Positions 1 to 64,000 of a stretch of 64,000 nt of DNA are shown piece by piece (positions within the stretch are counted from its first letter, which is position 1; every line of letters begins with the position of its first letter). The notes under the pieces are model-generated. The model ran no database searches. It worked only from the letters and a program-made list of their open reading frames with translations, and was not told where the DNA came from. The translations under genes were made by a program, and so were the position numbers. Source of the DNA: Nannocystis pusilla (GTDB lineage Bacteria; Myxococcota_A; Polyangia; Nannocystales; Nannocystaceae); the NCBI RefSeq assembly GCF_049337375.1, contig NZ_JBMPIV010000015.1. The stretch is one strand, 5' to 3'.

Positions 1-422
1 AGGGCCAGGCGCGCACGCTCGAGCGCCTGCTGCGGCGCGCGCAGGTGCGGCCCGACGAGGTCGACTTCGTCTGCGCTCACGCGACCAGCACGCCGCTCGG
101 CGACCTGTCCGAGCTCAACGCGATCCGCAAGGTCTTCGGCGACCACGCGAAGAAGCTCAAGATCAACGCGCCGAAGTCGATGCTCGGCCACACCTGCTGG
201 TCGGCGCCGGCGGTCGAGACCGTGGCCGCGATGCTGCAGATGCGCGGCGGTGTGCTCCACCCGTCGATCAACATCGACGAGCTCGACCCCGAGGTCGACG
301 TCGACGTGTGCGCCAACAAGGCGGTCGAACACCGCATCAACCTGATGGTCAAGAACTCGTTCGGCTTCGGCGGCCTCAATTGCTGCGCGCTGTACCGCCG
401 GTGGGACCCGAACAGCCTGTGA
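1..422 (+). CDS. beta-ketoacyl synthase (KS), C-terminal fragment, 5'-partial
   Basis: The translation ends ...NSFGFGGLNCCALYRRW, typical of the FabF/KS C-terminal fold. The ORF runs off the window start. It is followed by a KR, HMGS, two ECH and an ACP. Confidence 0.75.
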   Translation, partial: GQARTLERLLRRAQVRPDEVDFVCAHATSTPLGDLSELNAIRKVFGDHAKKLKINAPKSMLGHTCWSAPAVETVAAMLQMRGGVLHPSINIDELDPEVDVDVCANKAVEHRINLMVKNSFGFGGLNCCALYRRWDPNSL

Positions 423-430
423 GCCGCGCC

Positions 431-1174
431 ATGAACTTCTTCGTCACCGGAGGCTCGCGGGGCATCGGCGCCGGCATCGTGCTCGAGGCGGTGCGCGCCG
501 GCCACGACGTCGCGTTCGCGTACCGCAGCAACGACGACGCGGCGCGCAAGATCGAGGCCGAGGCGGCGGCGATCCGCCCGGGCGCGAAGGTCAAGGGCTA
601 CGCGCTCGACGTGAGCCGCTCGGACCGCGTCGGCGAGGTCGCGGACGCGGTGCTCGAGGACTTCGACAGCGTCGAGGTGATCGTCAACTGCGCCGGCATC
701 AACCGCGCCAACCTCGTGGTCTCGATGTCCGACGAGGAGTGGCACGACGTGCTAGCGACCAACCTGCACGGCCCGTTCTACGTCGTGCGCGCGTTCCTGC
801 CGGCGATGCTGGCGGCGCGGTTCGGGCGGATCGTCAACATCTCGTCGATCCAGCACAACGGCGCGGCCGGCCAGGCCAACTACGCCGCCAGCAAGGCCGG
901 CCTGCACGGCTTCACCCAGGCGCTCGCCAAGGAGTACGGGCGCAAGGGCATCACCGCCAACGTCGTCGTGCCGGGCTTCTTCGACACCGACATGACGCGC
1001 GAGACCATGCCGCAGGCGGCCAAGGACTACTGGCAGCAGTACTGCCCGATGCCGAAGGGGCGCATGGGCACGCTGGCCGAGCTGGCGGCGACGGTCCTGT
1101 TTTTGGCCACGGGCGGCAGCTTCATCAACGGTCAGGTCGTGCCGGTCACGGGCGGCCTCGACTGGACATACTGA
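431..1174 (+). CDS. fabG: 3-oxoacyl-ACP reductase (SDR, FabG-like ketoreductase)
   Basis: TGGSRGIG Rossmann motif, NAG, and the S...YAASKAG catalytic motif (YxxxK). ATG at 431 lies 8 nt after the KS stop. Confidence 0.85.
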   Translation: MNFFVTGGSRGIGAGIVLEAVRAGHDVAFAYRSNDDAARKIEAEAAAIRPGAKVKGYALDVSRSDRVGEVADAVLEDFDSVEVIVNCAGINRANLVVSMSDEEWHDVLATNLHGPFYVVRAFLPAMLAARFGRIVNISSIQHNGAAGQANYAASKAGLHGFTQALAKEYGRKGITANVVVPGFFDTDMTRETMPQAAKDYWQQYCPMPKGRMGTLAELAATVLFLATGGSFINGQVVPVTGGLDWTY

Positions 1175-1188
1175 GAGGGAGGACGGCG

Positions 1189-2430
1189 ATGGCGCACCAC
1201 CGGCCGCGCGTGGGCATCGAGCGGATCACGGCGTACCCGTGCACGCTCTCGCTCGACATGAAGCTGCTCGCGGAGGCGCGCGATCACGATCCGCGCCACC
1301 CGCTCGAGGAGCTGTGGGTCAGCGAGCGCTCGCTCAACCCGACGTGGGAGGATCCGGTGACGATGGCGGTCAACGCCGCGCTGCAGATCGTCCGGCCCGA
1401 GGACCGCAAGGACATCGAGCTCGTGATCGTCGGCACCGAGTCGTCGGTCGACTTCGGCAAGCCGATCTCGACCTACGTGCAGCGCTACTGCGGGCTCACG
1501 GCCAACTGCCGCAACTTCGAGACCAAGCACGCCTGCTACGGCGGCACCGGCGGTCTGATGATGGCGGCCCACTGGGTCGCGTCGGGGGCGGCGCCGGGCA
1601 AGAAGGCGCTGGTGGTCTGCACCGATCAGAGCCGCGTGCACCTCGGCCAGCCGTGGGAGTACGTGCTCGGCGCGGCCGCGACGGCGATGCTGGTCAGCGC
1701 CCAGCCCGACGTCCTCGAGCTCGACCTCGACACCTGCGGCTACTGGACGCAGGAGATCTTCGACACCTACCGCCCGACCTCGACGAAGGAGGTGGGCCAC
1801 GCCGACACCAGCCTGTACGGCTACCTCGACGCGCTCGAGGGCGCCTACGACCACTTCGTCGCCCGCTCGGGCATGGTCGACTACGACGCCGAGTTCGCGC
1901 GCCACATCTACCACGTGCCGTTCGGCGGCATGACCTTCCGCGCCCACCGGGCGCTGCTCCGCCGCGGCCCGCACGAGATGTCGCTGCGCGAGGCCAGGGC
2001 CCACTTCGAGCGCAAGTCGAAGCAGGCGCTGCGCTACAACTCGCGCTTCGGCGGCACCTACACCTCGGCGACCTTCATCGCCATGCTCGGCCTCATCGAC
2101 GCCGACCCCGAGCTGCGCGCCGGCGACAAGGTCTCGATCTTCTCCTACGGCTCGGGCTCGTGCGCCGAGTTCTACCGCGCGACCGTGGGCGAGCGCGCGC
2201 GCGAGCAGGTCGCCAGCCAGCGCGTCGGCGCCGGCCTCGATCGCCGCATGCCGCTGACCATCGAGGAGTACGAGGCGCTCGAGCGCCAGCGCGCCGCCTT
2301 CATCGACCAGAGCGACTACGAGGTCGACCAGTCGGGCCTGCGCGGGCTCTACGAGCGCGCGTACGCCGGCAAGGGTCGCCTCGTGCTCGACGCCGTGCGC
2401 GGCTTCCAGCGGGAGTACCGCCTGTCCTGA
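1189..2430 (+). CDS. HMG-CoA synthase-like beta-branching enzyme (PksG/TaC/MupH family)
   Basis: HMGS fold motifs: ...GTESSVDFGKP..., Cys in CRNFETKHACYGGT, and HVPFGGM. Start re-derived at ATG 1189 (MAHHRPRVGIERITAY) rather than the ORF-track 739. Confidence 0.88.
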   Translation: MAHHRPRVGIERITAYPCTLSLDMKLLAEARDHDPRHPLEELWVSERSLNPTWEDPVTMAVNAALQIVRPEDRKDIELVIVGTESSVDFGKPISTYVQRYCGLTANCRNFETKHACYGGTGGLMMAAHWVASGAAPGKKALVVCTDQSRVHLGQPWEYVLGAAATAMLVSAQPDVLELDLDTCGYWTQEIFDTYRPTSTKEVGHADTSLYGYLDALEGAYDHFVARSGMVDYDAEFARHIYHVPFGGMTFRAHRALLRRGPHEMSLREARAHFERKSKQALRYNSRFGGTYTSATFIAMLGLIDADPELRAGDKVSIFSYGSGSCAEFYRATVGERAREQVASQRVGAGLDRRMPLTIEEYEALERQRAAFIDQSDYEVDQSGLRGLYERAYAGKGRLVLDAVRGFQREYRLS

Positions 2431-2538
2431 GGCTCCGACCATGCCGCGCCTGTCCTTCGCCACGCCGGCCGCGCCGCCCCTCGGCGTCGTGCGGCCCGGC
2501 CGCTCGTTTCATCGTCTCAGCATTTCGGAGGTGATCGC

Positions 2539-3294
2539 GTGCGCGTCCGCTGCGAAGAGGGCGAGCTAGTTCATCGGCTGTTCCTCGGGACAGGTCCCGG
2601 AGAACATGTCGCATTGGACACCGACGGGATCGCCGCGCTGGCCGAGGCGGTCGAGCAGGCGGTCGCCGGTCCGGCGCGCGCGCTGGTGATCGCCAGCGAG
2701 GGCCCCGAGTTCTGCGCCGGCATGGACCTCGCGGCGGCGCTGCGGACCCCGTCGGCGCAGATGCGCGAGGCCATGCAGCGCTTCGCCGGCTGTCTCGAGC
2801 TGCTGGCGAGCGCGAAGCTGGCGACGATCGCGGTGGTCACGGGCGCGGCCAGCGGCGGCGGGGTCGGCCTGGCGGCCGCGTGCGACCTGGTGGTGGCGGC
2901 GTCGGCGGCCACGTTCGCGCTGCCGGAGCTGCGCTACGGGCTGGTGCCGGCGGTGATCTTCCCGGCGCTCGAGGCCCGGATCGGCGCGCGGCGGACCCGG
3001 CGGCTGGCGCTGACCGGCGAGCTGGTGACCGCGGCCCAGGCCGAGCCGTGGGGCCTCGTCGACGTGGTCGCGGACGACCCGGACAAGGCGCTGCGCGGCC
3101 TCTTGCGCTCGCTGCTGCGCGCGCGCCCGCAGGCGGTGGCGACGCTCAAGCGGATCACCGGGCCGTCGGGGCAGGGCGGGGTGGCCCAGACCGCGGCCGA
3201 CCTCGAGGACCCCGAGCTGCGGGCGGCGCTGGCGGCCCTGCTGGCCGAGGGGCAGGCGCCGCCGTGGTTCGCCAGGCTGAAAGGACAGGAATGA
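2539..3294 (+). CDS. enoyl-CoA hydratase-like ECH1 (PksH/TaX-type dehydratase of the HMGS cassette)
   Basis: Crotonase fold: CAGMDL, ...VVTGAASGGGVGLAAACDLVVA. GGAGG lies 7 nt upstream of GTG 2539. Confidence 0.8.
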   Translation: MRVRCEEGELVHRLFLGTGPGEHVALDTDGIAALAEAVEQAVAGPARALVIASEGPEFCAGMDLAAALRTPSAQMREAMQRFAGCLELLASAKLATIAVVTGAASGGGVGLAAACDLVVAASAATFALPELRYGLVPAVIFPALEARIGARRTRRLALTGELVTAAQAEPWGLVDVVADDPDKALRGLLRSLLRARPQAVATLKRITGPSGQGGVAQTAADLEDPELRAALAALLAEGQAPPWFARLKGQE

Positions 3295-4067
3295 ACGCGC
3301 ATGTCCAAACAGACAGCCTCGTCGAGGTGACGCTCGAGCGCGACGGCGTGGCCGTGCTGACCATGCGCGACGCCGCCGGCAAGAACGCGTTCGGCCGGGC
3401 GTTCGTCGCCGTGCTGACGCGCGCGCTCGAGGACCTCGGCCGGCGCGCCGACGTCCGCGTGGTCGTGATCGCCGGCCTGCCCGAGGTGTTCTCCGCCGGC
3501 GGCGACCGCGACGTCCTGCTCGGCCTCGCCGACGGCACGATCGCCCCGTACGACCTGCTGCTGACGCGGGCGCTGCTCGAGGTGCCGGTGCCGACGATCG
3601 CCGCGATGGCGGGGCCCGCGGTCGGCGGCGGCCTGGTGTTCGGCCTCGCCTGCGACATGGTCGTGATGGCCCGCGAGAGCCGCTACGGCGCCAATTTCAT
3701 GGACCTCGGCTTCACGCCGGGGATGGGCGCGACGCGCCTCGTGCAGTTCGCGTTCGGCGAGTACGTCGGGGCCGAGATGCTGTACGGCTCGCAGTACTTC
3801 CGCGGCGAGCAGCTGGCGGGGCGCGGCCAGGTCAACGCGGTCGTGCCGCGCGCCGAGGTGCTGCCGCGGGCGCTCGACCTGGCGGCGCGGATCGCCGACA
3901 AGCCGCGGGCTGCGCTGCTGTTGCTCAAACGTGCGCTGGCGTTGCCGCGGCGACGGGCCTTCGAGGAGGCGCGCACGGTCGAGTCGATGATGCACGAGGT
4001 ATGCTTCGCCGACCCGGAGACGGTGGCGCGGATCCGCACGAACTACGGGCCAGGCCAGGGAGGATGA
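3291..4067 (+). CDS. enoyl-CoA hydratase-like ECH2 (PksI/TaY-type decarboxylase of the HMGS cassette)
   Basis: Crotonase fold (AGKNAFG..., AMAGPAVGGGLVFGLACD). ATGA start/stop overlap with ECH1. Confidence 0.8.
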   Translation: MNAHVQTDSLVEVTLERDGVAVLTMRDAAGKNAFGRAFVAVLTRALEDLGRRADVRVVVIAGLPEVFSAGGDRDVLLGLADGTIAPYDLLLTRALLEVPVPTIAAMAGPAVGGGLVFGLACDMVVMARESRYGANFMDLGFTPGMGATRLVQFAFGEYVGAEMLYGSQYFRGEQLAGRGQVNAVVPRAEVLPRALDLAARIADKPRAALLLLKRALALPRRRAFEEARTVESMMHEVCFADPETVARIRTNYGPGQGG

Positions 4068-4070
4068 CGC

Positions 4071-4886
4071 TTGCTCAATGACTTCAAGGACAGGGTCGTC
4101 TTGATCACGGGCGGGACGCGCGGCATCGGCCTCGCGTGCGCGCTCGCGTTCGGGCGCCAGGGCGCGCGCACGGTGCTGACGCACCGCTGGGGCTCGGCCG
4201 ACGAGGACGCGCTGAAGGCCCGCTTTATCGCCGCCGGGGCCCCGGCGCCGCTGGTGATCGAGGCCGACGCGTCGCGCGAGGAGGACACCGACAAGCTGAC
4301 CGCGCGGCTCAAGGAGGAGTGCGACGGCGTGTGGGCGTTCATCAGCAACGTCTGCGTGGTCCAGCGCGGCGAAGGGCCGGAGAAGCACACCCGGCGCGCG
4401 CTGTACAAGAGCCTCGAGTACTCGAGCTGGCCGTTCGTCGGCTACCTGCAGGCGCTGCACGCCGCGTTCGGTCGCTACCCCCGCTACGCGCTGGCGATGT
4501 CGTCCGACGGGCCCGACACGCACTACCCCGGCTACGACTACGTGGCGGTGGCCAAGGCGGTGCTGGAGACGTTCGTGCGCTACATGAGCACGCACCTCTA
4601 CGAGCACGGCTGCATCGTCAACGCCCTGCGCACCCGCCAGGTGATGACCGAGAGCTACGAGCAGATGTTCGCCGCCCAGCAGCGCGAGCTGGCGAGCAAG
4701 TTCCCCGAGTTCGCGTGCACGGTCGACGAGGTCGCCGACACGACCCTCGCGCTGTGCAGCGGGCTGTTCGACGCGATGGGCGGGCAAGTGCTGACGCTCG
4801 ACCGCGGCGCGGCGTTCGTCGACAACGTCGCCACGCTCGGGCCGCGGCTCGTCGGCGGCAGCGACAAGGAAGGAGCTCCGGCGTGA
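4071..4886 (+). CDS. FabI/FabL-family (SDR) enoyl-ACP reductase, copy 1
   Basis: TGGTRGIGLA Gly motif. Tyr-x6-Lys (YDYVAVAK) followed by VRYMS, as in FabI (YNVMGLAK...VRYMA). Rare TTG start with GGAGGA 6 nt upstream. Confidence 0.65.
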   Translation: MLNDFKDRVVLITGGTRGIGLACALAFGRQGARTVLTHRWGSADEDALKARFIAAGAPAPLVIEADASREEDTDKLTARLKEECDGVWAFISNVCVVQRGEGPEKHTRRALYKSLEYSSWPFVGYLQALHAAFGRYPRYALAMSSDGPDTHYPGYDYVAVAKAVLETFVRYMSTHLYEHGCIVNALRTRQVMTESYEQMFAAQQRELASKFPEFACTVDEVADTTLALCSGLFDAMGGQVLTLDRGAAFVDNVATLGPRLVGGSDKEGAPA

Positions 4887-5698
4887 TCCTCCGCAACGAC
4901 CTCAAGGGCAAGGCCGTCATCGTCACCGGCGGGACGGCGGGCATCGGCCTGGCGACCGGCCTGCTGTTCGGCAAGTACGGCGCGCACGTGTACCTGACGC
5001 ACCGCTGGGGCTCGGCCGACGAGGACGAGCTGCGGGCCCGCTTCGACGCCGCGGGCGCGCCGGCGCCGACGATCGTCGAGGCCGACGCGTCGCAGGACGA
5101 GGACACCGAGGCGCTGATGGAGGCGGTCAAGCGCGACCACGACGCCGTGTTCGCGCTGATCAGCAACGTGTCGTTCGCCCACGTCAGCAAGTCGCACGAG
5201 GACCTCGACAAGAAGAGCTTCCTGCGCAGCCTCGGCTACAGCGCGTGGCCGTTCGTCGGCTACCTGCAGGCCATCCGCGAGACCTTCGGCCGCTGGCCCC
5301 GTTACGCGGTGGGAATGTCGTCGCGCGGGCCCGAGTACTTCCTCCCGGGCTACGACTTCGTGGCCGCGAGCAAGACCGTGATGGAGACCTTCTGTCGCTA
5401 CCTCACGGCAGATCTGCTCAGTGAGGATGTTCGCATCAACATCCTGCGCGCGAACCCGGTCGAGACTGCATCGCTGGAGGCCACGTTCGGGCCCGACTTC
5501 GTGCCGTTCTGCAAGAAGTACTACTCGGAAGGCTGGTTCATCGACCCCGACGAGGTCGCGGCCGCGGCGCTGGCCCTCTGCAGCGGCCTCATGGACGGCG
5601 TCAAGGGGCAGATTCTGCTACTGGACAGGGGCCTCGGTTTCGCCGACAACGTCGTTCGCCTGTTTTCGGCGCGCGAGCGCCACGGGCTGAGTTTTTGA
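4883..5698 (+). CDS. FabI/FabL-family (SDR) enoyl-ACP reductase, copy 2 (tandem paralog)
   Basis: Paralog of the previous CDS (TGGTAGIGLA; HRWGSADEDE; YDFVAASK). GTGA start/stop overlap. AAGGAAGGAG RBS. Confidence 0.65.
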   Translation: MILRNDLKGKAVIVTGGTAGIGLATGLLFGKYGAHVYLTHRWGSADEDELRARFDAAGAPAPTIVEADASQDEDTEALMEAVKRDHDAVFALISNVSFAHVSKSHEDLDKKSFLRSLGYSAWPFVGYLQAIRETFGRWPRYAVGMSSRGPEYFLPGYDFVAASKTVMETFCRYLTADLLSEDVRINILRANPVETASLEATFGPDFVPFCKKYYSEGWFIDPDEVAAAALALCSGLMDGVKGQILLLDRGLGFADNVVRLFSARERHGLSF

Positions 5699-5761
5699 CC
5701 TTCGCTTCCTGCGAGATTCGCTGCGGGCAACCTGCACCGCGCCCACCAAGGAGAACCGAGA

Positions 5762-6028
5762 ATGAGCACCCGCGATGATGTCTTGGCCGTCGTCAAGCGC
5801 CACCTCGTGGACACCGTCGAAGGGATCGATGCGGCCCAGGTCGACCCCGCCAAGTCGATGAAGGACCTCGGGGCCAACAGCCTCGACATCGTCGAGGTCG
5901 TCTCCTGCAGCATGCGCGAGCTCAAGGTGAAGATCCCCCGCGCCGAGCTCAACAAGCTGACGAACATCAACGAGCTCGTCGACCTGCTGCACAAGACGGT
6001 GCAAGAGAAGCAGGCCGCCGCGTCCTGA
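5762..6028 (+). CDS. acyl carrier protein (free-standing ACP, likely donor ACP of the HMGS cassette)
   Basis: 88 aa with LGANSLDIVEVV (DSL phosphopantetheine-attachment Ser). Confidence 0.85.
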   Translation: MSTRDDVLAVVKRHLVDTVEGIDAAQVDPAKSMKDLGANSLDIVEVVSCSMRELKVKIPRAELNKLTNINELVDLLHKTVQEKQAAAS

Positions 6029-6179
6029 GCGCCGCCGGCGTGTGTCCCCGCGGACAGGGTCCCGGGGACATGACCGATCGGCCAGACACGTTCGCGCCCG
6101 CGCTGCGCTCGCCGCAGCCCGGGCGCGCTCGTCGTACCGGGACCTCGCGCGCGGGAACTCGCGCCTCTTGGCGCGCGAA

Positions 6180-6600
6180 CCGAGCGAAGCGCGTGGGCTT
6201 CGCCTGGCTTTGGGTTCAATGTGGCCAAGGTCGGACGGCAACCAGCGCTGCGGCAAGGCGATCCCCGGCCTTCCAGGCCGATGCGGGTTCGATCGCTGCG
6301 GCTGGCAGGCCAGCTTCGGCGCACCGTCAGACCTGGCCTTCAAGGCCGATGCGGGCTCGATCGCAGGCCGGCGCTTTGGCGCGCCGTCACGCCTGGCCTT
6401 AGGGTCATGGCGAAATCAGGGCGGGGCAGCGCCGCGGCGAGATGATGCACCTGGCCTTCGGGCCAGGTGCGCGGCTCAGGTAAGCCCGTGCTTCACGGCG
6501 CGGTCTCCTCTGGTTCGCAGCTCCCGAGGCGTCTGTCCTTTGAGCCAGGTACGTGACGCATGCGGGCCTCGGCGTGGCTTGCGGCTCAGGCGGGCGGCAG
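6180..6600. repeat. cluster of >=5 imperfect ~60-70-bp direct repeats, each containing a GGCCTTCnAGGCC / CTGGCCTTCGGGCCAG-type hairpin
   Basis: Seen directly: cctggccttcaaggccgatgcggg..., ccggccttccaggccgatgcggg..., cctggccttagggtcatggcg, ctggccttcgggccaggtgcgcggctcagg. The region is non-coding, between the ACP stop and a convergent gene. Confidence 0.6.
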
Positions 6601-7389
6601 GCGGCGGACCAGCGCGTCGGCGCGACGCCAGGCCGACACGACCAGGAGCGCCCACACGTTGAGCCCGACCGCGACCGCGAGGGCGGCTGTCCAGAAGGAC
6701 AGATCGAGCCGGACCGCCGCGGCGGCGGTGGCGACGTAGAGCAGCGCGAGGTGGGTGTCGTGGCTCAGCGGCGCCGCCATGCGCAGGGGAGGGGCCAGCA
6801 GCGAGCGGGCCGCGCCGGGAGCGGGACGGGGGCCGGTGTGCTCCGGCCCGAGCAGCGCGGCCGCGATGTCATGGAACACAGCGGGGCCGAGCCCGCGGGA
6901 CAGCGCGGCGACCGAGGGCCGCGGCGAGGGCGGCGCTGCGTCGCTGCCTCCGCCGGTCAGGTCGCGGAACCGGCGACGCAGCTCGGCGTGCAGCCCGACG
7001 TGGATCAGCGCGCTGACCAGCGCCACCGACGCGAGGGTGCAGGCCCACGGGTTGGCCGGCGCGGCTCGCAGCGTCAGCGCGACCCAGAAGGCGGCGCCGA
7101 TCGCAAACTCGAGCGTGCCGGCCTCGGCCTCCGCGGCGCCGGCGAGGAGGCGGCGACACCGGCTGGCGACGGTGAACGCGAACAACAGCCAGGCGGGGAA
7201 GATCCAGTCGACGCCGCTCGGCGCGGCCAGCAGCACGGCGACGGCGCCGGTGAGGCCGACCACGAGTCCGGCGAGGGTGAGCAGCTCGACGCTCGGCGCC
7301 GGTCGCACCCGCTCGAGGACCCACGCTGCGAGCGGCCGATGGAGGTGGCGATCGAGAGTTCCCTCGGTGATCGGATCGTCGTCGGCCAT
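6586..7389 (-). CDS. hypothetical polytopic membrane protein
   Basis: 267 aa with several hydrophobic helices. No recognised catalytic motif. Confidence 0.45.
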   Translation of the reverse strand: MADDDPITEGTLDRHLHRPLAAWVLERVRPAPSVELLTLAGLVVGLTGAVAVLLAAPSGVDWIFPAWLLFAFTVASRCRRLLAGAAEAEAGTLEFAIGAAFWVALTLRAAPANPWACTLASVALVSALIHVGLHAELRRRFRDLTGGGSDAAPPSPRPSVAALSRGLGPAVFHDIAAALLGPEHTGPRPAPGAARSLLAPPLRMAAPLSHDTHLALLYVATAAAAVRLDLSFWTAALAVAVGLNVWALLVVSAWRRADALVRRLPPA

Positions 7390-7452
7390 CGCCTCGGAGG
7401 GTGGGCGGGGCCTCGGGCCCTGTCAAGCGAGCCCCGGCGCCGCAGAAACCGC

Positions 7453-7680
7453 TCAGGAGCGCGGCTTGACGTTGTCGGGGACGACGAGCCCCTGCCCGTC
7501 GACGGTCTTCCAGAAGGCGGGCCAGCGCGAGATCTCGCGCAGCGTCGGCAGCACGTCGACGGGGTTGTGCGGGTACGTGCGGCGCAGGAACAGCACCGCG
7601 GCCTCGGCCGACGGCGCCTCGAGGAAGTGCGCCTCGCCGGGCGGGTACTCGTAGCGGAATTTCAGGAGAGGCGGGGTCAC
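7453..7680 (-). CDS. small hypothetical protein (75 aa)
   Basis: GTG start overlaps the upstream stop (GTGA). Non-low-complexity C-terminus ...FLRRTYPHNPVDVLPTLREISRWPAFWKTVDG. Confidence 0.4.
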   Translation of the reverse strand: MTPPLLKFRYEYPPGEAHFLEAPSAEAAVLFLRRTYPHNPVDVLPTLREISRWPAFWKTVDGQGLVVPDNVKPRS

Positions 7681-8285
7681 GGGGCGGGCTTCCGACGGTG
7701 GGTATCCCACAGCACTTCGGGGACGGCGAAGGCGTGGGCCGCGGCGCGGGCGACGACGAAGAACCAGTCGCTCAGGCGATTGATGTAGCGGACGGCCTCG
7801 GGGCGGACCGGCTCGACGCGGGCGAGGGCGACGACGTTGCGCTCGGCGCGGCGGCACACGGTGCGCGCGAGGTGGGCCCAGGCGCCGAGCGGCCCGCCGC
7901 CCGGCAGGATGAAGCTGCGCAGCGGCGGCAGGTCGTGGTTCCACGCGTCGAGCTCGTGCTCGAGGCGCGTGACGTCGGCCTCCTCGACCTTGAGCGGCGC
8001 CTTGCCCTCGGTCGCGCCGGGCGTCGCCAGCTCCGCGCCGAGGTCGAACAGCTCTTGCTGGATCCGCGCCAGCGAGGCGTCGAGCGCGGCCAAGAACTCG
8101 CTGCGCTCGCCGGGCTCACCGACGCGGGAGAGCTCGACGCGCAGCACGCCGATCACCGCGTTGAGCTCGTCGACCTCGCCGTAGGCGGCGACCCGCGGGG
8201 TGTCCTTGCCGACGGTGTCGCCGCTGGCGAGCATCGTGTCGCCGCGGTCGCCGAACTTCGTGTAGACCTTGCTGATGTAGACCAC
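7677..8285 (-). CDS. pduO: ATP:cob(I)alamin adenosyltransferase, PduO-type
   Basis: N-terminal MVYISKVYTKFGDRGDTMLASGD matches the PduO/MMAB signature (KIYTRTGDKGETSL). Confidence 0.85.
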   Translation of the reverse strand: MVYISKVYTKFGDRGDTMLASGDTVGKDTPRVAAYGEVDELNAVIGVLRVELSRVGEPGERSEFLAALDASLARIQQELFDLGAELATPGATEGKAPLKVEEADVTRLEHELDAWNHDLPPLRSFILPGGGPLGAWAHLARTVCRRAERNVVALARVEPVRPEAVRYINRLSDWFFVVARAAAHAFAVPEVLWDTHRRKPAP

Positions 8286-8338
8286 GGGGCTGTCCGATCG
8301 GCCAGGTTTATTCGGGCAGGGGCTCGGGAGCAGGTGCC

Positions 8339-8380
8339 CAGGGACATGCCCGCAAGGACATGTCCCTCAGGACAGTCGGC
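8339..8380. repeat. GGACATGTCC-family palindromic repeat array
   Basis: cagggacatgcccgcaaggacatgtccctcaggacag. Confidence 0.7.
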
Positions 8381-9310
8381 TCAGCGGCCCTTCAGCGCGG
8401 CGATGAGGCGCGGCTGGAGCTCGGGGATGATGACGAACACCCAGCCCAGCTGCGCCTTGACGCCGTCGACGAGGATCGCCCAGCGGTGGCGCTCGTCGAG
8501 CTCGATGACGAAGATCAGGAGGCCGTTGTCGCCCTCGATGATGAACTTGTTGATGCCCTTGGCGAGGGCGTCCTCCGAGCGGGTCAGCGCGTTGTGCAGC
8601 TGCTCGGACAGGCGGTTGAACATGGCGCACGCCTTGGGCGCCGAGTTGATGCCCGCGAGCGACATGCCCGAGGCCTTGCTGATGATGTCGACGCTGATGA
8701 GGCCGCCCATGAGGTGGTCGTCGAGCTCCTCGAGGATGGCCTTCACGACCTTGAGGTCCATGTCTGACAGCTCCTTGTCGCGCGCTGCAACGTTGGGGGC
8801 GGCCGCGTAGGCCGGCGTCGGTGGGGTGATGGGCAGCGGCGGAAGTGGCGGGACGGTGACCGGCGCAGCTCGCTGCGGCTTCTCGATCACCGGCACCGGC
8901 GGAGGGGAGGGCGGCGTCGCGGTGCGTGGCGGCGGCTCGCTGCGCGGCGGCGGCTCGCTGCGCGGCGGCTCGCTGCGCGGCGGGGGCTCGTTGCGCGAAG
9001 CCTCGTCGCGCTGACGGGCCCGGTCCATCAACAACGCGACGATCGAGGTGTGTCGCACCGTCTGCGGGCAGTTCTCGGGCAACTGCGAAGACGAGACGCT
9101 CCCCTCGCGCCAGTCGAGGATCGTGTTGACGGCGTCGTCACCCTGGGCCGCGCCGGTCTCGGCGTGGACGAGGTTGCCGCCCTGGAAAAACATCGCGCCG
9201 ACGCCATGCGGCGACTCGACGGACAGCTTGATCGACATGCGCGACGTCTGCGCAAGTTGCAGGATGTCCCAAAGTTCAAATCCACCGATCTGGGCGATCG
9301 TGGTTGCCAT
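8381..9310 (-). CDS. DUF4388 (N-terminal) - Pro-rich linker - Roadblock/LC7 (C-terminal) fusion protein
   Basis: N-term FELWDILQLAQTSRMSIKLSVE...GAMFFQGGNLVHAETG (DUF4388-like). EPPPRSEPPRSEPPPRSEPPPR repeats. C-term LKVVKAILEELDDHLMGGLISVDIISKASGMSLAGINS (Roadblock-like). ATG 9310 has a GGGGAGG RBS. Confidence 0.65.
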   Translation of the reverse strand: MATTIAQIGGFELWDILQLAQTSRMSIKLSVESPHGVGAMFFQGGNLVHAETGAAQGDDAVNTILDWREGSVSSSQLPENCPQTVRHTSIVALLMDRARQRDEASRNEPPPRSEPPRSEPPPRSEPPPRTATPPSPPPVPVIEKPQRAAPVTVPPLPPLPITPPTPAYAAAPNVAARDKELSDMDLKVVKAILEELDDHLMGGLISVDIISKASGMSLAGINSAPKACAMFNRLSEQLHNALTRSEDALAKGINKFIIEGDNGLLIFVIELDERHRWAILVDGVKAQLGWVFVIIPELQPRLIAALKGR

Positions 9311-9695
9311 TATTCGCCTCCCCGTGGCCCACGTGGGCCGCGACCGCGATCGGAGGGACAGCTCCCGCCGATGTTGGTCTGGGTACAATACCGCGCCTGC
9401 TCATATCTTTGGGACAGGTTCTTCACGCGAGCCTGCGGCGACGCCATCTCAGCCCAGGTCCGTGGGGCCGTAACGGCGTCGCGTGTGTCCCGTCTCACTC
9501 GGATTACGAGGTTTGGCGTCCGAACTAGCATCCGCGCTCGCCGGGCAAGCCTGCGGTCAAGGCTTTTCGCCGGCCACGCTAACACCAGCTTCGGAAAAAA
9601 GCTACGTTGGAGACACCGGACACGCTGCGCGCTGAGTGCGCAGCGCCGCACGAGTCTCCCGGGACCTGGCCGCCCGACCCTGCTCGCATCCCGCG

Positions 9696-11636
9696 TCACC
9701 GCAGCAGGGCGTAGGCCGACGTCACCAGCAAATTGGCGATCGCCAGGGGCACCGCGGCCCGCTCGAGAAAGAAGAGAGCAGCGCGCGCACGCGAGCCGGT
9801 GGCCGACGCGTGCAGCCGCTGCACGAACCATACGACCGCAGCGATCTTCGCCGCCGCCACGACTGCGCCGATGAACAGCACGAGGCCGTGGCCGCTGCCG
9901 GCGAGCGCCGCCGCGGGCAAACCACCGCCAAGGAAACAGGCGACGAACGCCGCCGCGAAGGCGAGTCGTTCGAGCCGTCCTGCCGGCGGCGCGGCCGCGA
10001 CCGCGAGGGCCACTGCAGCGGCGATCGGTTGCACGAAGATTCCCCAAGAGGGAGGGATCGCAGCACCGCCGACGAGCCCCGCTGCTTGCTCCCCCACGAG
10101 CCGCCGTGGATCGAGGGTCCCAAAGGCCAGCAACGGACCGGCGAATGCGGCGGCGAGGGCGAGGTCGCGCGACGCGAGGCGGCGGGCCAGCGCAGCCCGG
10201 TCGACGAGGCGACCGAGGCCGGCGGACACGAGGGCGACGAGATAGACGAGCCAGCCTTCACCGACGGCGATCAGCGACAGCGAAGCACCGCCCCGACCCG
10301 CGGCGCACTGCTCGACGTCCGCCGCCGAGAGGCTGCTGCCGACGCCGTCGAAGCATAGGCCGGGACCGAACGGGAACAGCGCCAGGGCGGCGAGCACCGG
10401 CAGCCAGGTGGTCCAGTTCAGCCGGGTGCGACGCGTCGAAATCCACGCCAGCGCGACGAGCGCGAGCGCCAGGGCGGTGCGGATCGCCGTGCGCCGCAGA
10501 TCGCTCGCGAGGTCGGGCGGCTCCCAGCGGAGCTCGACGATCTGGGGCGCCTCTCCCGCCGCAAAAAGGAGGCGCGCGCTACCGGAGCGAGAGGCGCCGG
10601 CGCGATCGAAGTGGTCGCGGTCGACGCGGAGGCGCAGGCTCACGGCTCCGCCGGCAGCGATCTCCCGCGGGTACTCGCGGTTCTCGATCGAGAAGGCGCC
10701 CCAGTCCGGGGTGCGGGTGTCGAAGCGGATCCGGGTCAACGGCACGGGCGCCGCGCCGTGATTCACGAGCCGCAGCTCGAGACGCTCCGCCGCCGGCGTG
10801 AACACGAGGGTCCCCGGTTCGGGGCGCACGCCCGTCGGCGGCGCGCCGCAGCCGAGCGCGAGGGCGAAGAAGAGGACGCAGGGCGCGGCGGGCGAGGTCG
10901 CGGCGCGGAGGAAGTTGCGACGCGGGAGCGGCGAGCTCGCGTGCGCGACGCGGGCGAGCGGGAGCGGCGAGGCGACCGAAGTGGACAGTCGCAGCGATAC
11001 GGCCGCGAGCGAGGAGCTCGCGCTTGCCGCCAAGCTGCGAAGAAGTGGATGCGGAGACGCTACCGCGAGCGAGGAGCTCGCCAGCGTCTCGTCGACCCCG
11101 CGCATGGCCGAAGCGGACGAAGGCGGCGACGCGACCTCGGGCCGGGTGCTCGCGCTTGCATCAAAGCTGCGAGAAAGCGGGAGCGTCGAGGTGACCTGGG
11201 GCGAGGAACTGACGCGCGTGTCGTCGATCGAAGCGGACGGTCGCAACGAAGCGACCTCGGGCGAGGTGCTCGCGCTTGCCTCGAAGCTGCGGCGAAGTGG
11301 AAGCGGCGACGCGGCCTCGGGCGGGGAGCTCGCTGGCGTCTCGTCGACGACATGCATGACCGAAGCGGACGGTCGCAGCGACGCGACCTCGAGCCGGACG
11401 CTCGCCTCTTCGAGCTGGAAGCTCGCAGGTTCCTCGTCGACGCCAGGCATGGCCGACGCGAGCTCGGGCGAGGAGCTCGCACGAAGCGGCGACTCGAGCT
11501 CGCGCGACACGACGTCCGGCGCCACGCCGTCGCAGGCCCTTGCGGCCAGGTCACTCGCCGACGAGTCCACGCGCAGCGCGACGTCGCGGCTCGCCGACGC
11601 GGGCGCAGGCGAGGCGGCGGCGCGCGGGCGGATCAT
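9696..11636 (-). CDS. large membrane protein: disordered Ser/Ala/Pro-rich repeat N-terminus, one TM, Ig-like middle region, polytopic C-terminus
   Basis: Start placed at ATG 11636 (ATGA overlap with the upstream small-ORF stop) rather than 11750. Four to five ~42-aa repeats (ASLRPSAS..VDETPASS..). Confidence 0.55.
   Translation of the reverse strand: MIRPRAAASPAPASASRDVALRVDSSASDLAARACDGVAPDVVSRELESPLRASSSPELASAMPGVDEEPASFQLEEASVRLEVASLRPSASVMHVVDETPASSPPEAASPLPLRRSFEASASTSPEVASLRPSASIDDTRVSSSPQVTSTLPLSRSFDASASTRPEVASPPSSASAMRGVDETLASSSLAVASPHPLLRSLAASASSSLAAVSLRLSTSVASPLPLARVAHASSPLPRRNFLRAATSPAAPCVLFFALALGCGAPPTGVRPEPGTLVFTPAAERLELRLVNHGAAPVPLTRIRFDTRTPDWGAFSIENREYPREIAAGGAVSLRLRVDRDHFDRAGASRSGSARLLFAAGEAPQIVELRWEPPDLASDLRRTAIRTALALALVALAWISTRRTRLNWTTWLPVLAALALFPFGPGLCFDGVGSSLSAADVEQCAAGRGGASLSLIAVGEGWLVYLVALVSAGLGRLVDRAALARRLASRDLALAAAFAGPLLAFGTLDPRRLVGEQAAGLVGGAAIPPSWGIFVQPIAAAVALAVAAAPPAGRLERLAFAAAFVACFLGGGLPAAALAGSGHGLVLFIGAVVAAAKIAAVVWFVQRLHASATGSRARAALFFLERAAVPLAIANLLVTSAYALLR
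10800..11600. repeat. intragenic tandem DNA repeats (~126 bp x 4-5) encoding the S/A/P-rich repeats
   Basis: Periodic sequence on both strands (e.g. ...gaagcggacggtcgcaacgaagcgacctcgggcgaggtgctcgcgcttgcctcgaagctgcg... recurs). Confidence 0.6.
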
Positions 11637-11980
11637 GGCGCGCGGGTCAGCGAGGGCCACGCGATCGCGGTCGCCAGACCCAGCAGGCCGAGGCCGGCGG
11701 CGCTGACCCAGAGGGCAGGTCCTTCCGGACATGTCGTGCTGGACAGGCACACCGCGGCGGTCGGCGCGAACAGGACCAGGGCCAGCGCGAGCGCGAAGCC
11801 GAGGCCGGCGAGCGCGAGGAGGCCGCCGGTGTCGACGGGCTGGCGCGGGCGCAGCTGCACCAAACTCTCGCCGGTGTCGGTCGCGGCTTGCTGCCTCGCC
11901 CGGGCGCGGACCAGGCCGGCGAGGACCCCGATGAGCCCGACGGCTGCGACGAGCGGCAGGTAGTCGAGCAGGGGGCCCAT
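11633..11980 (-). CDS. small membrane protein (115 aa, 3 TM)
   Basis: ATG directly abuts the macro-domain gene stop (TAA-ATG). Its stop overlaps the downstream start (ATGA). Confidence 0.55.
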   Translation of the reverse strand: MGPLLDYLPLVAAVGLIGVLAGLVRARARQQAATDTGESLVQLRPRQPVDTGGLLALAGLGFALALALVLFAPTAAVCLSSTTCPEGPALWVSAAGLGLLGLATAIAWPSLTRAP

Positions 11981-12508
11981 TTACGGGATGTTCCCTTCCA
12001 TGGCCAGCTCGAACACCTCGACGTCGTCGGCGTCCTTGGCCATGAGGAAGGCGCGGAGCGGGCGGTCGCCGCGGTAGACCTTGAGCTCGCTGTGGATCGC
12101 GCGAGCCGCCTCCTCGGCCGGGATCCCGAGCTCGAACGCACCCATCAACGGGACGGCGACGCTCGTGAAGCCCTTGACCTTGCAGGCCACCAGCACGGCC
12201 GCGGTGGCGCGCAGGACGTCCTCGACCTGGACGCGACCGCCGGGGCGATCGGTGTTGGGCACGTGGATGAGGTACTTCGCCTTCATCTTGCCGGCCGGCG
12301 TCACGAACGCGGCGCCGATCGCCAGCGGGGTGTGCTCCTTCACCATCGCCTCGATCTCGCGACCGGCGAGGTCGCGGATCTTGTTGGCCGGGAAGTGACT
12401 CATCACGCCCTCGGAGTTGGTCGGACAGACGAAGGCGTCGACCGCGATCTGCTCCCAGGGCAAGGTCGAGATCTGGATCTCGACGGACTCATTGATGTCG
12501 GTGGCCAC
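11981..12508 (-). CDS. macro-domain (ADP-ribose binding/processing) protein
   Basis: 175 aa. AVDAFVCPTNSEG and an internal Gly-rich region fit the macro fold (cf. ..DAIVNAANSSL..). Confidence 0.55.
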   Translation of the reverse strand: MATDINESVEIQISTLPWEQIAVDAFVCPTNSEGVMSHFPANKIRDLAGREIEAMVKEHTPLAIGAAFVTPAGKMKAKYLIHVPNTDRPGGRVQVEDVLRATAAVLVACKVKGFTSVAVPLMGAFELGIPAEEAARAIHSELKVYRGDRPLRAFLMAKDADDVEVFELAMEGNIP

Positions 12509-12521
12509 GCGCGGACCTTAC

Positions 12522-13013
12522 TCAAGCCTGCAGCATCGAGTCCAGCTCGGCGGCGATCGCGGACTCGGGCTCGTTGCGGACGGTCGAGAGCTCACGAATG
12601 ACCAGGTTCCGGGCGGTCTGCAGCATCTGCCGCTCGCCGTGCGAGAGGTTCTTGGTGTGCTTGAGGAGGCTCAGATCGCGGTACACCTCGCCGACCTCGA
12701 ACAGCGAACCCGTGCGGATCTTCTCCATGAAGCCGCGGTAGCGCCGGTTCCAGGTCTGGCGATCGCACGGGACCTCGTGGTCGCGCAGCAGATCGTAGAG
12801 CTCGTCGATCATCTCGCCGTCGGCGAGGGGACGCATGCCGTTCTCTTCGGCCTTGGCCACCGGCACGATGATCTTCAGGCCAGAGCCGAGGACGCGCAGG
12901 TGATAGAACTGGAAGGGGCGCGACTCGATGATTTTCGTCTCGAGGGCCATGACCTCGGCGACACCGTGAGTCGGGTAAACGGCCTTCTCACCAACGTTGA
13001 ATCGGGGTTGCAT
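12522..13013 (-). CDS. cdnL: CarD-family RNA-polymerase-binding transcription factor
   Basis: MQPRFNVGEKAVYPTHGVAEVMALE... matches the CarD/CdnL N-terminal RNAP-interacting domain. 163 aa. Confidence 0.8.
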   Translation of the reverse strand: MQPRFNVGEKAVYPTHGVAEVMALETKIIESRPFQFYHLRVLGSGLKIIVPVAKAEENGMRPLADGEMIDELYDLLRDHEVPCDRQTWNRRYRGFMEKIRTGSLFEVGEVYRDLSLLKHTKNLSHGERQMLQTARNLVIRELSTVRNEPESAIAAELDSMLQA

Positions 13014-13476
13014 CGGCAGTTCGTCTCCAGGCGTTTGCGCGCGCCCCTCTGCACCTCTTGTGCCGCCGACTCGTCGACGGGCGTCGTGGGGACGATTTCC
13101 CCCACCTTCAGGGTAGTTCGGGACAGTTGGGCCCGGTGCAGTCGAGCTCGGCGCGTCGGCGCAGGGTGCTCCTTAAGCGGAAAAAAGGCCCAGGGGGCCG
13201 ATCGGGGCGATCCTGCGGGTGACTGCGCCGCCAGTGGATGGCGCGGCGGAAAGGGCGAAGAAGCAGCGACAAGCCAAGGGGGTCGGTATTCGGACGGCCG
13301 CCCGGACACCGGTCGGCCACTTGCCGGCCATCGCGAGGCCAGCAGTCAGGTGGCTACTAAGGGTGGCTACGATTGTGGCCACCCCGGACGAGCGGGTTTG
13401 CCCGCCTGTCGGGCAAAGTAGATAGCAGCCGGGTGAGGCGCGTCCAGTGAAAAGAACGGTGTGAACCTGGCATATC

Positions 13477-14175
13477 TCACTGCAGGGCCACGATCCGCCA
13501 TCCCTGAGGAGTCTGCTCGAGCGTCAGGGCGCGCCCGGGCTCGTAGCGCAGGATCGCGCGTTCCATCCCCGGCGTGAACTCAATTGCCCCAGGTTGCTTC
13601 AGGAGTTGCTCCAGAAGGTCGGCCCGGCGGTTCCAGTCGTCGCGGAGGCGCGAAGAGAGATCGTCTGCGAGTAGCGCGGAAAGCGCGCCGAGATCGGCCC
13701 GCCGGACGGCCGTCAAAAAGGCCCGAATCGCGCTGGCCGGGGTCGAGAGGTCCGGCAAGCCCGGCAGGCCGGTCACGACCTGGTAATGACCGCCGACCTG
13801 CACCCAGGCGAGGACGGCGCCGTCGTGGATGGTCTCGCCGCCCCGCATCGGCGTCTTGAGCGCCGGAGGCAGCGTGTCGAGCGCGGCCCTGGCCGCCGAG
13901 CGCTCGGCTGCCTGCGCTTTCCAGCGCGCCGTGAACGCCTCCTTCGAGGTCGCGGCGCGCAGCTCCGGGCTGAGCAGAGCGTACGCAGCGGCCGGATCGT
14001 CGGCGGCCAGAGCGCGCGCATAGGCGTCGCGCAACGCTTCAGGGCTGCGCGCGCCGCCACCGCCGCGACAGGCCAGCAGCAACAGACCGGCGAGCAACAA
14101 GGATGAGCGGCGACGTACGGGCCGCCGAATGCCGGGTGCGCGGAGCGTGGGCAAGGCTCGATGGATTCCTGTCAC
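13477..14175 (-). CDS. lipoprotein, hypothetical
   Basis: Signal peptide with lipobox LLLLAC. Confidence 0.5.
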   Translation of the reverse strand: MTGIHRALPTLRAPGIRRPVRRRSSLLLAGLLLLACRGGGGARSPEALRDAYARALAADDPAAAYALLSPELRAATSKEAFTARWKAQAAERSAARAALDTLPPALKTPMRGGETIHDGAVLAWVQVGGHYQVVTGLPGLPDLSTPASAIRAFLTAVRRADLGALSALLADDLSSRLRDDWNRRADLLEQLLKQPGAIEFTPGMERAILRYEPGRALTLEQTPQGWRIVALQ

Positions 14176-14190
14176 AAAGGCCAGGTCGGC

Positions 14191-15804
14191 TCAGGCCTTG
14201 GGCCCGCTGCGCTTGTCGAGGATGATGTCGTGCGCGTACTCGTCGCGCGTGGTCGGGTAGTCGATCGTGTAGTGGAGGCCGCGCGACTCCTTGCGCTGGC
14301 GGGCGCACTCGATGATGAGGCTGCCGACCAGAGAGATGTTGCGCAGCTCGAGCACGTCGCGGGTGACGCGGAATTTCCAGTAGTACTCGAGAATCTCCTC
14401 GCGGATGAGGTCGAGCCGCCGCCGCCCGCGCTCGAGCCGCTTGTCCGAGCGGACGATGCCGACGAAGTTCCACATGGCGGCGCGCACCTCTTCCCAGTTG
14501 GCCGAGACCATGACTGCCTCGTCCGACTCGCGCGCGGCGCCCTCGTTCCACGGGCTGACGTGGTCGGGCGGGCCGCGGCCGAAGTCGTCGCAGGCCTGGG
14601 CGGCGCCGTCGGCGAGGACGACCGCCTCGAGCAGACTGTTGGAGGCCAGGCGGCAGGCGCCGTGGAGGCCGCTCATCGCGACCTCGCCGATCGCCATCAG
14701 CCCGGGGACGTCGGTGCGGCCGTGGCGATCGACGACGATGCCGCCGCACATGTAGTGGGCCGCGGGGACCACGGGGATCGGGTCCTTGCGCATGTCGATG
14801 CCGACCGACATGCAGCGGGCGTGGATCGCCGGGAAGCGGCTGACCACGTAGTCCGGATCGAGGTGCGTCATGTCGAGGAACACGCAGCGCTCGCCCGACC
14901 GCTTGAGCTCGGCGTCGATCTCGCGGGCGACCACGTCGCGCGGGGCGAGCGAGCCCATCGGGTGCCGCTCGGCCATGAGGTCGCTGCCGTCGGCCCGCCG
15001 CAGGATGCCGCCCTCGCCGCGCAGCGCCTCGGAGATCAAGAAGGTGTTGGCGTCGGGGTGGTGCAGGCAGGTCGGGTGGAACTGCATGAACTCGAGGTTG
15101 CCGACCGAGGCGCCGATCCGGTAGGCGACCGCGACGCCGTCGGCGGTGGCGACCGCCGGGTTGGTCGTATAGCGGTAGACGCGGCCGGCCCCGCCGGTGG
15201 CGAGGACCGTGATCGGGGCGACGAATGCCTCGACCCGGTCGGCGGCGTTGTTGAGCGCATACACGCCGAAGCAGCCGCGGCTGCCGTCGACCTTGGTCCA
15301 GCTCAGGAGGTCGATGACGGTGTGGTGCTCGTGGATCGTGATGTTCGGGTGGGCGTGCGCGGCCGCCAGCAGGGCGCGCTCGATCTCGTAGCCGGTGGTG
15401 TCGCGGTGATGCACGACGCGGCGGCGCGAGTGGCCGCCCTCCCGCCCGAGCTCGAAGGGGGCGTGCTCGTCGCCGCCGACGCGATCGAAGTGGACGCCGT
15501 AGCGCTCGGCCAGGCGCCGCACGAGGGTGGGCCCGCGCTGGACGGCGTAGGTGACCATGTCACGGTTGCACAGGCCGGCGCCGACGGTCAGCGTGTCCTC
15601 GATGTGCTCCTCGAGCGAGTCGTCGCCCGCGAACACGGCCGAGATCCCGCCCTGGGCCCAGCGGGTGTTGCTCGACTCGGCGCGGTGCTTGGTGAGGATC
15701 ACCACCGGCCCGCGATCCGCGACCTCGAGGGCGAAGTAGAGGCCCGCGAGCCCGCTGCCGAGCACGAGGTAGCGCGCGTGGTGGATCGGCGTGCTGGCAA
15801 TCAT
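14191..15804 (-). CDS. nadB: L-aspartate oxidase
   Basis: FAD-binding LVLGSGLAGL. Flavoprotein motifs throughout (RSxRGLHY-like ...KESRGLHYT). Start re-derived at MIASTPIHH (ATG 15804), dropping a 112-aa Arg/Pro-rich extension. Confidence 0.9.
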   Translation of the reverse strand: MIASTPIHHARYLVLGSGLAGLYFALEVADRGPVVILTKHRAESSNTRWAQGGISAVFAGDDSLEEHIEDTLTVGAGLCNRDMVTYAVQRGPTLVRRLAERYGVHFDRVGGDEHAPFELGREGGHSRRRVVHHRDTTGYEIERALLAAAHAHPNITIHEHHTVIDLLSWTKVDGSRGCFGVYALNNAADRVEAFVAPITVLATGGAGRVYRYTTNPAVATADGVAVAYRIGASVGNLEFMQFHPTCLHHPDANTFLISEALRGEGGILRRADGSDLMAERHPMGSLAPRDVVAREIDAELKRSGERCVFLDMTHLDPDYVVSRFPAIHARCMSVGIDMRKDPIPVVPAAHYMCGGIVVDRHGRTDVPGLMAIGEVAMSGLHGACRLASNSLLEAVVLADGAAQACDDFGRGPPDHVSPWNEGAARESDEAVMVSANWEEVRAAMWNFVGIVRSDKRLERGRRRLDLIREEILEYYWKFRVTRDVLELRNISLVGSLIIECARQRKESRGLHYTIDYPTTRDEYAHDIILDKRSGPKA

Positions 15805-15875
15805 GGTGCTGGGGCGAAAGTAGCAGAGCGGCGGGGCCGGTCGACAAGGGTCCGCCGCGGCGATAGGCTGGGCCC

Positions 15876-16637
15876 GTGGGAGCGGAACGGCCCGTGTCGC
15901 GGCGACAGGCCTGGCAGGTGCAGGGCGCCTGCGCGGCGGTGCTGGCGGCGATCCTGAGCGCGCTTCCGGGGCCGGTCGGCGCGGCCGAGCCGAGCTACCG
16001 CCGCTACACGGACGCGCAGGGGGTGGTCCACGTGACGCCAGTGCGCGCTGTCGGCGCGGGACGGCGCGAGGTCGAGGAGATGCCGGGCAGCGGCGGCGAG
16101 GGCGGGGCGCCGAAGACGGCGGCGGCCGAGGCGGAACCATCGGCGCCGCGCCGAGATCCGCAGGTGGAGGTCGCGGAGGCGCTGGCCGACGAACGCTCGC
16201 GCCGCTGGGAGACGCACATCCGCGGGGCGGCGCGGCTGTATCAGCTGCCGGAGTCGCTGGTGCGCGCGGTGATTCACACCGAGAGCAACTACTATCCCGG
16301 GGCGGTCAGCAGCACCGGGGCGATGGGGCTGATGCAGCTGATGCCGTCGACTGCGCGTTTCCTCGGGGTCCAGCAGCCGTTCGAGCCGCGCCAGAGCATC
16401 TACGGCGGGGCCAAGTTCCTGCGCCTCCTGGCCAACCGGTTCGGCGGCGATATGGTGCTGGTGGCGGCCGGTTACTTCTCGGGGGCCGGCGCGGTGCAGA
16501 AGTACGGCGGGGTACCGCCACACCCGGGGGTGCGTGCGTACGTGAAGGCGGTCCTGCGCCGGTTCTATGCGTACGAGCGGCTGCTTCAGGACGGGGCCGG
16601 CGGGGCGAGCCCCGCGCGGGCCATCGCCGGGCCGTGA
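15876..16637 (+). CDS. lytic transglycosylase (SLT domain), secreted
   Basis: AVIHTESNYYPGAVSSTGAMGLMQLMPSTA catalytic motif. N-terminal signal peptide. Confidence 0.8.
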   Translation: MGAERPVSRRQAWQVQGACAAVLAAILSALPGPVGAAEPSYRRYTDAQGVVHVTPVRAVGAGRREVEEMPGSGGEGGAPKTAAAEAEPSAPRRDPQVEVAEALADERSRRWETHIRGAARLYQLPESLVRAVIHTESNYYPGAVSSTGAMGLMQLMPSTARFLGVQQPFEPRQSIYGGAKFLRLLANRFGGDMVLVAAGYFSGAGAVQKYGGVPPHPGVRAYVKAVLRRFYAYERLLQDGAGGASPARAIAGP

Positions 16638-16667
16638 GCCGCCGCCGATCTCGCAAGACCTCGCGTC

Positions 16668-17315
16668 TTGTCTTGGACCTGGCCCGAGCTTCGCGGTAGG
16701 CTCCCGCGGCTTTCTGTGAAGAGGTACGAAGGCTTCCGCCGGGAGATCCTGAATCTCCCCAACATGATCACCATCGGCCGGGTGTTCCTCATCCCGCCGG
16801 TGCTCATGCTGATCGACAAGACCGATCCGTGGCGCTGCGTGCTCGCGTCGCTGCTGTTCACGGTCGCGTCGCTGCTCGACCTGATCGACGGCTGGCTGGC
16901 CCGCCGCTCCGGCCTGGTGACGGTGTTCGGCAAGTTCGTCGACCCGCTCGCCGACAAGATCATGGTGGCGGCGGTGCTCATCTATCTGGTGATGGACGAC
17001 CGCGCGCCAGCCTGGCTGGTGGTGCTGCTGCTGACCCGCGAGTTCTACATCAACGGCCTGCGCTCGCTCGCCAGCTCGGAGAACATCATCATCGCGGCCA
17101 GCGCCGGCGGTAAGGCGAAGACGGCGTTCCAGCTGACGGGCATCTCGTTCCTTCTGATGCACTACCGCTACCGCCTGCCGGGCATCGAGGAGGCGCTCGA
17201 CTTCCATCGCGTCGGCCTGGTGCTGCTCGGGCTGTCGGTGTTCGTGTCGATCAAGAGCGCGGTCGACTACACGTTCGGCTTCCGCGAGGCGCTGGCGCAG
17301 AAGAACGCCGAGTGA
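16668..17315 (+). CDS. pgsA: CDP-alcohol phosphatidyltransferase (PgsA-like)
   Basis: D-G-x2-A-R...G...D-x3-D motif (DLIDGWLARRSGLVTVFGKFVDPLADK). The true start may be ATG ~16764 (MITIGRV). Confidence 0.8.
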   Translation: MSWTWPELRGRLPRLSVKRYEGFRREILNLPNMITIGRVFLIPPVLMLIDKTDPWRCVLASLLFTVASLLDLIDGWLARRSGLVTVFGKFVDPLADKIMVAAVLIYLVMDDRAPAWLVVLLLTREFYINGLRSLASSENIIIAASAGGKAKTAFQLTGISFLLMHYRYRLPGIEEALDFHRVGLVLLGLSVFVSIKSAVDYTFGFREALAQKNAE

Positions 17316-18577
17316 GCCGGGCGCGCCAGATCGCGGCGCTGGCCGCGTCGGAGCCGGGCGGCGCGCTGGCGTGGCTCGACGGTGGGTCGGGGCGAGGGTT
17401 CGTGGCGCTCGAGCCCGACCTCGAGGTGGTTGCCGACGACCTGTCGGCGTTGCCGACGATCGAGGCGCTCTGGCGGGCCGAGCCGGCGCTGCCGTGGTTC
17501 GGCTGGCTGACCTACGAGGTCGGCACGGCGGCGCTGCTCGGCCGCCCGCCGACGACGGCGAGCTTGCCGGGGCTGGTGCTCCGCCGTTACCGGGCGGCGC
17601 TCGAGCTCGGGGCGCGCGAACGGATCCACGGGGACGCTCGCGCGGGGGCGGAGCTGCTGGCGCGGCTGGCGACCGCCACCTGGCCTTGGGGACAGGACTG
17701 GCCGCTCGGTCCGGTCGAGGCGCTGGTCGCTGCCGAGGACTACCGGGGGCGCGTGCGCCGGGCGCAGGAGTTCATCGCGGCCGGGGAGACGTACCAGATC
17801 AACCTGACGCAGCCGTTCGTGGCCAGGTGGCTGCCGGAATGGGCGAGTCGGCCGGTGGCGGCCAGGGCGGCGGCCGTGTACGCGGCGGTGCAGGCGGCGA
17901 CGCCGGCGAGCATGGGCGGCCTGCTGGCGATCGAACCCGGGCGGCCGTGCGGGCGCTGGACGATCTCCAATTCGCCGGAGACGCTGCTGGCGATCGAGCT
18001 GGGGGCGGGAGAAGACGGGGGCGACCTGGCGCGCTCGTGGCCGATCAAGGGGACGCGCCCGCGAGGGGCCGATCCGGGTGGTGACCGGGCGGCCCAGGAA
18101 GAGTTACAGCAGAGCATCAAAGATCTCGCCGAACATGTGATGATCGTTGATCTTGTGCGCAACGATCTGGGCCGGCTCGCGCGCCCGGGTTCGGTCCGCG
18201 CGCCGGCCCGGCCCGAGCTGGTGACGCTGCCGACGGTGCATCACCTGGTGTCGGAGGTCCGCTGCACGCTGCGCGAGGGATGGACGCTGGCGGAGGTGAT
18301 GGCCGCGGTGTTCCCGGGCGGGAGCGTGACGGGAGCCCCCAAGCGACGCACGGCCGAACACATCGAGCGGCTCGAGCAGCGCGCTCGCGGGATCTACTGC
18401 GGGGCGATCGTGGCGCTGCTGCCCGACGGGCTGCGCTGCAGCATCCCGATCCGCACCGGAGTGGCCGACGCGGCCGGGCTGTGGCTGCAGAGCGGTGGGG
18501 GGATCGTCATCGACTCCGACCCGGAGGCCGAACGCCGCGAGTGCTGGGACAAAGTGCGCGCGTTCGAGCGGCCCTGA
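17312..18577 (+). CDS. pabB: chorismate-utilising enzyme, aminodeoxychorismate synthase component I-like
   Basis: GETYQINLTQ, IKGTRPRG, EHVMIVDLVRND, FPGGSVTGAPK motifs. Confidence 0.8.
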   Translation: MSRARQIAALAASEPGGALAWLDGGSGRGFVALEPDLEVVADDLSALPTIEALWRAEPALPWFGWLTYEVGTAALLGRPPTTASLPGLVLRRYRAALELGARERIHGDARAGAELLARLATATWPWGQDWPLGPVEALVAAEDYRGRVRRAQEFIAAGETYQINLTQPFVARWLPEWASRPVAARAAAVYAAVQAATPASMGGLLAIEPGRPCGRWTISNSPETLLAIELGAGEDGGDLARSWPIKGTRPRGADPGGDRAAQEELQQSIKDLAEHVMIVDLVRNDLGRLARPGSVRAPARPELVTLPTVHHLVSEVRCTLREGWTLAEVMAAVFPGGSVTGAPKRRTAEHIERLEQRARGIYCGAIVALLPDGLRCSIPIRTGVADAAGLWLQSGGGIVIDSDPEAERRECWDKVRAFERP

Positions 18578-18913
18578 GCGGCAGGAGCCTCGGCTTGCAG
18601 CTCGGTGAGCCGCTTGGAAGACAGGGCGAAAAACGAGCGCGACGGCGCGCCAGGAAGCGCAGGAGCCTGATCGAATCGGAGGCGGGCGCCGTGGGCCGCT
18701 GACCGGTTTTGCGACGAAGCGGTGCAGAAGCTTGAGCCGAGGGGCGCTTGCCGGGCAGCCGGCTGAGGAGCGGTTCAGGGGGCCTTGCCTGGAGGCATCG
18801 GGCGCGTCTCGCTCAGAGGGGGGCTCGCCGCGGAATAGGGCGCGAGGTCCAGGTGGGGGCCCAGGGCATGAATCGAGCCTGGCTGGCCTCCGAAGATAGG
18901 GCTTGGTCGCGGC

Positions 18914-19498
18914 TCAGGTGGCGGGCTTTGCCTCGGGCGTATTCTCTTTGGTTTCAGGCGGTTGTGCGTGGAACATCAAGTACGGGATGAGCAGCAGGAC
19001 GCCGATGACGAGGGCGATGTCGGCGACGTTGAAGTTCGGCCAGCACAGACCGCGAGGGTTCCACGGGGAGCACACGCGGATGAAGTCGACCACGCCGTGG
19101 GTGAGGTTGCCGTGGAAGTCGGTGTCCTGGCGCAGCAGGCGGTCGTGCATGTTGCCGAGGGCGCCGCCGATGATGCAGCCGATGGCGAAGAAGCCGTAGA
19201 GGCGGTCGGTCGGCAGCTTGCGGACGAGGGCGGCCATGTAGACGACCGTCACCAGGGTGACGACGATGAACAGGGGCCGCGAGAAGTCCTGGCCGCGCAG
19301 GAAGCCGAAGGCGGAGCCGGTGTTGAAGCTGTAGGACCAGTGGAACCAGTTGCCGATCGCGGCAATCTGCCGGTTCGGCGGCCGCAGGTTGTCCCAGGCC
19401 CAGCTCTTGGTCACGAGATCGAGGATCAGAAACACCGCGGCTGCGGACGCGGTGACGAGGATCGGCCGGAGCCGGTTCGATGCTGGCGTGTCGCTCAT
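18914..19498 (-). CDS. lspA: lipoprotein signal peptidase II, copy 1
   Basis: FNVADIALVIGV and GALGNMHDRL motifs. Start re-derived at MSDTPASN (ATG 19498). Confidence 0.85.
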   Translation of the reverse strand: MSDTPASNRLRPILVTASAAAVFLILDLVTKSWAWDNLRPPNRQIAAIGNWFHWSYSFNTGSAFGFLRGQDFSRPLFIVVTLVTVVYMAALVRKLPTDRLYGFFAIGCIIGGALGNMHDRLLRQDTDFHGNLTHGVVDFIRVCSPWNPRGLCWPNFNVADIALVIGVLLLIPYLMFHAQPPETKENTPEAKPAT

Positions 19499-19639
19499 GT
19501 AGGGCCGAAAACCTGGCCAGTGTACCCGAGGCACCAGGGCGAGCAAGCGCAGCCGCCGCTGCTCCGCGGGCCGCAGAGACGGTCGGAAGGGCAGCCGAGA
19601 AGGGTTGCGGGGTAGGTCGCGCGGTTGCCGCTGCGCGCG

Positions 19640-19880
19640 CTGACGGATCCAGGATCCGCGGGTCGAGGGGCTGAGCACGACCGCTGAGCGCGACATCCGA
19701 CCGGCGTACCGCAAGGCGTCAGCACGAGACTCAGGCGGGGGGCGGATGGTCGGGCCGCAAGGCGGCAGCACGAGGTCCGATGGGTCGGCGGTCTCGAGGC
19801 GGTGGGGGCCTCGAGGCGCGGCAGCACGAGGCTCAGGCGGAGGTGCGCTGGTCGGCGGCGGCCTCGGTGCGCGGCAGCAC
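19640..19880. repeat. 3-4 degenerate tandem copies (~45-55 bp) of the lspA copy-2 3' end
   Basis: ctcgtgctgccgcgc...ccgcctga (coding end of lspA copy 2) recurs downstream as gcctcgtgctgccgcgcctcgagg..., cctcgtgctgccgccttgcgg...ccgcctga, gtctcgtgctgacgccttgcgg. Confidence 0.6.
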
Positions 19881-20369
19881 GAGCAGGAACAAGAGCACGC
19901 CCGCGACCAGGACGGCGTCGGCGATGTTGAAGGCCGGCCAGGTCTTGCCGCCCCACAGGTAGACGACGATGAAGTCGACCACGCAGTAGTCGCCGGCGTA
20001 GACGCGGACCAATCGGTCGTGGAGGTTGCCGAGGGCGCCGCCGGCGATCAGACCGATGGCGATGAAGGCGGCCCGGCTGGTGGTCGGCAAGGTCCGCGCG
20101 AGGTGCACGAGGTAGCCGACCGCGGCCAGGGTGATGACGATGAAGAAGTAGCGCGCCCAGTCGACGTCGTTGAGGAACCCGAAGGCAGAGCCGGGATTGC
20201 AGGCGAAGTCGAAGTGCAGCAGCTTGTCGCTGACCTTCCAGGCGGCCTGGTCCCGCAGGTTGTTCCAGACCCACGCCTTGCTCCAAAGGTCGAGGCCGAG
20301 GCTGAGACCTGCGATCACCGCTGCGAGGGCGATCCGCGGTCCGCGTGTGGGTTCGGGTGGGGCGGCCAT
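19833..20369 (-). CDS. lspA: lipoprotein signal peptidase II, copy 2
   Basis: FNIADAVLVAGV and GALGNLHDRL motifs. Start re-derived at MAAPPEPTRGPRIALAAV. Confidence 0.85.
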   Translation of the reverse strand: MAAPPEPTRGPRIALAAVIAGLSLGLDLWSKAWVWNNLRDQAAWKVSDKLLHFDFACNPGSAFGFLNDVDWARYFFIVITLAAVGYLVHLARTLPTTSRAAFIAIGLIAGGALGNLHDRLVRVYAGDYCVVDFIVVYLWGGKTWPAFNIADAVLVAGVLLFLLVLPRTEAAADQRTSA

Positions 20370-20898
20370 GGCGGGCGCGGAGCATACCAGGGTCGCGCCC
20401 GCAGTGAACCCGTTCGCGAGGCGAGATCCGTGACGTCGACCTCGCACGCACGCCGCGCCTCCGAAGCCGCGGCTCCAGGGACCTCGAAGGGCGGCGCTCG
20501 ACGTACGCGACGGTGCGTCCCGTTCGCGCTTGCTCGGTGGCGATCCCGGGAGGACAGGCGATGTCCCGCTGCGCGCCGACCGGCGAGGGCCACGGCCGAC
20601 GCGAACTGTCAGAGCGGAGGAGGCTTCGAGCGCCGCAGGATCCGACGGAGTAGGCGCAGTCAGGTGAGGCGCGCGTGGGCCTCGGGGAGCCTTGAACTCG
20701 CCGCGAGCGTCTTGGGGTGGGCGAGGATCAGCGTCGGCCGGTGGCGAGCACGTTGGCGATCGCGGGGTAGCCCGATGCGGGGTGCTCGCCCGCAGTTGGG
20801 CCTGCTGTGCTCACCATGATGGTGGGTCCCCTGCTTTCGAATTCGACGCAGAGCCAGGCGCCGTGGGCAGAGACGTCGTGCTTTCCTGTGACGAGCCC

Positions 20899-21795
20899 TC
20901 AGGCGCGCTGGAGCAGATCGAACAGGGCCGGGCGGCGGCGGCGGGGCCACGTCGAGCGCGGATGCGCGAGCGCTCGCCGGCCGCGAGAGACCCGCTGATC
21001 CATGGCCTGGCGAGTCATGCCGTCGAGGGCGACCGGGCGCTCGGCCTGCAGTTCGGTGAGCTCGCGCCGCTCCTCGCCAAGGAGCGCGGCCAAGGCGTTC
21101 TCCAGCAGGACGGCCTCCGGCAGGCGGAGCTCGCGGAGGGCGGCTCGGAGGCGGGCGCGCATGCGCAGCTCCTCGCGGGTGTCCTCGCCGGTGTCGCGCA
21201 GCTCCTCGGCGCGCGACTGGGCGTCGCGGGCCAGCGAGACCGAGGCGGAGGCGAGAAGGACGGTCAGCGGGCGAACTTCGGGATCGGCGAGCTCGGGGTG
21301 ATGGAGGAGCGTCGCGACCTCGGTGTAGGCGATCGCGTCGACGTCGGACTCCTCGCCGCCGACGACCTCGAACTCCTCGCCCCGAAACGCGGTGACGAAC
21401 AGGCGCAGACGGATGGCCTCGAACACCAGCAGCTCCGCCAGCGCGGCCTGGAGGGCGCTGCGCCGGTCGTCGTCGCCGCCGCGGGCGAAGTCGACGAGCA
21501 TGTGCTGCAGCGGCGGATTGCCGACCCCGTTGGCGGCGAGCCGCGCCCATGGCTCCAACTCCTCCGGAATCTCGAGGAAGAGGGCGTCGCGCAGGCCCTG
21601 GTGGAAGCTCTGCAGGGCGGGGAAACGCGGGTCGCGGACCGCGGCCAACAAAGAAAGGCCCTGGCGGCGCGCGCGCAGGGCCTCGTCGGCGAGGACGTCG
21701 AGCTCGGACTGGAGCTCCACCACATCAAGGGGGGCGGCGACGCCGCCACCGGCCGGGAGAGGAAGGAGGTGGGTGACGGCGGCGGCGACGTTCAT
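20899..21795 (-). CDS. hypothetical protein
   Basis: 298 aa of non-low-complexity sequence, co-directional with and downstream of an epimerase. Confidence 0.4.
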   Translation of the reverse strand: MNVAAAVTHLLPLPAGGGVAAPLDVVELQSELDVLADEALRARRQGLSLLAAVRDPRFPALQSFHQGLRDALFLEIPEELEPWARLAANGVGNPPLQHMLVDFARGGDDDRRSALQAALAELLVFEAIRLRLFVTAFRGEEFEVVGGEESDVDAIAYTEVATLLHHPELADPEVRPLTVLLASASVSLARDAQSRAEELRDTGEDTREELRMRARLRAALRELRLPEAVLLENALAALLGEERRELTELQAERPVALDGMTRQAMDQRVSRGRRALAHPRSTWPRRRRPALFDLLQRA

Positions 21796-21837
21796 GGCGT
21801 GCTCAGGGGTTTAACCACCCGCCCGAGGCACGCAAGA

Positions 21838-22719
21838 TCAGGGGCTCGCCGGGGTGTGAGAGGGATGCCGGAGGGCCACGCGCAGCAGCGTCTTCAGGCG
21901 CGCGTTGCCGACCCGCTTGCCGATCGCGGCCGGACCCGCGGGCCGCTCCCACTGCGGGGGCGGTCGCCCGGCGAGGGCGGCGAGGCGAGCGAAGATCTCG
22001 CGCCGCGGGGTGTGGTCGTCGTCGACGACGTTGATGACGCCGCGCTCGTCCGGCGCGAGGGTCAAGGCGGCGAGGACGGCCTGCACTGCGTCCTCGCAGT
22101 GGATGAGGTTGGTCGGCTGCATGCCGTCGCCCGCAAGGACTGCGTCGTCACCGGCGCCGCGGTAGAGGCGGAACAGCTCGCGACCCGGACCGTAGAGGCC
22201 GCCGAGGCGGAGGATCGTCCATGGCACTGCGTGGCGCGTGCAGGTGTCTCGCACCAGCTCCTCGGCCTCGCGCTGCACGCGACCTCGCGGCTCGTCGGGC
22301 CACTCGAGGCAGTCGTCGTCGAGCCACGCGTCGCGGTCGGGCAGGGCCGAGGTGGACGAGGTGTAGACGAGGCGGGTGAGCGGGAGGGTGACCGCGGCGG
22401 CGAGCAGGCGCCGGGTGCCCTCGACGTAGAGCTCGCGGCGGTCCTGCTGCTTGCCCGGGGCGTAGCAGACGACCAGCGACTGCGCGCCGGCGAGGACCGC
22501 GGCGATGTCGGCCGGGGCGAGCGCGGCGACGTCGAGCGGGCGGAGCTCGATGCCTTCCGGGACATGTCCTTGCGGCCATGTCCCGGAGCGCGTGGTCGCA
22601 AGGACAGGCGGATCGCCGACGCCGCCGGTCGCCGCGAGCGCGGCGGCCACGGGGGCGCCGAGGAAGCCGGCGCCGACGACGGCGACCGGGCGAGCGAGAG
22701 GGGACCCGCCGCTGGGCAC
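21838..22719 (-). CDS. NAD-dependent epimerase/dehydratase family protein
   Basis: N-terminal VAVVGAGFLGAPVAAAL Rossmann fold. Putative GTG start 11 nt after the upstream stop. Confidence 0.6.
   Translation of the reverse strand: MPSGGSPLARPVAVVGAGFLGAPVAAALAATGGVGDPPVLATTRSGTWPQGHVPEGIELRPLDVAALAPADIAAVLAGAQSLVVCYAPGKQQDRRELYVEGTRRLLAAAVTLPLTRLVYTSSTSALPDRDAWLDDDCLEWPDEPRGRVQREAEELVRDTCTRHAVPWTILRLGGLYGPGRELFRLYRGAGDDAVLAGDGMQPTNLIHCEDAVQAVLAALTLAPDERGVINVVDDDHTPRREIFARLAALAGRPPPQWERPAGPAAIGKRVGNARLKTLLRVALRHPSHTPASP
22550..22600. repeat. GGACATGTCC-family palindromic repeat array
   Basis: ccgggacatgtccttgcggccatgtcccggag...aaggacagg. Confidence 0.7.
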
Positions 22720-22730
22720 GCGCGGCTCGC

Positions 22731-23483
22731 TCAGAACGACACGCCGCCGCCGAGCAGGAGGTTCAGGCGGGCGATGAAGAAGGCCGGGCAGGCGCCGGGG
22801 ACCGCGCCGCAGCCGTAGCCGTAGCGCGGGCCGAAGCTCATGTCGAACTGCGGGAACTGCAGCCACACGATCCAGCGGTCGTCGAGCATGAGCTTGAGAC
22901 CGACGCCGAACTGCAGGTTCGCGGCGTGGTTCGTGTAGTGGTAGTAGGCGCCGTTGTAGTAGTTCCAGCGGTCCGACAGCAGGTGGTAGCCCAGCGAGAC
23001 GTTCGGCGAGATGTAGAGGCCGAGGTCGCGCTTGACCTGGATGTCGTAGGTGAACTTGGGCGCGATGACGAAGCCGAAGCGGCGGTAGCCGAACTCCTCG
23101 TTGAGGAGGACGCCCAGCGCCGGGCCGGAGGCGTTGCCGCTGAAGTGGCCGCTGAACTCCTGCGTCAGCTTGAACGAGCCCCAGTAACCGAAGCCGCCGT
23201 AGCGACAGGGGAAGCCGGGTGCTCCGCAGCCGGGGCCGTAGTAGCCGGCGTCGTAGTAGTACGACGAACCGCCGATGCCCCACGAGGGGCCGATGCCGAA
23301 CAGGAACTGCATCGGGCGAGTGCCTGGTCGCAGCACTCGCGGAACGGCCGCTTCAGCGTTCGAGGGGGCGACCGTGCTGCCGAGGAGGGCGGCGCCGAGC
23401 GCCGCGGTGGCGAGGCCGAAGCGACGTCGGCGACGACCAGTAGTGACAGGCAGGGGACGGTCCGAGGTGGTGGCCTGGGTCAT
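22731..23483 (-). CDS. outer-membrane beta-barrel protein (Gly/Tyr-rich, C-terminal Phe)
   Basis: Signal peptide. Alternating aromatic pattern. C-terminal ...GGGVSF. AGGAG RBS 5 nt upstream of ATG. Confidence 0.6.
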   Translation of the reverse strand: MTQATTSDRPLPVTTGRRRRRFGLATAALGAALLGSTVAPSNAEAAVPRVLRPGTRPMQFLFGIGPSWGIGGSSYYYDAGYYGPGCGAPGFPCRYGGFGYWGSFKLTQEFSGHFSGNASGPALGVLLNEEFGYRRFGFVIAPKFTYDIQVKRDLGLYISPNVSLGYHLLSDRWNYYNGAYYHYTNHAANLQFGVGLKLMLDDRWIVWLQFPQFDMSFGPRYGYGCGAVPGACPAFFIARLNLLLGGGVSF

Positions 23484-23654
23484 GGAGACTCCTGCGAGCG
23501 AGGGAAGGGGCACGCTCCGTAGACCGGGGCGCGCGCGGTGATTCTAACGTGTCTTGCGGCAAGCACGGAAGTTCGGGGTTGCTCGGAGAAACTCCCGGGG
23601 GTGAAGGCACCCAAGGCACTGCCGCCGACGCGAGTGTGATCTACGCTGCGGTCG

Positions 23655-24377
23655 GTGCCAGGTGATCGAGGCGACGAGGCGGCGATAAGCATTCGTGCGC
23701 AGACGCGCACGGCTCGTCACCAGCGGCTCGCCGCGGCGATCGAGACGCGTCGCCTCGAGCGCCGCCGGCGAGCGAAGATCCTGGCGATCTGGGCGGCCTT
23801 GTCGACGATCGCCGTCATCGTCACCGCGCTCATCCGTGGGGTGTTTGACCCGCTCGAGCTGGTGTTTTTCGCGAGCACGCTGGGGACGATCGCGTTCGCG
23901 TCGTTCTCGGGGGTGCTCGCTCGCCCGCTGCCGTTGATGGAGCGGCAAGCGCTGGCGGGCGCGGACGCGGCGCTGGCCCTGGACCACCTGCCGCCTCGCG
24001 TGGCCGAGCTGGCCCGAGAGACACGCGCGCTGCGGCTCGCGGTCGAGGCCGCCGATCCGGCCGACGCGGCGATCGACGCCTGGGTGTGGAGCTGGATCCG
24101 CAGCGTCCGCGAGCTCGGGCCCGAGGAGCGCGAGCTCGTCGCCCACGTCGGGATCTCGACCCACGACGTCGAGGCGGTGCTGCTCGGCGAGGCGCTCGAC
24201 GCCGGCCCGGCGGACAGCTCTGCGCTGCCGGTCAGGCGCACGGCGGGGCGGGGTCCGCGGCTGGCGCCGGTCGAGCTGGCGGTGCTGGTTCGCCGGGTCG
24301 AGCTGCTGGCGGAGCACTTCGAGGCGTTCGAGGTGGCGCTGTTGCGCTACCGGCCGGGGACCTACCGCGGGTCCTGA
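23655..24377 (+). CDS. hypothetical membrane-anchored protein
   Basis: GTG start with two predicted TM helices. Preferred over the Arg-rich antisense ORF. Confidence 0.4.
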   Translation: MPGDRGDEAAISIRAQTRTARHQRLAAAIETRRLERRRRAKILAIWAALSTIAVIVTALIRGVFDPLELVFFASTLGTIAFASFSGVLARPLPLMERQALAGADAALALDHLPPRVAELARETRALRLAVEAADPADAAIDAWVWSWIRSVRELGPEERELVAHVGISTHDVEAVLLGEALDAGPADSSALPVRRTAGRGPRLAPVELAVLVRRVELLAEHFEAFEVALLRYRPGTYRGS

Positions 24378-24432
24378 GGGACATGTCTGTCGCGACATGT
24401 CCGCCGCGACATGTCCTTCAGGACTCGCGGAA
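24372..24432. repeat. GGACATGTCC-family palindromic repeat array (3 units)
   Basis: gagggacatgtctgtcgcgacatgtccgccgcgacatgtccttcaggac. Confidence 0.75.
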
Positions 24433-25329
24433 GCTGACCATGACGGCGTGGGCGTCGTGCTTGTGCTCGAAGTTGGTGGCGCGGCGGAAGGCGGTGGCGT
24501 CGACGACGATCGGGTGCTTGATGTGGGCGACGGCGCCGGGCGGCAGGTAGGGCAGGCCGAAGCGGCCGGCGCTGTACTTGAAGAGCGGCTCGGGGATCGG
24601 GATCGGCTGGCGCCCGGTGCCGCGGGCCAGCGTCGACAGCGGGACGGGCGGCGGACCGGCGACGTTGTAGATCCCGCTCAGCTGGTGATCGACGGCGCGC
24701 ACGATCGCCTCGACGCCGTCCTCGTCGTGCATGAAGTGGTAGAGCGGATCGAAGCCGAGGATCGTCGGCACCCGCGGGCCCGCCAGGAAGCTGGCGAGGG
24801 TGCCGCGGTGGGTCGGGCCGAGCATGTAGACCATGCGCAGGACGGCGGTCTTGAGCCCGGGCCAGCGCCACAGCGCGGCGGCGGCGAACAGGTCGGCGGC
24901 GACCAGGTCGGCCAGTTCGGGGAAGGTCGAGACGGCCAGCGGCGGCTCCTCCTCGGTGCGGTACAGCGGCGCGTCGGGGGCGGCGCCGTAGATGGTGTGG
25001 CGGCCGACGAACACGGCCTGCTTGACGCCGAACTCGTGGCAGTACTCGAACACGAGGCGGGTGCCGTGGAGGTTGATGCGCAGCCGCTCCTCGGCGCTGG
25101 CGGTGAAGTGGGTGATCGTCGCCATGTGGATGACGACGTCGGGCCGGTGCTGGCGGAACACGTCGGCGGCCGGCCGCTTACGCACGTCGGTCTGGAACAC
25201 GTGCACGCCCTCGGGCGCGTCGGGCCAGGGGCGGCGGTCGATGCCGAGGATCTCGTCGCCGCGGGCGCGCAGGCGCAGGGCGACCATGCGCGCGTGGGCG
25301 CCGTTGATGCCGGTGATCAGGATCTTCAT
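24418..25329 (-). CDS. NAD-dependent epimerase/dehydratase family protein
   Basis: MKILITGINGAHARMVALRL Rossmann N-terminus. Confidence 0.75.
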   Translation of the reverse strand: MKILITGINGAHARMVALRLRARGDEILGIDRRPWPDAPEGVHVFQTDVRKRPAADVFRQHRPDVVIHMATITHFTASAEERLRINLHGTRLVFEYCHEFGVKQAVFVGRHTIYGAAPDAPLYRTEEEPPLAVSTFPELADLVAADLFAAAALWRWPGLKTAVLRMVYMLGPTHRGTLASFLAGPRVPTILGFDPLYHFMHDEDGVEAIVRAVDHQLSGIYNVAGPPPVPLSTLARGTGRQPIPIPEPLFKYSAGRFGLPYLPPGAVAHIKHPIVVDATAFRRATNFEHKHDAHAVMVSFRES

Positions 25330-26246
25330 GGTTCGGAGTCGGAGTCGGACGGGCCGGAGGTCGAGGAGGGCGCGGCGGAGGACGAGCCGGACGAGCTGTC
25401 CTCGGGTTCCTGTGCGAAAGTTCCGTCGGTGCGCTGGCGGTGGAGCGCGCAGCCGCGGAGGACCAGCAGCTCGACGACGCTCTTGACCTGCTCGACGTAG
25501 CCCTCGATGACCTCGTCGGGCTCGCGGCCGGTGCCGGGGAAGTGCATCGGCTTGCCGTAGTGGATCTCGCAGCCGAGCGGCAGCGGGAACGGGACGAGGT
25601 ACGGCGGGACCGGCCAGTAAGGCGCGCCGACGATCTTGGCCAGCGTCTTGGCGTGGTAGATGGTGGGGAGGGCTTCCTCGCCGCCGATGAAGGCGAAGGG
25701 GACGATCGGGGCGCCGGTCTGCAGGGCGATCCGCATGAAGCCGGTGCCGAACTGGACCAGGCGGTAGCGATCCTTGAAGAGCTTGCCGGTGCCGCGCGCA
25801 CCCTCGGGGAAGATCATGAGCAGGCGGCCGTCCTGCAGCAGCCGCAAGGCGTGCTCGGGCAGGCCGGGGAGCTGACCGACGCGCGAGAACCACTCGGACA
25901 CGAAGGGCCAGTTGCCGGCGAACTTCTCGACCATGCCGGTGGCGTGGCGCGGGAGGTCGCGGGCGAAGAACAACGATGCGAGCACCATGCCGCCGTCGAC
26001 CGGCAGACCGCCGGAGTGGTTGCCGACGAGCATCGCGCCGCCGCGCTCCGGCACGTTGTCGATGCCGAAGCACTTCACCCGGAAGTAATTCTTGTAGAAG
26101 ACCTCGAGCATCGAATAGAAGACGCCGAGGTGCTTCTTGGAGATCCCGAACGGATCCATCCCGTATTGATTGAACGGTAGCTCGAGACGTTCGAGGCGGT
26201 CCCGGACGTCGCGGCTGGTGAGAGTCTCGAGGCGGAACGGTCCCAT
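25326..26246 (-). CDS. lysophospholipid/1-acylglycerol-3-phosphate acyltransferase family protein
   Basis: VGNHSGGLPVDG (HX4D-like) and FPEG motifs. ATGA overlap with the downstream epimerase. Confidence 0.65.
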   Translation of the reverse strand: MGPFRLETLTSRDVRDRLERLELPFNQYGMDPFGISKKHLGVFYSMLEVFYKNYFRVKCFGIDNVPERGGAMLVGNHSGGLPVDGGMVLASLFFARDLPRHATGMVEKFAGNWPFVSEWFSRVGQLPGLPEHALRLLQDGRLLMIFPEGARGTGKLFKDRYRLVQFGTGFMRIALQTGAPIVPFAFIGGEEALPTIYHAKTLAKIVGAPYWPVPPYLVPFPLPLGCEIHYGKPMHFPGTGREPDEVIEGYVEQVKSVVELLVLRGCALHRQRTDGTFAQEPEDSSSGSSSAAPSSTSGPSDSDSEP

Positions 26247-26462
26247 CCGGCTCGAAGAAGTCTCAGGCGGCGCGGGTCCTGAAGCAAGTCGCACGCGAGA
26301 AGCCGCGGCGAGCGAGGTTCTGCACGGCTCAGGACGCTGCGGTCCGGACCGCGCGCCGGGGCGGAACCACTGCCCAGGCCGCGGCATTTCGAGCGGCGCT
26401 CGCATGCCCTCGCGCGCCCGGGCGCGGGCGCGAGGGCGACGCGAAACGCCCCGTGGGCGCCG

Positions 26463-27560
<1,098 letters not shown>

Positions 27561-27714
27561 ATCCGAACGTTAGGCCGGCCTCTGCGCGTTTGCAAGCGTG
27601 TTTGCCGCGCGCGTCGACGCGAACGTCGAGCGAGCGCAACTCCGCGCCGAACAAACGCGAAAGGCCCGGATGTCACCAGGACATCGCGGGCCCGCGCGTG
27701 CACGGTGTCGGTGC

Positions 27715-28604
27715 TTACGCGCTGGTCTTGGCCCCGAGCACGCGGGCCATGGTCGAGCCGAGGTCGGAGGGGGTGTCGGCGATCGTGACGCCGGCCTCGC
27801 GCAGCGCGGCCAGCTTGGCGTCGGCGGTGCCCTTGCCGCCCGAGATGATGGCGCCCGCGTGGCCCATGCGCTTGCCCGGCGGGGCGGTGACGCCGGCGAT
27901 GAAGCCGACCACCGGCTTGGTGACGTGCTCGCGAATGAAGGCCGCGCCGTCCTCTTCGGCCGAGCCGCCGATCTCGCCGATAATGATGATGCCCTCGGTC
28001 TCCGGGTCGTCCTGGAACAACTTGAGGCAGTCGACGAAGTTGGTGCCGTTGACCGGATCACCGCCGATGCCGATGGCGGTGCTCTGGCCGAGGCCGAGCG
28101 TGGTCAGCTGATGCACGGCCTCGTAGGTGAGGGTGCCGGAGCGCGAGACGACGCCGACGCGGCCCGGGGTGTGGATGTAGCCGGGCATGATGCCGATCCG
28201 GCACTGCTTCGGCGTGATGATGCCGGGGCAGTTGGGGCCGAGCAGGCGCGAGCCGGGCTTGTCCTGCAGGAACCGCTTGGCCTTGACCATGTCGGCCACC
28301 GGGATGCCCTCGGTGATGCAGACGATCAGCGGCACGCCGGCGTCCGCAGCCTCCATGATCGCGTCGGCGGCGAACGGCGGCGGTACGAAGATGACGCTGG
28401 CGTTGGCGCCGGTCTTCTCGACGGCGTCGCGCACGGTGTGGAACACCGGGACGCGGCCGTTCAGCACGGTCTCGCCGCCCTTGCCGGGCGTGACGCCGCC
28501 GACGACCTGAGTGCCGTAGGCGAGCGACTGCTCGGCGTGGAAGAGGCCGACCTTGCCGGTGATGCCCTGGACGATGAGGCGGGTGTTCTTGTCGACGAGG
28601 ACGC

Positions 28605-28608
<4 letters not shown>
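27715..28608 (-). CDS. sucD: succinyl-CoA ligase alpha subunit
   Basis: [18 protein letters not shown]... with CoA-binding and His-loop motifs. Confidence 0.95.
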
Positions 28609-29803
<1,195 letters not shown>

Positions 29804-29804
<1 letters not shown>

Positions 29805-30769
29805 CAGGTCGCCTGGCCTTTCCCGTAGGGCAGGAGGGCCACCAGCTCGCGCACGGCGTTGGCCGAGACCTCGAGCATGCCCTTCTCCTTGTCGCCGAGC
29901 TTCATCTCGATGACCTTCTCGACGCCGCCCTTGCCGAGCACGCACGGGACGCCGATGAAGAGGTCGCTGTAGCCGTACTCGCCCGACAGCAGCGCGGCGC
30001 ACGGGAGCACGCGCTTGCGGTCGCGGACGATCGACTCGACCATCGCCACCGAGGCCGCCGCCGGCGCGTAGTAGCCGGAGTAGCCGAGCAGGCCGACGAT
30101 CTCGCCGCCGCCGCCGCGCGTGCGCTGGATGATGGCGTCGATCTTGTCCTGCGGCAGCAGCTCGGTCAGCGGGATGCCGGCCACCGAGGTGTGGCTCGGC
30201 AGCGGGACCATGGTGTCCCCGTGGCCGCCGAGGACCATGCCGTGGATGTCGTCGACGCTGACGTTCAGCGCCTCGGAGATGAAGTACTTGTAGCGCGCCG
30301 TGTCGAGCACGCCGGCCATGCCGATCACGCGCTCCTTGGGGAAGCCCGACTCGGCGTACATGACGTGGCACATGGCGTCGAGCGGGTTCGAGACGCAGAT
30401 CAGCACCGCGTTCGGCGAGCGGCTGGCGATCTCGCGGGTCACGCCGCCGACGATCTTGCGGTTGATCTCGACGAGCTCGTCGCGGCTGGTGAACTTGCCG
30501 GTGACCGGGTCCTTCTTGCGCGGCACGCCGGCGGTGATCACGACGACATCGCTGTCGGCCGTCTCGTCGTAGCCGTTGCTGCCGACGATCTTGAGGTCGA
30601 AGCCCATGACCGGCGCGGCCTCGGCGAGGTCGAGCGCCTTGCCCTGCGGTACGCCCTGGGCGATGTCGACGAGGACGATGTCGCCGAGGTGCTTCTGGGC
30701 GGCCCAGTGTGCGGCCGTCGCTCCGACGTTGCCGGCTCCCACGATCGTGATCTTGTTGCGGCGTGACAT
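29804..30769 (-). CDS. mdh: malate dehydrogenase (LDH-like type)
   Basis: [11 protein letters not shown], catalytic GGHGDTMVP. Confidence 0.95.
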
Positions 30770-30948
30770 GTGCGAGATCTTTCCCCCTAGGAGGTCCGCG
30801 CTGCATATACCAGCCGCGGAGGCATCGGAGCAACGGCGGCGAAGCGGCCGATGAACGCTGATCTCGCGCTCCTCCGCGGATCTCCGGCAAAGGTGCGACG
30901 ATCGCGCCGGTCGCGGACGGACGACCGACGCCGAATCGGACCTGGCGA

Positions 30949-32763
30949 CTACCGACGCGTGGGAGCCGCCGGTGTGATGGTCAGCTCGACCTTCGCCCCC
31001 TCGCGATCGACGACCACCGGGACGGCGACGCCCGGCTGCAGCTCGCCGAAGCAGGCCATGTAGTCGTCGATGTTGTGGATCTCGCGCTTGCCGATCTTGA
31101 CGATGATGTCGCCGGCCTTGAGCCCGGCGGCCTCGGCGGGGCTCTGCGGGCGGACGCCCGTGAGCTTCATGCCGTCGACGTTGGCGGCGTAGTCGGGGAC
31201 GGTGCCGAGCGAGACGCGGAAGCCGCCGCCGCGCGGGGCCGTGGCCGCGATCTTCTTGAAGTCGAGGACGGGCTGCTCGCGCTGCATCAGGGCGACCAGG
31301 CGGACGCTGAGGTCGGCGATCGCGACGGCGCCCTCGAGGTTGATCTTGTCGAAGTCGTCGGTGGGCCGGTGGTAGTCGTCGTGGGCGCCGCTGAAGAAGT
31401 GGAGGACCGGGATGTCGGCGGCGTAGTAGCTGGCCTGATCGGAGGCGCCGAAGCCGTCCTCGCTCGGCTTGATGACGAGGGTCCGCGCGGCGTCCCGCGG
31501 GTCACCCTTGGCGCGGTCGAGCAGGCCCGGCCAGGCGCTGCTGGTGCCGGTGCCGACGACGACGACGGTGTTGTCGCGCACGCGCCCGACCATGTCGAAG
31601 TTGAGCATGGCGACGATGTCCTTGCGCGCCTCGGGCGAGAGCGACTCGACGACGCGCTTGCTGCCCAGGAGGCCCATCTCCTCGGCGGCGAAGGCGACGA
31701 ACTGGAGGTCGAAGGGCCGCGCCTCGGGCGGCAACTCGGCGAGCGCCGCGGCGACGCCGAGCAGGGCGGCGACGCCGGAGGCGTTGTCGTCGGCGCCGTT
31801 GTGGATGGCGTCGACGCCGGGCGCGAGCGAGGAGCTGCTGCCGCGGCCGAGGTGGTCCATGTGCGCGCCGAGGACGATGCGCTTCGTACCTGTCCCTTTG
31901 AGCAGGGCGGCGACGTTGGCGGTGGTGGCGGTGACGCGCTGGACGGGGCTGTGCAGCGAGCCCTTGACGACGGCGCCGGGCTTGAGGCCGCCGTGCGGGT
32001 CGTCGGCGGTGACGGGGCCCTTCTTGCCGAAGGCCTTGAGGAGGTCGGTGGTGCCGGCGGCGGACACGGCGAGCGCAGGTAGCTGGAGGTCGTTGGCCTC
32101 GCCGTGGTTGGGGTACGGGACGGTGGCGTCGGGCTCCCACAAGATGAAGCCGACAGCGCCGCGATCGCGGGCGGCGATGACCTTCGACTGCACGCGGGTC
32201 TTGGCCGGATCGAGGTGAGGGTCGGCCGGGGCGCCGCTGCGCGCGACGACGATGGCGCCCTTCACCTTGTCGAGCAGCCTGGCGTAGTCGCCGCTGTCGG
32301 GGGTGTCGCCGGGGATGCCGTGGCCGACGTAGACGATCTTGGCGCTGACGGGGGCGGCGCTGGCGGCGGCGAAGGGGACGAGGGTGTGCGCGACGGGCTT
32401 GCCGCCGAGCTGGAGGAGGCTCTGCTCGCCGGAGCGGAGGGCGACGCCGTCGGTGAACTCGAAGCTCTGACGGAAGCTGTCCCCAAAGCCAGGCCCGAGG
32501 CCGAGCTGACGGAAGGCCTGCTCGATGTGCTCCTCGACCCGCTGGTCGGCGGCGGTGCCGGGCGGGCGGCCCTCCTGGGCGTCGTCGGCGAGGAAGGCGA
32601 GGTGCCCGCGCAGGCGCTCCGGTTGGACCGGGGGCGGGTGCTGCGAGGCGGAGCGCGGGGCGTCGGTGGCGGCGGGCTGGCTCGTCGGGTCCTGCGTGGA
32701 CTGCTCGGGCCGGCAGGCGAGCAAGGAGGCGAGGAGGAGCCAGGAGGCGCGGGACGACGACAT
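30949..32763 (-). CDS. M28-family peptidase lipoprotein with PA domain and C-terminal PDZ domain
   Basis: LLAC lipobox. [20 protein letters not shown]-terminal PDZ ([12 protein letters not shown]). Confidence 0.75.
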
Positions 32764-33325
32764 GGGGCGAAGGATGCGCGAGCGCAGGCGAGGGGCGCAA
32801 GAGGTGGGGACCGGGACGGGCGGCGCCCGCGAGCTGTCCTCGGAGACATGACCCTCCGGACTCGTGACGGGCGCGGCGCCGACCGGGCCGGGCGCGGCAG
32901 TCGTGACGGGACTTACGCGCGCTTGAAGGGGTCTTCAAGAGGATTGGGGATTTTTGTGGGGATCGATAGGTGCGGGAATTGCTTGGGAAGCCGACCGATG
33001 CGGCGTCGCTCCGGGCTGCGATTCACGGTGACGCGTCCCCGCTCGGGGATGCCCGCCGGGTGTTCGTCGCCGAGGCGGCACGCGAGCACGACGAAGACGG
33101 CGGGCGCCGCGAGGTCGAGGCTGTCCGAAGGGGCAGGTTCGGGGCGGATCGGGCTGAAGGTGCTCGGAGCGACGCGCGCCGCTCGCGGGCGGCCGAGGGC
33201 GCCGGGCTGGTGCGGGCCGTCGCTGCGCCGTCATGGGGTGACGATCGATGAGGCCGGGGGGCACCCGCGGCGCGGCGATCGACGAGTTGCGGACGGCCTC
33301 GGTGGCCGCGAGCGAGGAGAAAAGT

Positions 33326-34564
33326 ATGTGGCTTAGAACATGGTATATTGGACATGTCCTTGGGTTCATGGCTTTCATGACAGGTTGCGATCCGAAGGAC
33401 CCGGGGGTCACGGGCGGGACGCCCGGCGAGGGGACGACCACGGGTGGGACCGACAGCGACGGGACGACCGCCGGCGGCGGGAGCGACAGCGAGGGGACGA
33501 CGAGCGCGGCGGAGACGACCGAAGGACCGGACGAGACGACCGGCGGACCGGGCGACGCGACGACCGAGACGACGTCGGGAGGGCACGACACCGACTCGGG
33601 GTCGACGCCGGAAGACTTCGCGTGCGAGGGCGGAGCGTGGCTGTTCGTCGATCCGGAGACGAGCGGCGCGGGCAAGGTGTCGCTCGCGGCCGACGGGCGG
33701 GCGCGGGTGTTCAGCGACGGCCTGTCGCGCGAGTTCGACGCGGCGGGGACGCTGGTGGCGACGGTGCCGATCTCGTCGGGGGCGGCCCACTGGGACATCG
33801 ACGCCGCGGGCAACGGCTACGCGATGTTCCGCGACGAGGACGGGGTGTCGCCGCGGAAGTGGCTGCGCAAGTTCGACCCGGCCGGGGTGATGCTGTGGGA
33901 GCGCGACCTGGGGCCGCGCGATCAGGGCTACGCGTGGGGCTACGACATCGCGATCGCGGCCGACGGGACGACGGTGTACAGCGACGGCGCTGCCGTCGGC
34001 GACGGGACGCGGATGATCAAGCACGCGGCCGACGGGACGCTGCTGTGGGACCTCGAGGTCGTGGACCAACTGGAGGTGGTGGCGATCGGGGCGTCGGGAG
34101 CGATGGCGGCGCTGGTGTGGAACGAGGGGGTCCGGCTGCTCGACCCGTCCGGCGCGGAGCTGTGGACGCGCCCGTGGGAGCTCTCGGTGCTCAGCACGGC
34201 GGCGATCGACGGCGCGGGCGCGGTGGTGGTCGGGGCCCAGATCGGGTCGTCGGGGGTGAGGATCGGGAAGTTCGCGGCTGACGGGACGCCGCTGTGGGAC
34301 TCGATCGTCGAGGACATGTGGAGCTTCGGCGACGTCGCGGTCAACACAAGCGGCGAGATCGCGGTCGGCGGCCACCACAACAACGATACCCCGTTCCGCG
34401 GGATGGTGGCGCGGCTCGACCCGTCCGGCGCGACGCTGGCGGCGCACCGCTGCGACAGCGGGTCATGGGAGGTCGACGTCGCGATCGACGACGCGGGGAC
34501 GATCTTCGCGTCCGGCGCGGTCGACTTCGAGACCTATCACATGTACGTGACGGCGTACGAGTGA
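33326..34564 (+). CDS. lipoprotein with Gly/Thr-rich linker and beta-propeller-like repeats
   Basis: FMTGC lipobox. GAGGAG RBS 8 nt upstream. AT-richer start region. Confidence 0.55.
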   Translation: MWLRTWYIGHVLGFMAFMTGCDPKDPGVTGGTPGEGTTTGGTDSDGTTAGGGSDSEGTTSAAETTEGPDETTGGPGDATTETTSGGHDTDSGSTPEDFACEGGAWLFVDPETSGAGKVSLAADGRARVFSDGLSREFDAAGTLVATVPISSGAAHWDIDAAGNGYAMFRDEDGVSPRKWLRKFDPAGVMLWERDLGPRDQGYAWGYDIAIAADGTTVYSDGAAVGDGTRMIKHAADGTLLWDLEVVDQLEVVAIGASGAMAALVWNEGVRLLDPSGAELWTRPWELSVLSTAAIDGAGAVVVGAQIGSSGVRIGKFAADGTPLWDSIVEDMWSFGDVAVNTSGEIAVGGHHNNDTPFRGMVARLDPSGATLAAHRCDSGSWEVDVAIDDAGTIFASGAVDFETYHMYVTAYE

Positions 34565-34654
34565 GTCAAAGGTCGAGGGCTCGCGGCAGGCCGGCTGCCG
34601 CGAGCTGGCTCGAAGGACAGGTCGCTTGGCCGCGCTGCGCGGCAGGCTGACGTC

Positions 34655-34730
34655 GCATCGAGATGTCCTTCGGGACATCTGACTCCGCAGGTCCGACGCC
34701 GCGGGCTGTCCTGAAGGACAGCCGCGTCAG
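34655..34730. repeat. GGACATGTCC-family palindromic repeat array
   Basis: gagatgtccttcgggacatctgac...ctgtcctgaaggacagcc. Confidence 0.65.
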
Positions 34731-36433
34731 AGGTCGAGGAGCTCGCGGCAGGCGGCGGCGGCCCGGCGCACGGTATTGCGATCTGTCCCGAAGTGCAGGC
34801 CGGCAGCGGCGAACAGGTCGGGCAGGCGGGCACGGGCGCCGAGGGCGAGGGCGCGACGCAGGTCGGCGACGGCGGCGGCGGGCTCGGCGAGGGCGCGGCG
34901 GTAGAGTTGAACGGCGCCCAGGCCGGCGATCGCGTACTCGATGTAGTAGAAGGGCAGCTCGAACACGTGCAGGCGGCGCTGCCACAGGGCGGCGCGGTCG
35001 GCCTCGAGGCCGCTCCAGTCGACGCCGGGGCACAGCCGCCGGTGCTGCGCGAGCCAGGCGGCGTCGCGGGTCGCACGATCGCCGGCCTCGTCGGGGCGGG
35101 TGTAGACCCAGTGCTGGAAGGCGTCGATGGCGGCGGCGTGCGGGAGGAACAGGACGAGCTGCTCGAGCTGGTGACGCGCCGCGCGGGCGCAGGTGTCGGC
35201 GTCGTAGAAGGCGCCCAGGTGGGTGGCGGCGAGCAGCTCCACGCCCATGCCCGCGACCTCGCAGAACTCGATCGGCGGGTGGCGGTTCCAGATCAGCGGG
35301 TCGCTGGCGCAGGCGAGGGCGTGGAAGGCGTGGCCGCCCTCGTGCAAGACGGTGAGCAGGTCCTCGTGGCGGCCGACGGCGCCGGCGAACACGAAGGGGA
35401 GGCCGCTGGCGTGCAGGTGGACCTGGAAGGCGCCGGCGGCCTTGCCTGGCCGCGATATCAGGTCCAAAAGGCCATGTTCGGCGAGGCGCGAGAACTGGCG
35501 GGCGAACTCGGGGTCGACCGCTTCGAAGGCGCGGGCGCAGCCGGCGATCAGCGCCTCCTCGCGGGTGAACGGGACGAGCGGGCCGCCGGGCAGGGCCCCG
35601 AGGTCCCACGGGCGCAGGACGTCGAGGCCGAGCGCGGCGGCGCGGCGACGGAGGACGCGGCCGGCGAGCGGGACGAACTCGGCGGCGATGGCGTCGTGCA
35701 GCGCGAGGCAGTCGGCGGGGCCGTAGGCGAGGCGGTCGAGGCGGCGGAAGCGATAGGCGCGGTAGTCGGGCAGCTCGGCGGCGGCGGCCTGGGCCCGGCG
35801 GTTGTCGAGGAGGCGGTCGAACAGGTGATCGAGTTCGGGCTTCACTGCCCGGAACTCGGCCGCGACGGTGCGCCAGGCGGCCTCGCGTCGCGAACGGTCA
35901 GGGTCGTCCTCGCTGCGCTCGACGTGAGCGAGCGGAGTGTCGGCGCCGTCCCAGTGGAAGCGCATGCCGGCCCGCAGCTGGCCGTAGGCGGCGCACAGGT
36001 GCTGCTCGGCGGCCTCGAGCGGGACGAGGGCGGGGCGGTGGAGGTCGGCCTGGTTGCGCAGCACCGCGAGGGCGCAGGCGTGGCCGGGCGGGAGGCGAGC
36101 TGCGGCCGGGTGCTCGACGAGCCGCCGCGCGAGGCCGTGGCGCAGCGGTTTGCAGGCGGGGCCGAGGACGTCGACGTGGACGAGCCAGGCGCGCGCGGCC
36201 TCGGGATCGTCGGCGCTGCAGCTGGTGGCGATCTGACGCCGCGCCTGCGCCTCGGCGAGGTGGCTCTCGAGCTCGGACCAGTCGCGCAACCACTGCTCGA
36301 GGATCCACGGGTCGTCGGCCGGCAGCGGTCGCGCGCCGAGCTCGCCGTAGCAGGCCTCGAGATCGGCGAGCCGATCGAGGCGCACGCGCGCGGGCAAGTA
36401 GCGCCGCGGCGGCGGCGGGAGCGAGCCGAACAC
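34727..36433 (-). CDS. pepF: M3-family oligoendopeptidase (PepF-like)
   Basis: HEGGHAFH zinc-binding motif. Confidence 0.8.
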   Translation of the reverse strand: MFGSLPPPPRRYLPARVRLDRLADLEACYGELGARPLPADDPWILEQWLRDWSELESHLAEAQARRQIATSCSADDPEAARAWLVHVDVLGPACKPLRHGLARRLVEHPAAARLPPGHACALAVLRNQADLHRPALVPLEAAEQHLCAAYGQLRAGMRFHWDGADTPLAHVERSEDDPDRSRREAAWRTVAAEFRAVKPELDHLFDRLLDNRRAQAAAAELPDYRAYRFRRLDRLAYGPADCLALHDAIAAEFVPLAGRVLRRRAAALGLDVLRPWDLGALPGGPLVPFTREEALIAGCARAFEAVDPEFARQFSRLAEHGLLDLISRPGKAAGAFQVHLHASGLPFVFAGAVGRHEDLLTVLHEGGHAFHALACASDPLIWNRHPPIEFCEVAGMGVELLAATHLGAFYDADTCARAARHQLEQLVLFLPHAAAIDAFQHWVYTRPDEAGDRATRDAAWLAQHRRLCPGVDWSGLEADRAALWQRRLHVFELPFYYIEYAIAGLGAVQLYRRALAEPAAAVADLRRALALGARARLPDLFAAAGLHFGTDRNTVRRAAAACRELLDL

Positions 36434-36701
36434 GTGCGCCAGAGTAGCACCGCGGCCCGCGGGCGCAGGGGGTTGAACCAGGCCCCGGAGGCGCAGGGGA
36501 CAAGGCGACGTCGCGGGGATGCGCGCGTGAGGTTGGCGAGAGGGCGCGACGCCGATGGGCAGGCTCAGGCGTGAGGCGCACGTGTCGGGGGCGCGCAGGT
36601 TAGGCTGGTTGAAAGGACAGGACCTCGAGGACAGGACCTCAGGGACATGGCCGAGGTGAGGCGCCGGCCAGGGCTCGCGTGAGGCTGGTCGAAGAGACAG
36701 G

Positions 36702-37325
36702 TCAGTCGGGGCGCAGGCCGCGGGTCATCGTGCCGATGGTGAGCTCGATCTCGCGGTCGTCGTCCCAGGGGTAGTCGGGCAGGATGGCCAGGCGCGTGAT
36801 GATGTAGCCGCCGAGAGCGCTCATGAGGAGCCGCAGGACCGTCTCCGGTGGGTCGTCACGGATCTGCCCGCGCGCCTGGTACTTGCGGATGACGGCCAGC
36901 AGCTCGGGGACGACGTGGCGGCCGATGTGGCGGAACACCATCGTGCGCAGCTCCGGGCTGAGCGGGACCTCCTGTAAAAAGATCCGCAGGGCCGGCACGT
37001 GCTCGCGCGCGACCGCGAGGCGGTTGCGCGCGAACTCCCGCAGGAAGTCGGCGAAGTCCGGGTAGTCGGTGTCGATCAGCCGGTGCAGGTCGCGGAAGGC
37101 GATCGGCGCGAGCACCCGCTCGACGAAGGGCTCGAGGATGTGGTCGAGCAGCAGCTGCTTGGTCTTGAAGTGGCGGAAGATCGTGCCCTCGGCGACGCCC
37201 GCCCGCCTGGCGATCTCGCTGGTCGCGGCGCCTCGAAAGCCGCGCTCCGCGATCACTTCGATCGCGGCGCGGACGATGCGCTCGACGCCGCGCACCGGCC
37301 CAGAGTCGTCTTCGCGCGTGGCCAT
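36702..37325 (-). CDS. TetR-family transcriptional regulator
   Basis: N-terminal HTH (ATSEIARRAGVAEGTIFRHFKTK). Confidence 0.85.
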   Translation of the reverse strand: MATREDDSGPVRGVERIVRAAIEVIAERGFRGAATSEIARRAGVAEGTIFRHFKTKQLLLDHILEPFVERVLAPIAFRDLHRLIDTDYPDFADFLREFARNRLAVAREHVPALRIFLQEVPLSPELRTMVFRHIGRHVVPELLAVIRKYQARGQIRDDPPETVLRLLMSALGGYIITRLAILPDYPWDDDREIELTIGTMTRGLRPD

Positions 37326-37344
37326 GACCCCGAGAGCGTGACCT

Positions 37345-37412
37345 GAGTGAGCACTCACTTGCAACCGTCCTGGAGCTGTGACACGGTGAGTGAGCACTCA
37401 CTTGCAGGAGCG
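37345..37412. promoter_or_regulatory. two copies of a 6-2-6 palindrome (AGTGAGcaCTCACT within GTGAGTGAGCACTCACTTGCA), candidate TetR operators
   Basis: A 21-bp direct repeat lies in the divergent TetR/monooxygenase intergenic region. Confidence 0.65.
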
Positions 37413-37417
37413 GAGCG

Positions 37418-38980
37418 ATGGGGTCGATCGACGTGTTGGTGGCAGGAGCGGGGCCCACGGGCTTGACGATGGCGTGCGAGCTGCGGCGGTACGGACTGAC
37501 GGTGCGGGTGGTCGATCCCGCGCCGCGCACGACCGAGCACTCCAAGGCGCTGGTCGTCCACGCGCGCACGCGCGAGGTGTTCGAGGCGATGGGGCTGCGC
37601 GCGGCGGTCGAGGCCGAGGCCGAGGCGCTGATGGCGGTGCAGCTGTTTTTTGAAAAGCAGCTGCTGGGGACGCTGGACGTCGCGCGGCTCGGGCCCGACG
37701 TGCCGCGGCCGGTGTTCCTCGATCAGAGCGCGACGGAGCGGATCCTGGCCGAGCACCTGCACCACCTCGGCGGGGCGGTCGAGCGCGGGCTGCGTCTGCT
37801 GTCGTTCCGCGACGAGGGCTCGCAGGTGGTGGCGACGATCGGCGGCGACGACGGCCGCACCGAGTCGGTGACTGCGCGCTGGCTGGTCGGCTGCGACGGC
37901 TCCCACAGCGCGGTGCGCCACGGCCTGGGTCTGCCGTTCGAAGGTTCTGCCTATGAGGACATGTTCGATCAGGCAGATCTGAAGATCCGCTGGGACCGCC
38001 CGCCAGGGCTCGGCTGCGGGTTTTTGCGGCCCGCGGGGCTGGTGGTGTTCGCTCCGTTGCCGCGCGGTCGCTATCGCATCATCGCCATGGGGGGCGACGG
38101 TCACGCGCCCGAGCCGACGCTCGAGATGTTTCAGAAGCTGGCCGACGAGCTGGTGCCCGGAGCGGTGCTGTACGACCCGGAGTGGATCCTGCGGTTCCGC
38201 CTGCACCACCGCATGGTGCCGAAGATGGGCGTGGGCTCGGTGTTCCTCGCCGGCGACGCGGCGCACATCCACAGCCCCGCGGGCGGGCAGGGGATGAACA
38301 CGGGGATCCAGGACGCCTTCAACCTGGCGTGGAAGCTGGCGATGGTGGCCCGCGGCGCGGCCCGGCCGGAGCTGCTGGCGACGTACGACGCGGAGCGATT
38401 GCCGGTGGCGAGGCGCACGCTCGAGATGACGGACCGCCTGTTCCGCGGCGCGACGAGCCGACGGACGATGATGCTGCGCAAGCTGATCGTCGGCACGGCG
38501 CTGCGATCACGCGCGCTGCAGCAGCGGATGGCGCGGCGCATGTCGCAGACGGGCGTGTCGTATCGCGAGTCGCCGGCGGTGCTCGACGCCCGCAGCTGGC
38601 CGCGGCGCTCGCCGAGGGCCGGTGATCGAGCGCCGGCGGCGATGCTGCGCGCGGGCGCGGCGACGGTGTCGCTGCACGCGCTGGTGGCGAGCGAGGCGAA
38701 GATGACCCTGTTGCTCATGCACGGATCGTCGCGCTCGCAGGCGCTGGCGATCGCGGGTCGGGAGCTGGCGGAGAAGTGGGGCCGATCGCTGGTGGTTCGC
38801 GACCTGGTCCTGGGTACAGGCGACGCCGAGGCTCTCGGCGATCCTTCGGGCGCCGTGGTCCGCGGGTGGAGAGTGCGCGCGCCTGAGCTCGTGCTGCTCA
38901 GGCCCGACGGGCACATCGCAGTGCGCGCGCCGCTGGCTCGCATCGACGTGCTTCAGGCCTACGCAGCGCGCTGGTTCTAG
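37418..38980 (+). CDS. FAD-dependent aromatic-ring monooxygenase (PheA/TfdB family)
   Basis: GAGPTGL, DGSHSAVR, GDAAHIHSPAGGQGMN motifs. Confidence 0.85.
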   Translation: MGSIDVLVAGAGPTGLTMACELRRYGLTVRVVDPAPRTTEHSKALVVHARTREVFEAMGLRAAVEAEAEALMAVQLFFEKQLLGTLDVARLGPDVPRPVFLDQSATERILAEHLHHLGGAVERGLRLLSFRDEGSQVVATIGGDDGRTESVTARWLVGCDGSHSAVRHGLGLPFEGSAYEDMFDQADLKIRWDRPPGLGCGFLRPAGLVVFAPLPRGRYRIIAMGGDGHAPEPTLEMFQKLADELVPGAVLYDPEWILRFRLHHRMVPKMGVGSVFLAGDAAHIHSPAGGQGMNTGIQDAFNLAWKLAMVARGAARPELLATYDAERLPVARRTLEMTDRLFRGATSRRTMMLRKLIVGTALRSRALQQRMARRMSQTGVSYRESPAVLDARSWPRRSPRAGDRAPAAMLRAGAATVSLHALVASEAKMTLLLMHGSSRSQALAIAGRELAEKWGRSLVVRDLVLGTGDAEALGDPSGAVVRGWRVRAPELVLLRPDGHIAVRAPLARIDVLQAYAARWF

Positions 38981-38986
38981 CGGGCG

Positions 38987-39349
38987 CTACTTGTGGTTGA
39001 GGCCGAAGTACGCGGCGAGGAGGCCGAGCAGCGGCGCGACGAACCACAGGACGCGACCGGCGCCGGGCTTGCGGGCCACCAACGCCGGGGCGGCCGCGAG
39101 GCAGATCCACGCGAGCAACTTGGGGTGAACCCAGCCAGGCATGGCGCCGCCGTACTTCACCCCGAGCATGCCGAAGCCGGCCGCGACGATGAGCAACGTT
39201 CCCACGCCGTGCGTGGCAGCGACCAGGCCGCGCGCGGGGTTGGTCTCACGAGTGCCGCCGGCGATGCCGTGGAACGCGAGGCCGCCGAGGCCCATAAAGA
39301 GGAGGACGATGCCGAAGATGTGGAGGACCAGGAAGAGCTCGTAGGACAC
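38987..39349 (-). CDS. small integral membrane protein (4 TM)
   Basis: 120 aa, hydrophobic. Confidence 0.5.
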   Translation of the reverse strand: MSYELFLVLHIFGIVLLFMGLGGLAFHGIAGGTRETNPARGLVAATHGVGTLLIVAAGFGMLGVKYGGAMPGWVHPKLLAWICLAAAPALVARKPGAGRVLWFVAPLLGLLAAYFGLNHK

Positions 39350-39425
39350 GGCGGCGCCGAGCCTCGCACGCCTCTGCGCGATTTGACAAGCTCGCCCCGG
39401 CTCGAAGGCTGATACACTCGCGGCG

Positions 39426-40208
39426 ATGTCGATCCAGGGCTACAGCGCATCGGAGTTCACCCACGAGGGCGTCACCAAGACGGTCTATCGGCGCGGGCGC
39501 GGCCCGGGAGTCATCATCATCACCGAGGTCCCCGGCATCCACGAGGCGGTGGTCGCGTTCGCCAACCTGGTGGCGGACGCGGGCTTCACCGTCGTCCTGC
39601 CCGACCTGTTCGGCGAGCCGATGAAGCCGGTGTCCGGCGGCTACCTCGCCAGCACGATGCTCAAGCTGTGCGTGAGCAAAGAGTTCAAGCTGCTCGCCGG
39701 CCAGGAGTCGAGCCCGATCACGAACTGGCTGCGCGGCCTGGCCCGCGCGCTGCACAAGGAGCTCGGCGGCAAGGGCGTCGGCGCGATCGGCATGTGCCTG
39801 ACGGGGAACTTCGCGCTGTCGATGGCGGTCGAGCCGTCGCTGATGGCGCCGGTGATGTCGCAGCCGGCGCTGCCGCTGCCGGTCGGCAAGGCGCGCCGCG
39901 GACAGCTGGCGATCGCGCCGGACGAGCTCGCCACGGTCAAGCGGCGGGTCAAGGACGAGGGCCTCAAGGTGCTCGGCCTGTGCTTCACCCACGACGGCAA
40001 GGTCCCGCGCGAGCGGTTCGAGACGCTGAAGCGCGAGCTCAAGGAGGGCTTCGAGGCGATCGAGATCGACTCCGGCCCGGGCAACGCCCACGGGATCAAG
40101 CCGTCGGCCCACAGCGTGCTGACCGTCGACCTCGTCCGCGAGACCGGCCACCCGACCGAGCAGGCGCTGCAGCGAACGCTGTCGTTCCTGCGCGAGCGGC
40201 TGCAGTAG
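39426..40208 (+). CDS. dienelactone hydrolase family protein
   Basis: DLH-like N-terminus and nucleophile Cys in GMCLTGNFAL. Confidence 0.7.
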   Translation: MSIQGYSASEFTHEGVTKTVYRRGRGPGVIIITEVPGIHEAVVAFANLVADAGFTVVLPDLFGEPMKPVSGGYLASTMLKLCVSKEFKLLAGQESSPITNWLRGLARALHKELGGKGVGAIGMCLTGNFALSMAVEPSLMAPVMSQPALPLPVGKARRGQLAIAPDELATVKRRVKDEGLKVLGLCFTHDGKVPRERFETLKRELKEGFEAIEIDSGPGNAHGIKPSAHSVLTVDLVRETGHPTEQALQRTLSFLRERLQ

Positions 40209-40235
40209 AGCAGGGCGCCGGCGCCGCCGGTGCGG

Positions 40236-40368
40236 GATGACTTCGGGGGCATGTCCGTTCGGGCATGCCCCTTCACACATGTCCGAACCGCTCGAGGCGC
40301 GGTGCCTGGAATTCAGCGCATGCCTTTTCGGGCATGTCTGAGCGGCCATGTCCTTGGGGTCATGGCCC
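40236..40368. repeat. GGACATGTCC-family palindromic repeat array (two 3-unit arrays)
   Basis: ggcatgtccgttcgggcatgccccttcacacatgtccgaacc...gcatgccttttcgggcatgtctgagcggccatgtccttggggtcatggcc. Confidence 0.75.
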
Positions 40369-40941
40369 GCCGGACAGGGTCACGTACAGCACCGGGACGG
40401 CGATGCCGAGCAGCACGAACACGCCGCCGCGGCCGACCAGGCCCTTGCGGCCGGGCAGCATGAACAGGCCCGAGGCGGCGAGGAACAGCAGGAACACGGC
40501 GTAGCCGTCGGCGATGTAGGTCCAGGCCTTCTTGCCGCGGTTCAGGTGCAGCCAGTTGGCGACCCGCAGCAAGAGGCGCGGGCGCTGGCCGTCCTCGAGG
40601 ACGACGCCGCTGTCGAGGTCGACGTGGAGGGTGCTGCCGTCGAGGAGGATCGACAGCTCCCGCGCGTCGCTGCGGTAGACCTCGGTCGGCGGGCGGGGGA
40701 GGGCGAGCTCGGCGAGGACCTTGTCGGCGGCGGCGCGGTCGTCCTCGGGCAGCGGCACGGCGACCTGGTGGCGCGCCTCGTAGTTGTCGAAGTTCGGGTC
40801 CCAGTCGGCGATGTGATTGACCGCGAGGCCCGACAGCGCGTAGACGAAGGTGAGGCCGACGGCGACGTAGCCGATGTCGCGGTGGAGGGCGCGCAGCCAC
40901 GGCCGCCAGCGGACCGGGCGCCGGCGCTCGGGCTCAGGCAT
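40360..40941 (-). CDS. PepSY-associated TM-helix membrane protein
   Basis: WLRALHRDIGYVAVGLTFV motif. Overlaps the upstream Mo-enzyme gene. Confidence 0.55.
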   Translation of the reverse strand: MPEPERRRPVRWRPWLRALHRDIGYVAVGLTFVYALSGLAVNHIADWDPNFDNYEARHQVAVPLPEDDRAAADKVLAELALPRPPTEVYRSDARELSILLDGSTLHVDLDSGVVLEDGQRPRLLLRVANWLHLNRGKKAWTYIADGYAVFLLFLAASGLFMLPGRKGLVGRGGVFVLLGIAVPVLYVTLSGGP

Positions 40942-41656
40942 AGCGCTCTTCCTTCCACGGGTCGGCGTGGTTGTTGTAGCCGCGGGTCTCCCAGTAGCCG
41001 GGCTCGTCGCGGGCGACGAACTTGATGCCGGTCAGCCACTTGGTGCTCTTCCAGAAGTAGAGGCCGGGCACCACGGCGCGCACCGGGCTGCCGTGCGGGC
41101 GCGCGAGCGGCTTGCCGGCGTGGCGGTGGGCGACCAGGACGTCGGGCGCGAGCGCCTCGGCGAGCAGGACGTTGGCGGTGTAGCCGTGGGCGCCCTCGAA
41201 CACGACGTGGCGCGCGGTCTTCTTCAGGCCTGCCTTTTCGGCCAGGCGACTGACGCGCACGCCCTTCCACGCCGCGCCGAGCAGCGACCAGCCGGTGACG
41301 CAGTGGACGTCGGCCTCGAGCTCGGTCTGCGGCTCGGCGAGCAGGCCGTTCCAGTCGAGCTCGAACGGCCTCTCGACCTCGCCGTAGACCTTGATCTGGA
41401 CGTCGGCGGGGCTCGGCGAGCCGGGCACGCCGCCCATCGGCCGCAGCGCCTCGAGCACGCGCTGGCCGGGCGGGAGGCGCGGGCGGCCGTCGGCGAGGGT
41501 CATGGCCTTGGCCTCGCGCGTGAGGCGGTCGTTCAGGACCCACAACATGCCGCCGCCCATGGCGGCGACGACGGTGCCGCTGGCGGCGCGGGCGAGGAAG
41601 TCGCGCCGGCTCATGGCGGCGGACACGGCGGGAGGCAGCGGGCGAGAGGCGGACAT
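40934..41656 (-). CDS. sulfite-oxidase-family molybdopterin oxidoreductase (MsrP/YedY-like), Tat-exported
   Basis: SRRDFL Tat motif. HCVTGWS...VVPGLYFWKSTKWLTGIKF...PGYWE. Confidence 0.75.
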   Translation of the reverse strand: MSASRPLPPAVSAAMSRRDFLARAASGTVVAAMGGGMLWVLNDRLTREAKAMTLADGRPRLPPGQRVLEALRPMGGVPGSPSPADVQIKVYGEVERPFELDWNGLLAEPQTELEADVHCVTGWSLLGAAWKGVRVSRLAEKAGLKKTARHVVFEGAHGYTANVLLAEALAPDVLVAHRHAGKPLARPHGSPVRAVVPGLYFWKSTKWLTGIKFVARDEPGYWETRGYNNHADPWKEERYA

Positions 41657-41699
41657 CGTTCGACCTTCCGGCTCGGACAACGCGGGGCCGCGGCGACTG

Positions 41700-42104
41700 T
41701 TACGCCGGGGGACGGACCCGCAGCCGCAGGGTACCGTCGGCCGCCTGGGTGGTGTCGACGGCCAGGCCGGCGGCGCTCGCCGCGGCGCGCACGCGGGCGG
41801 CCGCCAGCGCCCGGGTGAGCGGGGCCACCAGGCGCTCGGCCAGGACGGCGCGATCGTGCTCGCCGCACACCAAAACGAAGGTGCTGCCGGCCGCGCGCAG
41901 GCCGAAGTCGGCGACGGCCCCCAGCGTGCCCGCGGGCAGGCGCAGGTCGACCGGCTCGCCGGCGCACTCGAAGTTGCCCTCGAGCATGAGGCCACCGGGG
42001 ATCTCCGCGACCTCGGCGCGAAGCTCCAGCTCGGCCAGCGCGGCCTCCAGGTCAGCCCGCGCGAGCTCGCGGGCGCCGAGGTCGAGGCGGACGTAGCGGC
42101 TCAT
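41700..42104 (-). CDS. hypothetical protein
   Basis: Start re-derived at MSRYVRLDLG. ATGA overlap with the upstream Zn-ribbon ORF. Confidence 0.4.
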   Translation of the reverse strand: MSRYVRLDLGARELARADLEAALAELELRAEVAEIPGGLMLEGNFECAGEPVDLRLPAGTLGAVADFGLRAAGSTFVLVCGEHDRAVLAERLVAPLTRALAAARVRAAASAAGLAVDTTQAADGTLRLRVRPPA

Positions 42105-42283
42105 GGCTTGCTGTCCTTCGGGGCATGGCACAAAGGACATGTCTCTTCGGCTAGGCGCACCAGCCAGCCGCAGCGGGCGCAGGCGGCCGCGGGGGTCGGC
42201 TCGGGCAGGTCGGGGGCGCCGGCAGGCTCGTCCAGCGCGGGCAGCTCGAGCTGCTGCTGGGCGAGGTTGCGCGCGCGGGACAC
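42101..42283 (-). CDS. small zinc-ribbon protein (CxxC...CxxC)
   Basis: CARCGW...CPLCH. Its 3' end coincides with a GGACATGTCC-type repeat. Confidence 0.4.
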   Translation of the reverse strand: MSRARNLAQQQLELPALDEPAGAPDLPEPTPAAACARCGWLVRLAEETCPLCHAPKDSKP

Positions 42284-42380
42284 GGCCAGAGGCTGACCCG
42301 AGCGGGCCGGCCTGGCAAATTCTCGCCGGATGAGCGCGCCGGGGGCCGTGCAGGAGCGCGCTCAGGGCGAGCAGGACGGC

Positions 42381-43112
42381 TCAGGTGCGCCCGGCGGCGG
42401 GCTGGCCGGCGAGGCCCTCGGTCGCCCACAGGACGGCGAGGCGGCGCAGCTGGTGCGCGCTGTGGGCCCCGAGCTTGAGCTTGAGGTTGGACTGGTGGGT
42501 CTCGACGGTCTTGATCGAGATCTTGAGCGACTCGGCGATGTTGCGGGTGTCGTGCCCGCGGCCCAGCAGCTCGAACACCTCGAGCTCGCGGTCGCTGAGG
42601 TTCTCGATGCCGGTGCCGGCCCGCGGGCGCGAGACCATGGCGTTCAGCATCGTCTCGGCCAGCTGCTCGCTCACCGCCAGCTCGCCCTTCAGCGACTTGC
42701 GGATGGCGCCGACGATCCGCTCGGCCGGCACGTGCTTCATCAAGTAGCCGTGGGCGCCGGCCCGCAGCACCCGCTCGCCGAACAGCTGCTCGTCGTGCAT
42801 CGACAGCACCAGCAGCTTGAGCTCGGGCCAGGCGGCGCGGATCTGCTTGATCAGATCGATGCCGCTGCCGGTCTTGAGCGAGAGGTCGACGACCGCGAGG
42901 TCGACGGGCTTCTCGCGCAGGATCGCCAGGGCGGCCTCGGCGTCCTCGGCCTCACCGACGACCTCCAGGTCGGTCTCGGCTCCGAGGAGCTGCGACAGGC
43001 CGAGGCGGAAGATCGGGTGGTCGTCGACGAGGAGGACCCGCGCCGGCGACGAGGGCTGGTCCGCGGGTCCTGTTCCTTGAGACAGGGGAGTGATCGGCGG
43101 CTGCACGGTCAT
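42381..43112 (-). CDS. NarL/FixJ-family response regulator (REC + LuxR HTH)
   Basis: VLLVDDHPIFR...D (REC domain). LSDRELEVFELLGRGHDTRNIAESLKISIKTVETH (LuxR HTH). Confidence 0.85.
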   Translation of the reverse strand: MTVQPPITPLSQGTGPADQPSSPARVLLVDDHPIFRLGLSQLLGAETDLEVVGEAEDAEAALAILREKPVDLAVVDLSLKTGSGIDLIKQIRAAWPELKLLVLSMHDEQLFGERVLRAGAHGYLMKHVPAERIVGAIRKSLKGELAVSEQLAETMLNAMVSRPRAGTGIENLSDRELEVFELLGRGHDTRNIAESLKISIKTVETHQSNLKLKLGAHSAHQLRRLAVLWATEGLAGQPAAGRT

Positions 43113-43391
43113 AATGAGCGCTCGTACAGTATCCCATAGCCGTGATCGCAGTGTCACGCACCTGGAGTTCGCAGGATGGGTGGGACGTGAGCACGAAAAT
43201 TCCCACAAGACTCGCAGCAGGTTTGGCGGTGCGAGTCACGTTCGCTCGCGACATCGTGCTCGCTTGAATTGTGTTCAACAGCACACCGTGCGAACCACCG
43301 TTCGCCGGCCATCCTCGGGCGATTGGCGCGGTTGTGCAGACATTGCGCGACCGCAGGTCACGCGCCGCATTGGAACTTAAAGACAGGTTCC

Positions 43392-44888
43392 TCAAGCCCT
43401 GCGGGCCGCAGCGCTCGCCCACGCCCGCAGGGCCGTGATTTCGCCGGCACGACTGCGACTGAGCGGGATGGTCGCGGCGAGCGCGCGAGCGAGGTCGCGG
43501 CGCGCGAGCGGTCGCGACTCGGCGAACGCGTCGAGGCGAGCCTCCACGATCGCGCCCTCGATCTCGGCGCCCGAGAGTCCGTCGGCCGCGCGCACGAGGT
43601 CGACGAGGTCGGGCAACGGATCAGCGAGGACCGGGGCGGCGCCCATGTGCGAGCGCGGCGCATGCTCGAGATGGATCTCCGCGATGGCAGCGCGTTCGTC
43701 CGCATCGGGCAGGTCGACGAAGAAGATCTCGTCGAGACGGCCGCGACGTGTCAGCTCGGGCGGCAGACGCGTGACCTGATTGGCGGTGGCGACCACGAAC
43801 ACCGGACGACGGCGCTCCTGCAGCCACGTCAGCAGGCCGCCCAGCACGCGCGCCGCGGTGCCGGCGTCGCTGGCCGGGCCCTCGCTGCCGGCCAGGCCCT
43901 TGTCGAGCTCGTCGATCCACAGGGCGACCGGAGCGATGCGCTCGACCGTCGCGGTGACGCGGCGCAGGTTGGCCTCGCTCTCGCCGAGCGTGCCGCCGTA
44001 GAGCCGGCCCGGCTCCAGCCGCAGGAGGCCGAGGCCGAGCGCGTGGGCGCAGACGCGGGCCGCCAGGCTCTTGCCGCAGCCCTGCACGCCGACGAGCAGG
44101 ACGCCGCGCGGGTCGGGGATCGCCGCGGCGCGGGCCTCGGGGCGGAGGGCGAGGGCGCGGCGGGCCAGCCACTGCTTGAGCTGCGCGAGGCCGCCGAGCA
44201 TGTCGGAAGGGACAGGTTCGACGCGCTCGAGCAGACCGCCGCGGCGCAGCAGCTCGGCCTTGCCGGCGCCGAGCTCGGCGAGCGCGGCGTCGTCGGCGGG
44301 GACGTGGGCGGCGCGGCGCAGCAGTCGACGGGCCTGGTGCTCGGACAGGCCGAGCGCGGCGTGGGCGAGCTGCGAGGCGCGGCGATCGAGCGCGGCGGCA
44401 GGGCCGGGACGGCCGGCGATCCGCAGCTCGTCGACGAGGTCGGCGGCGAGGCCGGTGAGCTCGTCGGCGTCGGGCAGCTCGAGCTCCAGCAGCTCGAGCT
44501 CGGGGATGGCGACGAGCGCAGGCGCGAGGTCGCCGACGACGACGACCGCGGGCCCGACGCTGCGCTGCGCGAGCTCGCGGAGGGCCCGCAAGGCGACGGG
44601 CTCGAGCGGCGGCGGATCGAGCAGCACCCACAAACCGGGATCGGGGTCGCGCAGGAGGCCGCGCAGGAGGTCGGCCAGCGGCTCGGGGGCGCCGAGGCCG
44701 TCGCGCCCGCCGGCGGCGCTCCAGGTGTGGACGGGCCAGTCGAGCCGCTCGCCGACGTCCTCGCACAGCCGCAGCGCCCGCGCCTCGTCGACCGCGCGCA
44801 GGCCCAGGCCGCGCGCCCCGGCCTGCAGCGCCTCGCGCAGGCGGAGGCGCGCGCGCGCGAACGGGGTGTCCTTCAGGTCATGTCTCAT
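43392..44888 (-). CDS. AAA+ ATPase with ~230-aa N-terminal domain of unknown function
   Basis: Walker A GVQGCGKS, Walker B LWIDELDK, and sensor-2 RRGRLDEIFFVDLPD. Confidence 0.75.
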   Translation of the reverse strand: MRHDLKDTPFARARLRLREALQAGARGLGLRAVDEARALRLCEDVGERLDWPVHTWSAAGGRDGLGAPEPLADLLRGLLRDPDPGLWVLLDPPPLEPVALRALRELAQRSVGPAVVVVGDLAPALVAIPELELLELELPDADELTGLAADLVDELRIAGRPGPAAALDRRASQLAHAALGLSEHQARRLLRRAAHVPADDAALAELGAGKAELLRRGGLLERVEPVPSDMLGGLAQLKQWLARRALALRPEARAAAIPDPRGVLLVGVQGCGKSLAARVCAHALGLGLLRLEPGRLYGGTLGESEANLRRVTATVERIAPVALWIDELDKGLAGSEGPASDAGTAARVLGGLLTWLQERRRPVFVVATANQVTRLPPELTRRGRLDEIFFVDLPDADERAAIAEIHLEHAPRSHMGAAPVLADPLPDLVDLVRAADGLSGAEIEGAIVEARLDAFAESRPLARRDLARALAATIPLSRSRAGEITALRAWASAAARRA

Positions 44889-44926
44889 AGCGCATGTCCT
44901 TCGGACCATGTCAGCCACGCGGCCAG
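44866..44926. repeat. GGACATGTCC-family palindromic repeat array
   Basis: gtgtccttcaggtcatgtctcatagcgcatgtccttcggaccatgtcagcc. Confidence 0.7.
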
Positions 44927-45628
44927 CAGGTGACCCTGGGCGGCGACCGACACCGGGCCGTCGTCCGGGAAGCAGAAGCCGTTCAGCCACAGGCGGGCGC
45001 CGCGGAGGCGCGCGAGGCGGCCGTGGAGCAGCGCGAGGTCGGCGCCGCAGGCGCGGGCGAGCTCGGCGCGGGCGCGCGGCGGGATCGTGTCTGGCCAAAA
45101 GGACAGGCGGTAGGCGGGCTTGCCGTCGACGCGGAGGACGTCGAGGCGCAGCGCGCCGCTCGGATCGGCGGCGACGAGCTGGGCGCGCCGCAGCAGGTCG
45201 GGGAACGGCCGCGCCCGCGAGCCGCGGAAGTCGAGGGCGAAGAACACCGGCGCGGCGGCGGAGCCGGGCAGGGCGCGGGTGAGGCCGCGAGCGAGGGCGC
45301 GGGCCGCCGCCTCGAGCGCGCCGGGGACCTGCGGCAGCGTGAGCAGGCCGGCGACCGCGGCGGGGCTGCCCGCGGCCGCGAGGGCGGCGACGACGGCCCG
45401 CAGGCGGCCCGGGGCGCGCGGCGCCAGGGCCACCAGGCGAGCGACGGCGGGCTCGTCGAACTCGCCGCGGACGAGCAGCTCGTCGAGCTCGCGCAGGGCC
45501 TCGTCGGCGTCGCCGGCGGCGGGCGGGGCGGGGACCAACCAGAGGTGCGGGCCGGCCTGGTCGCGGGCGCGGTCGAGGGCCGCGAGGGTGTCCGATGGGA
45601 CAGGTCCGTCCGAGCGCCGGCCGCTCAC
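44885..45628 (-). CDS. hypothetical protein translationally coupled to the AAA+ ATPase
   Basis: ATGA overlap with the downstream gene. No recognisable motif. Confidence 0.4.
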   Translation of the reverse strand: MSGRRSDGPVPSDTLAALDRARDQAGPHLWLVPAPPAAGDADEALRELDELLVRGEFDEPAVARLVALAPRAPGRLRAVVAALAAAGSPAAVAGLLTLPQVPGALEAAARALARGLTRALPGSAAAPVFFALDFRGSRARPFPDLLRRAQLVAADPSGALRLDVLRVDGKPAYRLSFWPDTIPPRARAELARACGADLALLHGRLARLRGARLWLNGFCFPDDGPVSVAAQGHLLAAWLTWSEGHAL

Positions 45629-45629
45629 G

Positions 45630-46106
45630 TCACCGCTCCCGTATGGCCCTGTCGATCTCGCGCTTCTGCTCGCGCTCCTTGATCGAGGCCCGTTTGTCGT
45701 AGGTCTTCTTGCCGCGGCACAGCGCCAGCTCGAGCTTGATCCGGCCGTTGCGGGCCAGCAGGGCCAGAGGGATCAACGTGAGCCCGGCCTGATCGACCGC
45801 GTCGGTCAGGTGATCGAGCTCCTTGCGGTGCAGCAGCAGCTTGCGCGGGCGCAGCGGCAGGTGGTTGCGGTCGTGCGCCTGCGTGTACTCGCCGATGTGC
45901 GATTGATAGAGGAAGAGCTGGTCGCCCTGGAACTGGCAGTACGACTCGCCCAGGCTGGCGCGGCCGTCGCGGATCGACTTGACCTCGCTGCCCATGAGCG
46001 CGAGGCCGGCCTCGTAGCGCTCGAGGACCTCGTACTCGAAGGTGGCTCGGCGGTTCTGGACGAAGATGTGGCCGTCCTTCGTCGCGGTCTTGTCGGTCTT
46101 CTTCAC
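45630..46106 (-). CDS. smpB: SsrA-binding protein
   Basis: FEYEVLERYEAGLALMGSEVKS... Confidence 0.9.
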   Translation of the reverse strand: MKKTDKTATKDGHIFVQNRRATFEYEVLERYEAGLALMGSEVKSIRDGRASLGESYCQFQGDQLFLYQSHIGEYTQAHDRNHLPLRPRKLLLHRKELDHLTDAVDQAGLTLIPLALLARNGRIKLELALCRGKKTYDKRASIKEREQKREIDRAIRER

Positions 46107-46121
46107 GGCGGGGGTGGAAAG

Positions 46122-46802
46122 CTACAAAGCGGACCGCAGGAGGGCAAGTCCGGCGGCGCGGGCGGCCCCTGCGGCCCGAGCGGCGGCGAGGCAGGCGGTC
46201 AGGGTGGCGCCGGTGGTGGTCACGTCGTCGACCACGAGGACGCGCCGGCCGACGAGCGACCGCCCGGCTCGCACGACGACCGCCCCGGCGAGGTTGTGCC
46301 GGCGCGCCGGCCCGTCGAGCTCGCTCTGCGGCGTCGTGGCGCGCGTGCGCTGCAGGAGCCGCGGCTCGAGGCGGGCGCCGGTCGGGTGCTCGCGCGCGGC
46401 CCAGCGAGCCAGCAGGGCGGCCTGGTTGAAGCCGCGGGCGAGGGCGCGGCGCCAGTGCAAGGGCACCGGCGCGACGAGATCCCAGCCCTCGCGCCACACC
46501 GGCGCGTGGGCGAGGAGCCGGCCCAGCGGCCCGGCGAGCTCGAGCTCGCCGACGAACTTGAGCCGCCGGACGGCCGCGGCGAGCGGGCCGTCATAAAGGA
46601 AGCAGGCCTCCACGTCGCCGACGCGCCGCGCAGCCGGGTCGAGCCGCGCGAGCTCGGGGGCGCAGCGGCTGCACAGGGGCGGCACGCCCCCGGCCGGCGG
46701 GGCCCGGAGCAGGTGACGACAGGCGATGCACACCGGCGGCGCGAGGAAGTCGAGGAGCACACGGAGAGGTCGTGTGAACCGCCGTCGTTGTTGCACGCGC
46801 AA
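46122..46802 (-). CDS. comF: ComF-family protein (N-terminal Cys4 Zn finger + phosphoribosyltransferase domain)
   Basis: CIACRH...CSRC. PRTase motif VLVVDDVTTTGATL. Confidence 0.75.
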   Translation of the reverse strand: MRVQQRRRFTRPLRVLLDFLAPPVCIACRHLLRAPPAGGVPPLCSRCAPELARLDPAARRVGDVEACFLYDGPLAAAVRRLKFVGELELAGPLGRLLAHAPVWREGWDLVAPVPLHWRRALARGFNQAALLARWAAREHPTGARLEPRLLQRTRATTPQSELDGPARRHNLAGAVVVRAGRSLVGRRVLVVDDVTTTGATLTACLAAARAAGAARAAGLALLRSAL

Positions 46803-47039
46803 GAGATCGCGCTGGAGATCGCGTCGAATTCACAGCACAAGAGGCGTGTGAAGATCATTTCGCCGTCCGATGCAAGCAGGCGGTCATGCGCACGATCGCC
46901 GCCAGTGCCGAGAAATTCGCCGGATCTGCGGCGATGCTCGCGATCCACGGCGGAGGAAGACGCACACATCGCCGCTGGGCGTGATCTGGCGTGCAAATCG
47001 CGGCAGTGGGCGGCACGCTAATTCCAAGGAGGCCGCGTC

Positions 47040-47567
47040 ATGCTCGCACACGATCTCGGATCTCTCAGCGTCGGAACGGTCTTGACGACTTCCACCTTCA
47101 CGGTGAAGCCGGCCGATCTGACTGCGCATGTGGAGTCCAGCTTCTTGGGACAGGTAGTGGGTTGCGGAGAGGAGATGCTGTCGACCGGGAGCGTGTCCGG
47201 CGGCGGCGCGCCGGAGCCGTGGGGTCGAGTTTGTCCGCTGCCGGTCGCGTTCGGTCGGGCGCTGTCGGCCCTGGCCCACAGCGAGCCGTTCCGCGACGTC
47301 GCGCTGACGCTGCGCAGCATCAGTCGCGTGCGGCGCTTCGGTGAGGTGCTGGTGGGGGAGCCGCTGACTGCGATCGCGACGGTGCGCTTCCGCAGCGGCA
47401 GAGTACCGAATGCGACGCACGTGACGCTCGCCGTCGAGGTCCACCGCGAGAGCCAGCGCGGCCGCGTCGGTGCGACCGCGCTGAGCTTCGAGGTCGGGCT
47501 CGAGCTGCGATCGCTGGCGAGCGCCGCTGCAGAGGTGCAGATGGCCGGCGGCGCCGCCGCCGCTTGA
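47040..47567 (+). CDS. hypothetical protein (possible hotdog-fold)
   Basis: AAGGAGG RBS before ATG 47040. 175 aa. Confidence 0.45.
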   Translation: MLAHDLGSLSVGTVLTTSTFTVKPADLTAHVESSFLGQVVGCGEEMLSTGSVSGGGAPEPWGRVCPLPVAFGRALSALAHSEPFRDVALTLRSISRVRRFGEVLVGEPLTAIATVRFRSGRVPNATHVTLAVEVHRESQRGRVGATALSFEVGLELRSLASAAAEVQMAGGAAAA

Positions 47568-47840
47568 GGCCTGCTTTCGGGCTCCTTTCGCCGGGCTCGC
47601 CGCGCCGCGTCATGGTTTTCGGACCATGTCTCAAGATGCAGTCCGTCGCACACGCGACCTGCGCAGTGGCCCGCGGTCCGGTAACGCCGCTGGGTGGTCT
47701 TTGAGACAGAGGCCGACGGGGCCTGCGCCAGGCTACGCGGCGCGTTTCCGCGCGAGGGCTGAGATAATCTTCTCGGCCACGATCGGGTGCGCATCAGCTT
47801 GCCAAGGCGGATCCCCTGTGTGACCTTCAGTCTGCGGCGC

Positions 47841-48935
47841 ATGCTCTACGAGGACCGCTACAAGCTGATTTTGGCCGCGTGCCAGGACATTCGCCGGCAT
47901 CGCGAGCAGGTCGCCAAGACGGTGATAGCGAGCCAGCTCCTCGACGCCCTCGACGTCGATGTCCCGAGCGACGCGCTGTTGTCCCACATCGTCGCCGAGT
48001 CGCTGTTGCGACGGATCGACCGCAACCTGCTGTCGGGGCGGAACTTGTACCTGCAAGCCGAGAAGCGGCCGCAGATCGACCTGTTCACGCTGCTGCAGCG
48101 GGCGATCCCGGCGGTGCCGCAGGGCTACGCGCTGGCCAACCAGTACCTCGTGCACGCGATGCGGCAGTCGAGCACGCCGGCGCTGCTCGAGATCGGGATC
48201 GGCAAGGGCCTGCAGATCGTCGCGCTGCTGCGGGCGCTCGCGCGCGACCCCGGCAAGATCGAGCGCCTCCGCGTGATCGCGCTCGAGCCGAACCGCACGG
48301 CCCTGAACGAGGGCGTGGCCGCGATCGACGAGGTCCGCGCCGAGCTGCCGTTCGACATCGAGATCTATCCGCTGGTCAAGCTGATCGAGGTCTGCGAGGA
48401 TGCCGACTACGCGCACTTCGAGGCGCTCGCCGAGGGGAGCTTGTCGATCAACGCGGCCTACACGCTGCACCACACCACGGGGCCCGACAGCGACGCGCGC
48501 ACCCGGCTGCTGCGGCGGCTGCGGGCCCTGCGGCCGCGGGTGTTCACGCTGGTGGAGCCGAGCTCGGACCACGACACCGAGCACCTCACCCGGCGCATGC
48601 ACCACTGTTGGCAGCACTTCGCCACGGTGTTCGATCTGGTCGACCGCAGCGACGCGTCCCCCGACGAGAAGTTCGCCATCAAGGAGGGCTTCTTCGGCCG
48701 CGAGGTCCGCGACATCCTCGGCACCAGCGACGCCTTCCGCACCGAGCGCCACGAGACGCTCGAGTCGTGGCTGCTGCGGCTGAAGAAGTCGGGCTTCGTG
48801 CCGTACCCGGCGATCGACCTCGACGTCGACCTGCCCGAGTACTGCCGCTCCTCGGTCAGCTCCGGGCTCGTGCGCCTGTCGTACCGCGGCGTGCCGATCA
48901 TCGCGGTGTTCGCGTTCGCAGGGGAGGCGGGATGA
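47841..48935 (+). CDS. bacterial GRAS-domain protein (Rossmann-fold methyltransferase-like)
   Basis: The C-terminal FRTERHETLESWLLRLKKSGFVPYP matches the GRAS RVER/SAW region (ERHETL.QWR.R...AGF.P). An alternative GTG start lies at 47787. Confidence 0.6.
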   Translation: MLYEDRYKLILAACQDIRRHREQVAKTVIASQLLDALDVDVPSDALLSHIVAESLLRRIDRNLLSGRNLYLQAEKRPQIDLFTLLQRAIPAVPQGYALANQYLVHAMRQSSTPALLEIGIGKGLQIVALLRALARDPGKIERLRVIALEPNRTALNEGVAAIDEVRAELPFDIEIYPLVKLIEVCEDADYAHFEALAEGSLSINAAYTLHHTTGPDSDARTRLLRRLRALRPRVFTLVEPSSDHDTEHLTRRMHHCWQHFATVFDLVDRSDASPDEKFAIKEGFFGREVRDILGTSDAFRTERHETLESWLLRLKKSGFVPYPAIDLDVDLPEYCRSSVSSGLVRLSYRGVPIIAVFAFAGEAG

Positions 48936-49474
48936 GCGACGAGAGCGAGCCGAGCGAGCCGGTGGTCCACGGGGCGCTCATGGGCGGCTTCGCCCAGGCG
49001 TGCGTCAACCTCAACATCGTCGCCGGTCGACGGGCCACCGCGCTGCTGGCCGACATCGACATGGGGCGGTGGTTCCCGCTGTCGAAGTGGATGGAGATCG
49101 AGCGGATGGTCGGCGAGTCGTACGCCAACGTCGAGCCGATCCGGCTCAAGCTCGGCATCGAGATGATGACGTTGTGGTACCACCACGGCCCCGGCAAGGC
49201 GCTCATCCACCGCGGCGCCGACTTTCTGCACTTCCAGACCGGCAGCCACGGCATCGCCAGCGTCATCCGCGGCCCGCGCGAGGTGGTCGGCTCGTTCGAC
49301 CTCGCCGAGTTCGACTCGGAGCGCGGCCACGCCGTGATCCGCTCGTCCACGCCGTTCGACAAGACGATCGAGCGCGGCGTGCTGATCGGCGGGGTGATGG
49401 CGCCCGGCGACCTCTACTACGTCGACGTGACGAACGACGGCGACCCCAACCGGCTCGTGGTGGAGTTCCACTGA
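48932..49474 (+). CDS. hypothetical protein (180 aa), possible sensory/ligand-binding partner
   Basis: GGGGAGG RBS. ATGA overlap with the GRAS gene. No recognised motif. Confidence 0.5.
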   Translation: MSDESEPSEPVVHGALMGGFAQACVNLNIVAGRRATALLADIDMGRWFPLSKWMEIERMVGESYANVEPIRLKLGIEMMTLWYHHGPGKALIHRGADFLHFQTGSHGIASVIRGPREVVGSFDLAEFDSERGHAVIRSSTPFDKTIERGVLIGGVMAPGDLYYVDVTNDGDPNRLVVEFH

Positions 49475-49475
49475 G

Positions 49476-50402
49476 ATGACGCTCGACGAGATCCTCGAGG
49501 GGCGAGACCCCGACCGCCTGTCCGAGCTGTCGCGCGAGGACATGCGCCGGCTGTTCTGGATGTACAAGGGCCTGCTCAAGCGGGTCGAGCGCGACACCGC
49601 CTACTGGCAGGCGACCAACGACAACCTGCGCACCGCGTACGAGCGGCTCGACGAGCAGGAGCGCGAGCTGGCCCGCGCCTACCAGACCATCCGCCAGGAC
49701 CTCGAGATCGCCCAGCAGGTCCAGCACGCGCTGCTGCCGAAGGACCACCCGGAGATGCTCGCGCGCTTCGAGTTCTCGGTCTACCACAAGCAGATGACCG
49801 AGGTCGGCGGCGACTACTATGACTTCTACCGCCTGCGCGACGGCAGCCACGCGATCGGCGTGTTCGACATCTCCGGCCACGGGGTGTCGGCGGCGCTCAT
49901 CATGGCCTACCTCAAGGCCCAGCTGGTCCAGACGATGGAGCAGGTGTCGCGCCCGCGCGACATCGTCGAGTACCTCAACAACGCGACCGTCGGGTTCCTC
50001 CGCGAGGTCCGCCGCTACGCCACCGTCAACTTCGTCGCGTTCGGCGAGCGCACGTTCCGCTACGTGTGCGGCGGCGGCTACGGGGTGCTGGTCCGCGGCG
50101 GCGAGGTCCACACGTTCAACAAGGGCGACCCGTTCATCGGCCTGCGCCGACGCGCGTACAGCGAGTACGAGCTGCCCTTCGAGACAGGTGACGTGCTGGC
50201 GCTGTACACCGACGGCATGGTCGAGGCGCAGGACAGCGCGGGCGCCGACTACAGCACCCGCCGGCTGCACGAGCTCGTGCGCACCAACGCGGAGCTGCCG
50301 GCCAACCAGATCCTCCAGCGGTGCCTCGACGACTACGGGCAGTTCCGTCGCGTCGACGCCGACGACATCACCCTCATCGTGCTGCGGAGGCGGGCGGCGT
50401 GA
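49476..50402 (+). CDS. PP2C-type (SpoIIE/RsbU-like) serine phosphatase
   Basis: GGDYYDF...FDISGHG signature. Confidence 0.8.
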   Translation: MTLDEILEGRDPDRLSELSREDMRRLFWMYKGLLKRVERDTAYWQATNDNLRTAYERLDEQERELARAYQTIRQDLEIAQQVQHALLPKDHPEMLARFEFSVYHKQMTEVGGDYYDFYRLRDGSHAIGVFDISGHGVSAALIMAYLKAQLVQTMEQVSRPRDIVEYLNNATVGFLREVRRYATVNFVAFGERTFRYVCGGGYGVLVRGGEVHTFNKGDPFIGLRRRAYSEYELPFETGDVLALYTDGMVEAQDSAGADYSTRRLHELVRTNAELPANQILQRCLDDYGQFRRVDADDITLIVLRRRAA

Positions 50403-50914
50403 GCGAGCACGAGTTCGACGACGAACCGATCACGACCAGCGTCGGCCTGACGCTGACGGTCGCGCCGATGGGCGACGCGCGCGGCAACCTGGCGACGACC
50501 GTCGGCGAGTCGCTGCTGGCGATGCTGACGGTCTTCTACCCGCAGGCGCTGTGCAAGAAGGCCAACGTGGTCATCACCGAGCTGGTCCAGAACGTGATCG
50601 ACAACGTCAGCGATCCGGGCAGCCAGATGCGCGTCGACCTGCGCATCGACGGCGACGCGCTGCAGGTCCAGGTCACCAACAAGGCGACCTTCGAGCAGTA
50701 CCAGGACGTGAAGGACCGCGTCGACCGGCTGACGACGGCGACCGACCCGAAGCGCCTGTTCGCCGACACGCTCCGCGCCCGCCGCATGCAGCGGCTGCGC
50801 GGGGGGCTCGGCCTCATCCGCCTGGTGTCCGAGAACCGCTTCCGCTTGTCCGCGACGTACTCGGGCGAGAACTTGACGATGCAGGCGGTGTTTCCTTTGC
50901 GAGGTGCGCAATGA
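50399..50914 (+). CDS. anti-sigma regulatory factor / RsbW-like Ser kinase (GHKL ATPase)
   Basis: ITELVQNVIDN (N-box). GGLGLIRLVS (G2-box). GTGA overlap with the phosphatase gene. Confidence 0.7.
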   Translation: MSEHEFDDEPITTSVGLTLTVAPMGDARGNLATTVGESLLAMLTVFYPQALCKKANVVITELVQNVIDNVSDPGSQMRVDLRIDGDALQVQVTNKATFEQYQDVKDRVDRLTTATDPKRLFADTLRARRMQRLRGGLGLIRLVSENRFRLSATYSGENLTMQAVFPLRGAQ

Positions 50915-51318
50915 ACGTCCTCACCTACGGCGAGATCATGGACGGCGGCGTCAGTGTGTTCCACTGCGTCGCCCGCGAGGACGAGGGGAACTTCTCCCTC
51001 ACGTTCTCGGGCGTGGTCCGGATCGACAACCCTTATCGCTATCTGTCGGCGCTGCTGCAGGACCTGCGCGAGATCTTGCCGAAGCGGGAGATCCAGCGCA
51101 GCGTGCTCGACTTCACCGAGCTCGAGTTCTGCAACTCCAACGGCTTCTACGTGATCATGGACATCGTCGAGCTGGTCTACCTGCTGCTGCCCGGGCCGGT
51201 GCTGGTCCGCCGCCTGCAGGAGGACGACTGGCAGCAGGAGACGCTGCCGATCCTGCTCAACCTCGACGAGGAAACCATCGCCGCCCGGACGACCTTCGAG
51301 GACGTGCGAGAGTTCTGA
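50911..51318 (+). CDS. STAS-domain anti-sigma-factor antagonist (RsbV-like)
   Basis: LDFTELEFCNSNGFYVIMDIVE matches the STAS phosphorylation loop (DLSGV.FIDSSG). ATGA overlap. Confidence 0.65.
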   Translation: MNVLTYGEIMDGGVSVFHCVAREDEGNFSLTFSGVVRIDNPYRYLSALLQDLREILPKREIQRSVLDFTELEFCNSNGFYVIMDIVELVYLLLPGPVLVRRLQEDDWQQETLPILLNLDEETIAARTTFEDVREF

Positions 51319-51319
51319 C

Positions 51320-52408
51320 ATGGTGGCGATCCTCGAGCTGGTGGAGTCGATCGCGCTGCGCGTCGATGCCGACGGCAAGGTGACCCCGGCGTCGCCGGCG
51401 GCGGCCCGCTGGCTGGCCGCCCGCCCCGGCGCGCCCAGCCTCGGCGCGCTGTTCGGCGCCGCGTCGCCGGCGTTCCTGCGCAGCCTGGCCGAGAGCAGCG
51501 GCAAGGCGGTGCCCGAGAATCCCTGGCCCGAAGGACCTGTCGCATGGGACCTGTCCTTGGAGCCCTCCGACGGGGTGCTGGCGGTGGGCGTCGCCATCCG
51601 CTCGCCGCGGGCGCTGGCGTCGCAGCTGGCGACCGCGACCCTGCTCGACAAGAGCCTGGCGCTGGCGGTGCTGCCGCGCGAGTCGGCGGCGCCGCTCGGC
51701 GAGCGGCTCCAGCCCAAGGCCTACCGCGAGTCGACGGTGATGTTCATCGACGCGGTCCAGTTCTCGCGCCTGGCCGCCCGCGTCGACCCGGTCACCTGCC
51801 TCAAGCAGCTCGACTTCTTCTTCTCGGCCTTCGACCAGATCACGTCGGCGTTCGGGGTCGAGAAGCTGCGCACCGCCGGCGACACGTACGTGGCGGTCTC
51901 GGGCATCCCCCACCGCCGCCTGTCGCACGCCGTCGACGCGACGTTCGCCGCGCTGCGCTGCGCCCAGGTGGTGGCGTCGGGGCTGACGCCGATCGTCGAC
52001 GAGTGGGACTGGAGCTTCCGCATCGGCCTCCACTCGGGCCCCTGCATCTCCGGCGTGCTCGGCTCGAAGAAGCCGGTCTACGACCTGTGGGGCGACACCG
52101 TCAGCGTCGCCAGCCACGTCGAGCGCGTCGGCCAGCCCGACTCGGTGTGCGTGTCCGGGGCGGTCCGTCAGCTCATCGAGCCGTTCTTCTCGCTCGAGTT
52201 CCTGCAGACGACGGTGACCCGCAGCGTCGGCGAGATCGAGGTGTTCGCGGTCCGCGGGCTGCTCCCCGAGCTGCAGGCCGACGACCAGGCGGTGGTCGCC
52301 AACGCCGAGTTCACGGCCCGCTACGAGGCGCGCTTCGGCTCGCCGTGCCCGACCGCCGCCCAGGAGGCCCTCGGGGTCGAGCTCGGCCAGGGCCTCGACG
52401 AGTTCTGA
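51320..52408 (+). CDS. class III adenylate/guanylate cyclase with N-terminal unknown sensor region
   Basis: VMFIDAVQFSRL, KLRTAGDTYVAVSG, GLHSGPCISGVLGSKKPVYDLWGDTVSVAS. Confidence 0.8.
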   Translation: MVAILELVESIALRVDADGKVTPASPAAARWLAARPGAPSLGALFGAASPAFLRSLAESSGKAVPENPWPEGPVAWDLSLEPSDGVLAVGVAIRSPRALASQLATATLLDKSLALAVLPRESAAPLGERLQPKAYRESTVMFIDAVQFSRLAARVDPVTCLKQLDFFFSAFDQITSAFGVEKLRTAGDTYVAVSGIPHRRLSHAVDATFAALRCAQVVASGLTPIVDEWDWSFRIGLHSGPCISGVLGSKKPVYDLWGDTVSVASHVERVGQPDSVCVSGAVRQLIEPFFSLEFLQTTVTRSVGEIEVFAVRGLLPELQADDQAVVANAEFTARYEARFGSPCPTAAQEALGVELGQGLDEF

Positions 52409-52417
52409 GCTGTTCGA

Positions 52418-52452
52418 GAGGGCATGTTCATCCGGACATGTCCTCTCGGTCC
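52418..52452. repeat. GGACATGTCC-family palindromic repeat array
   Basis: gggcatgttcatccggacatgtcctctcgg. Confidence 0.7.
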
Positions 52453-53030
52453 AGGTGGTAGTCCTTGAACAGGTAGGCGTAGAAGCCGACGACTTCGCGC
52501 AGCAGCGACCACGGCTCGCGCAGCTCGAGATCGAGGTCGGCGTGCGCGCCGGTGGCCTCGACGCCGAAGCGGCGCAGCGCCAGCTTGGTGCGGGTGACGT
52601 GGTAGTACTGGCTGACGGCGATGGCGGAGCGTTCGCCGCGGGCGCGCAGGTCGGCGGCGACGAAGCGGGCGGTGGCGTGGGTGTTGACGCCGCCGCGGTC
52701 GACGGCGATCCGCTCGACCGGGACGCCGCGGGCGACCAGGTAGTCGCGCATGACGTCGGCCTCGTGCGGGCTGCCGGGATCCTGGCCGCCGCTGACGATG
52801 AGGCGCGGGGCGAGGCCGGCGGCGTACAGGGCAGCGGCGCGGTCGAGCCGCAGCTGGAGGCGGCGCGAGGGCTCACCGGCGGGGCTGACGTGATTGCCGA
52901 GGACGACCGCGACGTCGGCGGGGCGGTCCTCGTCGGTGCAGCCGTCGACGGCGATGACGAGCAGGTGGACGAGGCCCCAGACGCACAGGAGGGCGAGCAG
53001 GCGGAGGATGTACTTTCGCACCTGGCGCAT
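52428..53030 (-). CDS. DUF218/YdcF (SanA/ElyC) family protein
   Basis: VAVVLGNHVSPAGEPS...IVSGG pattern with an N-terminal TM. Confidence 0.65.
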   Translation of the reverse strand: MRQVRKYILRLLALLCVWGLVHLLVIAVDGCTDEDRPADVAVVLGNHVSPAGEPSRRLQLRLDRAAALYAAGLAPRLIVSGGQDPGSPHEADVMRDYLVARGVPVERIAVDRGGVNTHATARFVAADLRARGERSAIAVSQYYHVTRTKLALRRFGVEATGAHADLDLELREPWSLLREVVGFYAYLFKDYHLDREDMSG

Positions 53031-53041
53031 GGGACCTGTCC

Positions 53042-54067
53042 TCAAGGACCTGTGATTTCGCCGGCCGGCGGGCGCACGGGCAGGCAGTCGAGCCGGGCGG
53101 TCTCGGGGTCGTAGCGGAAGGTTTCGTGGCGGGCCAGGAGGCGGCGCGCGTAGGCGTGCAGGCGCTCGGGTCGCATCGATCGCCACGCGACGCCGGCGGC
53201 GCCGGTGGTGTCGAACAGGCGCACGCGGCCGAGGCGATCGCGGGCGGGGTCGACGATCATCATGTGATGGTACATGCGCTCGCCGCCGCGGGCGCGGGCC
53301 CGGTGCGAGACGCTGCAGAGGTGGAGCGCGTCGGGGACGAGGGCGGCGATCAGGGCGTCGGGGTCGAGCTCGGCGAGGCGCAGGTCGAGCAGCTCGAGGC
53401 CGCGCGGGAGGGCGTCGGCGGGCAGGCGGGCCGCTATCTGCAGGAGGGCGGCGCGGCCGGCGTGGGCGCCGTCCTGGCACGACTCGAAGCCGCCGGGCGG
53501 GTCGCAGGGCACGAGGTCGGCGAGCTCGAGCCGCGGCAACCACAGCAGGCGGACGCCCTCGAGGAAGCCGCCCAGGCAGCCGAGGTCGTATGTCCCCGGG
53601 GACAGCTGCACGGGGCGGCCGGCGTCGGTGCGGCAGAAGCCGGCGGGTTCGTCGAGGCGGATGTGGCCGAGGCGCTCCCAGGCGTCGATCTCGGCCCAGC
53701 GATCGGGTTCGAAGGCGAGCTCGAGGCCGCGGAAGATCGCGGCAGGTTCGCGCGCGCGCAGGCCCGCGGCGAGCACCTGCGGGACGCGGGGGTAGTGCGC
53801 GAGCGAGGGCCAGCGCGCCAGGAGGTCGAGGTCGCGGGCGCCGACCGGCTCGCGGTGGACGGTCGGGCGAGGCGCCGGCGAGGTCCCGCGCGTGAGGTCG
53901 AGGTCGGGGCGGCCGTGCGGATCGAGGTGACCGATCGGGCGCGGGGCGGCGGGCGAGGTCGGGGCGGTCGCGTCCTCTTCGGGCGCAGCAGCGGGCGCCG
54001 GCTCCCCGCAGGCGAGCGCGGCCACCAGGCCAGCCGTGAGCACCCGAGGGTCGCGCACGGGAGGCAT
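53042..54067 (-). CDS. lipoprotein, hypothetical
   Basis: LAC lipobox. Confidence 0.45.
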   Translation of the reverse strand: MPPVRDPRVLTAGLVAALACGEPAPAAAPEEDATAPTSPAAPRPIGHLDPHGRPDLDLTRGTSPAPRPTVHREPVGARDLDLLARWPSLAHYPRVPQVLAAGLRAREPAAIFRGLELAFEPDRWAEIDAWERLGHIRLDEPAGFCRTDAGRPVQLSPGTYDLGCLGGFLEGVRLLWLPRLELADLVPCDPPGGFESCQDGAHAGRAALLQIAARLPADALPRGLELLDLRLAELDPDALIAALVPDALHLCSVSHRARARGGERMYHHMMIVDPARDRLGRVRLFDTTGAAGVAWRSMRPERLHAYARRLLARHETFRYDPETARLDCLPVRPPAGEITGP

Positions 54068-54249
54068 CTAACCGCAGCGAGCGGCCTTCGTCGAGGTGCC
54101 GGCGGGACGGGTGGCCAGGAGCGTTGGCTTGCTTGGAGCCGCGCGAGCAAGTGAGCCCCGCCGCCGAGGCCGAAGCGACGCAGGCGGTCGAACGCGCGGA
54201 CCGAGGAGCTGCCTGCGGCGGCGACCCGAAGTCGCGTCACGGAAGTCCG

Positions 54250-54480
54250 ACGAGCGCCGCGCCGGCGCTCGCTGGGCGGGGGCCATGAGCTGTCGCCCTC
54301 ACTGCCCTCGAGGACATGTTTAAGAGGACATGCTCGGTGGAGCATGCCCTCTTAGAAATGTCGGAAACCGCGCCGGCGCTCGCTGGGCGGGGGCTATGAG
54401 CTGTCGCTCTCACTGCCCTCGAGGACATGTTTAAGAGGACATGCTCGATGGTGCATGTCCTTTAAAAAATGTTTGAACGG
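54250..54480. repeat. ~110-bp tandem direct duplication (2 copies, ~93% identical), each carrying GGACATG-type palindrome units
   Basis: ccgcgccggcgctcgctgggcgggggc[c/t]atgagctgtcgc[c/t]ctcactgccctcgaggacatgtttaagaggacatgctcg[g/a]tgg[a/t]gcatg[c/t]cc... Confidence 0.85.
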
Positions 54481-54501
54481 ACAGGGCCGGAGGGCCAGGT
54501 G

Positions 54502-56586
54502 TCAATGCGAGGCGGCGATCACGGTGAGCGTGCGGCGCATGACCAGAGTGGTCCAGGTGTCGGTCAGCGGCAGGGCAGGGATCGTGACGCTGCCGTCGGG
54601 GCCAGCGACCACCTCGCCGTGGTCCTGGCCGAACGACCAGGCGACGCGCTCGCCGGGGCGGCAGCGGAAGGCCTGGGTGCGGCGCGGGGTCACGTCGACG
54701 AACGCGGGCAGCTCGGCCATCACCCGGTCGCCCTCGCTCGGGTAGCCGGGCGCGGGCGGGTCGGCGCCGTCGCCGGCGTGGACGCGCAGGGCGAATTGCA
54801 GGCGATCGACGGTGTCGACCACCGAGGCGCCGTCCCAGCGGAGGAACCGGCCGAGCGCGCCGGCGATGGCGCCGTCCCAGCCGGTGTCGCCGGCGATGGC
54901 GACCTCGCCGGCGAAGCCCGCGTTGGCGCTCCAGTCCTGCTTGCCGTTGCCGACGCCGACGCCGGGGTCGTCGTCGAGCGAGGAGTACGAGAAGGCGGGG
55001 AACGCCCGGTCGCGGCGCAGCGTGGCCTCGTCGCCGCTGATCGGCGCCCACGAGCCGGTCCACCAGCTGTCCCCGAGGACAGGATCGGCGACGCCGTGGC
55101 CGCCCTCGTCCCAGATGGCGAAGTGGCCGACGCCGCGGCTCTGCAGCGCCTGATAAAAGCTCTCGCCGGTGCGCGGGCTCGGCAGGACGGTGGCCCCGAA
55201 GTGGATGGTCGGGTCGTCCTTGCCGTGCTTGAGGAACAGGAACTGGTCGCGGGCCTCGCTCGACTCGGCGAGGGCGCGCGTCAGGTCCATGTGATCCCAC
55301 GCCGACAGGCCGCCGCCGCCGTCGAGGTCGAGCTCCGGCGCGCCCCACCAGCCGGACAGCTGGGTGATCCGCGACGGCCGGTGGTTGCGCGCGATCGCCT
55401 GACCGAGGCGCGCGTCGATGTACGCGAAGTGACGCCCGCGCAGGAGGCCGAGCAGCATCGCCCCGGCGCCGCCCATCGAGCTGCCGTAGACGTAGACGCG
55501 CTGCGGGTCGGCCTCGGGGTGGTGGCGCAGGACGTACTCGACGAGGTGGAGCACGCGGCGCATGGTGTAGTCGGGCGCGGCGCCGCCGGCCGCGGGCTCG
55601 ACGTCGGGCAGCGAATCCGCGTAGCCCCACCAGTAGGTGTTGTCCGGGTCATGCGGCGAGATCCGGATCTCGTTGGCCGAGCCGGTGCCGCCGGGGTTGG
55701 CGGTGGCGAAGCCGTGCAGGCCGATCCGCACCGGCACGCCCTCGGACGGGGCCTCGAGCGGGACCATGACCTTGGCGACGAACTCGCGGCCGGCGTAGCC
55801 CGGGCTGTCGAGGTACTCATCTGTCTTTTGGGACAGGGTGTAACGGACATATCCGCTGGCGTCGAGGAACTCGGTGTCGACGACCTCGGGCCACGGCGGC
55901 TGGATGGTGTCGCGGACGACGACGTCGAAGGTGGCCTCGACGCGCGACTCGTGGTCGTGGGCGAGCACGGTGACGGTCCAGCGATCGCCGCCCTGGGTGA
56001 AGTCGGGGGTGAAGCGGAAGGTGCGGGTCGGCTCGTCCCAGGTGGCGCCCGGCGGCAGGCCGAGCACGTGGACGCGCAGGGCCGCGGGCTCGGCGACGTC
56101 GACGACGTCGACGACGAGGCCGACCTCGGTGTCCTCGTCGACCCCGACCTCGGCGGGGACGAGGATCCGCGGGGCCGAGCGCTCGACGGCGAGGGTCAGC
56201 GGGCGCGACTCCTCGTCGTCGCGGCGGACCAGCACCTCGTAGTCGCCGCGCTTGCGCGGGCCGCTGTGGGCGTGCAGCTCGCCGCCCGAGACGAAGGTGG
56301 TCGGCAGCTCCTGGCCGGCGACGACGACGACGCTGGAGCGCGTGAAGCCGGCGCCGGTGACGTGGAGGTCGAAGGCGACGCCGCCGGGCGCCGGGTCGGG
56401 CGAGAGCGCGTCGAGCTCGAGCGGCGCGAGCTGGGGGCCGCCCAGCGGGCCCTCGCTGACGGGCGGGCGCGTCGGCGGCGTCTGCTCGTCAGGGATGGCG
56501 CCCGAGAAGCCGCTGTAACAGCCGGCGAGGGCGAGCCACGTGACCGTGAGGCACGCGCGCGAGACCAGGCCAGAGCAGGACAACAT
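54502..56586 (-). CDS. secreted lipoprotein esterase (alpha/beta hydrolase, PHB-depolymerase-like) with N-terminal Ig-like domains
   Basis: Lipobox LALAGC. VYVYGSSMGGAGAM (GxSxG motif). Confidence 0.65.
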   Translation of the reverse strand: MLSCSGLVSRACLTVTWLALAGCYSGFSGAIPDEQTPPTRPPVSEGPLGGPQLAPLELDALSPDPAPGGVAFDLHVTGAGFTRSSVVVVAGQELPTTFVSGGELHAHSGPRKRGDYEVLVRRDDEESRPLTLAVERSAPRILVPAEVGVDEDTEVGLVVDVVDVAEPAALRVHVLGLPPGATWDEPTRTFRFTPDFTQGGDRWTVTVLAHDHESRVEATFDVVVRDTIQPPWPEVVDTEFLDASGYVRYTLSQKTDEYLDSPGYAGREFVAKVMVPLEAPSEGVPVRIGLHGFATANPGGTGSANEIRISPHDPDNTYWWGYADSLPDVEPAAGGAAPDYTMRRVLHLVEYVLRHHPEADPQRVYVYGSSMGGAGAMLLGLLRGRHFAYIDARLGQAIARNHRPSRITQLSGWWGAPELDLDGGGGLSAWDHMDLTRALAESSEARDQFLFLKHGKDDPTIHFGATVLPSPRTGESFYQALQSRGVGHFAIWDEGGHGVADPVLGDSWWTGSWAPISGDEATLRRDRAFPAFSYSSLDDDPGVGVGNGKQDWSANAGFAGEVAIAGDTGWDGAIAGALGRFLRWDGASVVDTVDRLQFALRVHAGDGADPPAPGYPSEGDRVMAELPAFVDVTPRRTQAFRCRPGERVAWSFGQDHGEVVAGPDGSVTIPALPLTDTWTTLVMRRTLTVIAASH

Positions 56587-56820
56587 GCGCTGATCTTTCC
56601 CACGACGTGCGTCGATGCGCCAGCGCCGACCGACGAAATTTCTGTGACGTGGTCGCAAGACCGGCGAGCGGACGGCCCGCGATCCGGCGCACAAGGTAGG
56701 TCCGCGGCGCGAACTTCCTGGGGCGAGGCGTCGCCGCGGTCACGTCTCCGGCGCCCTGCTCGTTCCCCTGGGCTTTTAGCCGGATGTCGGTTGCAACATG
56801 GCGGAAAGGACATGCGAAGG

Positions 56821-59800
56821 TCAGGCCGGGTGACGCTCGAGCCAGGCGTCGACCTCGGCCTGGTAGTGCTTCGCCCCTGCCTTTCGGAACAGGGTCTGCG
56901 CCGAGACAGCGAGGGAGCGTGCCTGTGCGCGATCTCCGCGAGAGCTCCAGAGGACCTGTGCGAGCTGGAATTCGGCCTGGGCGCGCTGGATGGGGGCGTT
57001 GCGCGGGTCGAGCAAGGAAATGCTGCGCTCGAGATCGCGGCGGGCGTCGTCGAGGCGACCTTGCGACTGCCGCACCCTGGCGCGAGGGGTCAGGACCTCG
57101 GACATCCACAGCGAGTCGCCGCCGTAGTTGCGCTCGATCGCCGCGACGGCGGCGTCGGCCTCGCGCTCGGCCGCCGACAGGTCGCCGAGGCCCGCGAGCG
57201 CGACCCCCCGGATCGCCCGACTGACGGCGGTATAGAGGTTGTCCTCGCCGAGCACCGAGGCGGACAGGGGCAGGGCCTTGTCGGTGTGGTCGCGGGCGGC
57301 GGCGTAGTTGTCGCGGGCGAGCTCGATCTGCGCCAGGGCGAGGTGGGCCAGGACGATGCCCTGGGGGTCGGGGCTCTGCGCGGCGCTCCAGATGGCGAGC
57401 GCGCGGGTGGCGTGTTGCTCGGCCAGCCCGAGCTCGCCGCGCACCTGCTGGACCGAGGCGAGGCGCTCGAGCATGGCGGCGACGCGGGTGCTCAGCGGGC
57501 CGAAGTTGTGCTCCCAGATCGCCCGCGCCTCCTCGTAGGCGTCGAGGGCCGCGCCGAAGTCGCCGCGCTGGGCGGCGATGTCGGCCAGCGCCGACAGCGG
57601 GTAGGCGAGCCGCTCGTGGCGCGGGGGCAGGGCGGCGCGCAGGATCGTCAGGGCGGCGCGCTGGTGCTGCTCGGCGGTGTCGAAGTCGCCGCGCAGGGTG
57701 GCGACGTTGCCGAGGTCGGCCAGCGAGAAGGCGTTGCTCGGGTGACCCTCGCCGTAAATGTCGCGGCGCAGGGCCAGGAGGTCCTCGAAGATGATCTGCG
57801 CCGGCTCGAGCTGACCGAGGCTGAGGTGGACGTTGGCGAGGTTCTGGCGCGTGGTGACGGCGGCGATCGAGCGCTCGGGCAGGTCGGCCAGCGAGCGGCG
57901 GTAGTGGTCGATGGCGGTGGCGTACTCGCGGCGGGCCTCGGCGATCTGGCCGCGACGGAACTCGAGGTCGCCGCCGAGGCGAGGCGGGCGACCGAGGCGC
58001 TCATGGAGGGCCTCGGCGTGGCGCAGCCACGGCTGGGCGTCGTCGGGGTGGCCGAGCGTCTGCGCCAGGCGGCCGGCGAAGCCGCTGGCTGTCTCGAAGG
58101 CCAGGCGGTCGTGGCCGGCGGCGAGCGCCTCCCAGTAGGCGTCGCCGTAGACGCGGACGCCGTCGTCGTACTTGCTGGCGACGAACAGCTGCTCGGCGAG
58201 CTGCGCCAGCACCTCGGCGCGCAGCGGGCGGTAGCCGAGGTCGCGCGAGCGCTGCTCGGCGGCCTCGAGCAGGTTGAGGCCGGCGCCGGGGTGGCCGGCC
58301 GCTGCCTCGGCGCTGGCGCGCGAGAGCTGGCCGCGCAGCTCCTGGACGGCCTCGGCGAGGGCGGGCGCGGGCGGGGCGACGTCGGCGCGGAGGGCGTCGA
58401 GGTCGGCGCAGCGGGCCGGGGACGGCAAGGCCTCGACGGCGTCGTGGGCGTGCGCGACGGCGTCGGCGTCGGCCCCGGCGAGCACGCCGAGCAGGGCGTC
58501 GAGCTCGTGGCGGCGATCCTCGAGGCAGTGCATGCGCCTGTCCAAAAGGTCATGTGATTGCTCGCCGCGGATGTTGGCCGCGGCGCACGCGTCGGTGTGG
58601 CCGGCGATCCACGCCTCGGCCCAGGCGTCGACGCGCGCGCCGGCGCGAGCGGCCGCGTCGGGGGCGTAGGGCAGGCCGGTGGCCGCGAAGGCGGCGTCGA
58701 GGGCGGCGCGGCGCTCGGGGTTCCACGTCGGCGCGAGCGCCTCGGCGGCCCCGGTGCACAGCGCGGGCGCTTCGCCAGCGAGGGCGAAGGCGACGGCGCC
58801 GGCGACGAGCAGCGCGCCGCCGCCGGCGAGGGCCCAACGCCTGCGGTCGCGCCGCAGCGGCCGCTCGAGCGCGTCGAGCAGCGCCTGCATCGACGGCCAC
58901 CTGTCCCCGGGTTCAGCCGAGAGGCCGCGCAGGATGGCGCGGTGGATCGCCGGCGGGACCTTGGCGGGGCGCCGCGGCGGATCGACGCGACCGCGGGCCT
59001 TGGCCGCCTCGAGCGCGAACAGGTTGTCGCCGCTGAACGGACGGTTGCCGTACAGGCCCTCGTAGAGGGCGACGCAGAAGCTGAACTGATCGGCGCGCTC
59101 GTCGATCGCGGCGCCGCCCCGCTGCTCCGGGGCCATGTAGGCCGGCGTGCCGACGAGGGTGCCCACGCGGGTGAGCGGGCCGGACACGAGCGAGGAGGAC
59201 AGCGGATCGATCGGGGCGTGGGGGTCGGGCGAGCCGGCGGCGCTCGTCGGCTCGACCTCGCCGGCGGGGCGCGCCAGGCCGAAGTCGAACACGCAGATCC
59301 GACCTGTCTCTCCGACCAGGACGTTGCCGGGCTTGAAGTCGCGGTGGATGATGCCGACGGCGTGCGCGGCGACCAGGCCGCGGCCGGCGGCGAGGAACAC
59401 GTCGAGGACCTCGCGCACGCCGCGGACGCGGTCGTCGAGCCACTGGGCGAGGGTGATGCCGGGGACGTACTCCATCACCAGGAACACGCCGGCGGCCTGC
59501 GGCATCCTGTCCTTCGGGACAGGCTCCGTCCGGTGCGGACCGATCCGCATGGTGGTGAGGGCGTCGGCGTCGTAGCTGCCGACGTCGTGGACCGCGACGA
59601 CGTTGCCGTGCGACAGCCGGGCCAGCGCCTGGGCCTCGCGCAGCAGGCGAGCGTGGGCGGCCTGGGCGGGGCCGTCGCCGGGGGCCACGCGCAGCAGCTT
59701 GATCGCGACCTTGCGATCGAGGCTGGGATCGTAGGCGAGGTAGACGACACCCATGCCGCCGGCGCCGAGGCGACGCATGAGGACGTAACGGGTGAGCTGG

Positions 59801-60000
59801 AGCGCGCGCTCGCGCTGCGAGAGCGACGAGCGGTCGAGGTCCGGGGGCGGGCTCGCGGGGGGCCGCGCGCGGGGCGACAGATCTCCGGCCAGAGTCTCGT
59901 CGGTGGCGAAGTCCGGCCGCGGAGGAGGGTCGCCGACAAGCGTGGGATCGGGGTCCGGCCCGGAGGACCGCGGGGTGGGATCACCGCCGGCGCGCGACAT
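56821..60000 (-). CDS. Ser/Thr protein kinase with long C-terminal TPR-repeat region
   Basis: GAGGMGVVY...VAIK. HRDFKPGN. DFGLA. ~15 TPR-like repeats. Confidence 0.85.
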   Translation of the reverse strand: MSRAGGDPTPRSSGPDPDPTLVGDPPPRPDFATDETLAGDLSPRARPPASPPPDLDRSSLSQRERALQLTRYVLMRRLGAGGMGVVYLAYDPSLDRKVAIKLLRVAPGDGPAQAAHARLLREAQALARLSHGNVVAVHDVGSYDADALTTMRIGPHRTEPVPKDRMPQAAGVFLVMEYVPGITLAQWLDDRVRGVREVLDVFLAAGRGLVAAHAVGIIHRDFKPGNVLVGETGRICVFDFGLARPAGEVEPTSAAGSPDPHAPIDPLSSSLVSGPLTRVGTLVGTPAYMAPEQRGGAAIDERADQFSFCVALYEGLYGNRPFSGDNLFALEAAKARGRVDPPRRPAKVPPAIHRAILRGLSAEPGDRWPSMQALLDALERPLRRDRRRWALAGGGALLVAGAVAFALAGEAPALCTGAAEALAPTWNPERRAALDAAFAATGLPYAPDAAARAGARVDAWAEAWIAGHTDACAAANIRGEQSHDLLDRRMHCLEDRRHELDALLGVLAGADADAVAHAHDAVEALPSPARCADLDALRADVAPPAPALAEAVQELRGQLSRASAEAAAGHPGAGLNLLEAAEQRSRDLGYRPLRAEVLAQLAEQLFVASKYDDGVRVYGDAYWEALAAGHDRLAFETASGFAGRLAQTLGHPDDAQPWLRHAEALHERLGRPPRLGGDLEFRRGQIAEARREYATAIDHYRRSLADLPERSIAAVTTRQNLANVHLSLGQLEPAQIIFEDLLALRRDIYGEGHPSNAFSLADLGNVATLRGDFDTAEQHQRAALTILRAALPPRHERLAYPLSALADIAAQRGDFGAALDAYEEARAIWEHNFGPLSTRVAAMLERLASVQQVRGELGLAEQHATRALAIWSAAQSPDPQGIVLAHLALAQIELARDNYAAARDHTDKALPLSASVLGEDNLYTAVSRAIRGVALAGLGDLSAAEREADAAVAAIERNYGGDSLWMSEVLTPRARVRQSQGRLDDARRDLERSISLLDPRNAPIQRAQAEFQLAQVLWSSRGDRAQARSLAVSAQTLFRKAGAKHYQAEVDAWLERHPA

Positions 60001-60088
60001 CTGCGGGTCCAGGCTAACCCGACGGTGCAGCGCTGTCGTGTCGGGCTTGAGGCGCAATGCCGCGCGCCTGTATCATCCCGCCGATCGC

Positions 60089-61114
60089 ATGACCGTCCTC
60101 GTCACCGGCGCCGCGGGTCACATCGGCGCGAATTTAGTCCGTACGTTGCTGTCTCGCGGCGAGCGCGTCCGCGTGCTCGTCCGCAATTCTCAGCGCGCGC
60201 TCGCGGGGCTCGACGTCGAACGCGTCACCGGCGACGTGCGCGATCCGGACGCGGCGCGCCGCGCGACCGCGGGAGTCGACGTCGTGTATCACCTCGCGGC
60301 CCAGATCTCGATCTCGGGCGACCCGCGGGGGCTGGTGCGCGCCGTCAACGTCGACGGGGTGCGCTCGATCGCCGAGGCGGCGCTGGCCGCCGGCGTGCGC
60401 CGCCTGGTCCACTGCAGCTCGGTCCACGCGTTCGACCTCTACCGCGAGGGCACGAGCGGCGTGGAGGTCGACGAGCGCTGGCCGCGGGTGCCCGACGAGC
60501 CGAGTCACTTCGCGTACGACCGCTCGAAGGCGGCCGGCGAGCGGGCGCTCCGCGAGGTGATGGGACGCGGCCTCGACGCGGTGATCGTGCATCCCTCGGG
60601 CGTGATCGGGCCGTACGACTTCGGACCGTCGCGCATGGGCCGGATGTTCCTGCAGCTGTACCGGCGGTCGCTGCCGAGCCTGATCGACGGGGCGTTCGAC
60701 TTCGTCGACGTGCGCGACGTGGTGGCCGGGATGCTGGCCGCGCAGGCCCGCGGCGAGAACGGCGAGAACTACCTGCTGACGGGGCACACGGTGCACGTGC
60801 GCGACATCGGAGCCATCGCCGAGGCCATCACCGGCGTGAAGCCGCCGCGGCTGGTGGCGCCGATCTGGTTCGCGCGCATCGGGGTGCCGCTGTTCGGGGT
60901 CGCCGGCGCGGTGATGCGGCAGGAGCCGCTCTACACCCACGAGTCGCTGTCGGTGCTGGCCACCCGCGCGCGCTTCGACCACGGCAAGGCCGAGCGCGCG
61001 CTCGGCTACACGGTCCGGCCGTTCGCCGACAGCGTGCGCGACATCTACGAGTGGTTCGACGCCGCGGGGATGCTCGGCAAGAAGCGCCTGGCGAGCAGCG
61101 AGACGCGGATCTGA
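60089..61114 (+). CDS. NAD-dependent epimerase/dehydratase (HpnA/dihydroflavonol-reductase-like)
   Basis: MTVLVTGAAGHIGANLVRTLL. YDRSK. Confidence 0.8.
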   Translation: MTVLVTGAAGHIGANLVRTLLSRGERVRVLVRNSQRALAGLDVERVTGDVRDPDAARRATAGVDVVYHLAAQISISGDPRGLVRAVNVDGVRSIAEAALAAGVRRLVHCSSVHAFDLYREGTSGVEVDERWPRVPDEPSHFAYDRSKAAGERALREVMGRGLDAVIVHPSGVIGPYDFGPSRMGRMFLQLYRRSLPSLIDGAFDFVDVRDVVAGMLAAQARGENGENYLLTGHTVHVRDIGAIAEAITGVKPPRLVAPIWFARIGVPLFGVAGAVMRQEPLYTHESLSVLATRARFDHGKAERALGYTVRPFADSVRDIYEWFDAAGMLGKKRLASSETRI

Positions 61115-61261
61115 GCGACTGTCCCGCGGGACATGGCCTGCGGGACAGGCGCGATCTGTTCGCCGCGCCTGCCAGCTCGGCCACGCGACCGGCGCGTCCA
61201 GGTCGGTCGCAAGCCCGACCGCTCCGTCGTGAGCAGGAGCGCGGAGGGGCTCCGAGAGCGC

Positions 61262-61336
61262 GGGTGGCTCTCGGGGCATGTCAAAAAGGGCAGGTTCGAT
61301 GGGGCATGTCGCCGAGGACATGCCCGAGAGGTCACC
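61262..61336. repeat. GGACATGTCC-family palindromic repeat array
   Basis: ggggcatgtcaaaaagggcaggttcgatggggcatgtcgccgaggacatgcccgag. Confidence 0.7.
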
Positions 61337-61619
61337 AGGACGGCTTCTCTTCCTCGGGGCCCGGGTCGGGCTTGGCGGCGCCGGAGGGCTTGTCGGCGGC
61401 GGCCGGCGCGGGCGGGGTCGCCGGCGGGGCGGCCTCGGGCGCAGCGGGCGGGGCGGCGACGGGCGCCGGGGTCGGCTGGGGTTGAGCGGGCGGCGGGGCC
61501 GCGGTCTTGGTGTCGGCCTTGGTCTCGACTTTCTTGGCGTCCTTGCTGCCGCAGGCCGGGGTGGCGGCGGTGGCGAGCAGCATGGTGGCCGCGAGGAACT
61601 TCTCCAGGTCGATCTTCAT
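61332..61619 (-). CDS. small Pro/Ala-rich lipoprotein
   Basis: Signal peptide with TPACGS lipobox. Confidence 0.5.
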   Translation of the reverse strand: MKIDLEKFLAATMLLATAATPACGSKDAKKVETKADTKTAAPPPAQPQPTPAPVAAPPAAPEAAPPATPPAPAAADKPSGAAKPDPGPEEEKPSW

Positions 61620-61749
61620 CGCTGTCTCCTTCGTGGCGCGGTCGCCGCGCCGTGCCGCGCGAGTATAACCCCGTCCTCGGGGGTCGCCACGAACCGGCGA
61701 CGGCAGGCGGGCGGTCTGCGCGGGCTCGCCGCGGGGCCTGGCCCAAAGG

Positions 61750-62535
61750 TCAGGCGCCGGTGAACTTCGCCGCCCGGCGCTCGACGAACGACTGCATGCC
61801 CTCGCGCGCGTCGTCCGAGCCCATGATCGCGCGGACCTCGGCCATCATGCCGGCGAGGGCGGCCTCGGGGCCGCGCTCCACGGTCGTGCGGGCGGTGGCG
61901 AGGGTGGCCCGCACGCCGAGCGGGGCCTGGGCGGCGATCGTGGCCGCGATCTCGGCCGCCCGCTCGACCTGCTTGCCGGGCTCGACCACTTCCTGCGCGA
62001 GGCCGATCCGCAGCGCCTCGGCGGCGTCGAACATGTCGCCGGTGAGGAGCCAGCGCATCGCGTTGCCCCACCCGGCCACCTGCGGCAGCCGCAAGGTCGC
62101 GCCGCCGAACGGGAAGATCCCGCGCCGGATCTCGATCTGGCCGAAGCGCGCGTCGCTGGCGGCGATCCGGATGTCGGCGGCCAGCATCAACTCGATGCCG
62201 AGGGTCAGACAGTAGCCCTGGACGGCCAGCACGACCGGCTTGCTGCGCACGCGCCCGTGGAGGCCGAGCGGGTCGACCGCGCCCGCGGGGAACAGCGGCT
62301 CGCCGCGCGCGACGGCGGGGCCGACCTCGGCGAGGTCGAGGCCGGCCGTGAAGTGCTCGCCGTGGGCGAACACGACGGCGCAGCGCAGCTGCGGGTCGTC
62401 CTCGAATTCGGTGAAGGCCTCGGCCAGCTGCCGCAGCATGGCGAGGTCGAAGGCGTTGCGCTTGGCGGCGCGGTCGAGGCCGATCATCCGCACGTGGCCG
62501 TGTGTCTGGGTCGAGATCCGGCGGTCCGTGGACAT
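61750..62535 (-). CDS. enoyl-CoA hydratase/isomerase family protein
   Basis: Crotonase motifs (AAKRNAF; AVQGYCLTLGIELMLAADIRIA). Confidence 0.8.
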   Translation of the reverse strand: MSTDRRISTQTHGHVRMIGLDRAAKRNAFDLAMLRQLAEAFTEFEDDPQLRCAVVFAHGEHFTAGLDLAEVGPAVARGEPLFPAGAVDPLGLHGRVRSKPVVLAVQGYCLTLGIELMLAADIRIAASDARFGQIEIRRGIFPFGGATLRLPQVAGWGNAMRWLLTGDMFDAAEALRIGLAQEVVEPGKQVERAAEIAATIAAQAPLGVRATLATARTTVERGPEAALAGMMAEVRAIMGSDDAREGMQSFVERRAAKFTGA

Positions 62536-62656
62536 GCGCGCGAGCATACACCGCGAGACGGGGCGGCGGGAGGATGTGATGTCTGAAGGGACATGGTGAA
62601 AGAGACAGGCGATGAGGCGACCGATCGGGGGCGGTGAAAGCTGGTATCGTGGCGGC

Positions 62657-63418
62657 ATGGCGGACGAGCCGACGGGAGAAGAAATGATGGCCGCGCTCAT
62701 CGAGCTGCACCGCGGGCTCGAGCGCATGGGGCCGGGAGACACGCAGTTCAGCCGGGAGATCCTGGCGGGCTTGCCGGCGCTGCCGGAGGCGCCGCGGATC
62801 GCCGACCTCGGCTGCGGCGCGGGGGCCGGGGCGCTGCTGCTGGCGGAGACGTTCGGGGCGCCGGTGATCGCGGTCGATGGGTTGCGGGCGTTCCTCGACC
62901 AGCTCGAGGCGCGGGCGCATGAGCGCGGGCTCGCGTCGCTCGTGCGCGCGGTGGAGGCCGACTTCGGCGCGCTCGACTGGCCGGCCGGATCGCTCGACTT
63001 GCTGTGGTCGGAGGGGGCGGCGTACCACCTGACGTTCGCCGGCGCGGTACAGCGCTGGCGACCGCTGCTGGCGCAGGGCGGGGTCGCGGTGATCTCGGAG
63101 GCGAGCTGGTGGACCGAGACGCCGGCCGCGGCGGCGCGCGAGTACTGGGCCGCCGGTTATCCGGCGATGGGGACCGAGGCGACGAACGCCGCGCACGCGC
63201 GTGAGGCGGGGTTCGCGGTGCTGGGCGTGCACCGGCTGCCGGCGCGAGCGTGGTGGGACAACTACTACGGGCCGCGCCTGCGCCGGGTGGAAGAGGTCCG
63301 TGAGACGGCGGACGCGGCGATGCGCGCGGCCATCCGCGAGACGGAGGCGGAGGTGGCGATGTTCCGCGCGCACGCCGACGACTACGGGTACTCGTTCTAC
63401 GTGCTGCGGGCGGTGTGA
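62657..63418 (+). CDS. class I SAM-dependent methyltransferase
   Basis: DLGCGAGAGA motif I. Confidence 0.75.
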   Translation: MADEPTGEEMMAALIELHRGLERMGPGDTQFSREILAGLPALPEAPRIADLGCGAGAGALLLAETFGAPVIAVDGLRAFLDQLEARAHERGLASLVRAVEADFGALDWPAGSLDLLWSEGAAYHLTFAGAVQRWRPLLAQGGVAVISEASWWTETPAAAAREYWAAGYPAMGTEATNAAHAREAGFAVLGVHRLPARAWWDNYYGPRLRRVEEVRETADAAMRAAIRETEAEVAMFRAHADDYGYSFYVLRAV

Positions 63419-63423
63419 GTGGA

Positions 63424-63492
63424 TGCTGGTCGATAGGACAGGTGATGGTTATGATGGAAGGGACATGACTTGAAGGACATGTCCTTCGATTT
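63424..63492. repeat. GGACATGTCC-family palindromic repeat array
   Basis: ataggacaggtgatgg...gaagggacatgacttgaaggacatgtccttcga. Confidence 0.7.
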
Positions 63493-64000
63493 GTGTCGGT
63501 CTGCTGGGTCTCGGCGGCGGCGGAGGGCTCGCAGGCTGGCCGCGAGACAGGTGAGAGCGGGCCGCCGTGACGGCAGCCGCGGCCCCTTCGGGCGGGCTCG
63601 CGCCGGCCGAGCCGTCGGCGGCTCCGAGGTCGGAACTGCCGGTGCTCGCGGGGCTCGCGGCCGGTGGTCGGATCACCGGTGGTCGGTGCCTCGACTGGAC
63701 GAGCGGCGATCCACAGGTGGTTGTTGACGCTGCGCGGCGTGCCGTCGACGAGACTTCGGCGCAGACGCGCGTGATGCGGCGGCGGGCGGCTCGACGAGGT
63801 CGGTGAACGGGTCGCCCGGCGACGGGCACCGCCTCCTGGGGCTTGTGGTAGCCACTCCGGCGAAGGCCTTGCACCGACGACGACGCTTCACGTGCCGGCG
63901 GCGATCGGGCGGGGGACGTAGGGGCGCGAGGTGGCGGCCTCGCCGACGACTGCGTTCACCTCGTTGCCGCCGCCCCCGCCACGGAACACACCCTGCGGGT

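Follow-up and report, generated by a model that had tools for sequence, protein, structure and literature searches.

An eleven-gene operon in Nannocystis pusilla and its relatives joins a discrete fatty-acid-type synthase and a beta-branching cassette to an alpha-oxoamine synthase

The first 6028 nucleotides of a 64,000-nucleotide stretch of the Nannocystis pusilla genome (the window) are the distal two-thirds of a self-contained operon of 11 genes. In order, these encode an alpha-oxoamine synthase (AOS), an acyltransferase (AT), a dehydratase (DH), a ketosynthase (KS), a ketoreductase (KR), an HMG-ACP-synthase-type enzyme (HMGS), two crotonase-fold enzymes (ECH1 and ECH2), two putative enoyl reductases (ER1 and ER2), and an acyl carrier protein (ACP). 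We lean towards the reading that they form a dedicated type II synthase, which would make a methyl-branched, saturated acyl-ACP. The AOS would then join this chain to an amino acid, probably serine, to give a branched long-chain base.

The window has a G+C content of about 71%, and raw lists of its open reading frames are crowded with shadow ORFs. Genes were called from a third-position GC frame plot, together with inspection of start codons and ribosome-binding sites. Eight co-directional genes occupy positions 3-6028 of the plus strand:

3-422, plus strand: KS C-terminus, 139 aa, cut by the window start; Ketoacyl-synt_C
431-1174, plus strand: KR, FabG-like 3-ketoacyl-ACP reductase, 247 aa; adh_short/KR, TIGR01830
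1189-2430, plus strand: HMGS, HMG-ACP-synthase type, 413 aa; HMG_CoA_synt_N/C
2539-3294, plus strand: ECH1, crotonase fold, in the dehydratase position of the cassette, 251 aa, GTG start; ECH_1
3291-4067, plus strand: ECH2, PksI/CurF-type decarboxylase, 258 aa; ECH_1, NF005496
4071-4886, plus strand: ER1, putative enoyl-ACP reductase, divergent SDR, 271 aa, TTG start; adh_short_C2
4883-5698, plus strand: ER2, putative enoyl-ACP reductase, paralog of ER1, 271 aa, GTG start; adh_short_C2
5762-6028, plus strand: ACP, discrete, 88 aa, final gene of the operon; PP-binding

From KS to ACP, the junctions measure +8, +14, +108, -4, +3, -4, and +63 nt, with the 4-nt overlaps falling at ECH1/ECH2 and ER1/ER2. 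Pfam and NCBIfam searches confirmed the domain call of all eight genes. An earlier note on this DNA had described eight co-directional genes with short or overlapping junctions and the ACP in last position, and this layout is borne out. Housekeeping genes follow the ACP. Catalytic residues of all eleven operon proteins are conserved in the orthologs recovered, and the window genes are therefore functional rather than chance ORFs.

The DNA upstream of the window was taken from three Nannocystis genomes that are approximately 98% identical to it. The earlier note had placed the rest of an assembly line here, but the region holds only the remainder of the KS, a FabZ/ApeI-like DH, a FabD-like AT, and the AOS, beyond which lie divergently transcribed sugar/SDR genes. 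The flanks of 31 related loci, followed for 10 kb or as far as the contig reached, contain no modular PKS or NRPS genes, and neither does the 64 kb window; there is no thioesterase in or beside the operon. With none of these present in or beside it, the AOS is the only candidate off-loading enzyme. Genes for HMG-CoA reductase, AibA/B/C, and LiuC are likewise absent from the window and its flanks. Of the two signs by which the earlier note would have recognised a mevalonate or aib-like pathway, a lack of PKS genes upstream is seen and an MvaS-like HMGS is not; the locus is therefore neither the tail of a PKS nor an aib or mevalonate pathway.

About 30 loci show the 11 genes in synteny; they come from Nannocystaceae, other Myxococcota, Planctomycetota, and other metagenome-assembled genomes (MAGs). 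Carriers of the operon include seven Nannocystis species-level genomes, MAGs of Nannocystaceae, Polyangia, and Myxococcota, one Pseudomonadota MAG, and one Eisenbacteria MAG. It is conserved in every Nannocystis species sampled, and almost every complete locus retains the AOS that heads it. In Planctomycetota and Kofleriaceae the operon is permuted and comes with other tailoring genes (an FAD/ALO-type oxidase, SnoaL, and an extra SDR), which hint at a product other than plain ceramide.

Judged by its nearest relatives, the beta-branching cassette that the earlier note recognised in HMGS and the ECH1/ECH2 pair is genuine. The best PDB matches of HMGS, both over its full length, are CurD (273 bits) and PksG (238 bits). 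Myxococcus xanthus MvaS follows by a small margin at 228 bits, with a match confined to residues 3-366, and the MvaS enzymes of S. aureus and E. faecalis score about 184 bits. The C-terminal 45 or so residues of HMGS can be aligned to CurD and PksG, but not to MvaS enzymes. Its top named NCBIfam model is prokaryotic HMG-CoA synthase, at 256 bits (below the cutoff of 360). The Glu/Cys/His triad is conserved in 31/31 sequences, and one Nannocystis pusilla protein is 99% identical. On these comparisons, HMGS is of the polyketide (ACP-dependent) type and not a mevalonate MvaS. ECH2 is nearest to PksI and CurF: it scores 274 bits on the PksI-type model NF005496 (cutoff 215), its PDB matches are PksI (158 bits) and CurF (141 bits), with the next at 86 bits, and it lacks the crotonase catalytic Glu. 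ECH1 matches Pfam ECH_1 at 2e-31, and its top NCBIfam model is PRK07112 (121 bits, below the cutoff of 250). In the PDB it matches generic crotonases, and PksH reaches only 66 bits. Of all the operon genes, ECH1 is conserved least (32-46% identity in distant loci). The catalytic Glu of its ‘PE’ motif is kept in 29/29 orthologs.

The remaining synthase proteins resemble discrete fatty-acid enzymes. The KS is best classed as a discrete FabF/PksF-like ketosynthase. Its C-terminus in the window matches Ketoacyl-synt_C (Pfam) at 1.7e-26, and the full protein has 436 aa in the near-identical genomes (locus L002, 7921-9231). A full-length ortholog stays below cutoff on both PRK07103 (PksF-like, 359 bits) and fabF (328 bits). 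The earlier note had asked whether this KS carries the Cys-to-Ser substitution of a decarboxylating KS0. That identity is ruled out, as the active-site Cys is present in 27/27 orthologs, in the motif GGACAS and within a complete Cys-His-His triad. The KR matches adh_short at 7e-51 and retains Y-x3-K in 30/30 orthologs.

ER1 and ER2 are paralogs with 51% identity. In place of the classical Y-x3-K, they have Y-x6-K, the spacing of FabI/FabL enoyl reductases, and this motif occurs in all 39 ER copies examined. The copies split into two old paralog clades, ER1 belonging to the first, and two old clades that both keep Y-x6-K fit two distinct enoyl substrates. ER1 matches adh_short_C2 at 2.6e-26 and the FabL model at 71 bits (below cutoff). 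ER2 matches adh_short_C2 at 8.8e-32, FabL at 72 bits, and FabI models at 55-63 bits, while its PDB matches are weak (no more than 63 bits) and comprise FabI and glucose-dehydrogenase-type SDRs. ER2 is the more conserved copy, with 73-87% identity within Nannocystaceae and 50-59% in distant loci. Since both SDRs look like enoyl reductases, a saturated methyl branch, which the earlier note suggested alongside an ethyl branch, is a reasonable reading.

The ACP matches PP-binding at 2.3e-9, its top NCBIfam model is PRK07117 (61 bits, cutoff 79), and 23/23 orthologs keep its phosphopantetheine Ser, which lies in the motif GANSLD. Its sequence contains no Trp, the residue that Haines et al. in 2013 reportedly described as a flag of beta-branching acceptor ACPs. 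No operon protein reaches the FabD, FabF, FabG, FabZ, FabI, or AcpP equivalog cutoffs of a housekeeping type II FAS. The scores, with cutoffs in brackets, are fabD 149 bits (261), fabF 328 (494), fabG (TIGR01830) 239 (298), fabZ 81 (113), FabL 72 (328), and acyl_carrier 36 (70).

The AOS has the fold of its family and carries its PLP-binding Lys in a TFSK motif conserved in 20/20 orthologs. It scores 290-299 bits on the NCBIfam serine palmitoyltransferase (SPT) equivalogs, whose cutoffs are 500-640; a control, E. coli BL21 Spt, reached 599 bits on the SPT model. Its similarity to PDB structures is nearly the same for SPT (245 bits) and Thermus BioF/Kbl (246 bits) and drops to 103 bits for CqsA structures. 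It is equidistant from Thermus BioF/Kbl, Sphingobacterium SPT, and KBL. On the CqsA/LqsA-type model NF005526 it scores 199 bits.

The neighbours of the operon link it to bacterial ceramide genes. Bacterial dihydroceramide synthesis involves five genes: spt, acpR, aasR, epi, and aca, an N-acyltransferase gene represented by yghO in E. coli (PMC9386255). Homologs of YghO/bCerS and of AasR with a second ACP, and an Epi/CerR-like reductase, lie beside the operon in different lineages. A 389-aa GNAT, homologous to E. coli BL21 YghO over its full length (33% identity, E 6.5e-70), adjoins the operon in loci L010, L011, L015, L018, L036, and L037; it is directly 3' of the operon in L010, L011, L015, and L036 and divergently adjacent in L037. 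The ligase adjoining the GNAT is homologous to AasR, a specialised acyl-ACP synthetase (37% identity over 574 aa, E 8e-124), and the second ACP sits between the GNAT and this AasR-type fatty acyl-AMP ligase (FAAL). In the genus of the window itself the GNAT-ACP-FAAL module is unlinked to the operon: in Nannocystis pusilla it sits at another place, where the surrounding 10 kb contain no AOS. In 13 loci across three lineages, the operon has an extended SDR as its neighbour. The one that Nannocystis encodes divergently from the operon can be aligned with E. coli BL21 Epi over the full length (28% identity, E 1.5e-26), and both show the same NCBIfam profile, with HpnA first and OleD among the next. 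Counterparts of it adjoin the operon in Planctomycetota, Kofleriaceae, and Nannocystaceae ST9, and that of Nannocystaceae ST9 shares one operon with the GNAT. The similarity to Epi is of a level typical of any extended SDR, and it is the recurrent synteny that carries the case. No similarity to AcpR was seen in the operon ACP.

We infer the product, its chain length, the branch position, the number of branching events, and the separate roles of ER1 and ER2 from sequence, and each step of the mechanism from family membership. The FabD-like AT would load malonyl onto the operon ACP, and the Cys-His-His KS would both decarboxylate it to acetyl-ACP and carry out Claisen condensations. Ordinary cycles would use the KR, the FabZ-like DH, and one ER. 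In one cycle, the beta-ketoacyl-ACP would be diverted to the cassette, where HMGS would add C2 of acetate, ECH1 would dehydrate, and ECH2 would decarboxylate, giving a 3-methyl-enoyl-ACP that the other FabI-type ER paralog would saturate. The AOS would condense the branched, saturated acyl-ACP with an amino acid, most likely serine, with decarboxylation, yielding a branched 2-amino-3-keto long-chain base and freeing holo-ACP. The divergent Epi/CerR-like reductase beside the operon would reduce the 3-keto group, and N-acylation by the YghO/bCerS-like enzyme, which has a separate ACP and fatty acyl-AMP ligase, would turn the base into a ceramide-type lipid. In the simplest sub-model, branching would occur at the first cycle (acetoacetyl-ACP to HMG-ACP, 3-methylcrotonyl-ACP, and isovaleryl-ACP) and would build an iso-terminal chain from acetate alone; sequence cannot fix the cycle at which branching occurs.

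Other products and roles can be weighed against this branched long-chain base. The operon might instead make a small or medium-chain branched alpha-aminoketone or alpha-hydroxyketone, a diffusible signal or specialised metabolite such as a CqsA/LqsA-type autoinducer, a pyrazine precursor, or an amino-polyketide, rather than a membrane sphingolipid backbone. The AOS falls under no curated SPT model, stands just as near to BioF/Kbl-type enzymes, and also matches NF005526, and the lineage-specific accessory genes (FAD/ALO oxidase, SnoaL, extra SDR, and alpha/beta hydrolase) are typical of specialised metabolism. We nevertheless consider such a product unlikely, given that the AOS is far closer to SPT than to CqsA structures, that full-length YghO/bCerS-type, AasR-type, and Epi-type genes repeatedly adjoin the operon, that a complete KR/DH/ER set implies repeated full reductive cycles, and that every Nannocystis species sampled keeps the operon. 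It is less probable still that the operon is an ACP-dependent counterpart of the myxobacterial aib route, mainly supplying general lipid synthesis with iso-branched primers or fatty acids from acetate, with the AOS as one consumer among several. By the established chemistry of HMGS cassettes and the aib pathway, acetoacetyl-ACP would be turned into isovaleryl-ACP by HMGS, ECH1, ECH2, and an ER, and the structure of M. xanthus MvaS is fairly closely related to HMGS. However, the AOS is the first gene and is conserved with the operon, no acyltransferase or thioesterase is present to pass the chain to glycerolipid synthesis, AibA/B-type and LiuC-type genes are missing, and the HMGS C-terminus sides with CurD/PksG.

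Nannocystis genomes are rich in PKS clusters, and a cassette acting in trans on a modular PKS or NRPS, upstream or elsewhere in the genome, would suit the PKS-type HMGS and ECH2, as well as the top NCBIfam models of the KS and ACP, which come from the pksX cassette (PRK07103 and PRK07117, both below cutoff). This is very improbable, and already largely refuted by the upstream sequence. A modular PKS is missing both from the 10 kb (or the stretch to the contig end) around each of the 31 loci and from the window. The operon brings an AT, a condensing KS, a KR, a DH, two ERs, and a candidate release enzyme of its own, the synteny of its 11 genes spans phyla in which any partner PKS would differ, and its ACP lacks the Trp said to flag beta-branching acceptors. 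Primary mevalonate or HMG-CoA metabolism has next to no likelihood. It is suggested by the sub-cutoff prokaryotic HMG-CoA synthase model, but is already refuted by the gene content of the locus, which has no HMG-CoA reductase, mevalonate kinase, or lyase and does have an ACP, a KS, and a PksI-type ECH2, while the closest solved structures to HMGS are CurD and PksG. Overall, the observation in the earlier note is confirmed and its interpretation partly supported.

Comparison with known systems shows what the operon shares and where it departs. With the HMGS cassettes of PKS systems (B. subtilis PksC/AcpK/PksF/G/H/I, curacin CurB-F, myxovirescin TaB/C/E/F/K/X/Y, and mupirocin MupG/H/J/K), it has in common a CurD/PksG-like HMGS, the ECH1-ECH2 order, a PksI/CurF-type decarboxylase, a discrete ACP and AT, and a KS with a PksF-type top model. 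Unlike them, it has no modular PKS partner, keeps the active-site Cys of a condensing KS, embeds the cassette in a type II set (FabG-like KR, FabZ-like DH, and two FabI-type ERs), has a single ACP without the acceptor Trp, has an ECH1 that is weakly PksH-like, and would release its chain through an AOS. With the ceramide systems of Caulobacter crescentus and E. coli BL21(DE3) (Spt, AcpR, AasR, Epi/CerR, and YghO/bCerS; locus order yghO-aasR-epi-acpR-spt in BL21(DE3), L034), it shares an AOS that would work with a dedicated ACP, and a YghO homolog of full length recurs beside the operon, as do an AasR-like ligase accompanied by an ACP and an Epi-like extended SDR. In those systems AasR loads a free fatty acid on AcpR, whereas here the acyl-ACP is apparently made de novo by nine dedicated synthase genes that include a beta-branching cassette; in addition, no curated SPT model covers the AOS, the operon ACP is not related to AcpR, and the ligase and its ACP accompany the N-acyltransferase, not the AOS.

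The AT, KS, KR, DH, ER, and ACP are discrete homologs of the type II FAS proteins FabD, FabF, FabG, FabZ, FabI/FabL, and AcpP. The same discrete enzymes serve type II FAS-like specialised systems (aryl polyene, flexirubin, and cispentacin loci), and the DH has an ApeI-like Pfam match. In contrast to type II FAS, the operon lacks a FabH-type initiator, has a duplicated ER, includes the HMGS cassette and AOS, and encodes proteins below the housekeeping cutoffs. If it branches on acetoacetyl, its formal chemistry would equal that of the aib pathway (MvaS, LiuC, AibA/B, and AibC), from an HMG thioester through 3-methylglutaconyl and 3-methylcrotonyl to isovaleryl. The route would be bound to ACP rather than CoA, with the crotonase ECH2 as decarboxylase instead of the glutaconate-CoA-transferase-like AibA/B, and an SDR as reductase instead of the MDR AibC. 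In the literature searched, no description of such a combination of synthase, branching, and AOS was found. In this compact and widely conserved operon, a small synthase of the fatty-acid type, equipped with methyl-branching enzymes of its own, probably forms the branched backbone of a lipid akin to sphingolipids.

With a G+C content of about 71%, the window yields numerous shadow ORFs in mechanical ORF lists. A codon-position GC plot indicates unbroken plus-strand coding across 3-6028, with switches of frame at the expected gene borders. The starts of eight genes were set by inspection of start codons and ribosome-binding sites (RBS), and all eight assignments are backed by Pfam and NCBIfam. 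An earlier note, made without database searches, had recognised the same eight genes, and this evidence bears that observation out at the coordinates listed here.

Operon genes in the window (evidence for each: GC plot, start codon and RBS, Pfam, NCBIfam)
3-422, +, C-terminus of KS
431-1174, +, KR
1189-2430, +, HMGS
2539-3294, +, ECH1
3291-4067, +, ECH2
4071-4886, +, ER1, SDR paralog and putative enoyl reductase
4883-5698, +, ER2, SDR paralog and putative enoyl reductase
5762-6028, +, ACP

Neighbouring genes overlap by 4 nt at two junctions and are 3-14 nt apart at three others. The genes are the last seven, and a third of one more, of an 11-gene operon. The ACP gene is followed by 6040-6575, which lacks a clear coding frame. 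Alone within the first 11 kb, this stretch fails to align across strains. At this position, N. pusilla Na p29 (L003) carries an insert of ~2.1 kb, and other Nannocystis carry 240-550 bp of unrelated sequence. A promoter and terminator scan 3' of ACP returned a single weak terminator-like hairpin (6194-6206), no better than shuffled sequence. Further 3' in the window are genes for a cobalamin adenosyltransferase, DUF4388, Macro and CarD proteins, an L-aspartate-oxidase-like flavoprotein, and further housekeeping genes.

The start of the operon can be read from close relatives. A look-up of the exact HMGS sequence gave no match; HMGS is 99% identical to one Nannocystis pusilla protein. At the DNA level, the window shares 98% identity with N. 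pusilla Na p29, with another N. pusilla assembly and with Nannocystis sp. RBIL2, and 94-96% with N. exedens, N. punicea and N. bainbridge. The window was compared with the Nannocystis genome L002 by BLAST, as indels break base-for-base co-linearity. The N. pusilla assembly that encodes this HMGS relative (L001, GCA_049060185.1) has AOS, KS and ER2 in fragments (for example at 5079-5633, 8678-9235 and 13692-14572); four other Nannocystis genomes have all three whole. The fragments most likely come from frameshifts in the assembly and not from pseudogenes, and the upstream context was therefore taken from L002, L003, L004 and L017.

Operon genes completed from Nannocystis genomes, in operon order
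AOS, first operon gene, alpha-oxoamine synthase of the BioF/Kbl/SPT family, 418 aa (near-identical Nannocystis genomes)
AT, before KS, FabD-like acyltransferase, 336 aa (near-identical Nannocystis genomes)
DH, before KS, FabZ/ApeI-like dehydratase, 184 aa (near-identical Nannocystis genomes)
KS, full length, discrete, 436 aa (Nannocystis genomes 94-98% identical to the window)

Beyond AOS, genes run in the opposite direction and encode an extended SDR (Epim), a UDPGP-family protein and PGI. A search of the AOS leader found no riboswitch or other Rfam family. The earlier note had placed the rest of a polyketide assembly line upstream of the window; in the near-identical genomes only DH, AT and AOS precede KS before the divergent genes begin. 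Nor does the rest of the 64 kb window hold any further lookalike of KS, AT, AOS or an adenylating enzyme. With these three genes alone upstream in the near-identical genomes and nothing similar in the rest of the 64 kb, there is no assembly line.

The individual enzymes combine polyketide-type branching functions with discrete synthase components. The nearest solved relatives of HMGS are two HMG-ACP synthases of polyketide pathways, CurD (273 bits) and PksG (238 bits), each aligned over full length, followed by Myxococcus xanthus MvaS (228 bits, residues 3-366 only) and Gram-positive MvaS enzymes (~184 bits). This ranking upholds the reading of HMGS as polyketide type. ECH2 scores above the PksI-type NCBIfam cutoff (274 bits versus 215) and matches the structures of PksI (158 bits) and CurF (141 bits); no other structure scores above 86 bits. 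On sequence, its assignment to the PksI/CurF type is unambiguous. ECH1 is a crotonase that keeps the catalytic Glu and has a weak likeness to PksH.

ER1 and ER2 share 51% identity and are far from all solved structures (≤63 bits). Enoyl reductases of the FabI/FabL kind have Tyr-x6-Lys spacing, and ketoreductases have Tyr-x3-Lys; all 39 ER copies examined have Tyr-x6-Lys, and they split into two old paralog clades. KS keeps its Cys-His-His triad (GGACAS, HATSTP, GHTCW) in 27/27 orthologs. The Cys-to-Ser decarboxylating substitution considered in the earlier note is thus absent from all 27, and KS is a condensing enzyme rather than a decarboxylase of that Cys-to-Ser type. Among NCBIfam models, KS scores highest on the PksF-type PRK07103 (359 bits, below cutoff), followed by FabF (328 bits). 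The phosphopantetheine-type serine of ACP, in GANSLD, is present in 23/23 orthologs, and the ACP sequence contains no Trp. AOS falls below the cutoffs of curated SPT models that a control SPT passes, and when it was aligned with Thermus AOS, Sphingobacterium SPT and a KBL, the loop motifs did not settle its amino-acid specificity.

An HMGS query over a genome collection recovered 31 loci, and operon order was determined by tblastn with all operon proteins. The order AOS-AT-DH-KS-KR-HMGS-ECH1-ECH2-ER-ER-ACP occurs in all Nannocystis species sampled. The identical 11-gene order is found in Nannocystaceae and Polyangia MAGs and remoter Myxococcota, as well as in one Pseudomonadota MAG and one Eisenbacteria MAG (contig truncated). 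Two Planctomycetota MAGs and one Kofleriaceae MAG have permuted operon genes, with AOS downstream. Identities at the most distant loci are 51-56% for HMGS, 55-65% for KS and ~64% for AOS, and catalytic residues are invariant across the orthologs recovered. The operon is a functional unit that is mobile and under selection, rather than a secondary-metabolite oddity of a single lineage. A dolphin-oral 'Proteobacteria' MAG (L026, 5255-9816) has another permutation, AT-KS-KR-ER-ACP-ER ... HMGS-ECH1-ECH2, with DH not detected, and with ER and HMGS separated by an alpha/beta hydrolase (UPF0227) plus two other ORFs.

The flanks of the operon vary by lineage yet recur. In four loci (L010, L011, L015 and L036), three genes follow ACP: one for an N-acyltransferase of the GNAT type (~385 aa), one for a second ACP of small size, and one for a fatty acyl-AMP ligase (FAAL); in L036, operon and GNAT-ACP-ligase module form 14 genes in one direction. 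Five genes are named for bacterial dihydroceramide synthesis, namely spt, acpR, aasR, epi and aca, the last of which encodes the N-acyltransferase and is called yghO in E. coli; all five are present in E. coli BL21(DE3) (PMC9386255). Against this reference locus (L034), the operon-linked GNAT is a full-length homolog of YghO (33% identity, E 6.5e-70), and the ligase is 37% identical to AasR across 574 aa (E 8e-124). Epi and the Epim of Nannocystis can be aligned end-to-end (28% identity, E 1.5e-26), a likeness that is generic among extended SDRs, and the two share one NCBIfam profile, with HpnA on top and OleD among the following matches. The same comparison found no relatedness between the operon ACP and AcpR.

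Epim adjoins the operon in 13 loci, Planctomycetota and Kofleriaceae included, and in Nannocystaceae bacterium ST9, whose genome is complete, a GNAT-Epim pair is divergent from the operon. A YghO-type GNAT occurs in all Nannocystis species; in N. pusilla, GNAT-ACP-FAAL is at a separate site with no AOS nearby. On this gene content, AOS is predicted to stand in for Spt within a divided gene set of ceramide type, and nine synthase genes appear to stand where the known pathway loads a ready-made fatty acid.

In Planctomycetota and Kofleriaceae, the place of the GNAT module is taken by an FAD/ALO-type oxidase, SnoaL and an extra SDR, so end products may differ by lineage. This suggests that product tailoring differs in these two groups, and some lineages may make specialised metabolites. 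The oxidase resembles D-arabinono-1,4-lactone oxidase, an FAD-linked enzyme (L024, 15891-17237; L025, 16401-17714; L032, 12871-15798). In L032, oxidase, Epim and SnoaL domain share a single open frame, and L024 and L025 encode two conserved small proteins without a family match. A further classical SDR of ~300 aa is conserved beside the operon in four distant loci, L023 (10058-10951), L028 (14613-15419), L024 (4940-5911) and L025 (3098-4075). These proteins are 41-62% identical to one another, and 3-ketodihydrosphingosine reductase is among many weak NCBIfam matches (117 bits versus a cutoff of 400); they may act as keto-reductases in Epim's stead in those lineages.

Elsewhere, the window carries a second extended-SDR gene at 60086-60775 (+), inside ORF 60146-61114 and 35% identical to L002 Epim, and an Epimerase-family protein with a long N-terminal extension at 24418-25893 (-). 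A Ser/Thr kinase with TPR repeats lies at 56821-60000 (-), 50 kb from the operon, and a protein of matching architecture directly follows FAAL in L036 (13599-16520). Such kinases are numerous in myxobacteria, so the match is probably a coincidence. At 47787-48935 (+) is a 382-aa bacterial member of the GRAS family (PF03514, 1.6e-35), which is best known for plant transcription regulators.

Gene content, order, conservation and family assignments are established, and known enzyme chemistry allows a pathway to be proposed. AT would load malonyl onto ACP, and KS would prime via decarboxylation and then elongate. HMGS, ECH1 and ECH2 would convert one beta-ketoacyl-ACP to a 3-methyl-enoyl-ACP. One ER paralog would reduce this trisubstituted enoyl, and the other would serve normal KR/DH/ER cycles; a duplication kept everywhere is expected if two chemically different enoyl substrates need reduction. 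A heteromeric ER1/ER2 enzyme is an equally possible reading of the duplication. AOS would then release the chain through decarboxylative condensation with an amino acid, Epim would reduce the 3-ketone, and GNAT would N-acylate with an acyl-ACP2 supplied by the ligase.

Confidence differs among the parts of this model. An architecture in which a type II synthase is self-contained, includes an HMGS cassette and feeds AOS is very probable, and a sphingolipid-type product is somewhat favoured. A branch introduced at the acetoacetyl stage would make the chain iso-terminal; this is the most economical reading, though that branch position is tentative. It is very unlikely that the cassette is used repeatedly, with KR/DH/ER cycles alternating with HMGS/ECH1/ECH2/ER, one ER paralog for each, to give several methyl branches. 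Such a route would build an isoprenoid-like chain wholly from acetate via fatty-acid-type chemistry, entering a sphingolipid. Other assignments were rejected, namely a mevalonate or aib pathway for the operon and a trans-acting cassette for a PKS; no thioesterase or PKS is present at the operon. A biotin role for AOS, as in BioF, was also discarded, with no bio genes present and ECH2 decarboxylation taking away the second carboxylate.

The HMGS beta-branching cassettes known are accessories to large modular polyketide synthases, and the known route of bacterial sphingolipid synthesis uses ready-made fatty acids. The operon would work like the former but lacks two features that define them in current descriptions, KS0 and a modular PKS acceptor. 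It is similar to the bacterial ceramide locus, except that de novo synthesis would replace acyl loading. Its proteins are homologous to housekeeping Fab enzymes, but none is above the housekeeping threshold. A literature search of incomplete coverage returned no account of the operon, or of an HMGS cassette tied to alpha-oxoamine synthase or sphingolipid genes. The combination is unexpected for specialists in polyketide or bacterial lipid biosynthesis, and the model can be put to a direct test in strains that grow in culture, N. exedens DSM 71 among them.

If the model is true, a lineage-spanning bacterial family, among them every Nannocystis species sampled, numerous Myxococcota of marine and soil origin, some Planctomycetota and others, makes a branched sphingolipid-type backbone de novo. 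A compact discrete-enzyme synthase would have taken in a branching cassette, extending beta-branching chemistry to type II systems and to membrane or primary-like lipid metabolism. Methyl-branched long-chain bases would then be made without leucine or SAM, and the 11 genes would offer a portable toolbox for branched amino-lipids. It would also become possible to predict more sharply from genomes which uncultured bacteria make the unusual sphingolipids of environmental lipidomes.

Follow-up and report, generated by a model that had tools for sequence, protein, structure and literature searches.

A tandem pair of FabL/FabI-related reductases, probable subunits of one enoyl-ACP reductase, in a type II FAS-like operon of Nannocystis pusilla

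The window analysed here, a 64-kb stretch (64,000 nucleotides) of Nannocystis pusilla DNA, opens within an operon whose genes described below all lie on the plus strand. The first of them (3..422) encodes the C-terminal part of a FabF/PksF-like ketosynthase (KS; Pfam Ketoacyl-synt_C, 1.7e-26; NCBIfam fabF, 3.7e-41), the gene itself beginning upstream of the window. The closest model for the KS is PksF (355 bits, with a cut-off of 445 bits), and in the full-length orthologue from the related locus L001 the Cys-His-His set is complete, its active-site Cys lying in GACAS. An SPT/BioF-like oxoamine synthase gene is placed just upstream of the window; its top PDB match is SPT (3a2b, 5e-70), and its product scores similarly against BioF, KBL and SPT models. 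Within the window the KS is followed by a predicted FabG-like 3-oxoacyl-ACP reductase (KR, 419..1174; TIGR01830, 5.5e-71; Pfam adh_short, 7e-51), a classical YxxxK SDR carrying NYAASK, and by a PKS-type HMG-ACP synthase (HMGS, 1189..2430; Pfam HMG_CoA_synt_C/N) with CurD (3.8e-80) and PksG (1.8e-69) as top PDB matches. Two crotonases come next. The first, an ECH1-type protein resembling the dehydratase PksH (2539..3294; Pfam ECH_1, 2e-31), has NF005498 as its top NCBIfam match, at 121.5 bits and under the cut-off. The second, an ECH2-type protein resembling the decarboxylases PksI and CurF (3291..4067), passes the 215-bit cut-off of NF005496 with 274.5 bits, its top PDB matches being PksI (3.7e-45) and the ECH2 of CurF (3.3e-40). 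In this strain the operon ends with the gene for a discrete AcpK-like ACP (5762..6028; Pfam PP-binding, 2.3e-09; NF005502, 60.8 bits, below the 79-bit cut-off), with minus-strand genes downstream. This is the sole ACP of the operon; compared across loci, it is characterised by a GANSLD motif and a basic helix (RELKVKIPR), carries no Trp flag and has Val at position Ser+6. The cluster also includes an Sfp-type PPTase, and in N. pusilla Na p29 the corresponding locus is at contig_2 3,486,686-3,507,498.

Two further genes, SDR-A (4071..4886) and SDR-B (4883..5698), are each predicted from the sequence to encode a FabL/FabI-type enoyl reductase paralogue of 271 aa. The preliminary description placed the pair inside an HMGS cassette, which is correct as gene order (HMGS, ECH1, ECH2, SDR-A, SDR-B, ACP), since both SDR genes are downstream of HMGS and ECH1 and lie between ECH2 and the ACP gene. 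SDR-A has a TTG start with a Shine-Dalgarno sequence (GGGAGGA) 6 nt upstream and a strong coding signal (GC3 = 0.97). SDR-B has a GTG start with GGAAGGAG 7 nt upstream, and this start overlaps the stop of SDR-A in the tetranucleotide GTGA, an overlap by which SDR-B is predicted to be translationally coupled to SDR-A. Both products match Pfam adh_short_C2 (2.6e-26 for SDR-A and 8.8e-32 for SDR-B), and an exact-sequence database look-up with SDR-B returned no identical record. The AF2 model of SDR-A has a pLDDT of 90 and a pTM of 0.90.

A glycine motif is found near the start of each protein, TGGTRGIG in SDR-A (nt 4107-4130) and TGGTAGIG in SDR-B (nt 4925-4948), followed in both by LTHRWGSADE (nt 4176-4205 and 4994-5023, respectively). 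The putative catalytic dyads are YDYVAVAK in SDR-A (Tyr155-x6-Lys162, nt 4533-4556) and YDFVAASK in SDR-B (Tyr157-x6-Lys164, nt 5351-5374), with NALRTR (nt 4620-4637) and NILRAN (nt 5438-5455) further downstream. The TGGTxGIG motif and the Tyr-x6-Lys spacing in place of YxxxK, both reported earlier for the two proteins, are thus borne out, while the VRYM said to follow the dyad is present in SDR-A and reads CRYL in SDR-B. The paralogues are 51% identical (BLASTP, E 2e-90), which raises the earlier by-eye figure of ~45% and leaves the duplication an old one. They diverge most at the substrate-binding lid (residues about 190-215).

The Tyr and Lys residues of both proteins align with Y156/K163 of FabI and Y151/K158 of FabL. 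This dyad is invariant in 70/70 members of the family to which the two SDRs belong, and in every member of the alignment the position of the classical SDR Tyr is occupied by Val or Ala. Among 1.84 billion proteins the clade comprises 138 representatives; it is monophyletic in 99/100 bootstraps and groups with FabL/FabI against a KR outgroup, and by this placement appears to be a separate, small sister group of FabL/FabI. A profile of the family, searched against the PDB, ranks enoyl-ACP reductases first (FabI 2p91, 4e-27; FabL 3oic, 6e-24; FabI 1ulu, 4e-23). Together with the invariant dyad, this ranking agrees with the original assignment to the FabI/FabL type and not to the ketoreductase type. 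The profile check proposed with that assignment came out divided, as the equivalog cut-offs for FabL and FabI were missed: SDR-A and SDR-B score 70.8 and 72.5 bits against the FabL model NF005975 (cut-off 328 bits), and 48-63 bits against the best FabI model (cut-offs 299-477). NCBIfam scans of the single proteins are not diagnostic alone, because no model reached its cut-off and a generic SDR model stood above FabL, which came second. Identity of the pair to FabI and FabL is only about 18-26%. Enoyl-reductase function of both proteins is nevertheless well supported by sequence, and we infer the activity from it. The basic residue after beta-2, the Arg of THRW, is placed as in the NADPH-dependent FabL, which suggests that the window SDRs are probably NADPH-dependent too.

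In a bootstrapped NJ tree the Nannocystaceae A and B proteins form clades with 98/100 and 100/100 support, respectively, and their connections to SDR pairs from other phyla reach only 6-46/100. Since these deep links are poorly supported, the one argument for a single ancient duplication is that the conserved Gly of the N-x-L-R-x-R motif has been lost in common.

About 45 related loci in at least 10 phyla, with a range that includes Myxococcota, Spirochaetota, Bacteroidota, Acidobacteriota and Nitrospinota, have one compact operon in common (about 11 genes, about 10 kb) that is flanked by housekeeping genes. Its shared content is an SPT/BioF-like oxoamine synthase, AT, DH, a KS that keeps its Cys, a FabG-like KR, HMGS, ECH1, ECH2, one or more SDRs and ACP. 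In the related loci compared, no other enoyl reductase (ER) candidate (FabK, FabV or MDR) was found in the conserved operon. Neither the 64-kb window, nor 5.9 kb of upstream sequence in L004 (an N. pusilla locus 98% identical to the window), nor the about 45 related loci showed a modular PKS, apart from a type I module in L017/L018, where HMGS is absent. From this gene content the system is most likely a discrete type II FAS-like operon and not a helper of a modular PKS. SDR copy number is independent of the HMGS cassette: L011 carries both SDRs yet lacks HMGS and ECH, and the spirochaete loci have the full HMGS cassette and one SDR. Several loci carry, in addition, separate classical SDRs (YxxxK) after the ACP or oxoamine synthase gene; TSC10 is their top PDB match (2e-27), and NCBIfam returns only generic SDR models for them. 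Full-text searches of the subscription-free literature, spanning HMGS and beta-branching, oxoamine synthase and SPT, FabL, Nannocystis and conserved Myxococcota BGCs, yielded no description of this operon or of the SDR clade.

A closer inspection of SDR pairs in this operon context bears on how the two proteins may work together. P0121 is a complete A-linker-B fusion, and P0028, P0035 and P0083 are further A-B fusions, all in the same operon context as the paired SDRs. In P0122 a degenerate N-terminal half (TRG, Lys changed to Gln, lid deleted) is joined to an intact C-terminal half, the second SDR is vestigial in P0126 and P0152, and in Nitrospinota loci an SDR partner is retained that has lost the catalytic Tyr. 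The AF2 model of an A-B fusion has a pTM of 0.83 although the linker is disordered, which would imply a defined A:B arrangement. The fusions and the degenerate partners point to one heteromeric enzyme rather than two successive reductions, and the overlap of the SDR-A stop with the SDR-B start counts in favour of a heteromer as well. The latter proposal, and that of a dedicated branch reduction, had been put forward in the preliminary description and are disfavoured by L011 and the spirochaete loci. On balance we lean towards SDR-A and SDR-B being subunits of one heteromeric, FabL-like and probably NADPH-dependent enoyl-ACP reductase that serves a self-contained type II FAS-like pathway, one that includes beta-branching and would lead to an amino lipid of sphingoid-like type.

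Alternatively, the two proteins could be independent homo-oligomeric ERs, one for trans-2-enoyl-ACP and the other for 3-methyl-2-enoyl-ACP, or divided by chain length. The Nannocystis SDRs both look catalytically competent, each with a complete glycine motif and Tyr/Lys dyad, their strongest difference falls in the lid, and the pair lies immediately downstream of ECH2; the A-B fusions would also be compatible with consecutive enzymes. Against this division of labour, both paralogues are present in L011 where HMGS and ECH are missing, one SDR suffices in spirochaete operons with a complete HMGS cassette, and conserved but catalytically dead partners are hard to explain without a structural role, so that we regard it as rather unlikely, if worth keeping in view. 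Far less probable is a role as carbonyl reductases acting on beta-ketoacyl-ACP or, as KDSR/Tsc10-like enzymes, on the 3-keto group that the oxoamine synthase would leave in its product, given the Val or Ala that replaces the Tyr of YxxxK in every member, the FabG-like KR already present in the operon, the separate classical Tsc10-like SDRs of several loci and the first rank of ERs in the profile search. A trans-acting ER or a self-resistance FabI/FabL isozyme for a modular (trans-AT) PKS that uses the HMGS cassette, the former having been part of the original proposal, is scarcely credible: HMGS, ECH1, ECH2 and the AcpK-like ACP are indeed closest to CurD-, PksG-, PksI- and CurF-type components, but no modular PKS was detected in the window, in the upstream sequence of L004 or, the L017/L018 module without HMGS aside, in the about 45 related loci, and the low identity to FabI and FabL is not what a resistance duplicate of a housekeeping enzyme would show.

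If SDR-A and SDR-B form one heteromeric reductase, the pathway may be outlined as follows. The AT would put malonyl on the operon ACP, and the single Cys-containing KS would condense and probably also decarboxylate, thereby supplying acetyl-ACP. Ordinary reductive cycles would be run by the FabG-like KR and the FabZ-like DH, and one or more beta-ketoacyl-ACP intermediates would be converted to 3-methyl-2-enoyl-ACP through HMGS, ECH1 and ECH2. With the SDR pair as catalyst, the hydride of NADPH would be delivered to C3 of the enoyl thioester, the resulting enolate being protonated by Tyr155/157 while Lys162/164 holds the nicotinamide ribose; in this way ordinary and, presumably, beta-methyl enoyl intermediates would be saturated. 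The SPT/BioF-like oxoamine synthase may then join the methyl-branched acyl-ACP to an amino acid to give a 3-keto long-chain base, whose reduction could fall to the separate classical Tsc10-like SDR at other loci.

A bolder interpretation, which we offer tentatively as possible rather than probable, is that the pair represents the first heteromeric enoyl-ACP reductase and marks an unrecognised pathway of many phyla, in which FAS and HMGS together make methyl-branched acyl-ACP for branched sphingoid-like bases. A stand-alone type II FAS with a built-in HMGS cassette would then produce acyl-ACP with an iso or isoprenoid branching pattern and need neither SAM nor branched-chain amino acids for it, and the SPT-like oxoamine synthase would make a new class of bases from it. 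That the unit is conserved in Myxococcota, Spirochaetota, Bacteroidota, Acidobacteriota, Nitrospinota and further phyla suggests a widespread membrane or signalling lipid as the product class. FabI, FabL, FabV and FabK are antibiotic targets and are treated as homo-oligomers; if the members of a FabL/FabI-related clade work in twos, whether as separate subunits, as fusions or with one dead half, the enzyme class would gain a new architecture. HMGS beta-branching is regarded as a trait of modular PKS, and here the cassette appears as part of a minimal type II FAS that has a single KS, a single ACP and an SPT-like enzyme for off-loading. The compact size of the operon makes it amenable to heterologous expression.

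FabL of Bacillus subtilis (YgaA, NADPH-dependent, PDB 3OIC/3OID) shares with the window SDRs TGxxxGxG, the Tyr-x6-Lys dyad (YxxVxxxK), the ALExxxRYL helix after it, the basic residue after beta-2 and a length of about 250-270 aa. However, identity is only about 18-20%, TGSSRGVG, NYARS and YTTVGVSK of FabL correspond to TGGTxGIG, THRW and YxxVxxxK, and where FabL has an S-G-G region the window family has LT[HY][RK]WGSADE and N-x-L-R-x-R motifs of its own. FabL is a homotetramer and serves housekeeping FAS, whereas members of the window family are found in a specialised operon, in pairs, as fusions or with a degenerate partner. FabI (E. coli, Aquifex 2P91, Thermus 1ULU) shares the Tyr-x6-Lys dyad and the VRYM/RYL helix, but it is NADH-type and has GNERSIA or GNQRSLG in the alignment instead of the classical TGxxxGIG, and the window SDRs fall below every FabI equivalog cut-off. 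Heterotetrameric SDRs are exemplified by HSD17B8/CBR4 (the mitochondrial ketoacyl-ACP reductase) and BbsCD (PDB 7PCS), which are ketoreductases or dehydrogenases with YxxxK, in contrast with the C=C reduction predicted for the window pair; as far as we are aware, an enoyl-ACP reductase of heteromeric build has yet to be reported.

The HMGS beta-branching cassette of PKS systems consists of ACP-D, KS0, HMGS and ECH1, with or without ECH2, BonF-I plus BonN being an example from trans-AT/hybrid PKS (PMC12560621). What the operon has in common with the PksF/G/H/I plus AcpK, CurA-F and BonF-I plus BonN cassettes is HMGS, ECH1, an ECH2 of the decarboxylating kind and a stand-alone ACP, which in the operon is AcpK-like though below the model cut-off. 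These cassettes act on a Trp-flagged acceptor ACP of a modular PKS, neither of which is found in the window operon, and their KS is a non-elongating KS0, whereas the operon KS retains its active-site Cys (L001); unlike them, the operon unit includes AT, KR, DH and the oxoamine synthase. ERs associated with PKS are normally of the FMN (PksE) or MDR (CurF/MupE) type, while the predicted ER of the operon is an SDR, and the view that such an ER beside an HMGS cassette is unusual stands. Bacterial sphingolipid entry (an SPT working with its own ACP, followed by a 3-ketosphinganine reductase) is mirrored in the pairing of an SPT/BioF-family oxoamine synthase with a dedicated ACP, and the Tsc10-like SDRs of several operon loci match the reductase step. 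The alternative isovaleryl-CoA route of Myxococcus (MvaS/LiuC/AibAB/AibC) follows the same logic, from HMG through methylglutaconyl to dimethylacrylyl and its reduction, but is CoA-bound and employs an MDR reductase. Unlike either of these two systems, the operon would build its acyl chain with its own FAS and an ACP-bound HMGS cassette.

The window has a G+C content of about 72%, and its left 6 kb is filled by a single close-packed operon on the plus strand. Gene calls based on codon-position GC placed in it the C-terminus of a ketosynthase (KS, 3–422), a FabG-like ketoreductase (KR, 419–1174), the beta-branching enzymes HMGS (1189–2430), ECH1 (2539–3294) and ECH2 (3291–4067), the paralogous SDR-A (4071–4886) and SDR-B (4883–5698), of 271 residues each, and an acyl carrier protein (ACP, 5762–6028), with successive gaps of -4, 14, 108, -4, 3, -4 and 63 nt. 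The window DNA is 98% identical to the corresponding locus of N. pusilla Na p29 (L004), its position 1 being L004 position 5932, and the upstream gene content, read from L004 and from a Myxococcales MAG (L001), comprises a BioF/KBL/SPT-family oxoamine synthase, a FabD-like acyltransferase (AT), a FabZ/ApeI-like dehydratase (DH) and the full KS. The latter keeps the Cys-His-His active site (GACAS) and should therefore be competent for condensation.

Downstream of the ACP only opposite-strand or housekeeping/regulatory genes were found (PduO-type adenosyltransferase, CarD, NadB, SucC, peptidases, kinases and others). In L004 an IS630-like insertion of about 2.1 kb, with a transposase ORF of 368 aa (12574–13680, minus strand), lies just downstream of the operon ACP; it falls between window positions 6151 and 6575 and is absent from the window strain. 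Two minus-strand ORFs with good coding signal, 6586–7389 (267 aa; also kept in L004, 14219–15022) and 54502–56586 (694 aa), had no Pfam match. After a bacterial GRAS-domain protein (47820–48935, plus strand; PF03514, 1.4e-35) come small ORFs, a SpoIIE-type phosphatase (49476–50402) and an adenylate/guanylate cyclase (51320–52408, plus strand), and this stretch (47820–52408) may be a signalling module.

The preliminary description had placed two FabI/FabL-type enoyl reductases (ERs) at 4071–5698, and the observation is confirmed, the interval spanning exactly SDR-A and SDR-B and no other gene. They are an old paralogue pair, as proposed, with an identity of 51% (E 2e-90) instead of the estimated 45%. 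Both match Pfam adh_short_C2 (2.6e-26 and 8.8e-32) and carry the glycine motifs TGGTRGIG (A) and TGGTAGIG (B) and the Tyr-x6-Lys dyads YDYVAVAK (A) and YDFVAASK (B); the VRYM motif ascribed to both is present in A only, B reading CRYL. The 30 nt coding for LTHRWGSADE are identical in SDR-A (4176–4205) and SDR-B (4994–5023), while the whole genes share only about 74% of their DNA; local gene conversion, or codon bias at 97% GC3, may account for the identical stretch.

Family-profile ranking, dyad alignment and tree all placed the pair on the FabL/FabI side. Single-sequence PDB searches returned only distant matches (E ~1e-16), many of them FabI entries, with the Tyr and Lys aligned on the FabI dyad, and a profile of 17 family members ranked Aquifex FabI (2p91, 4e-27), B. 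subtilis FabL (3oic, 6e-24) and Thermus FabI (1ulu, 4e-23) on top. All 70 family members aligned from related loci have this Tyr, and a Lys seven residues on, at the positions of FabL Y151/K158 and FabI Y156/K163, so that the dyad does replace the classical YxxxK; the KR of the same operon has the classical motif (NYAASK). In a tree with KR as outgroup the family is monophyletic (99 of 100 bootstraps), and FabL/FabI group with it. Its hallmarks are LT[HY][RK]WGSADE after beta-2 and N-x-L-R-x-R at the site of S-[AG]-G in FabI/FabL and P-G in KRs. When 1.84 billion representative proteins were searched exhaustively with an HMM, only 138 scored at E<=1e-30, and a marked score gap separated them from other SDRs; this is a small, distinct clade. 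The pair resembles FabL and FabI in predicted mode of action, but at 18–26% identity it lies below the membership cut-offs of both families (71–73 bits against 328 for the FabL equivalog). The operon's set of FAS-cycle activities is complete only with the SDR pair as ER, a function we regard as probable.

By a degenerate-pattern scan that covered 185,579 species genomes, and by metagenome look-ups, we recovered some 45 loci with an oxoamine synthase-AT-DH-KS-KR-HMGS-ECH-SDR-ACP-type unit, in Myxococcota (several families), Gemmatimonadota, Acidobacteriota, Nitrospinota, Spirochaetota, Bacteroidota, Gamma- and Alphaproteobacteria, Planctomycetota, Chloroflexota and Actinokineospora. Clustering of all their ORFs gave the SDR in 45 loci, ACP in 41, KS/KR in 40, ECH in 39, DH in 35, oxoamine synthase and HMGS in 31 each, AT in 26 and an Sfp-type PPTase in 11; it yielded no conserved FabK, FabV or MDR reductase and no conserved modular PKS. 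The flanking genes are housekeeping (e.g. DnaB, PurA, YchF). The interpretation first offered is partly supported: the ER type stands, and an SDR-type ER beside an HMGS cassette is indeed an unusual association, but neither the framing as a PKS trans-ER nor the idea of two successive reductions finds support. A reduced cluster on the Candidatus Haliotispira prima chromosome (L025, 7208–12868) has an ECH2-like protein, one SDR, ACP and oxoamine synthase, with KS, KR and HMGS all missing within 10 kb; its neighbour on the opposite strand is a lipid kinase gene of the DAGK_cat/YegS type. In two Myxococcales MAGs the SDR family is tied to a type I system: a PKS module of that type, an ACP-KS extended at its C-terminus (L017, 14–2413; L018, 2–1609), stands ahead of KR, a single family SDR, ACP, oxoamine synthase and DH, and the HMGS cassette is absent.

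SDR-A and SDR-B could be separate enzymes that carry out successive reductions, as suggested initially, or different ones, since in Nannocystis both seem catalytically intact and their lids differ. Against this, the number of SDR copies does not go with the HMGS cassette: in L011 both SDRs occur beside PPTase, ACP, oxoamine synthase, AT, DH, KS and KR but without HMGS or ECH, its SDRs being sister to those of the cassette-bearing L010, and a single SDR accompanies KS-KR-HMGS-ECH1-ECH2 in nine spirochaete loci, as one does the type I modules of L017 and L018. In the window the two genes are translationally coupled through a GTGA overlap, and in P0121 (565 aa) a complete A and a complete B are joined by a Pro/Thr/Ala-rich linker; further fusions are P0028, P0035 and P0083, and L086 shows the same operon context. 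Degenerate partners are retained: the N-terminal half of P0122 shows TRG, a Gln in place of the Lys and a deleted lid, P0126 and P0152 have a vestigial second SDR, and in two Nitrospinota genomes an intact copy is immediately preceded by a member with AEG for TGG and without the catalytic Tyr (L036, 9233–9970; L041, 9236–9961), apparently a conserved pseudo-enzyme partner. The AF2 model of P0121 gave a pTM of 0.83, with disorder confined to linker residues 268–292; as a two-domain chain of uncertain orientation would be expected to give about 0.5, a defined A:B packing is predicted. Paired copies share the derived loss of a Gly kept by single-copy members (R-[FA]-G), FabI/FabL (S-[AG]-G) and KRs (P-G), which suggests an old duplication that later spread with the operon, a reading that NJ bootstraps do not resolve. 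Copy number, coupling, fusions and degenerate partners together favour a heteromeric ER, and assembly of SDR-A with SDR-B is, in our judgement, fairly probable.

HMGS (CurD 3.8e-80, PksG 1.8e-69) and ECH2 (PksI 3.7e-45, CurF 3.3e-40) belong by similarity to the PKS-cassette type. The operon ACP is AcpK-like and extremely conserved (GANSLDIVEVVS...RELKVKIPR), and the Trp flag typical of PKS acceptor ACPs is absent from it. Its sequence is near-invariant across phyla; in the window protein and its orthologues Asn replaces Asp ahead of the phosphopantetheine Ser (GANSLD), and the basic stretch RELKVKIPR lies where housekeeping AcpP is acidic. The oxoamine synthase best matches bacterial serine palmitoyltransferases in the PDB (5e-70). 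A separate classical YxxxK SDR lies right after the ACP gene in L009 (11996–12832) and after the oxoamine synthase gene in L020 (~12950–13757), L021 (5037–5828), L026 (12111–12920) and L032 (6624–7418); that of L009 best matches 3-ketodihydrosphingosine reductase TSC10 (8jat, 2e-27), hinting at a sphingoid-like base as product. Additional genes in some loci encode glycosyltransferases, a sulfotransferase or a lipid kinase resembling DAG/sphingosine kinases. From the oxoamine synthase, TSC10-like SDR and tailoring genes we infer that the operon would build a methyl-branched acyl-ACP, which the oxoamine synthase would convert into a 3-keto long-chain base; the branch could be an iso-terminus formed through acetoacetyl, HMG, 3-methylcrotonyl and isovaleryl intermediates, or arise by repeated beta-methylation. 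That a heteromeric ER serves such a type II FAS-like branched-lipid pathway is, as a combined statement, slightly better than an even prospect.

No description of the operon or the SDR clade was found in the literature, where subscription papers were covered incompletely, so the negative result does not show that none exists. We regard two things as new: an ER clade whose two-unit architecture is unusual, and the way in which known modules are arranged. The predicted heteromeric ER would have HSD17B8/CBR4 or BbsCD as its architectural analogues. The cassette is made of PKS beta-branching components, yet it lacks the PKS context that defines such cassettes, and the KS retains Cys-His-His whereas canonical HMGS cassettes carry a non-elongating KS0 (PMC12560621); the system is a stand-alone machine of the type II FAS kind, into which an HMGS cassette has been inserted and from which an oxoamine synthase would off-load the product.

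Follow-up and report, generated by a model that had tools for sequence, protein, structure and literature searches.

The window analysed here, 64,000 nt of Nannocystis (Myxococcota) DNA with a G+C content of 72%, contains a hairpin-rich spacer between two convergent gene ends, and this locus raises the question of how such a spacer arose and whether it has a function of its own. The gene on its left is the ACP gene (5762-6028, + strand; PP-binding domain according to Pfam), the terminal gene of an HMG-CoA-synthase-type operon with the Pfam-based + strand order KS / KR / HMG-CoA-synthase-like / ECH / ECH / SDR / SDR / ACP. It is faced by the gene of a hydrophobic 267-aa protein (6586-7389, - strand, real stop codon at 6586-6588), which is devoid of Pfam domains and has orthologues in other Nannocystis, being 96% identical to one N. 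pusilla protein. Several Nannocystis genomes encode proteins that are 100% identical to this ACP, on chromosomes of 11-12.7 Mb (N. exedens DSM 71 NETK01000001.1, CP185339.1, JBMEQO010000002.1), and a cobalamin adenosyltransferase gene is found among the neighbours in addition to the ECH, SDR, ACP and 267-aa protein genes. The earlier note had described a non-coding region of about 550 bp downstream of the ACP gene, flanked by convergent gene ends, and both statements were confirmed: the spacer comprises 557 nt (6029-6585), and codon-position periodicity is strong up to 6028 and resumes from about 6586, with position-specific GC values of 0.9-1.0 in both flanking genes. As the GC-frame plot is flat between these positions, the spacer is non-coding; a coding reading is ruled out by the flat plot together with the lengths of the repeat units described below, which are not multiples of three. 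A BLASTN comparison of the spacer with plasmids and phages gave no match.

Reading the spacer beside the orthologous spacers of other strains allowed us to delimit six head-to-tail units of 54-82 nt, all on the + strand, which fill positions 6201-6585. A version of the hairpin CCTGGCC-TTCG-GGCCAGG opens each unit, and GTGCGG and ..CAGCGCTGCGGCGA.. come after it in this order. Unit A (6201-6263) has a decayed hairpin and finds its nearest relatives from other strains in the A units of L001 and L003. Units B1 (6264-6331) and B2 (6332-6391) carry the palindromes GGCCTTCCAGGCC (6267-6279) and GGCCTTCAAGGCC (6336-6348), respectively, and are 91% identical over 33 nt; B1 is recognised only via B2, and the pair appears to be a recent duplication. 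Unit C (6392-6449), with the imperfect hairpin CCTGGCCTTAGGGTCATGG, shares 73-77% identity with its counterparts in L001 and L003. Unit T (6450-6531) contains the palindrome CTGGCCTTCGGGCCAG (6451-6466) and provides the only intact hairpin of the array, GCACCTGGCC-TTCG-GGCCAGGTGC at 6447-6470, with a perfect 10-bp stem, a TTCG loop and a stability of -23.1 kcal/mol. The terminal unit T2 (6532-6585) has a decayed hairpin, CTGTCCTTTGAGCCAGG, is 73% identical to L005_T and corresponds to the terminal unit of strain L005, whose hairpin is perfect. In total, four of the six array hairpins are decayed in this window, those of A, C and T2 among them.

All three palindromes quoted in the earlier note are thus present where it had placed them, those of B1, B2 and T. 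A profile built independently, from the other strains only, recognised units C (E 2.8e-5) and T (E 5e-5) significantly, and its matches to B2 (E 0.13), A (E 0.22) and T2 (E 2) are weak, yet they rank among the top matches of the whole window, are in phase and lie on one strand. Tandem Repeats Finder misses the array because the units are too degenerate, and reports only a 14-nt repeat of 1.9 copies in the region. The description of at least five imperfect hairpin repeats therefore stands insofar as six in-phase units can be read, but the array is invisible to Tandem Repeats Finder, only C and T are significant and a single hairpin is intact.

The part of the spacer next to the ACP gene is of a different kind. 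Its first ~107 nt past the stop codon are conserved across the genus, with 87-97% identity between strains, and consist of two abutting palindromes of the TGTCC/GGACA type and a 43-nt hairpin block. The palindrome closest to the stop, TGTCC-CCGC-GGACA (6043-6056), lies 15 nt past it and belongs to the TGTCC-N4-GGACA family treated below; the one abutting it, GGTCC-CGG-GGACA (6058-6070), was read from the sequence and has conserved stems and a variable loop across species. The block at 6093-6135 (+ strand) is an inverted repeat that forms a long GC-rich hairpin, CGCGCCCGCGCTGCGC-TCGC-CGCAGCCCGGGCGCGC, followed by TCGTCGT, and 10 of 10 Nannocystis sequences agree in nearly every column. As the block hardly varies among these sequences, it offers no compensatory changes from which covariation could be assessed. 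The hairpin may serve the ACP operon as a terminator or 3'-end hairpin. It is followed by a variable GC-rich stretch (6136-6200) comprising the 14-nt x1.9 tandem repeat (6138-6164) and short hairpins, and this stretch is already unalignable between strains.

Comparison of the locus across strains and relatives points to a recent origin of the repeats. The convergent pair of ACP gene and 267-aa gene is conserved across the Nannocystaceae, and the spacer differs from lineage to lineage. Distant relatives have spacers of 52-60 nt with one hairpin, either ATGTCC-N4-GGACAT or CCTGTCC-N4-GGACAGG, suggesting that the palindrome at 6043-6056 is ancestral at this position, where these relatives keep a single hairpin. 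No array is present in N. radixulma and in a related metagenome contig, whose spacers measure 199-207 nt, N. punicea has 275 nt and N. bainbridge 323 nt with one hairpin unit each, and arrays with differing complements of units are found in the pusilla/exedens-like strains, whose spacers measure 351, 443, 467, 557 (this window) and 661 nt. Between such strains, identity drops to 47-58% from 6136 to about 6570-6585, compared with 95-100% in the coding flanks and 83-100% in other nearby spacers of the same strains. The variability is not an artefact of assembly, since independent assemblies give matching arrays (L002 is the same as L004, and L005 nearly the same as L007). The distribution suggests that the array is young and lineage-restricted. 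The proposal that the repeats form a boundary element of the biosynthetic cluster is not supported: relatives have only 52-60 nt at the same boundary, and divergence between species shows no step on crossing the spacer.

Across strains the units group by type (A, B, C and T) with identities of 61-84%, and in L003 a higher-order repeat of 184 nt with the order A-B-C is present in 2.5 copies. In N. exedens the terminator module and a 38-nt terminal hairpin unit have been duplicated separately, the two duplications being independent and located one at each end of the spacer. The spacer is thus a rapidly changing hot spot of tandem duplication. Divergence within a unit type, however, amounts to 16-39% between strains that differ by only 1-5% in their flanks, so that simple duplication and loss would be insufficient without extra mutation or gene conversion; gene conversion between units or hairpin-driven template switching are plausible causes of this excess divergence.

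In its form, with head-to-tail units of 54-82 nt and a copy number that is polymorphic between strains, the array is a minisatellite or VNTR. MIRU-VNTRs of Mycobacterium are intergenic tandem repeats of 40-100 bp with strain-specific copy number, and the present array resembles them in being intergenic, head-to-tail, located in a high-GC genome and polymorphic in both copy number and sequence. In contrast to the MIRU family, which occupies about 40 loci, its unit is seen at one locus, carries a hairpin and appears to derive from the 3' end of a gene.

This derivation emerged from an alignment of the unit profile to the final ~50 nt of the 267-aa gene with its stop codon (6577-6627). The profile scores 10.2 bits there and at most 1.6 bits at the other gene ends of a control set of 60 gene ends from the window, and with the independent profile the gene end is the third-best match in the whole window. 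Smith-Waterman alignment of the gene end to the arrays of L001 and L003 gave scores that none of 300 dinucleotide shuffles reached; with the decayed array of this window 46 of 300 shuffles did, and the match is not significant. The homology is short, about 25-50 nt at ~80% identity in very GC-rich sequence. Unit T moreover holds a relic of the stop context, GCGGCTCAGG at 6471-6480, an exact 10-mer copy that lies 110 nt from the real stop context of the 267-aa gene. Relatives without an array also conserve the C-terminus ..AWRRAEALVRRLPPA of the 267-aa protein, so that copying went from the gene end to the units. The case that the earlier note had named as speaking against its own proposals, a duplicated coding segment that has degenerated, is directly supported by the profile match at the gene end and by the Smith-Waterman alignments to L001 and L003.

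Stop-codon context also accounts for the core of a motif, gcgcggctcagg, that had been thought to follow the palindromes and to recur at 14180, 18905 and 20650. The corresponding 12-mer GCGCGGCTCAGG with at most one mismatch occurs 6 times in the window with 4.0 expected, which is chance level. Its 8-mer core GGCTCAGG occurs 9 times with 2.8 expected, and six of these copies (6583, 14188, 18911, 19830, 40931 and 42378) are the complement of the stop context CC-TGA-GCC of minus-strand genes, among them the real stop of the 267-aa gene (6586-6588). No gcgcggctcagg motif is present at 20650. We thus rejected gcgcggctcagg as a repeat family, its 12-mer being at chance level and its core being explained by stop-codon context, and the proposed recurrence does not hold.

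On the basis of these comparisons we think that the array is probably a locus-specific, minisatellite-like product of tandem duplication that combines gene-end relics with terminator-type palindromes. The ancestral spacer would have held one stop-proximal palindrome of the TGTCC-N4-GGACA type, to which the conserved long hairpin at 6093-6135, taken as the terminator of the ACP operon, would have been added within the genus. Later, in one Nannocystis clade, a segment of about 60-70 nt would have been duplicated head-to-tail, reaching from a point within the 3' end of the 267-aa gene, including its stop codon, to a downstream CCTG(T/G)CC-TTCG-GG(A/C)CAGG hairpin. A likely trigger would be slippage or illegitimate recombination between this hairpin and its look-alike within the gene, CCAGGCC..GACCAGG. 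Unequal recombination may then have generated the unit types A, B and C, the higher-order repeat of ~184 nt in some strains and the lineage-specific gains and losses, and the extra copies would be non-coding relics.

Do the hairpins nevertheless serve transcription? The earlier note had suggested a multi-hairpin terminator or insulator, which, as a selected bidirectional device, would keep convergent transcription from colliding or would protect both mRNA 3' ends. The convergent position of the ACP operon and the 267-aa gene and the hairpins as such fit this proposal. Folding of both strands, recommended in the same place as a check, showed that the whole spacer is more stable than shuffled sequences in either direction (z -3.0 and -3.9). 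The hairpin with the following GTGCG is the best-kept part of the unit in L001, L003 and L005, TTCG (UUCG in RNA) is the commonest loop of the array, and in most units the hairpin is somewhat more stable as + strand RNA. Non-Watson-Crick pairs in the stems lean weakly the same way, with 32 G.T versus 15 A.C, a count that comes from non-independent and partly mis-registered units. Similar palindromes are located 6-28 nt past other stop codons. The well-kept hairpins and the stability bias towards + strand RNA hint at some selection on hairpins.

Against a selected terminator or insulator, no T-run follows any of the array hairpins, and a terminator scan yielded one weak site (6194-6206) versus 0.6 expected. 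Most of the hairpins, four of six, have decayed in this window, sister species have zero or one unit, distant relatives manage with a single hairpin at this boundary, and strains that are nearly identical differ freely in the number and sequence of their units. We consider this explanation unlikely for the array as a whole, which is most likely a dispensable, nearly neutral by-product of the duplications. The intact hairpins, on the other hand, probably act, if at all, as transcript 3'-end hairpins, that is, as putative termination sites or exonuclease barriers for one or both of the converging transcripts. Intrinsic terminators without a U-tract, termed 'I-shaped', have been described for high-GC bacteria such as mycobacteria. 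The hairpins at this locus and behind other genes are similar to these in being stable GC-rich stem-loops located a few nt past stop codons without a T-run. They differ in that a specific stem sequence, TGTCC/GGACA, is common to many genes and occurs in chains and arrays, the role in termination being putative.

The bias towards the + strand and the C(UUCG)G loops could also be expected of a small structured RNA array or a cis-acting RNA in the 3' UTR of the ACP operon, for instance of small RNAs ending in UUCG hairpins, and the conservation of the first ~107 nt past the ACP stop across the genus would suit such an RNA. Rfam 15 scans of the window region and of the L003 array, however, gave no family match (E up to 1 and 5), the chance-level matches being sR-tMet (E 0.27), which lies outside the region, and mir-3926 (E 3.9), and a promoter scan of the region found no promoter-like sites. 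The conserved module shows no compensatory changes, being invariant, and the repeat part, missing in sister species, reaches no more than 47-58% identity between strains that are otherwise nearly identical. The uncharacterised structured RNA of the earlier note is thus not supported, the array being hypervariable, absent from sister species and without an Rfam match, and we regard an RNA function of the array as very improbable. As for the conserved part, the genus-invariant 43-nt hairpin at 6093-6135 could possibly be the end of a conserved small RNA derived from the 3' UTR.

A hairpin 'repeat' of ~23 nt recurring with a period of ~60 nt and varying between strains also calls to mind a degenerate CRISPR array or the repeat RNA of a type III toxin-antitoxin system (ToxI-like). 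The alignment of the units and the gene content refute both: the 'repeats' have degenerated, the 'spacers' of different units and strains are mutually homologous, no cas gene is present among the neighbours and no toxin gene follows downstream on the same strand, the next gene being convergent. We give this explanation practically no credence.

The hairpin at the core of the unit leads beyond the locus. The palindrome TGTCC-N4-GGACA occurs 10 times in the 64 kb of the window with ~0.1 expected, an over-representation of about 100-fold, and none of the other 5-N4-5 palindromes in the window is enriched beyond about 4-fold. Its density is similar in unrelated Nannocystis loci (about 8 per 64 kb), and 220 kb from other taxa contain no copy. 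Half of the copies in the window (5 of 10) fall outside called genes, four at 6-15 nt and the fifth at 50 nt past a stop codon, and a sixth is found 28 nt past a stop, within the doubtful N-terminal extension of the next called gene. Copies in coding sequence use different reading frames and encode no common peptide; the one at 6688, in the 267-aa gene, encodes a conserved LSFWT motif. The palindromes often form abutting chains of 14-nt elements, and in one such chain of N. bainbridge a change on both sides, to TGTTC..GAACA, has kept the stem. The array hairpin TGGCC-TTCG-GGCCA is one compensated pair away from this family, and the single unit of N. bainbridge carries an exact family member, CCTGTCCTTCGGGACAGG.

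These observations bear on the proposal that the spacer is a REP- or BIME-like cluster, which would consist of copies of the dispersed palindrome family that had been spread and rearranged by a transposase of its own or through recombination among the copies in the genome. In Escherichia coli and other Enterobacteria, BIMEs are clusters of extragenic palindromes (REPs) between convergent genes or within operons that stabilise upstream mRNA and bind gyrase and IHF, and REPs are mobilised by RAYT transposases. REPs are imperfect palindromes of roughly 20-40 nt that can fold into a stem-loop, as does the T hairpin with its 10-bp stem and 4-nt loop, the other units carrying imperfect versions. The spacer shares with them the clustering of GC-rich imperfect palindromes in a 3' spacer, a number of units that varies between strains, hypervariability being a trait of BIME arrays too, and a hairpin core that resembles a lineage-specific dispersed palindrome, enriched far above comparable palindromes, absent from the 220 kb of other taxa compared, located mostly just past stop codons and chained there. 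However, the units are all head-to-tail on one strand, in this window as well as in other strains, and do not alternate as in BIMEs. The GTAG/GT(A/G)G head is absent beside the stems, which are flanked by C..G or A..T instead (CTGTCC..GGACAG, ATGTCC..GGACAT), and no RAYT or other transposase gene was detected by Pfam among the 13 ORFs around the locus.

The unit itself does not appear to be a dispersed element either. Neither the rest of the window nor ~70 kb from other Nannocystis loci nor the metagenome matches contained a second example of the full ~60-nt unit, which is locus-specific within the DNA searched. A scan of a genome collection with the exact 19-mer hairpin gave 37 matches, about 10 of them in Nannocystis at 1-2 per genome, some in coding sequence and some just past stop codons, which rules out a high-copy exact repeat; of the 16 matches to the hairpin plus GTGCGGAC in metagenomes, most were unrelated coding DNA and none was a full unit. 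A literature search for Nannocystis or Myxococcus repeats and REPs returned nothing relevant in the library covered. Furthermore, outside its hairpin the unit matches the neighbouring gene's 3' end. The REP/BIME proposal of the earlier note is thus retained for the core of 14-16 nt, which resembles the dispersed palindrome and appears REP-like in its distribution, but not for the ~60-nt unit, which is locus-specific in the DNA searched, directly oriented and lacks a GTAG-type head. That the array as a whole arose as a REP/BIME cluster seems to us improbable, and locus-specific tandem duplication of the gene end with its adjoining hairpin remains our preferred explanation.

A broader, rather speculative idea, to which we assign a low probability, is that Nannocystis and its relatives carry a lineage-specific REP-like system in which (C/A)TGTCC-N4-GGACA(G/T) marks the 3' ends of genes and seeds hypervariable arrays. 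The stems may then be kept by compensatory change, with palindromes standing singly or in abutting chains and making the DNA around them unusually unstable, and this instability may be brought about by a dedicated protein that recognises the palindrome or by hairpin-driven template switching. A partial parallel is provided by Neisseria and Haemophilus, where inverted pairs of DNA uptake sequences serve as terminators. There, as here, a short over-represented sequence forms inverted-repeat hairpins behind genes and also occurs in coding regions; in contrast to uptake sequences, the half-site of TGTCC-N4-GGACA has only 5-6 nt, the N4 spacing is fixed and no evidence links it to uptake during competence.

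The array thus appears to be a curiosity of genome evolution and not a new regulatory device. It offers a clear example of how a long 'mysterious' spacer can result from the serial duplication of a gene tail and a terminator hairpin, and the variation of this intergenic minisatellite between strains could make it useful for typing Nannocystis strains. Of wider interest, one specific palindrome seems to stand behind many genes in this genus of myxobacteria, which is little studied and of biotechnological relevance. Should this amount to a real system, be it a terminator code, a site bound by a protein or an element of the REP type, it would bear on the annotation of gene ends, on operon prediction and on the heterologous expression of biosynthetic clusters, and it would provide a tractable case of locally accelerated sequence evolution.

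The spacer that carries the hairpin array lies downstream of an operon (1-6028) encoding, in order, a KS C-terminus, a KR, an HMGS-like protein, two ECH proteins, two SDR proteins and, as the last gene, the ACP, and this operon is an HMG-CoA-synthase 'beta-branching'-type cassette. When the ECH-through-ACP part of the operon was compared among Nannocystis, its nucleotide identity was 92-99%, even between species, and the genes across the spacer were less conserved than this part.

In the orthologous spacer of N. exedens DSM 71 the duplications are independent (3356-3540 and 3641-3716 of that locus). A second copy of the putative terminator module, the conserved stretch after the ACP stop codon, is found 151 nt downstream with 82% identity, and a 38-nt hairpin unit has been duplicated such that the duplication spans the 267-aa gene's stop codon. 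In a further assembly, JBMEQO010000002.1, two genes, the SDR gene and that for the 267-aa protein, are broken into two calls apiece (2124-3004 and 3929-4746), suggesting indel errors or real frameshifts, and the array sequence of this assembly is therefore to be read with some caution.

The palindrome TGTCC-N4-GGACA, which the core of the array hairpins resembles, occurs in 10 copies in the window (6043, 6688, 8361, 34664, 34707, 45589, 53591, 55068, 59508 and 61120) versus about 0.1 expected, and it is the only 5-N4-5 palindrome in the window that is strongly enriched. About half of these copies follow a stop codon at a distance of 6-28 nt, and four of the ten are intragenic. Unrelated Nannocystis loci contain about 8 copies per 64 kb; none was present in 220 kb from other taxa.

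Directly past stop codons, two or three copies of the 14-nt palindrome abut as chains (8340-8374, 22557-22590, 24380-24416, 40333-40376 and 61120-61147). The loops of the chain at 8340-8374 differ between species, and in N. bainbridge the stem is altered on both sides (TGTTC..GAACA). Another palindrome, TGTCC-GATC-GGCCA (8291-8304; TGGCCGATCGGACA on the coding strand), lies a few nucleotides before the GTG start codon of the gene for the cobalamin adenosyltransferase. Where relatives carry this palindrome, even distant relatives, its sequence is nearly always the same, and it may therefore be a translational or regulatory hairpin.

Tandem repeats also occur elsewhere in the window. An intergenic one (54257-54472; 1.9 copies of 111 nt, 92% identical) contains GAGGACATG motifs as well as the unusually AT-rich stretch TCTAAAAAATGTC. 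A 60/120-nt repeat at 11109-11333 (3.5 and 1.8 copies) is situated within a long minus-strand ORF (9696-11750) and is probably a repeated protein segment.

A CCTGGCCTTCGGGCCAGG hairpin is combined with local tandem repeats in further Nannocystis spacers, namely at 3700-3870 of a locus from a Nannocystis MAG (L035) and at 7300-7700 and 3500-4140 of two other Nannocystis loci (L012 and L042, respectively). One of these spacers, located between convergent gene ends, contains a 32-nt unit in three copies, and every copy carries a GACCC-GGA-GGGTC hairpin. Tandem hairpin arrays may recur across the genus Nannocystis.

Follow-up and report, generated by a model that had tools for sequence, protein, structure and literature searches.

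Short palindromic repeats recur throughout a 64,000-nt stretch of the genome of Nannocystis pusilla Na p29 (the window), raising the question of whether they form a genuine family and what such a family might do. An earlier note described units spaced ~15-16 bp apart in almost every intergenic region, and offered three interpretations: a REP/MITE-like element, a nucleoid-protein or restriction-modification site, or the operator of an abundant regulator.

A decamer in a fixed register

The GGACATGTCC repeat family is real and far exceeds chance. The window holds five exact copies where 0.05 are expected, and 72 copies with at most two mismatches where 25.7 are expected. Scanning with a PWM at a threshold of 9 bits yields 41 matches, compared with 2 for the reversed sequence and 5.2 for Markov simulations, and neighbouring units lie exactly 14 bp apart in 23 pairs against an expected 0.01. 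At E<=0.01, a covariance model (CM) detects 17 separate loci, and about a quarter of its matches in the window lie in real coding sequence. By extrapolation, each Nannocystis genome would carry ~3,000 copies. No description of such an element in Nannocystis was found in the literature searched, and no Rfam family matches it. The existence of the family is thus borne out, and each locus listed earlier has at least a degenerate in-register copy. The proposed period is not: units are spaced by 14 bp in 148 cases, and spacings of 13, 15, 16 or 17 bp are absent from both the window and 0.85 Mb of Nannocystis DNA.

Each unit is a 10-bp self-palindromic decamer followed by an unconstrained 4-nt spacer (information content ~0 bits), giving the period of 14 bp. 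Information is restricted to the decamer arms, with loops and flanks essentially random. Departures from the consensus are mostly uncompensated; variant units remain palindromic, with complementary changes in 57% of double deviations, and direct arrays of the non-palindromic variants GGACAGGACC and GGACCTGTCC are also present. Decamer positions 3-6 are the most informative, and the central CATG is best conserved, staying in register even in degenerate, poorly pairing arrays. This persistence of CATG is also compatible with a protein that reads double-stranded DNA. Indeed, palindromic units and variants, absolutely fixed spacing with a free spacer, a conserved CATG and direct variant arrays would all suit a protein-binding array in which a symmetric dimer on each decamer touches its neighbor 14 bp away and serves at gene ends as a bidirectional roadblock to transcription, a domain boundary or a nucleoid protein.

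CATG is a common methyltransferase target, and the information peak at positions 3-6 would fit a restriction-modification or orphan-methyltransferase motif centred on CATG/ACATGT. However, such sites are usually avoided rather than amplified, and 3'-end placement, pairing and register would all be left unexplained, making this the least probable of the alternatives.

Placement at gene ends

With genes called by a home-made GC3 caller, which agreed with independent gene calls at the one locus compared, arrays of at least two units occupy 91 of 137 convergent intergenic regions (66%), 61 of 327 co-directional ones (19%) and 11 of 112 divergent ones (10%). Array densities are 9.7, 1.8 and 0.9 per kb, respectively, and 0.11 per kb in CDS. 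Co-directional regions carry the array at a median of ~27 nt past the upstream stop and ~250 nt ahead of the next start. In the window, at E<=0.01, arrays occur in five of eight convergent and none of eight divergent regions, and all 13 intergenic matches lie downstream of a stop codon. The earlier note was therefore right that the arrays are not tied to promoters, and wrong to place them in nearly all intergenic regions, with no difference among divergent, convergent and tandem gene pairs; dependence on gene orientation is strong. An abundant regulator's operator is contradicted by this depletion in divergent, promoter-bearing regions and by the post-stop placement. The 3'-end bias is limited to units with an in-register neighbor at 14 bp and is absent for single units. 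Such a need for at least two units would again suit a protein-binding array, as for cooperative binders such as MetJ.

The decamer is also over-represented within CDS, with 200 matches against 119+-7 in synonymous shuffles and 22 perfect copies against 1.3. This excess, the location of pairs at gene ends and the lineage specificity would fit a decamer akin to a DNA uptake sequence, which a transformation receptor would favour across the genome and which would accumulate as terminator pairs, as the DUS and USS of Neisseria and Haemophilus do. We consider this very unlikely, as single units are just modestly enriched without positional signal, and the fixed 14-nt register is given no rationale.

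None of the elements in the window is assigned a strand ("." throughout). The best CM match (39.3 bits on both strands) is the two-unit hairpin GGACATGCCC gcaa GGACATGTCC at 8342..8365, 16 nt past the stop of 8381-9238(-), with an RNA fold of -18.6 kcal/mol (z=-3.9). Three units at 24379..24416 (PWM; TRF period 14) occupy the 40-bp gap between the stops of the convergent 23799-24377(+) and 24418-25329(-), folding as a single long hairpin (-31.1 kcal/mol, z=-5.8). A two-unit hairpin with a 15-bp stem at 52420..52443 (PWM; CM; fold -26.4 kcal/mol, z=-6.9) lies 12 nt past the cyclase stop and overlaps the final codons of the convergent DUF218 gene. Convergent regions also hold two degenerate units at 6052..6075 (PWM; CM E=0.0048), 24 nt past the stop of the PP-binding (acyl-carrier-type) gene 5762-6028(+), and three units at 40247..40284 (PWM; fold; CM), 39 nt past the stop of the DLH hydrolase gene 39426-40208(+). 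At 40330..40381, 3-4 units (alignment with L105; CM 30.2 bits) overlap the stop of 40360-40941(-). A 55-56 bp insertion (~4 x 14) between these last two arrays is absent from the close relative L105, and its length leaves the units in register.

Several other elements likewise follow stop codons. A two-unit hairpin at 63461..63484 (PWM; fold; CM) lies 43 nt past the methyltransferase gene 62657-63418(+); one strong and one weak unit at 61129..61152 (PWM; CM E=0.13) and 3-4 units at 61274..61325 (PWM; CM E=1.7e-4) lie 15 and 160 nt past the epimerase gene 60089-61114(+). Three units at 36615..36652 (PWM; TRF; CM), two of them the direct variant GGACAGGACC, form a weak hairpin (z=-1.4) 50 nt past the TetR gene 36702-37325(-). 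Past the stop of 54502-56586(-), a 111-bp segment is locally duplicated in tandem (54257-54472), and each copy contains one array of 4-5 units (54312..54488; PWM; TRF; CM); a four-unit copy forms a single hairpin with complementary spacers (-31 kcal/mol). Two units at 53032..53055 (PWM; CM E=4e-4) sit at the 11-bp junction between 53042-54067(-) and 52428-53030(-), and three degenerate units at 44876..44913 (PWM; CM E=0.13) at the junction of 43392-44888(-) and 44885-45628(-). One weak and one strong unit at 42121..42144 (PWM; CM E=0.11) lie upstream of 41700-42104(-), overlapping a called 71-aa ORF at its 3' end. A solitary perfect decamer at 33350..33359 (exact-copy search; PWM), which precedes 33368-34564(+) by 9 nt in a divergent region richer in AT, belongs with the single units, which lack 3'-end bias.

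Of the intragenic copies proposed previously, the one in the adenylate/guanylate cyclase gene holds: two GGACCTGTCC-type units at 51533..51556 (PWM; CM) lie in frame in the conserved N-terminal region and encode EGPVAWDLS, a peptide conserved in homologues at 66-85% identity. The two-unit element GGACAGGTCC cgga GAACATGTCG at 2588..2611 (PWM 10.0/10.0; CM 27.7 bits, E=7e-5) is instead intergenic or at a gene's 5' edge, 158 nt past the stop of 1189-2430(+) and immediately ahead of the start of 2614-3294(+); GC3 falls to 0.5-0.7 upstream of ~2610, so the stretch holding it is non-coding. A third, 59495-59530, is a single weak unit. Further intragenic copies comprise one perfect and one singly mismatched unit at 22560..22583 (PWM; CM 36.9 bits; fold -24 kcal/mol, z=-6.1), in frame within CDS 21838-22719(-) and encoding TWPQGHVPEG downstream of a GxGxxG motif; three units at 11713..11750 (PWM; CM E=2e-5) within the 115-aa ORF 11633-11980(-), where GC3 is high; and two weak units at 44196..44219 (PWM; CM E=0.0046) within CDS 43392-44888(-).

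Base pairing between units

In 130 two-unit elements that stand isolated, base pairing between the outer flanks is seen at rates of 55% (expected 29%, z=6.8), 46% (z=4.5) and 34% (z=2.3) at the three positions, while in these elements pairing is at chance for the units' own flanks, the 4-nt loop and direct-repeat comparisons. In an independent count, covariation scored 0.161 (against 0.099+-0.007), a value that none of 500 shuffles reached. The outer bases covary as pairs, unlike the spacer and own flanks, which identifies a hairpin of 10-13-bp stem and 4-nt loop as the functional unit: with decamer starts 14 nt apart, the stem is the decamer plus 1-3 covarying pairs, and the loop is four free nucleotides. 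Covariation across the pair, not within the unit, is the signature of base pairing rather than protein contacts, and the analysis yielded no candidate protein, which makes the protein-binding array unlikely; a nucleoid-protein or restriction-modification site also leaves the covariation unexplained. The loop is strictly 4 nt, a length that a simple hairpin would not demand.

RNA folds range from -18 to -31 kcal/mol (z -3.7 to -6.9). Perfect stems of at least 9 bp mark 68% of array-bearing 3' ends, compared with 7% where 3' ends lack arrays and 2% in divergent regions, and canonical hairpin-plus-T terminators are at chance (3 against 3.6 expected); the elements are therefore essentially the sole hairpins at gene ends. 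A U-tract was looked for after the hairpin and is absent. G:U versus A:C counts in co-directional contexts reveal no strand asymmetry (77 vs 74) and the loops no stable-tetraloop bias, so selection at the RNA over the DNA level has no positive signature.

Lineage, parallels and a possible role

The element is confined to Nannocystis and its near relatives: in a scan of 185,579 species genomes for perfect tandem pairs, 100 of 103 loci belonged to Nannocystis or related MAGs. At orthologous loci both perfect decamers persist, whereas loop and flanks have diverged; the species share a conserved stem sequence, and unit number varies in phase. At the cyclase operon end (52420..52443), the array is kept in relatives down to ~67-74% protein identity and gone at <=56%. 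Array regions turn over rapidly between strains that are 96% identical.

This turnover would suit selfish REP/REPIN-like elements, single-stranded DNA hairpins spread by a Y1/HUH (RAYT-type) or other transposase with 3' insertions tolerated, as would the missing RNA-strand asymmetry, the parallels with REP/BIME (hairpin form, many copies, extragenic 3' placement, clustering) and the in-frame intragenic copies, which are also known for Rickettsia palindromic elements. However, the indels are in-phase multiples of 14 bp, pointing to slippage rather than transposition, and occupancy of two-thirds of convergent regions goes well beyond what tolerance alone suggests. Unlike in REPIN populations, information lies only in the 10-mer arms, with random loops and flanks; the loops are diverse and a master copy is absent, which argues for a selected signal over recent copy-paste. 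The asymmetric GTAG/CGTC-type head is missing, and the transposase search suggested earlier, with E. coli RayT as query, gave no match in a 0.88-Mb Nannocystis sample in which perfect elements are enriched. Selfish spread is thus improbable. Of the three interpretations first offered, the REP-like one comes closest, the elements being abundant, extragenic, hairpin-forming and at 3' ends, and the operator falls away. The MITE half was also rejected: terminal inverted repeats, target duplications and a 100-400 bp body are all absent.

REP/BIME and REPIN elements of Enterobacteria and Pseudomonas are likewise short, clustered, high-copy extragenic palindromes that form hairpins in convergent and co-directional gaps, and REP/BIME elements are linked to mRNA 3'-end stability and attenuation. 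The Nannocystis element differs in having no conserved head tetranucleotide, orientation, conserved loop or master sequence, no RAYT in the 0.88 Mb sample, and more transcription-unit ends occupied. MetJ metbox arrays, like other tandem palindromic operators, share head-to-tail palindromes, fixed spacing and the need for at least two units, but they lie in promoters of few loci, whereas the Nannocystis elements are promoter-depleted and number thousands. Inverted DUS/USS pairs, which act as terminators in Neisseria and Haemophilus, are also lineage-specific 10-mers (~0.1-1 copies/kb) that often form hairpin pairs downstream of genes; they lack, however, both self-palindromy and a fixed register, and genes contain many copies.

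On our best reading, the closest functional analogue is TRIT, the Tuberculosis Rho-independent terminator motif of Mycobacterium (Gardner et al. 2011, PMC3152330), with 147 copies and a function that is itself predicted. Both hairpins are conserved in sequence and structure, closely tied to stop codons, limited to one genus, palindromic and therefore bidirectional, and make up most structured gene termini; the TRIT authors also inferred additional machinery that reads the stem (PMC3152330). The Nannocystis element belongs to another organism, is presumably unrelated in sequence, would be ~20-fold more numerous by extrapolation, lies mostly just past the stop rather than just before it, and has self-palindromic decamer arms in a fixed 14-nt register, often amplified to arrays. 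The 'I-shaped' terminators or HS-U-lack ends of Streptomyces similarly place strong stem-loops without a U-tract at transcript ends of a GC-rich genome, occur as bidirectional pairs, and may either terminate transcription or protect the ends of RNAs terminated by Rho (PMC8269248). Those hairpins vary from gene to gene, whereas Nannocystis reuses one consensus stem genome-wide.

We therefore favor, with a probability of roughly 55% and on sequence evidence, a sequence-defined bidirectional hairpin that would end or protect transcripts and whose stem would be read by a host factor. Two GGACATGTCC decamers make up the hairpin, which lies directly downstream of stops at transcription-unit ends, foremost between convergent genes. 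It is most likely transcribed into the mRNA 3' end, where it would halt RNA polymerase or, after Rho-type termination, block 3'-5' exonucleases; longer arrays would arise by in-phase local duplication and then decay. The putative host factor is inferred because the stem sequence itself is conserved, although a genome of 72% GC could supply more stable stems than these A/T-containing ones. Several observations count against this reading: the hairpin has no U-tract, which mycobacterial RNA polymerase reportedly needs (PMC3993855); TRIT predictions matched few mapped 3' ends in M. tuberculosis; and the uncompensated departures from the consensus, the persistence of CATG in poorly pairing arrays, the strict loop length, the copies in coding sequence and the lack of strand asymmetry or tetraloop bias weigh the same way. 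The elements probably mark transcript ends and, being symmetric, would serve transcripts of either strand.

A decamer repeated in a 14-bp register

At 72% GC, the window carries far more copies of the palindromic decamer GGACATGTCC than expected, with 5 exact copies against 0.05 and 72 copies at two or fewer mismatches against 25.7. A symmetric weight matrix for the unit, built from neighbouring units so that circularity is avoided, detects 41 sites of at least 9 bits, whereas the reversed sequence has 2 and first-order Markov simulations give 5.2. The repeat family described in the earlier note thus exists at a frequency beyond a Markov background, and all the loci listed there hold at least degenerate in-register copies. 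The period of about 15-16 bp reported there is nevertheless wrong, as 23 adjacent unit pairs lie exactly 14 bp apart (0.01 expected) and none in the window are spaced by 10-13 or 15-17 bp. Tandem Repeats Finder independently assigns a period of 14 to five arrays. When 100 further loci are added to the window (0.85 Mb in all, the sample for the statistics below), the 14-bp spacing is seen 148 times and spacings of 13, 15, 16 and 17 bp not once.

Each unit consists of a 10-bp palindrome followed by four free nucleotides. Among 518 near-perfect units, the ten core positions hold 1.4-2.0 bits each with the central CATG on top, the four spacer positions only 0.01-0.10 bit each, and flanks and loop at most 0.1 bit per position. 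Solitary units in this sample (218) are outnumbered by units in runs of two or more, of which 223 have two units (about 100 of them the seeds by which loci were fetched), 41 have three, 21 have four and 18 have five, up to a maximum of 7. A covariance model matches 17 window loci at E<=0.01; extrapolated from 17 loci per 64 kb to an 11.9-Mb contig, this corresponds to roughly 3,000 copies, and the element would cover most transcription-unit ends.

The family is confined almost entirely to one genus and its kin. A scan for GGACATGTCC-N4-GGACATGTCC in one genome per species, across 185,579 species, returned 103 loci, 100 of which belong to Nannocystis species (pusilla, exedens, punicea, bainbridge, radixulma, RBIL2) or to Nannocystaceae/Myxococcales MAGs, the remaining three being close to the chance expectation. 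Because these seed pairs were chosen by their decamers alone, their context, flanks and loops are unbiased, and seeds were removed wherever ascertainment mattered. Viral contigs yielded one match, a direct repeat; its contig is 66% GC and has no further perfect decamer nearby, which makes a chance occurrence probable. In the literature searched, which covered the motif, Nannocystis repeats, and REP/RAYT or Term-seq in myxobacteria, the element was not found, and the decamer is known there solely as a p53 half-site. Contig JAPNKE010000002.1 of N. pusilla Na p29 encodes, at about 3.46 Mb, a protein identical to one from the window.

Placement at the ends of genes

Genes were called with a GC3-based caller, which agrees with independent gene calls at one compared locus. 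Arrays of at least two units are present in 91 of 137 convergent intergenic regions (66%), 61 of 327 co-directional ones and 11 of 112 divergent ones (10%). The density of units with an in-register neighbour falls correspondingly from 9.7 through 1.8 to 0.9 per kb, and to 0.11 per kb in coding sequence. Co-directional arrays lie a median of ~27 nt past the upstream stop and ~250 nt ahead of the next start, which puts them at transcription-unit ends, not promoters. The window itself is an unbiased sample for placement by covariance-model search: 13 of its 17 loci are intergenic, all 13 downstream of a stop, and matches at E<=0.01 occur in 5 of 8 convergent regions and 0 of 8 divergent ones. The original observation is real and strong, with both period and placement misread. 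Its author was right that the arrays are not tied to promoters, and wrong that they are indifferent to gene orientation, as they are specific to 3' ends. Operators of an abundant regulator, one of the explanations offered at the time, are rejected by this same placement at transcription-unit ends. Elsewhere in the window, two copies of the 19-bp GAGTGAGCACTCACTTGCA, with the palindrome GAGTGAGCACTCAC within, look like the TetR operator pair; they lie at 37335-37410, where a TetR-family gene, 36702-37325(-), and a FAD monooxygenase gene, 37418-38980(+), diverge, and are ~97% conserved in a related strain.

Copies inside genes do occur, and 4 of the 17 covariance-model matches fall in real coding sequence. 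These may be insertions, exaptations or products of convergence. One, at 22560, falls 3' of a GxGxxG motif within coding sequence, and another, at 51533, encodes EGPVAWDLS in the conserved N-terminal region of an adenylate/guanylate cyclase. The cyclase copy adjoins a 16-residue clade-specific insertion and its encoded peptide is nevertheless conserved, leaving it ambiguous as evidence of insertion. In N. exedens, the cyclase orthologue, compared here with window 51320-51556, is annotated by NCBI as a 283-aa protein starting just past the intragenic element; the 79 codons 5' of that start show a GC3 of ~1.0, and their conservation extends to homologues of 51% identity, so the deposited start is probably too far downstream. 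An excess inside genes, the mark of DNA uptake sequences (DUS/USS), is modest here, with 200 decamer matches in coding sequence against 119±7 in synonymous-codon shuffles, and solitary units are without positional bias, at 0.19-0.58 per kb in every region class.

A GC-rich hairpin shortly 3' of a stop codon is a feature of intrinsic terminators, and it is present. The U-tract of 7-9 nt expected right 3' of the stem is absent: T reaches 0.37-0.40 at +1/+2 only, returning to background further out, and this rise is mirrored by A at -2/-3. Scanning 20 kb for the consensus of a hairpin with a T-run gave 3 sites versus 3.6 expected, none of them at arrays. At 72% GC, 3' ends cannot be told from divergent regions by the minimum free energy of their best local hairpins, and perfect stems (at least 9 bp, with 3-8-nt loops) were counted instead. 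Such stems occur at 68% of 3' ends with arrays, 7% of other 3' ends and 2% of divergent regions, and family elements are thus essentially the sole strong hairpins at gene ends in Nannocystis. Among the few hairpins there that do not belong to the family is a conventional 12-bp perfect GC stem, CTCGCGGCAGCC...GGCTGCCGCGAG, at 34565-34610, directly past the stop of 33368-34564(+).

A hairpin of fluid array structure

A self-complementary word placed twice, four bases apart, is a direct and an inverted repeat at once, and within the decamers the two readings are confounded. Compensatory-change tests there are uninformative, as direct identity and mirror complementarity climb together and variant units are themselves self-palindromic. 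The flanks of isolated two-unit elements (n=132, 130 distinct) separate the readings. The base immediately outside the left unit and the one immediately outside the right unit pair in 55% of elements versus 29% after permutation (z=6.8), the second positions in 46% (z=4.5) and the third in 34% (z=2.3), while a unit's own two flanks, both spacer ends and every direct-repeat comparison stay at chance (|z|<=1.6). Independent pair counting gives a covariation score of 0.161 versus 0.099±0.007, equalled by 0 of 500 shuffles, and 195 cells changed on both sides versus 127±12. As the outer flanks covary and the controls do not, the functional unit is a hairpin around the 4-nt spacer axis, with a stem of 10 bp extended by 1-3, at times 6, covarying pairs and a 4-nt loop.

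The clearly hairpin-forming elements of the window have predicted RNA folds of -18 to -31 kcal/mol (z -3.7 to -6.9). Weaker folds are predicted for the direct-variant array at 36615 (-14.4 kcal/mol, z -1.4) and for the element at 63461 (-12.3 kcal/mol, z -3.2). One long hairpin is predicted both for a three-unit and for a four-unit array. Covariation across whole palindromes shows no uniform register in the small samples of arrays of 3-5 units, and in arrays of at least three units some spacers are direct copies, which together point to in-phase slippage in the longer arrays. Direct pairs of a non-palindromic variant, GGGACCTGTCCCCAGGGACCTGTCCCCGGAG, also occur, in five to eight copies over ~1 kb, at positions 2900-3900 of locus L045 and 6800-7700 of locus L086, inside 3 kb that lack any confidently called gene; Nannocystis sp. 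RBIL2 shares this conserved arrangement with N. pusilla. Window 11109-11333 holds a 60/120-bp tandem repeat (3.5 or 1.8 copies), again where no gene is confidently called.

Over short evolutionary distances, arrays change faster than their surroundings. A strain 96% identical to the window retains 97.5% identity in coding sequence, ~97% in promoter regions and 85% in intergenic sequence; its differences are concentrated in array regions and include replaced spacers, and an array length difference of 55-56 bp (about four units) keeps the 14-bp register. At one orthologous locus in three species both perfect decamers are kept, with divergence in the loop (gcga versus gaac) and the flanks. Elsewhere, at ~85% identity, orthologous intergenic regions of both species carry arrays that cannot be aligned and differ in unit number. 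The cyclase belongs to an operon conserved in Nannocystis and more distant relatives (window 47787-52408 and loci L111-L116), comprising a protein with a GRAS-family Pfam match, a small ORF, a SpoIIE-type phosphatase, two further small ORFs and the class III cyclase, always last. After its stop codon there are two units in N. pusilla, five degenerate units in a relative with 85% cyclase identity, one or two at 74%, one degenerate unit at 67%, and no array in relatives at or below 56%. Judging from this graded series and the orthologous loci, array presence is conserved within the genus and array structure is fluid, with the stem sequence held at consensus.

Nannocystis sp. RBIL2 and N. pusilla are 96% identical away from two breaks in synteny, each of which has an element within ~20-100 bp (4359-4399 of locus L031 and 1239-1342 of locus L056). 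This proximity may be fortuitous, or it may reflect a proneness of the elements to recombine. A 111-bp tandem duplication at window 54257-54472 (1.9 copies, 92% identical) carries an array of 4-5 units in each copy; it has no copy elsewhere in 0.88 Mb of Nannocystis DNA and is merely a local duplication, not a dispersed MITE.

Relation to known elements and level of action

The suggestion of a REP- or MITE-like family holds in part. Like REP and BIME sequences, the elements are short, extragenic, imperfect palindromes that can form hairpins, occur in high copy number and share their placement. The asymmetric head (GTAG/CGTC-type), conserved loop and master copy of classical REPs and REPINs are all absent from this symmetric element with diverse loops, which rules that class out. 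Such a family would also come with a cognate single-copy RAYT (Y1 transposase) gene flanked by the repeats. A tblastn search with E. coli RayT had no match in 0.88 Mb of Nannocystis sequence, less than 1% of the DNA in the genus, and a transposase gene may lie elsewhere in these genomes. A MITE would bring a body of 100-400 bp, terminal inverted repeats, target-site duplications and kinship to an IS. The elements measure 24-90 bp, can occupy a gap of just 40 bp and share no conserved body, and are therefore neither MITEs nor IS ends. Rfam has no family matches in the window.

By analogy, the best functional counterpart is TRIT, the Tuberculosis Rho-independent terminator motif of Mycobacterium, which is likewise palindromic, conserved in sequence and structure, located at gene termini and restricted to its genus; the likeness is one of functional class, not homology. 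Its function is still unproven. The discoverers took its conservation as a sign of additional machinery (PMC3152330). A strong hairpin without a U-tract in a high-GC host also recalls Streptomyces, where such hairpins mark transcript 3' ends (PMC8269248). Unlike these systems, the Nannocystis element has self-palindromic arms in a fixed register, is amplified into arrays and, by extrapolation, reaches ~3,000 copies covering most transcription-unit ends.

Placement right past stop codons and at convergent junctions favours a role at the RNA level. The elements bear no signature of the RNA strand in co-directional contexts, where sense-strand G:U and A:C mismatches are equal (77 versus 74), and neither strand is enriched in GNRA or UNCG loops; loop A+T is 48% in a 72% GC genome, matching the expectation for unpaired bases. 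A role at the DNA level, through a single-stranded hairpin or a protein binding the double strand, is conceivable but less likely. A symmetric protein reading each decamer could account for the self-palindromic arms, the invariant loop length and the survival of CATG in degenerate arrays, as could a factor that must read one stem on transcripts of either strand. Under the twin-domain model, positive supercoiling at these sites would disfavour cruciform extrusion. Most likely, from the sequence patterns at hand, the element is a bidirectional, sequence-defined hairpin of the TRIT/REP kind, specific to Nannocystis, which would end or protect transcripts.

It is conceivable, if rather unlikely, that this hairpin is a coded transcript-end signal, in which the GGACATGTCC stem, as RNA or DNA, would be read by a dedicated protein that thereby stops transcription or sets the 3' ends of most transcription units in either direction. 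Elsewhere, SLBP reads the histone mRNA stem-loop, and mTERF and TTF-I act as DNA roadblocks; to our knowledge, no factor-dependent, sequence-specific termination system is known in bacteria.

How transcripts end in high-GC bacteria that lack canonical U-tract terminators is an open question, and a practical one for myxobacteria, given their use in natural-product engineering. Across the whole genus Nannocystis, a single 24-nt consensus appears to mark most transcription-unit ends. It could serve as a compact bidirectional terminator part in myxobacterial synthetic biology, help to annotate operon ends and start codons, and flag metagenomic contigs as belonging to the genus Nannocystis. A recognising factor, should there be one, would represent a new type of machinery for termination or 3' ends in bacteria.
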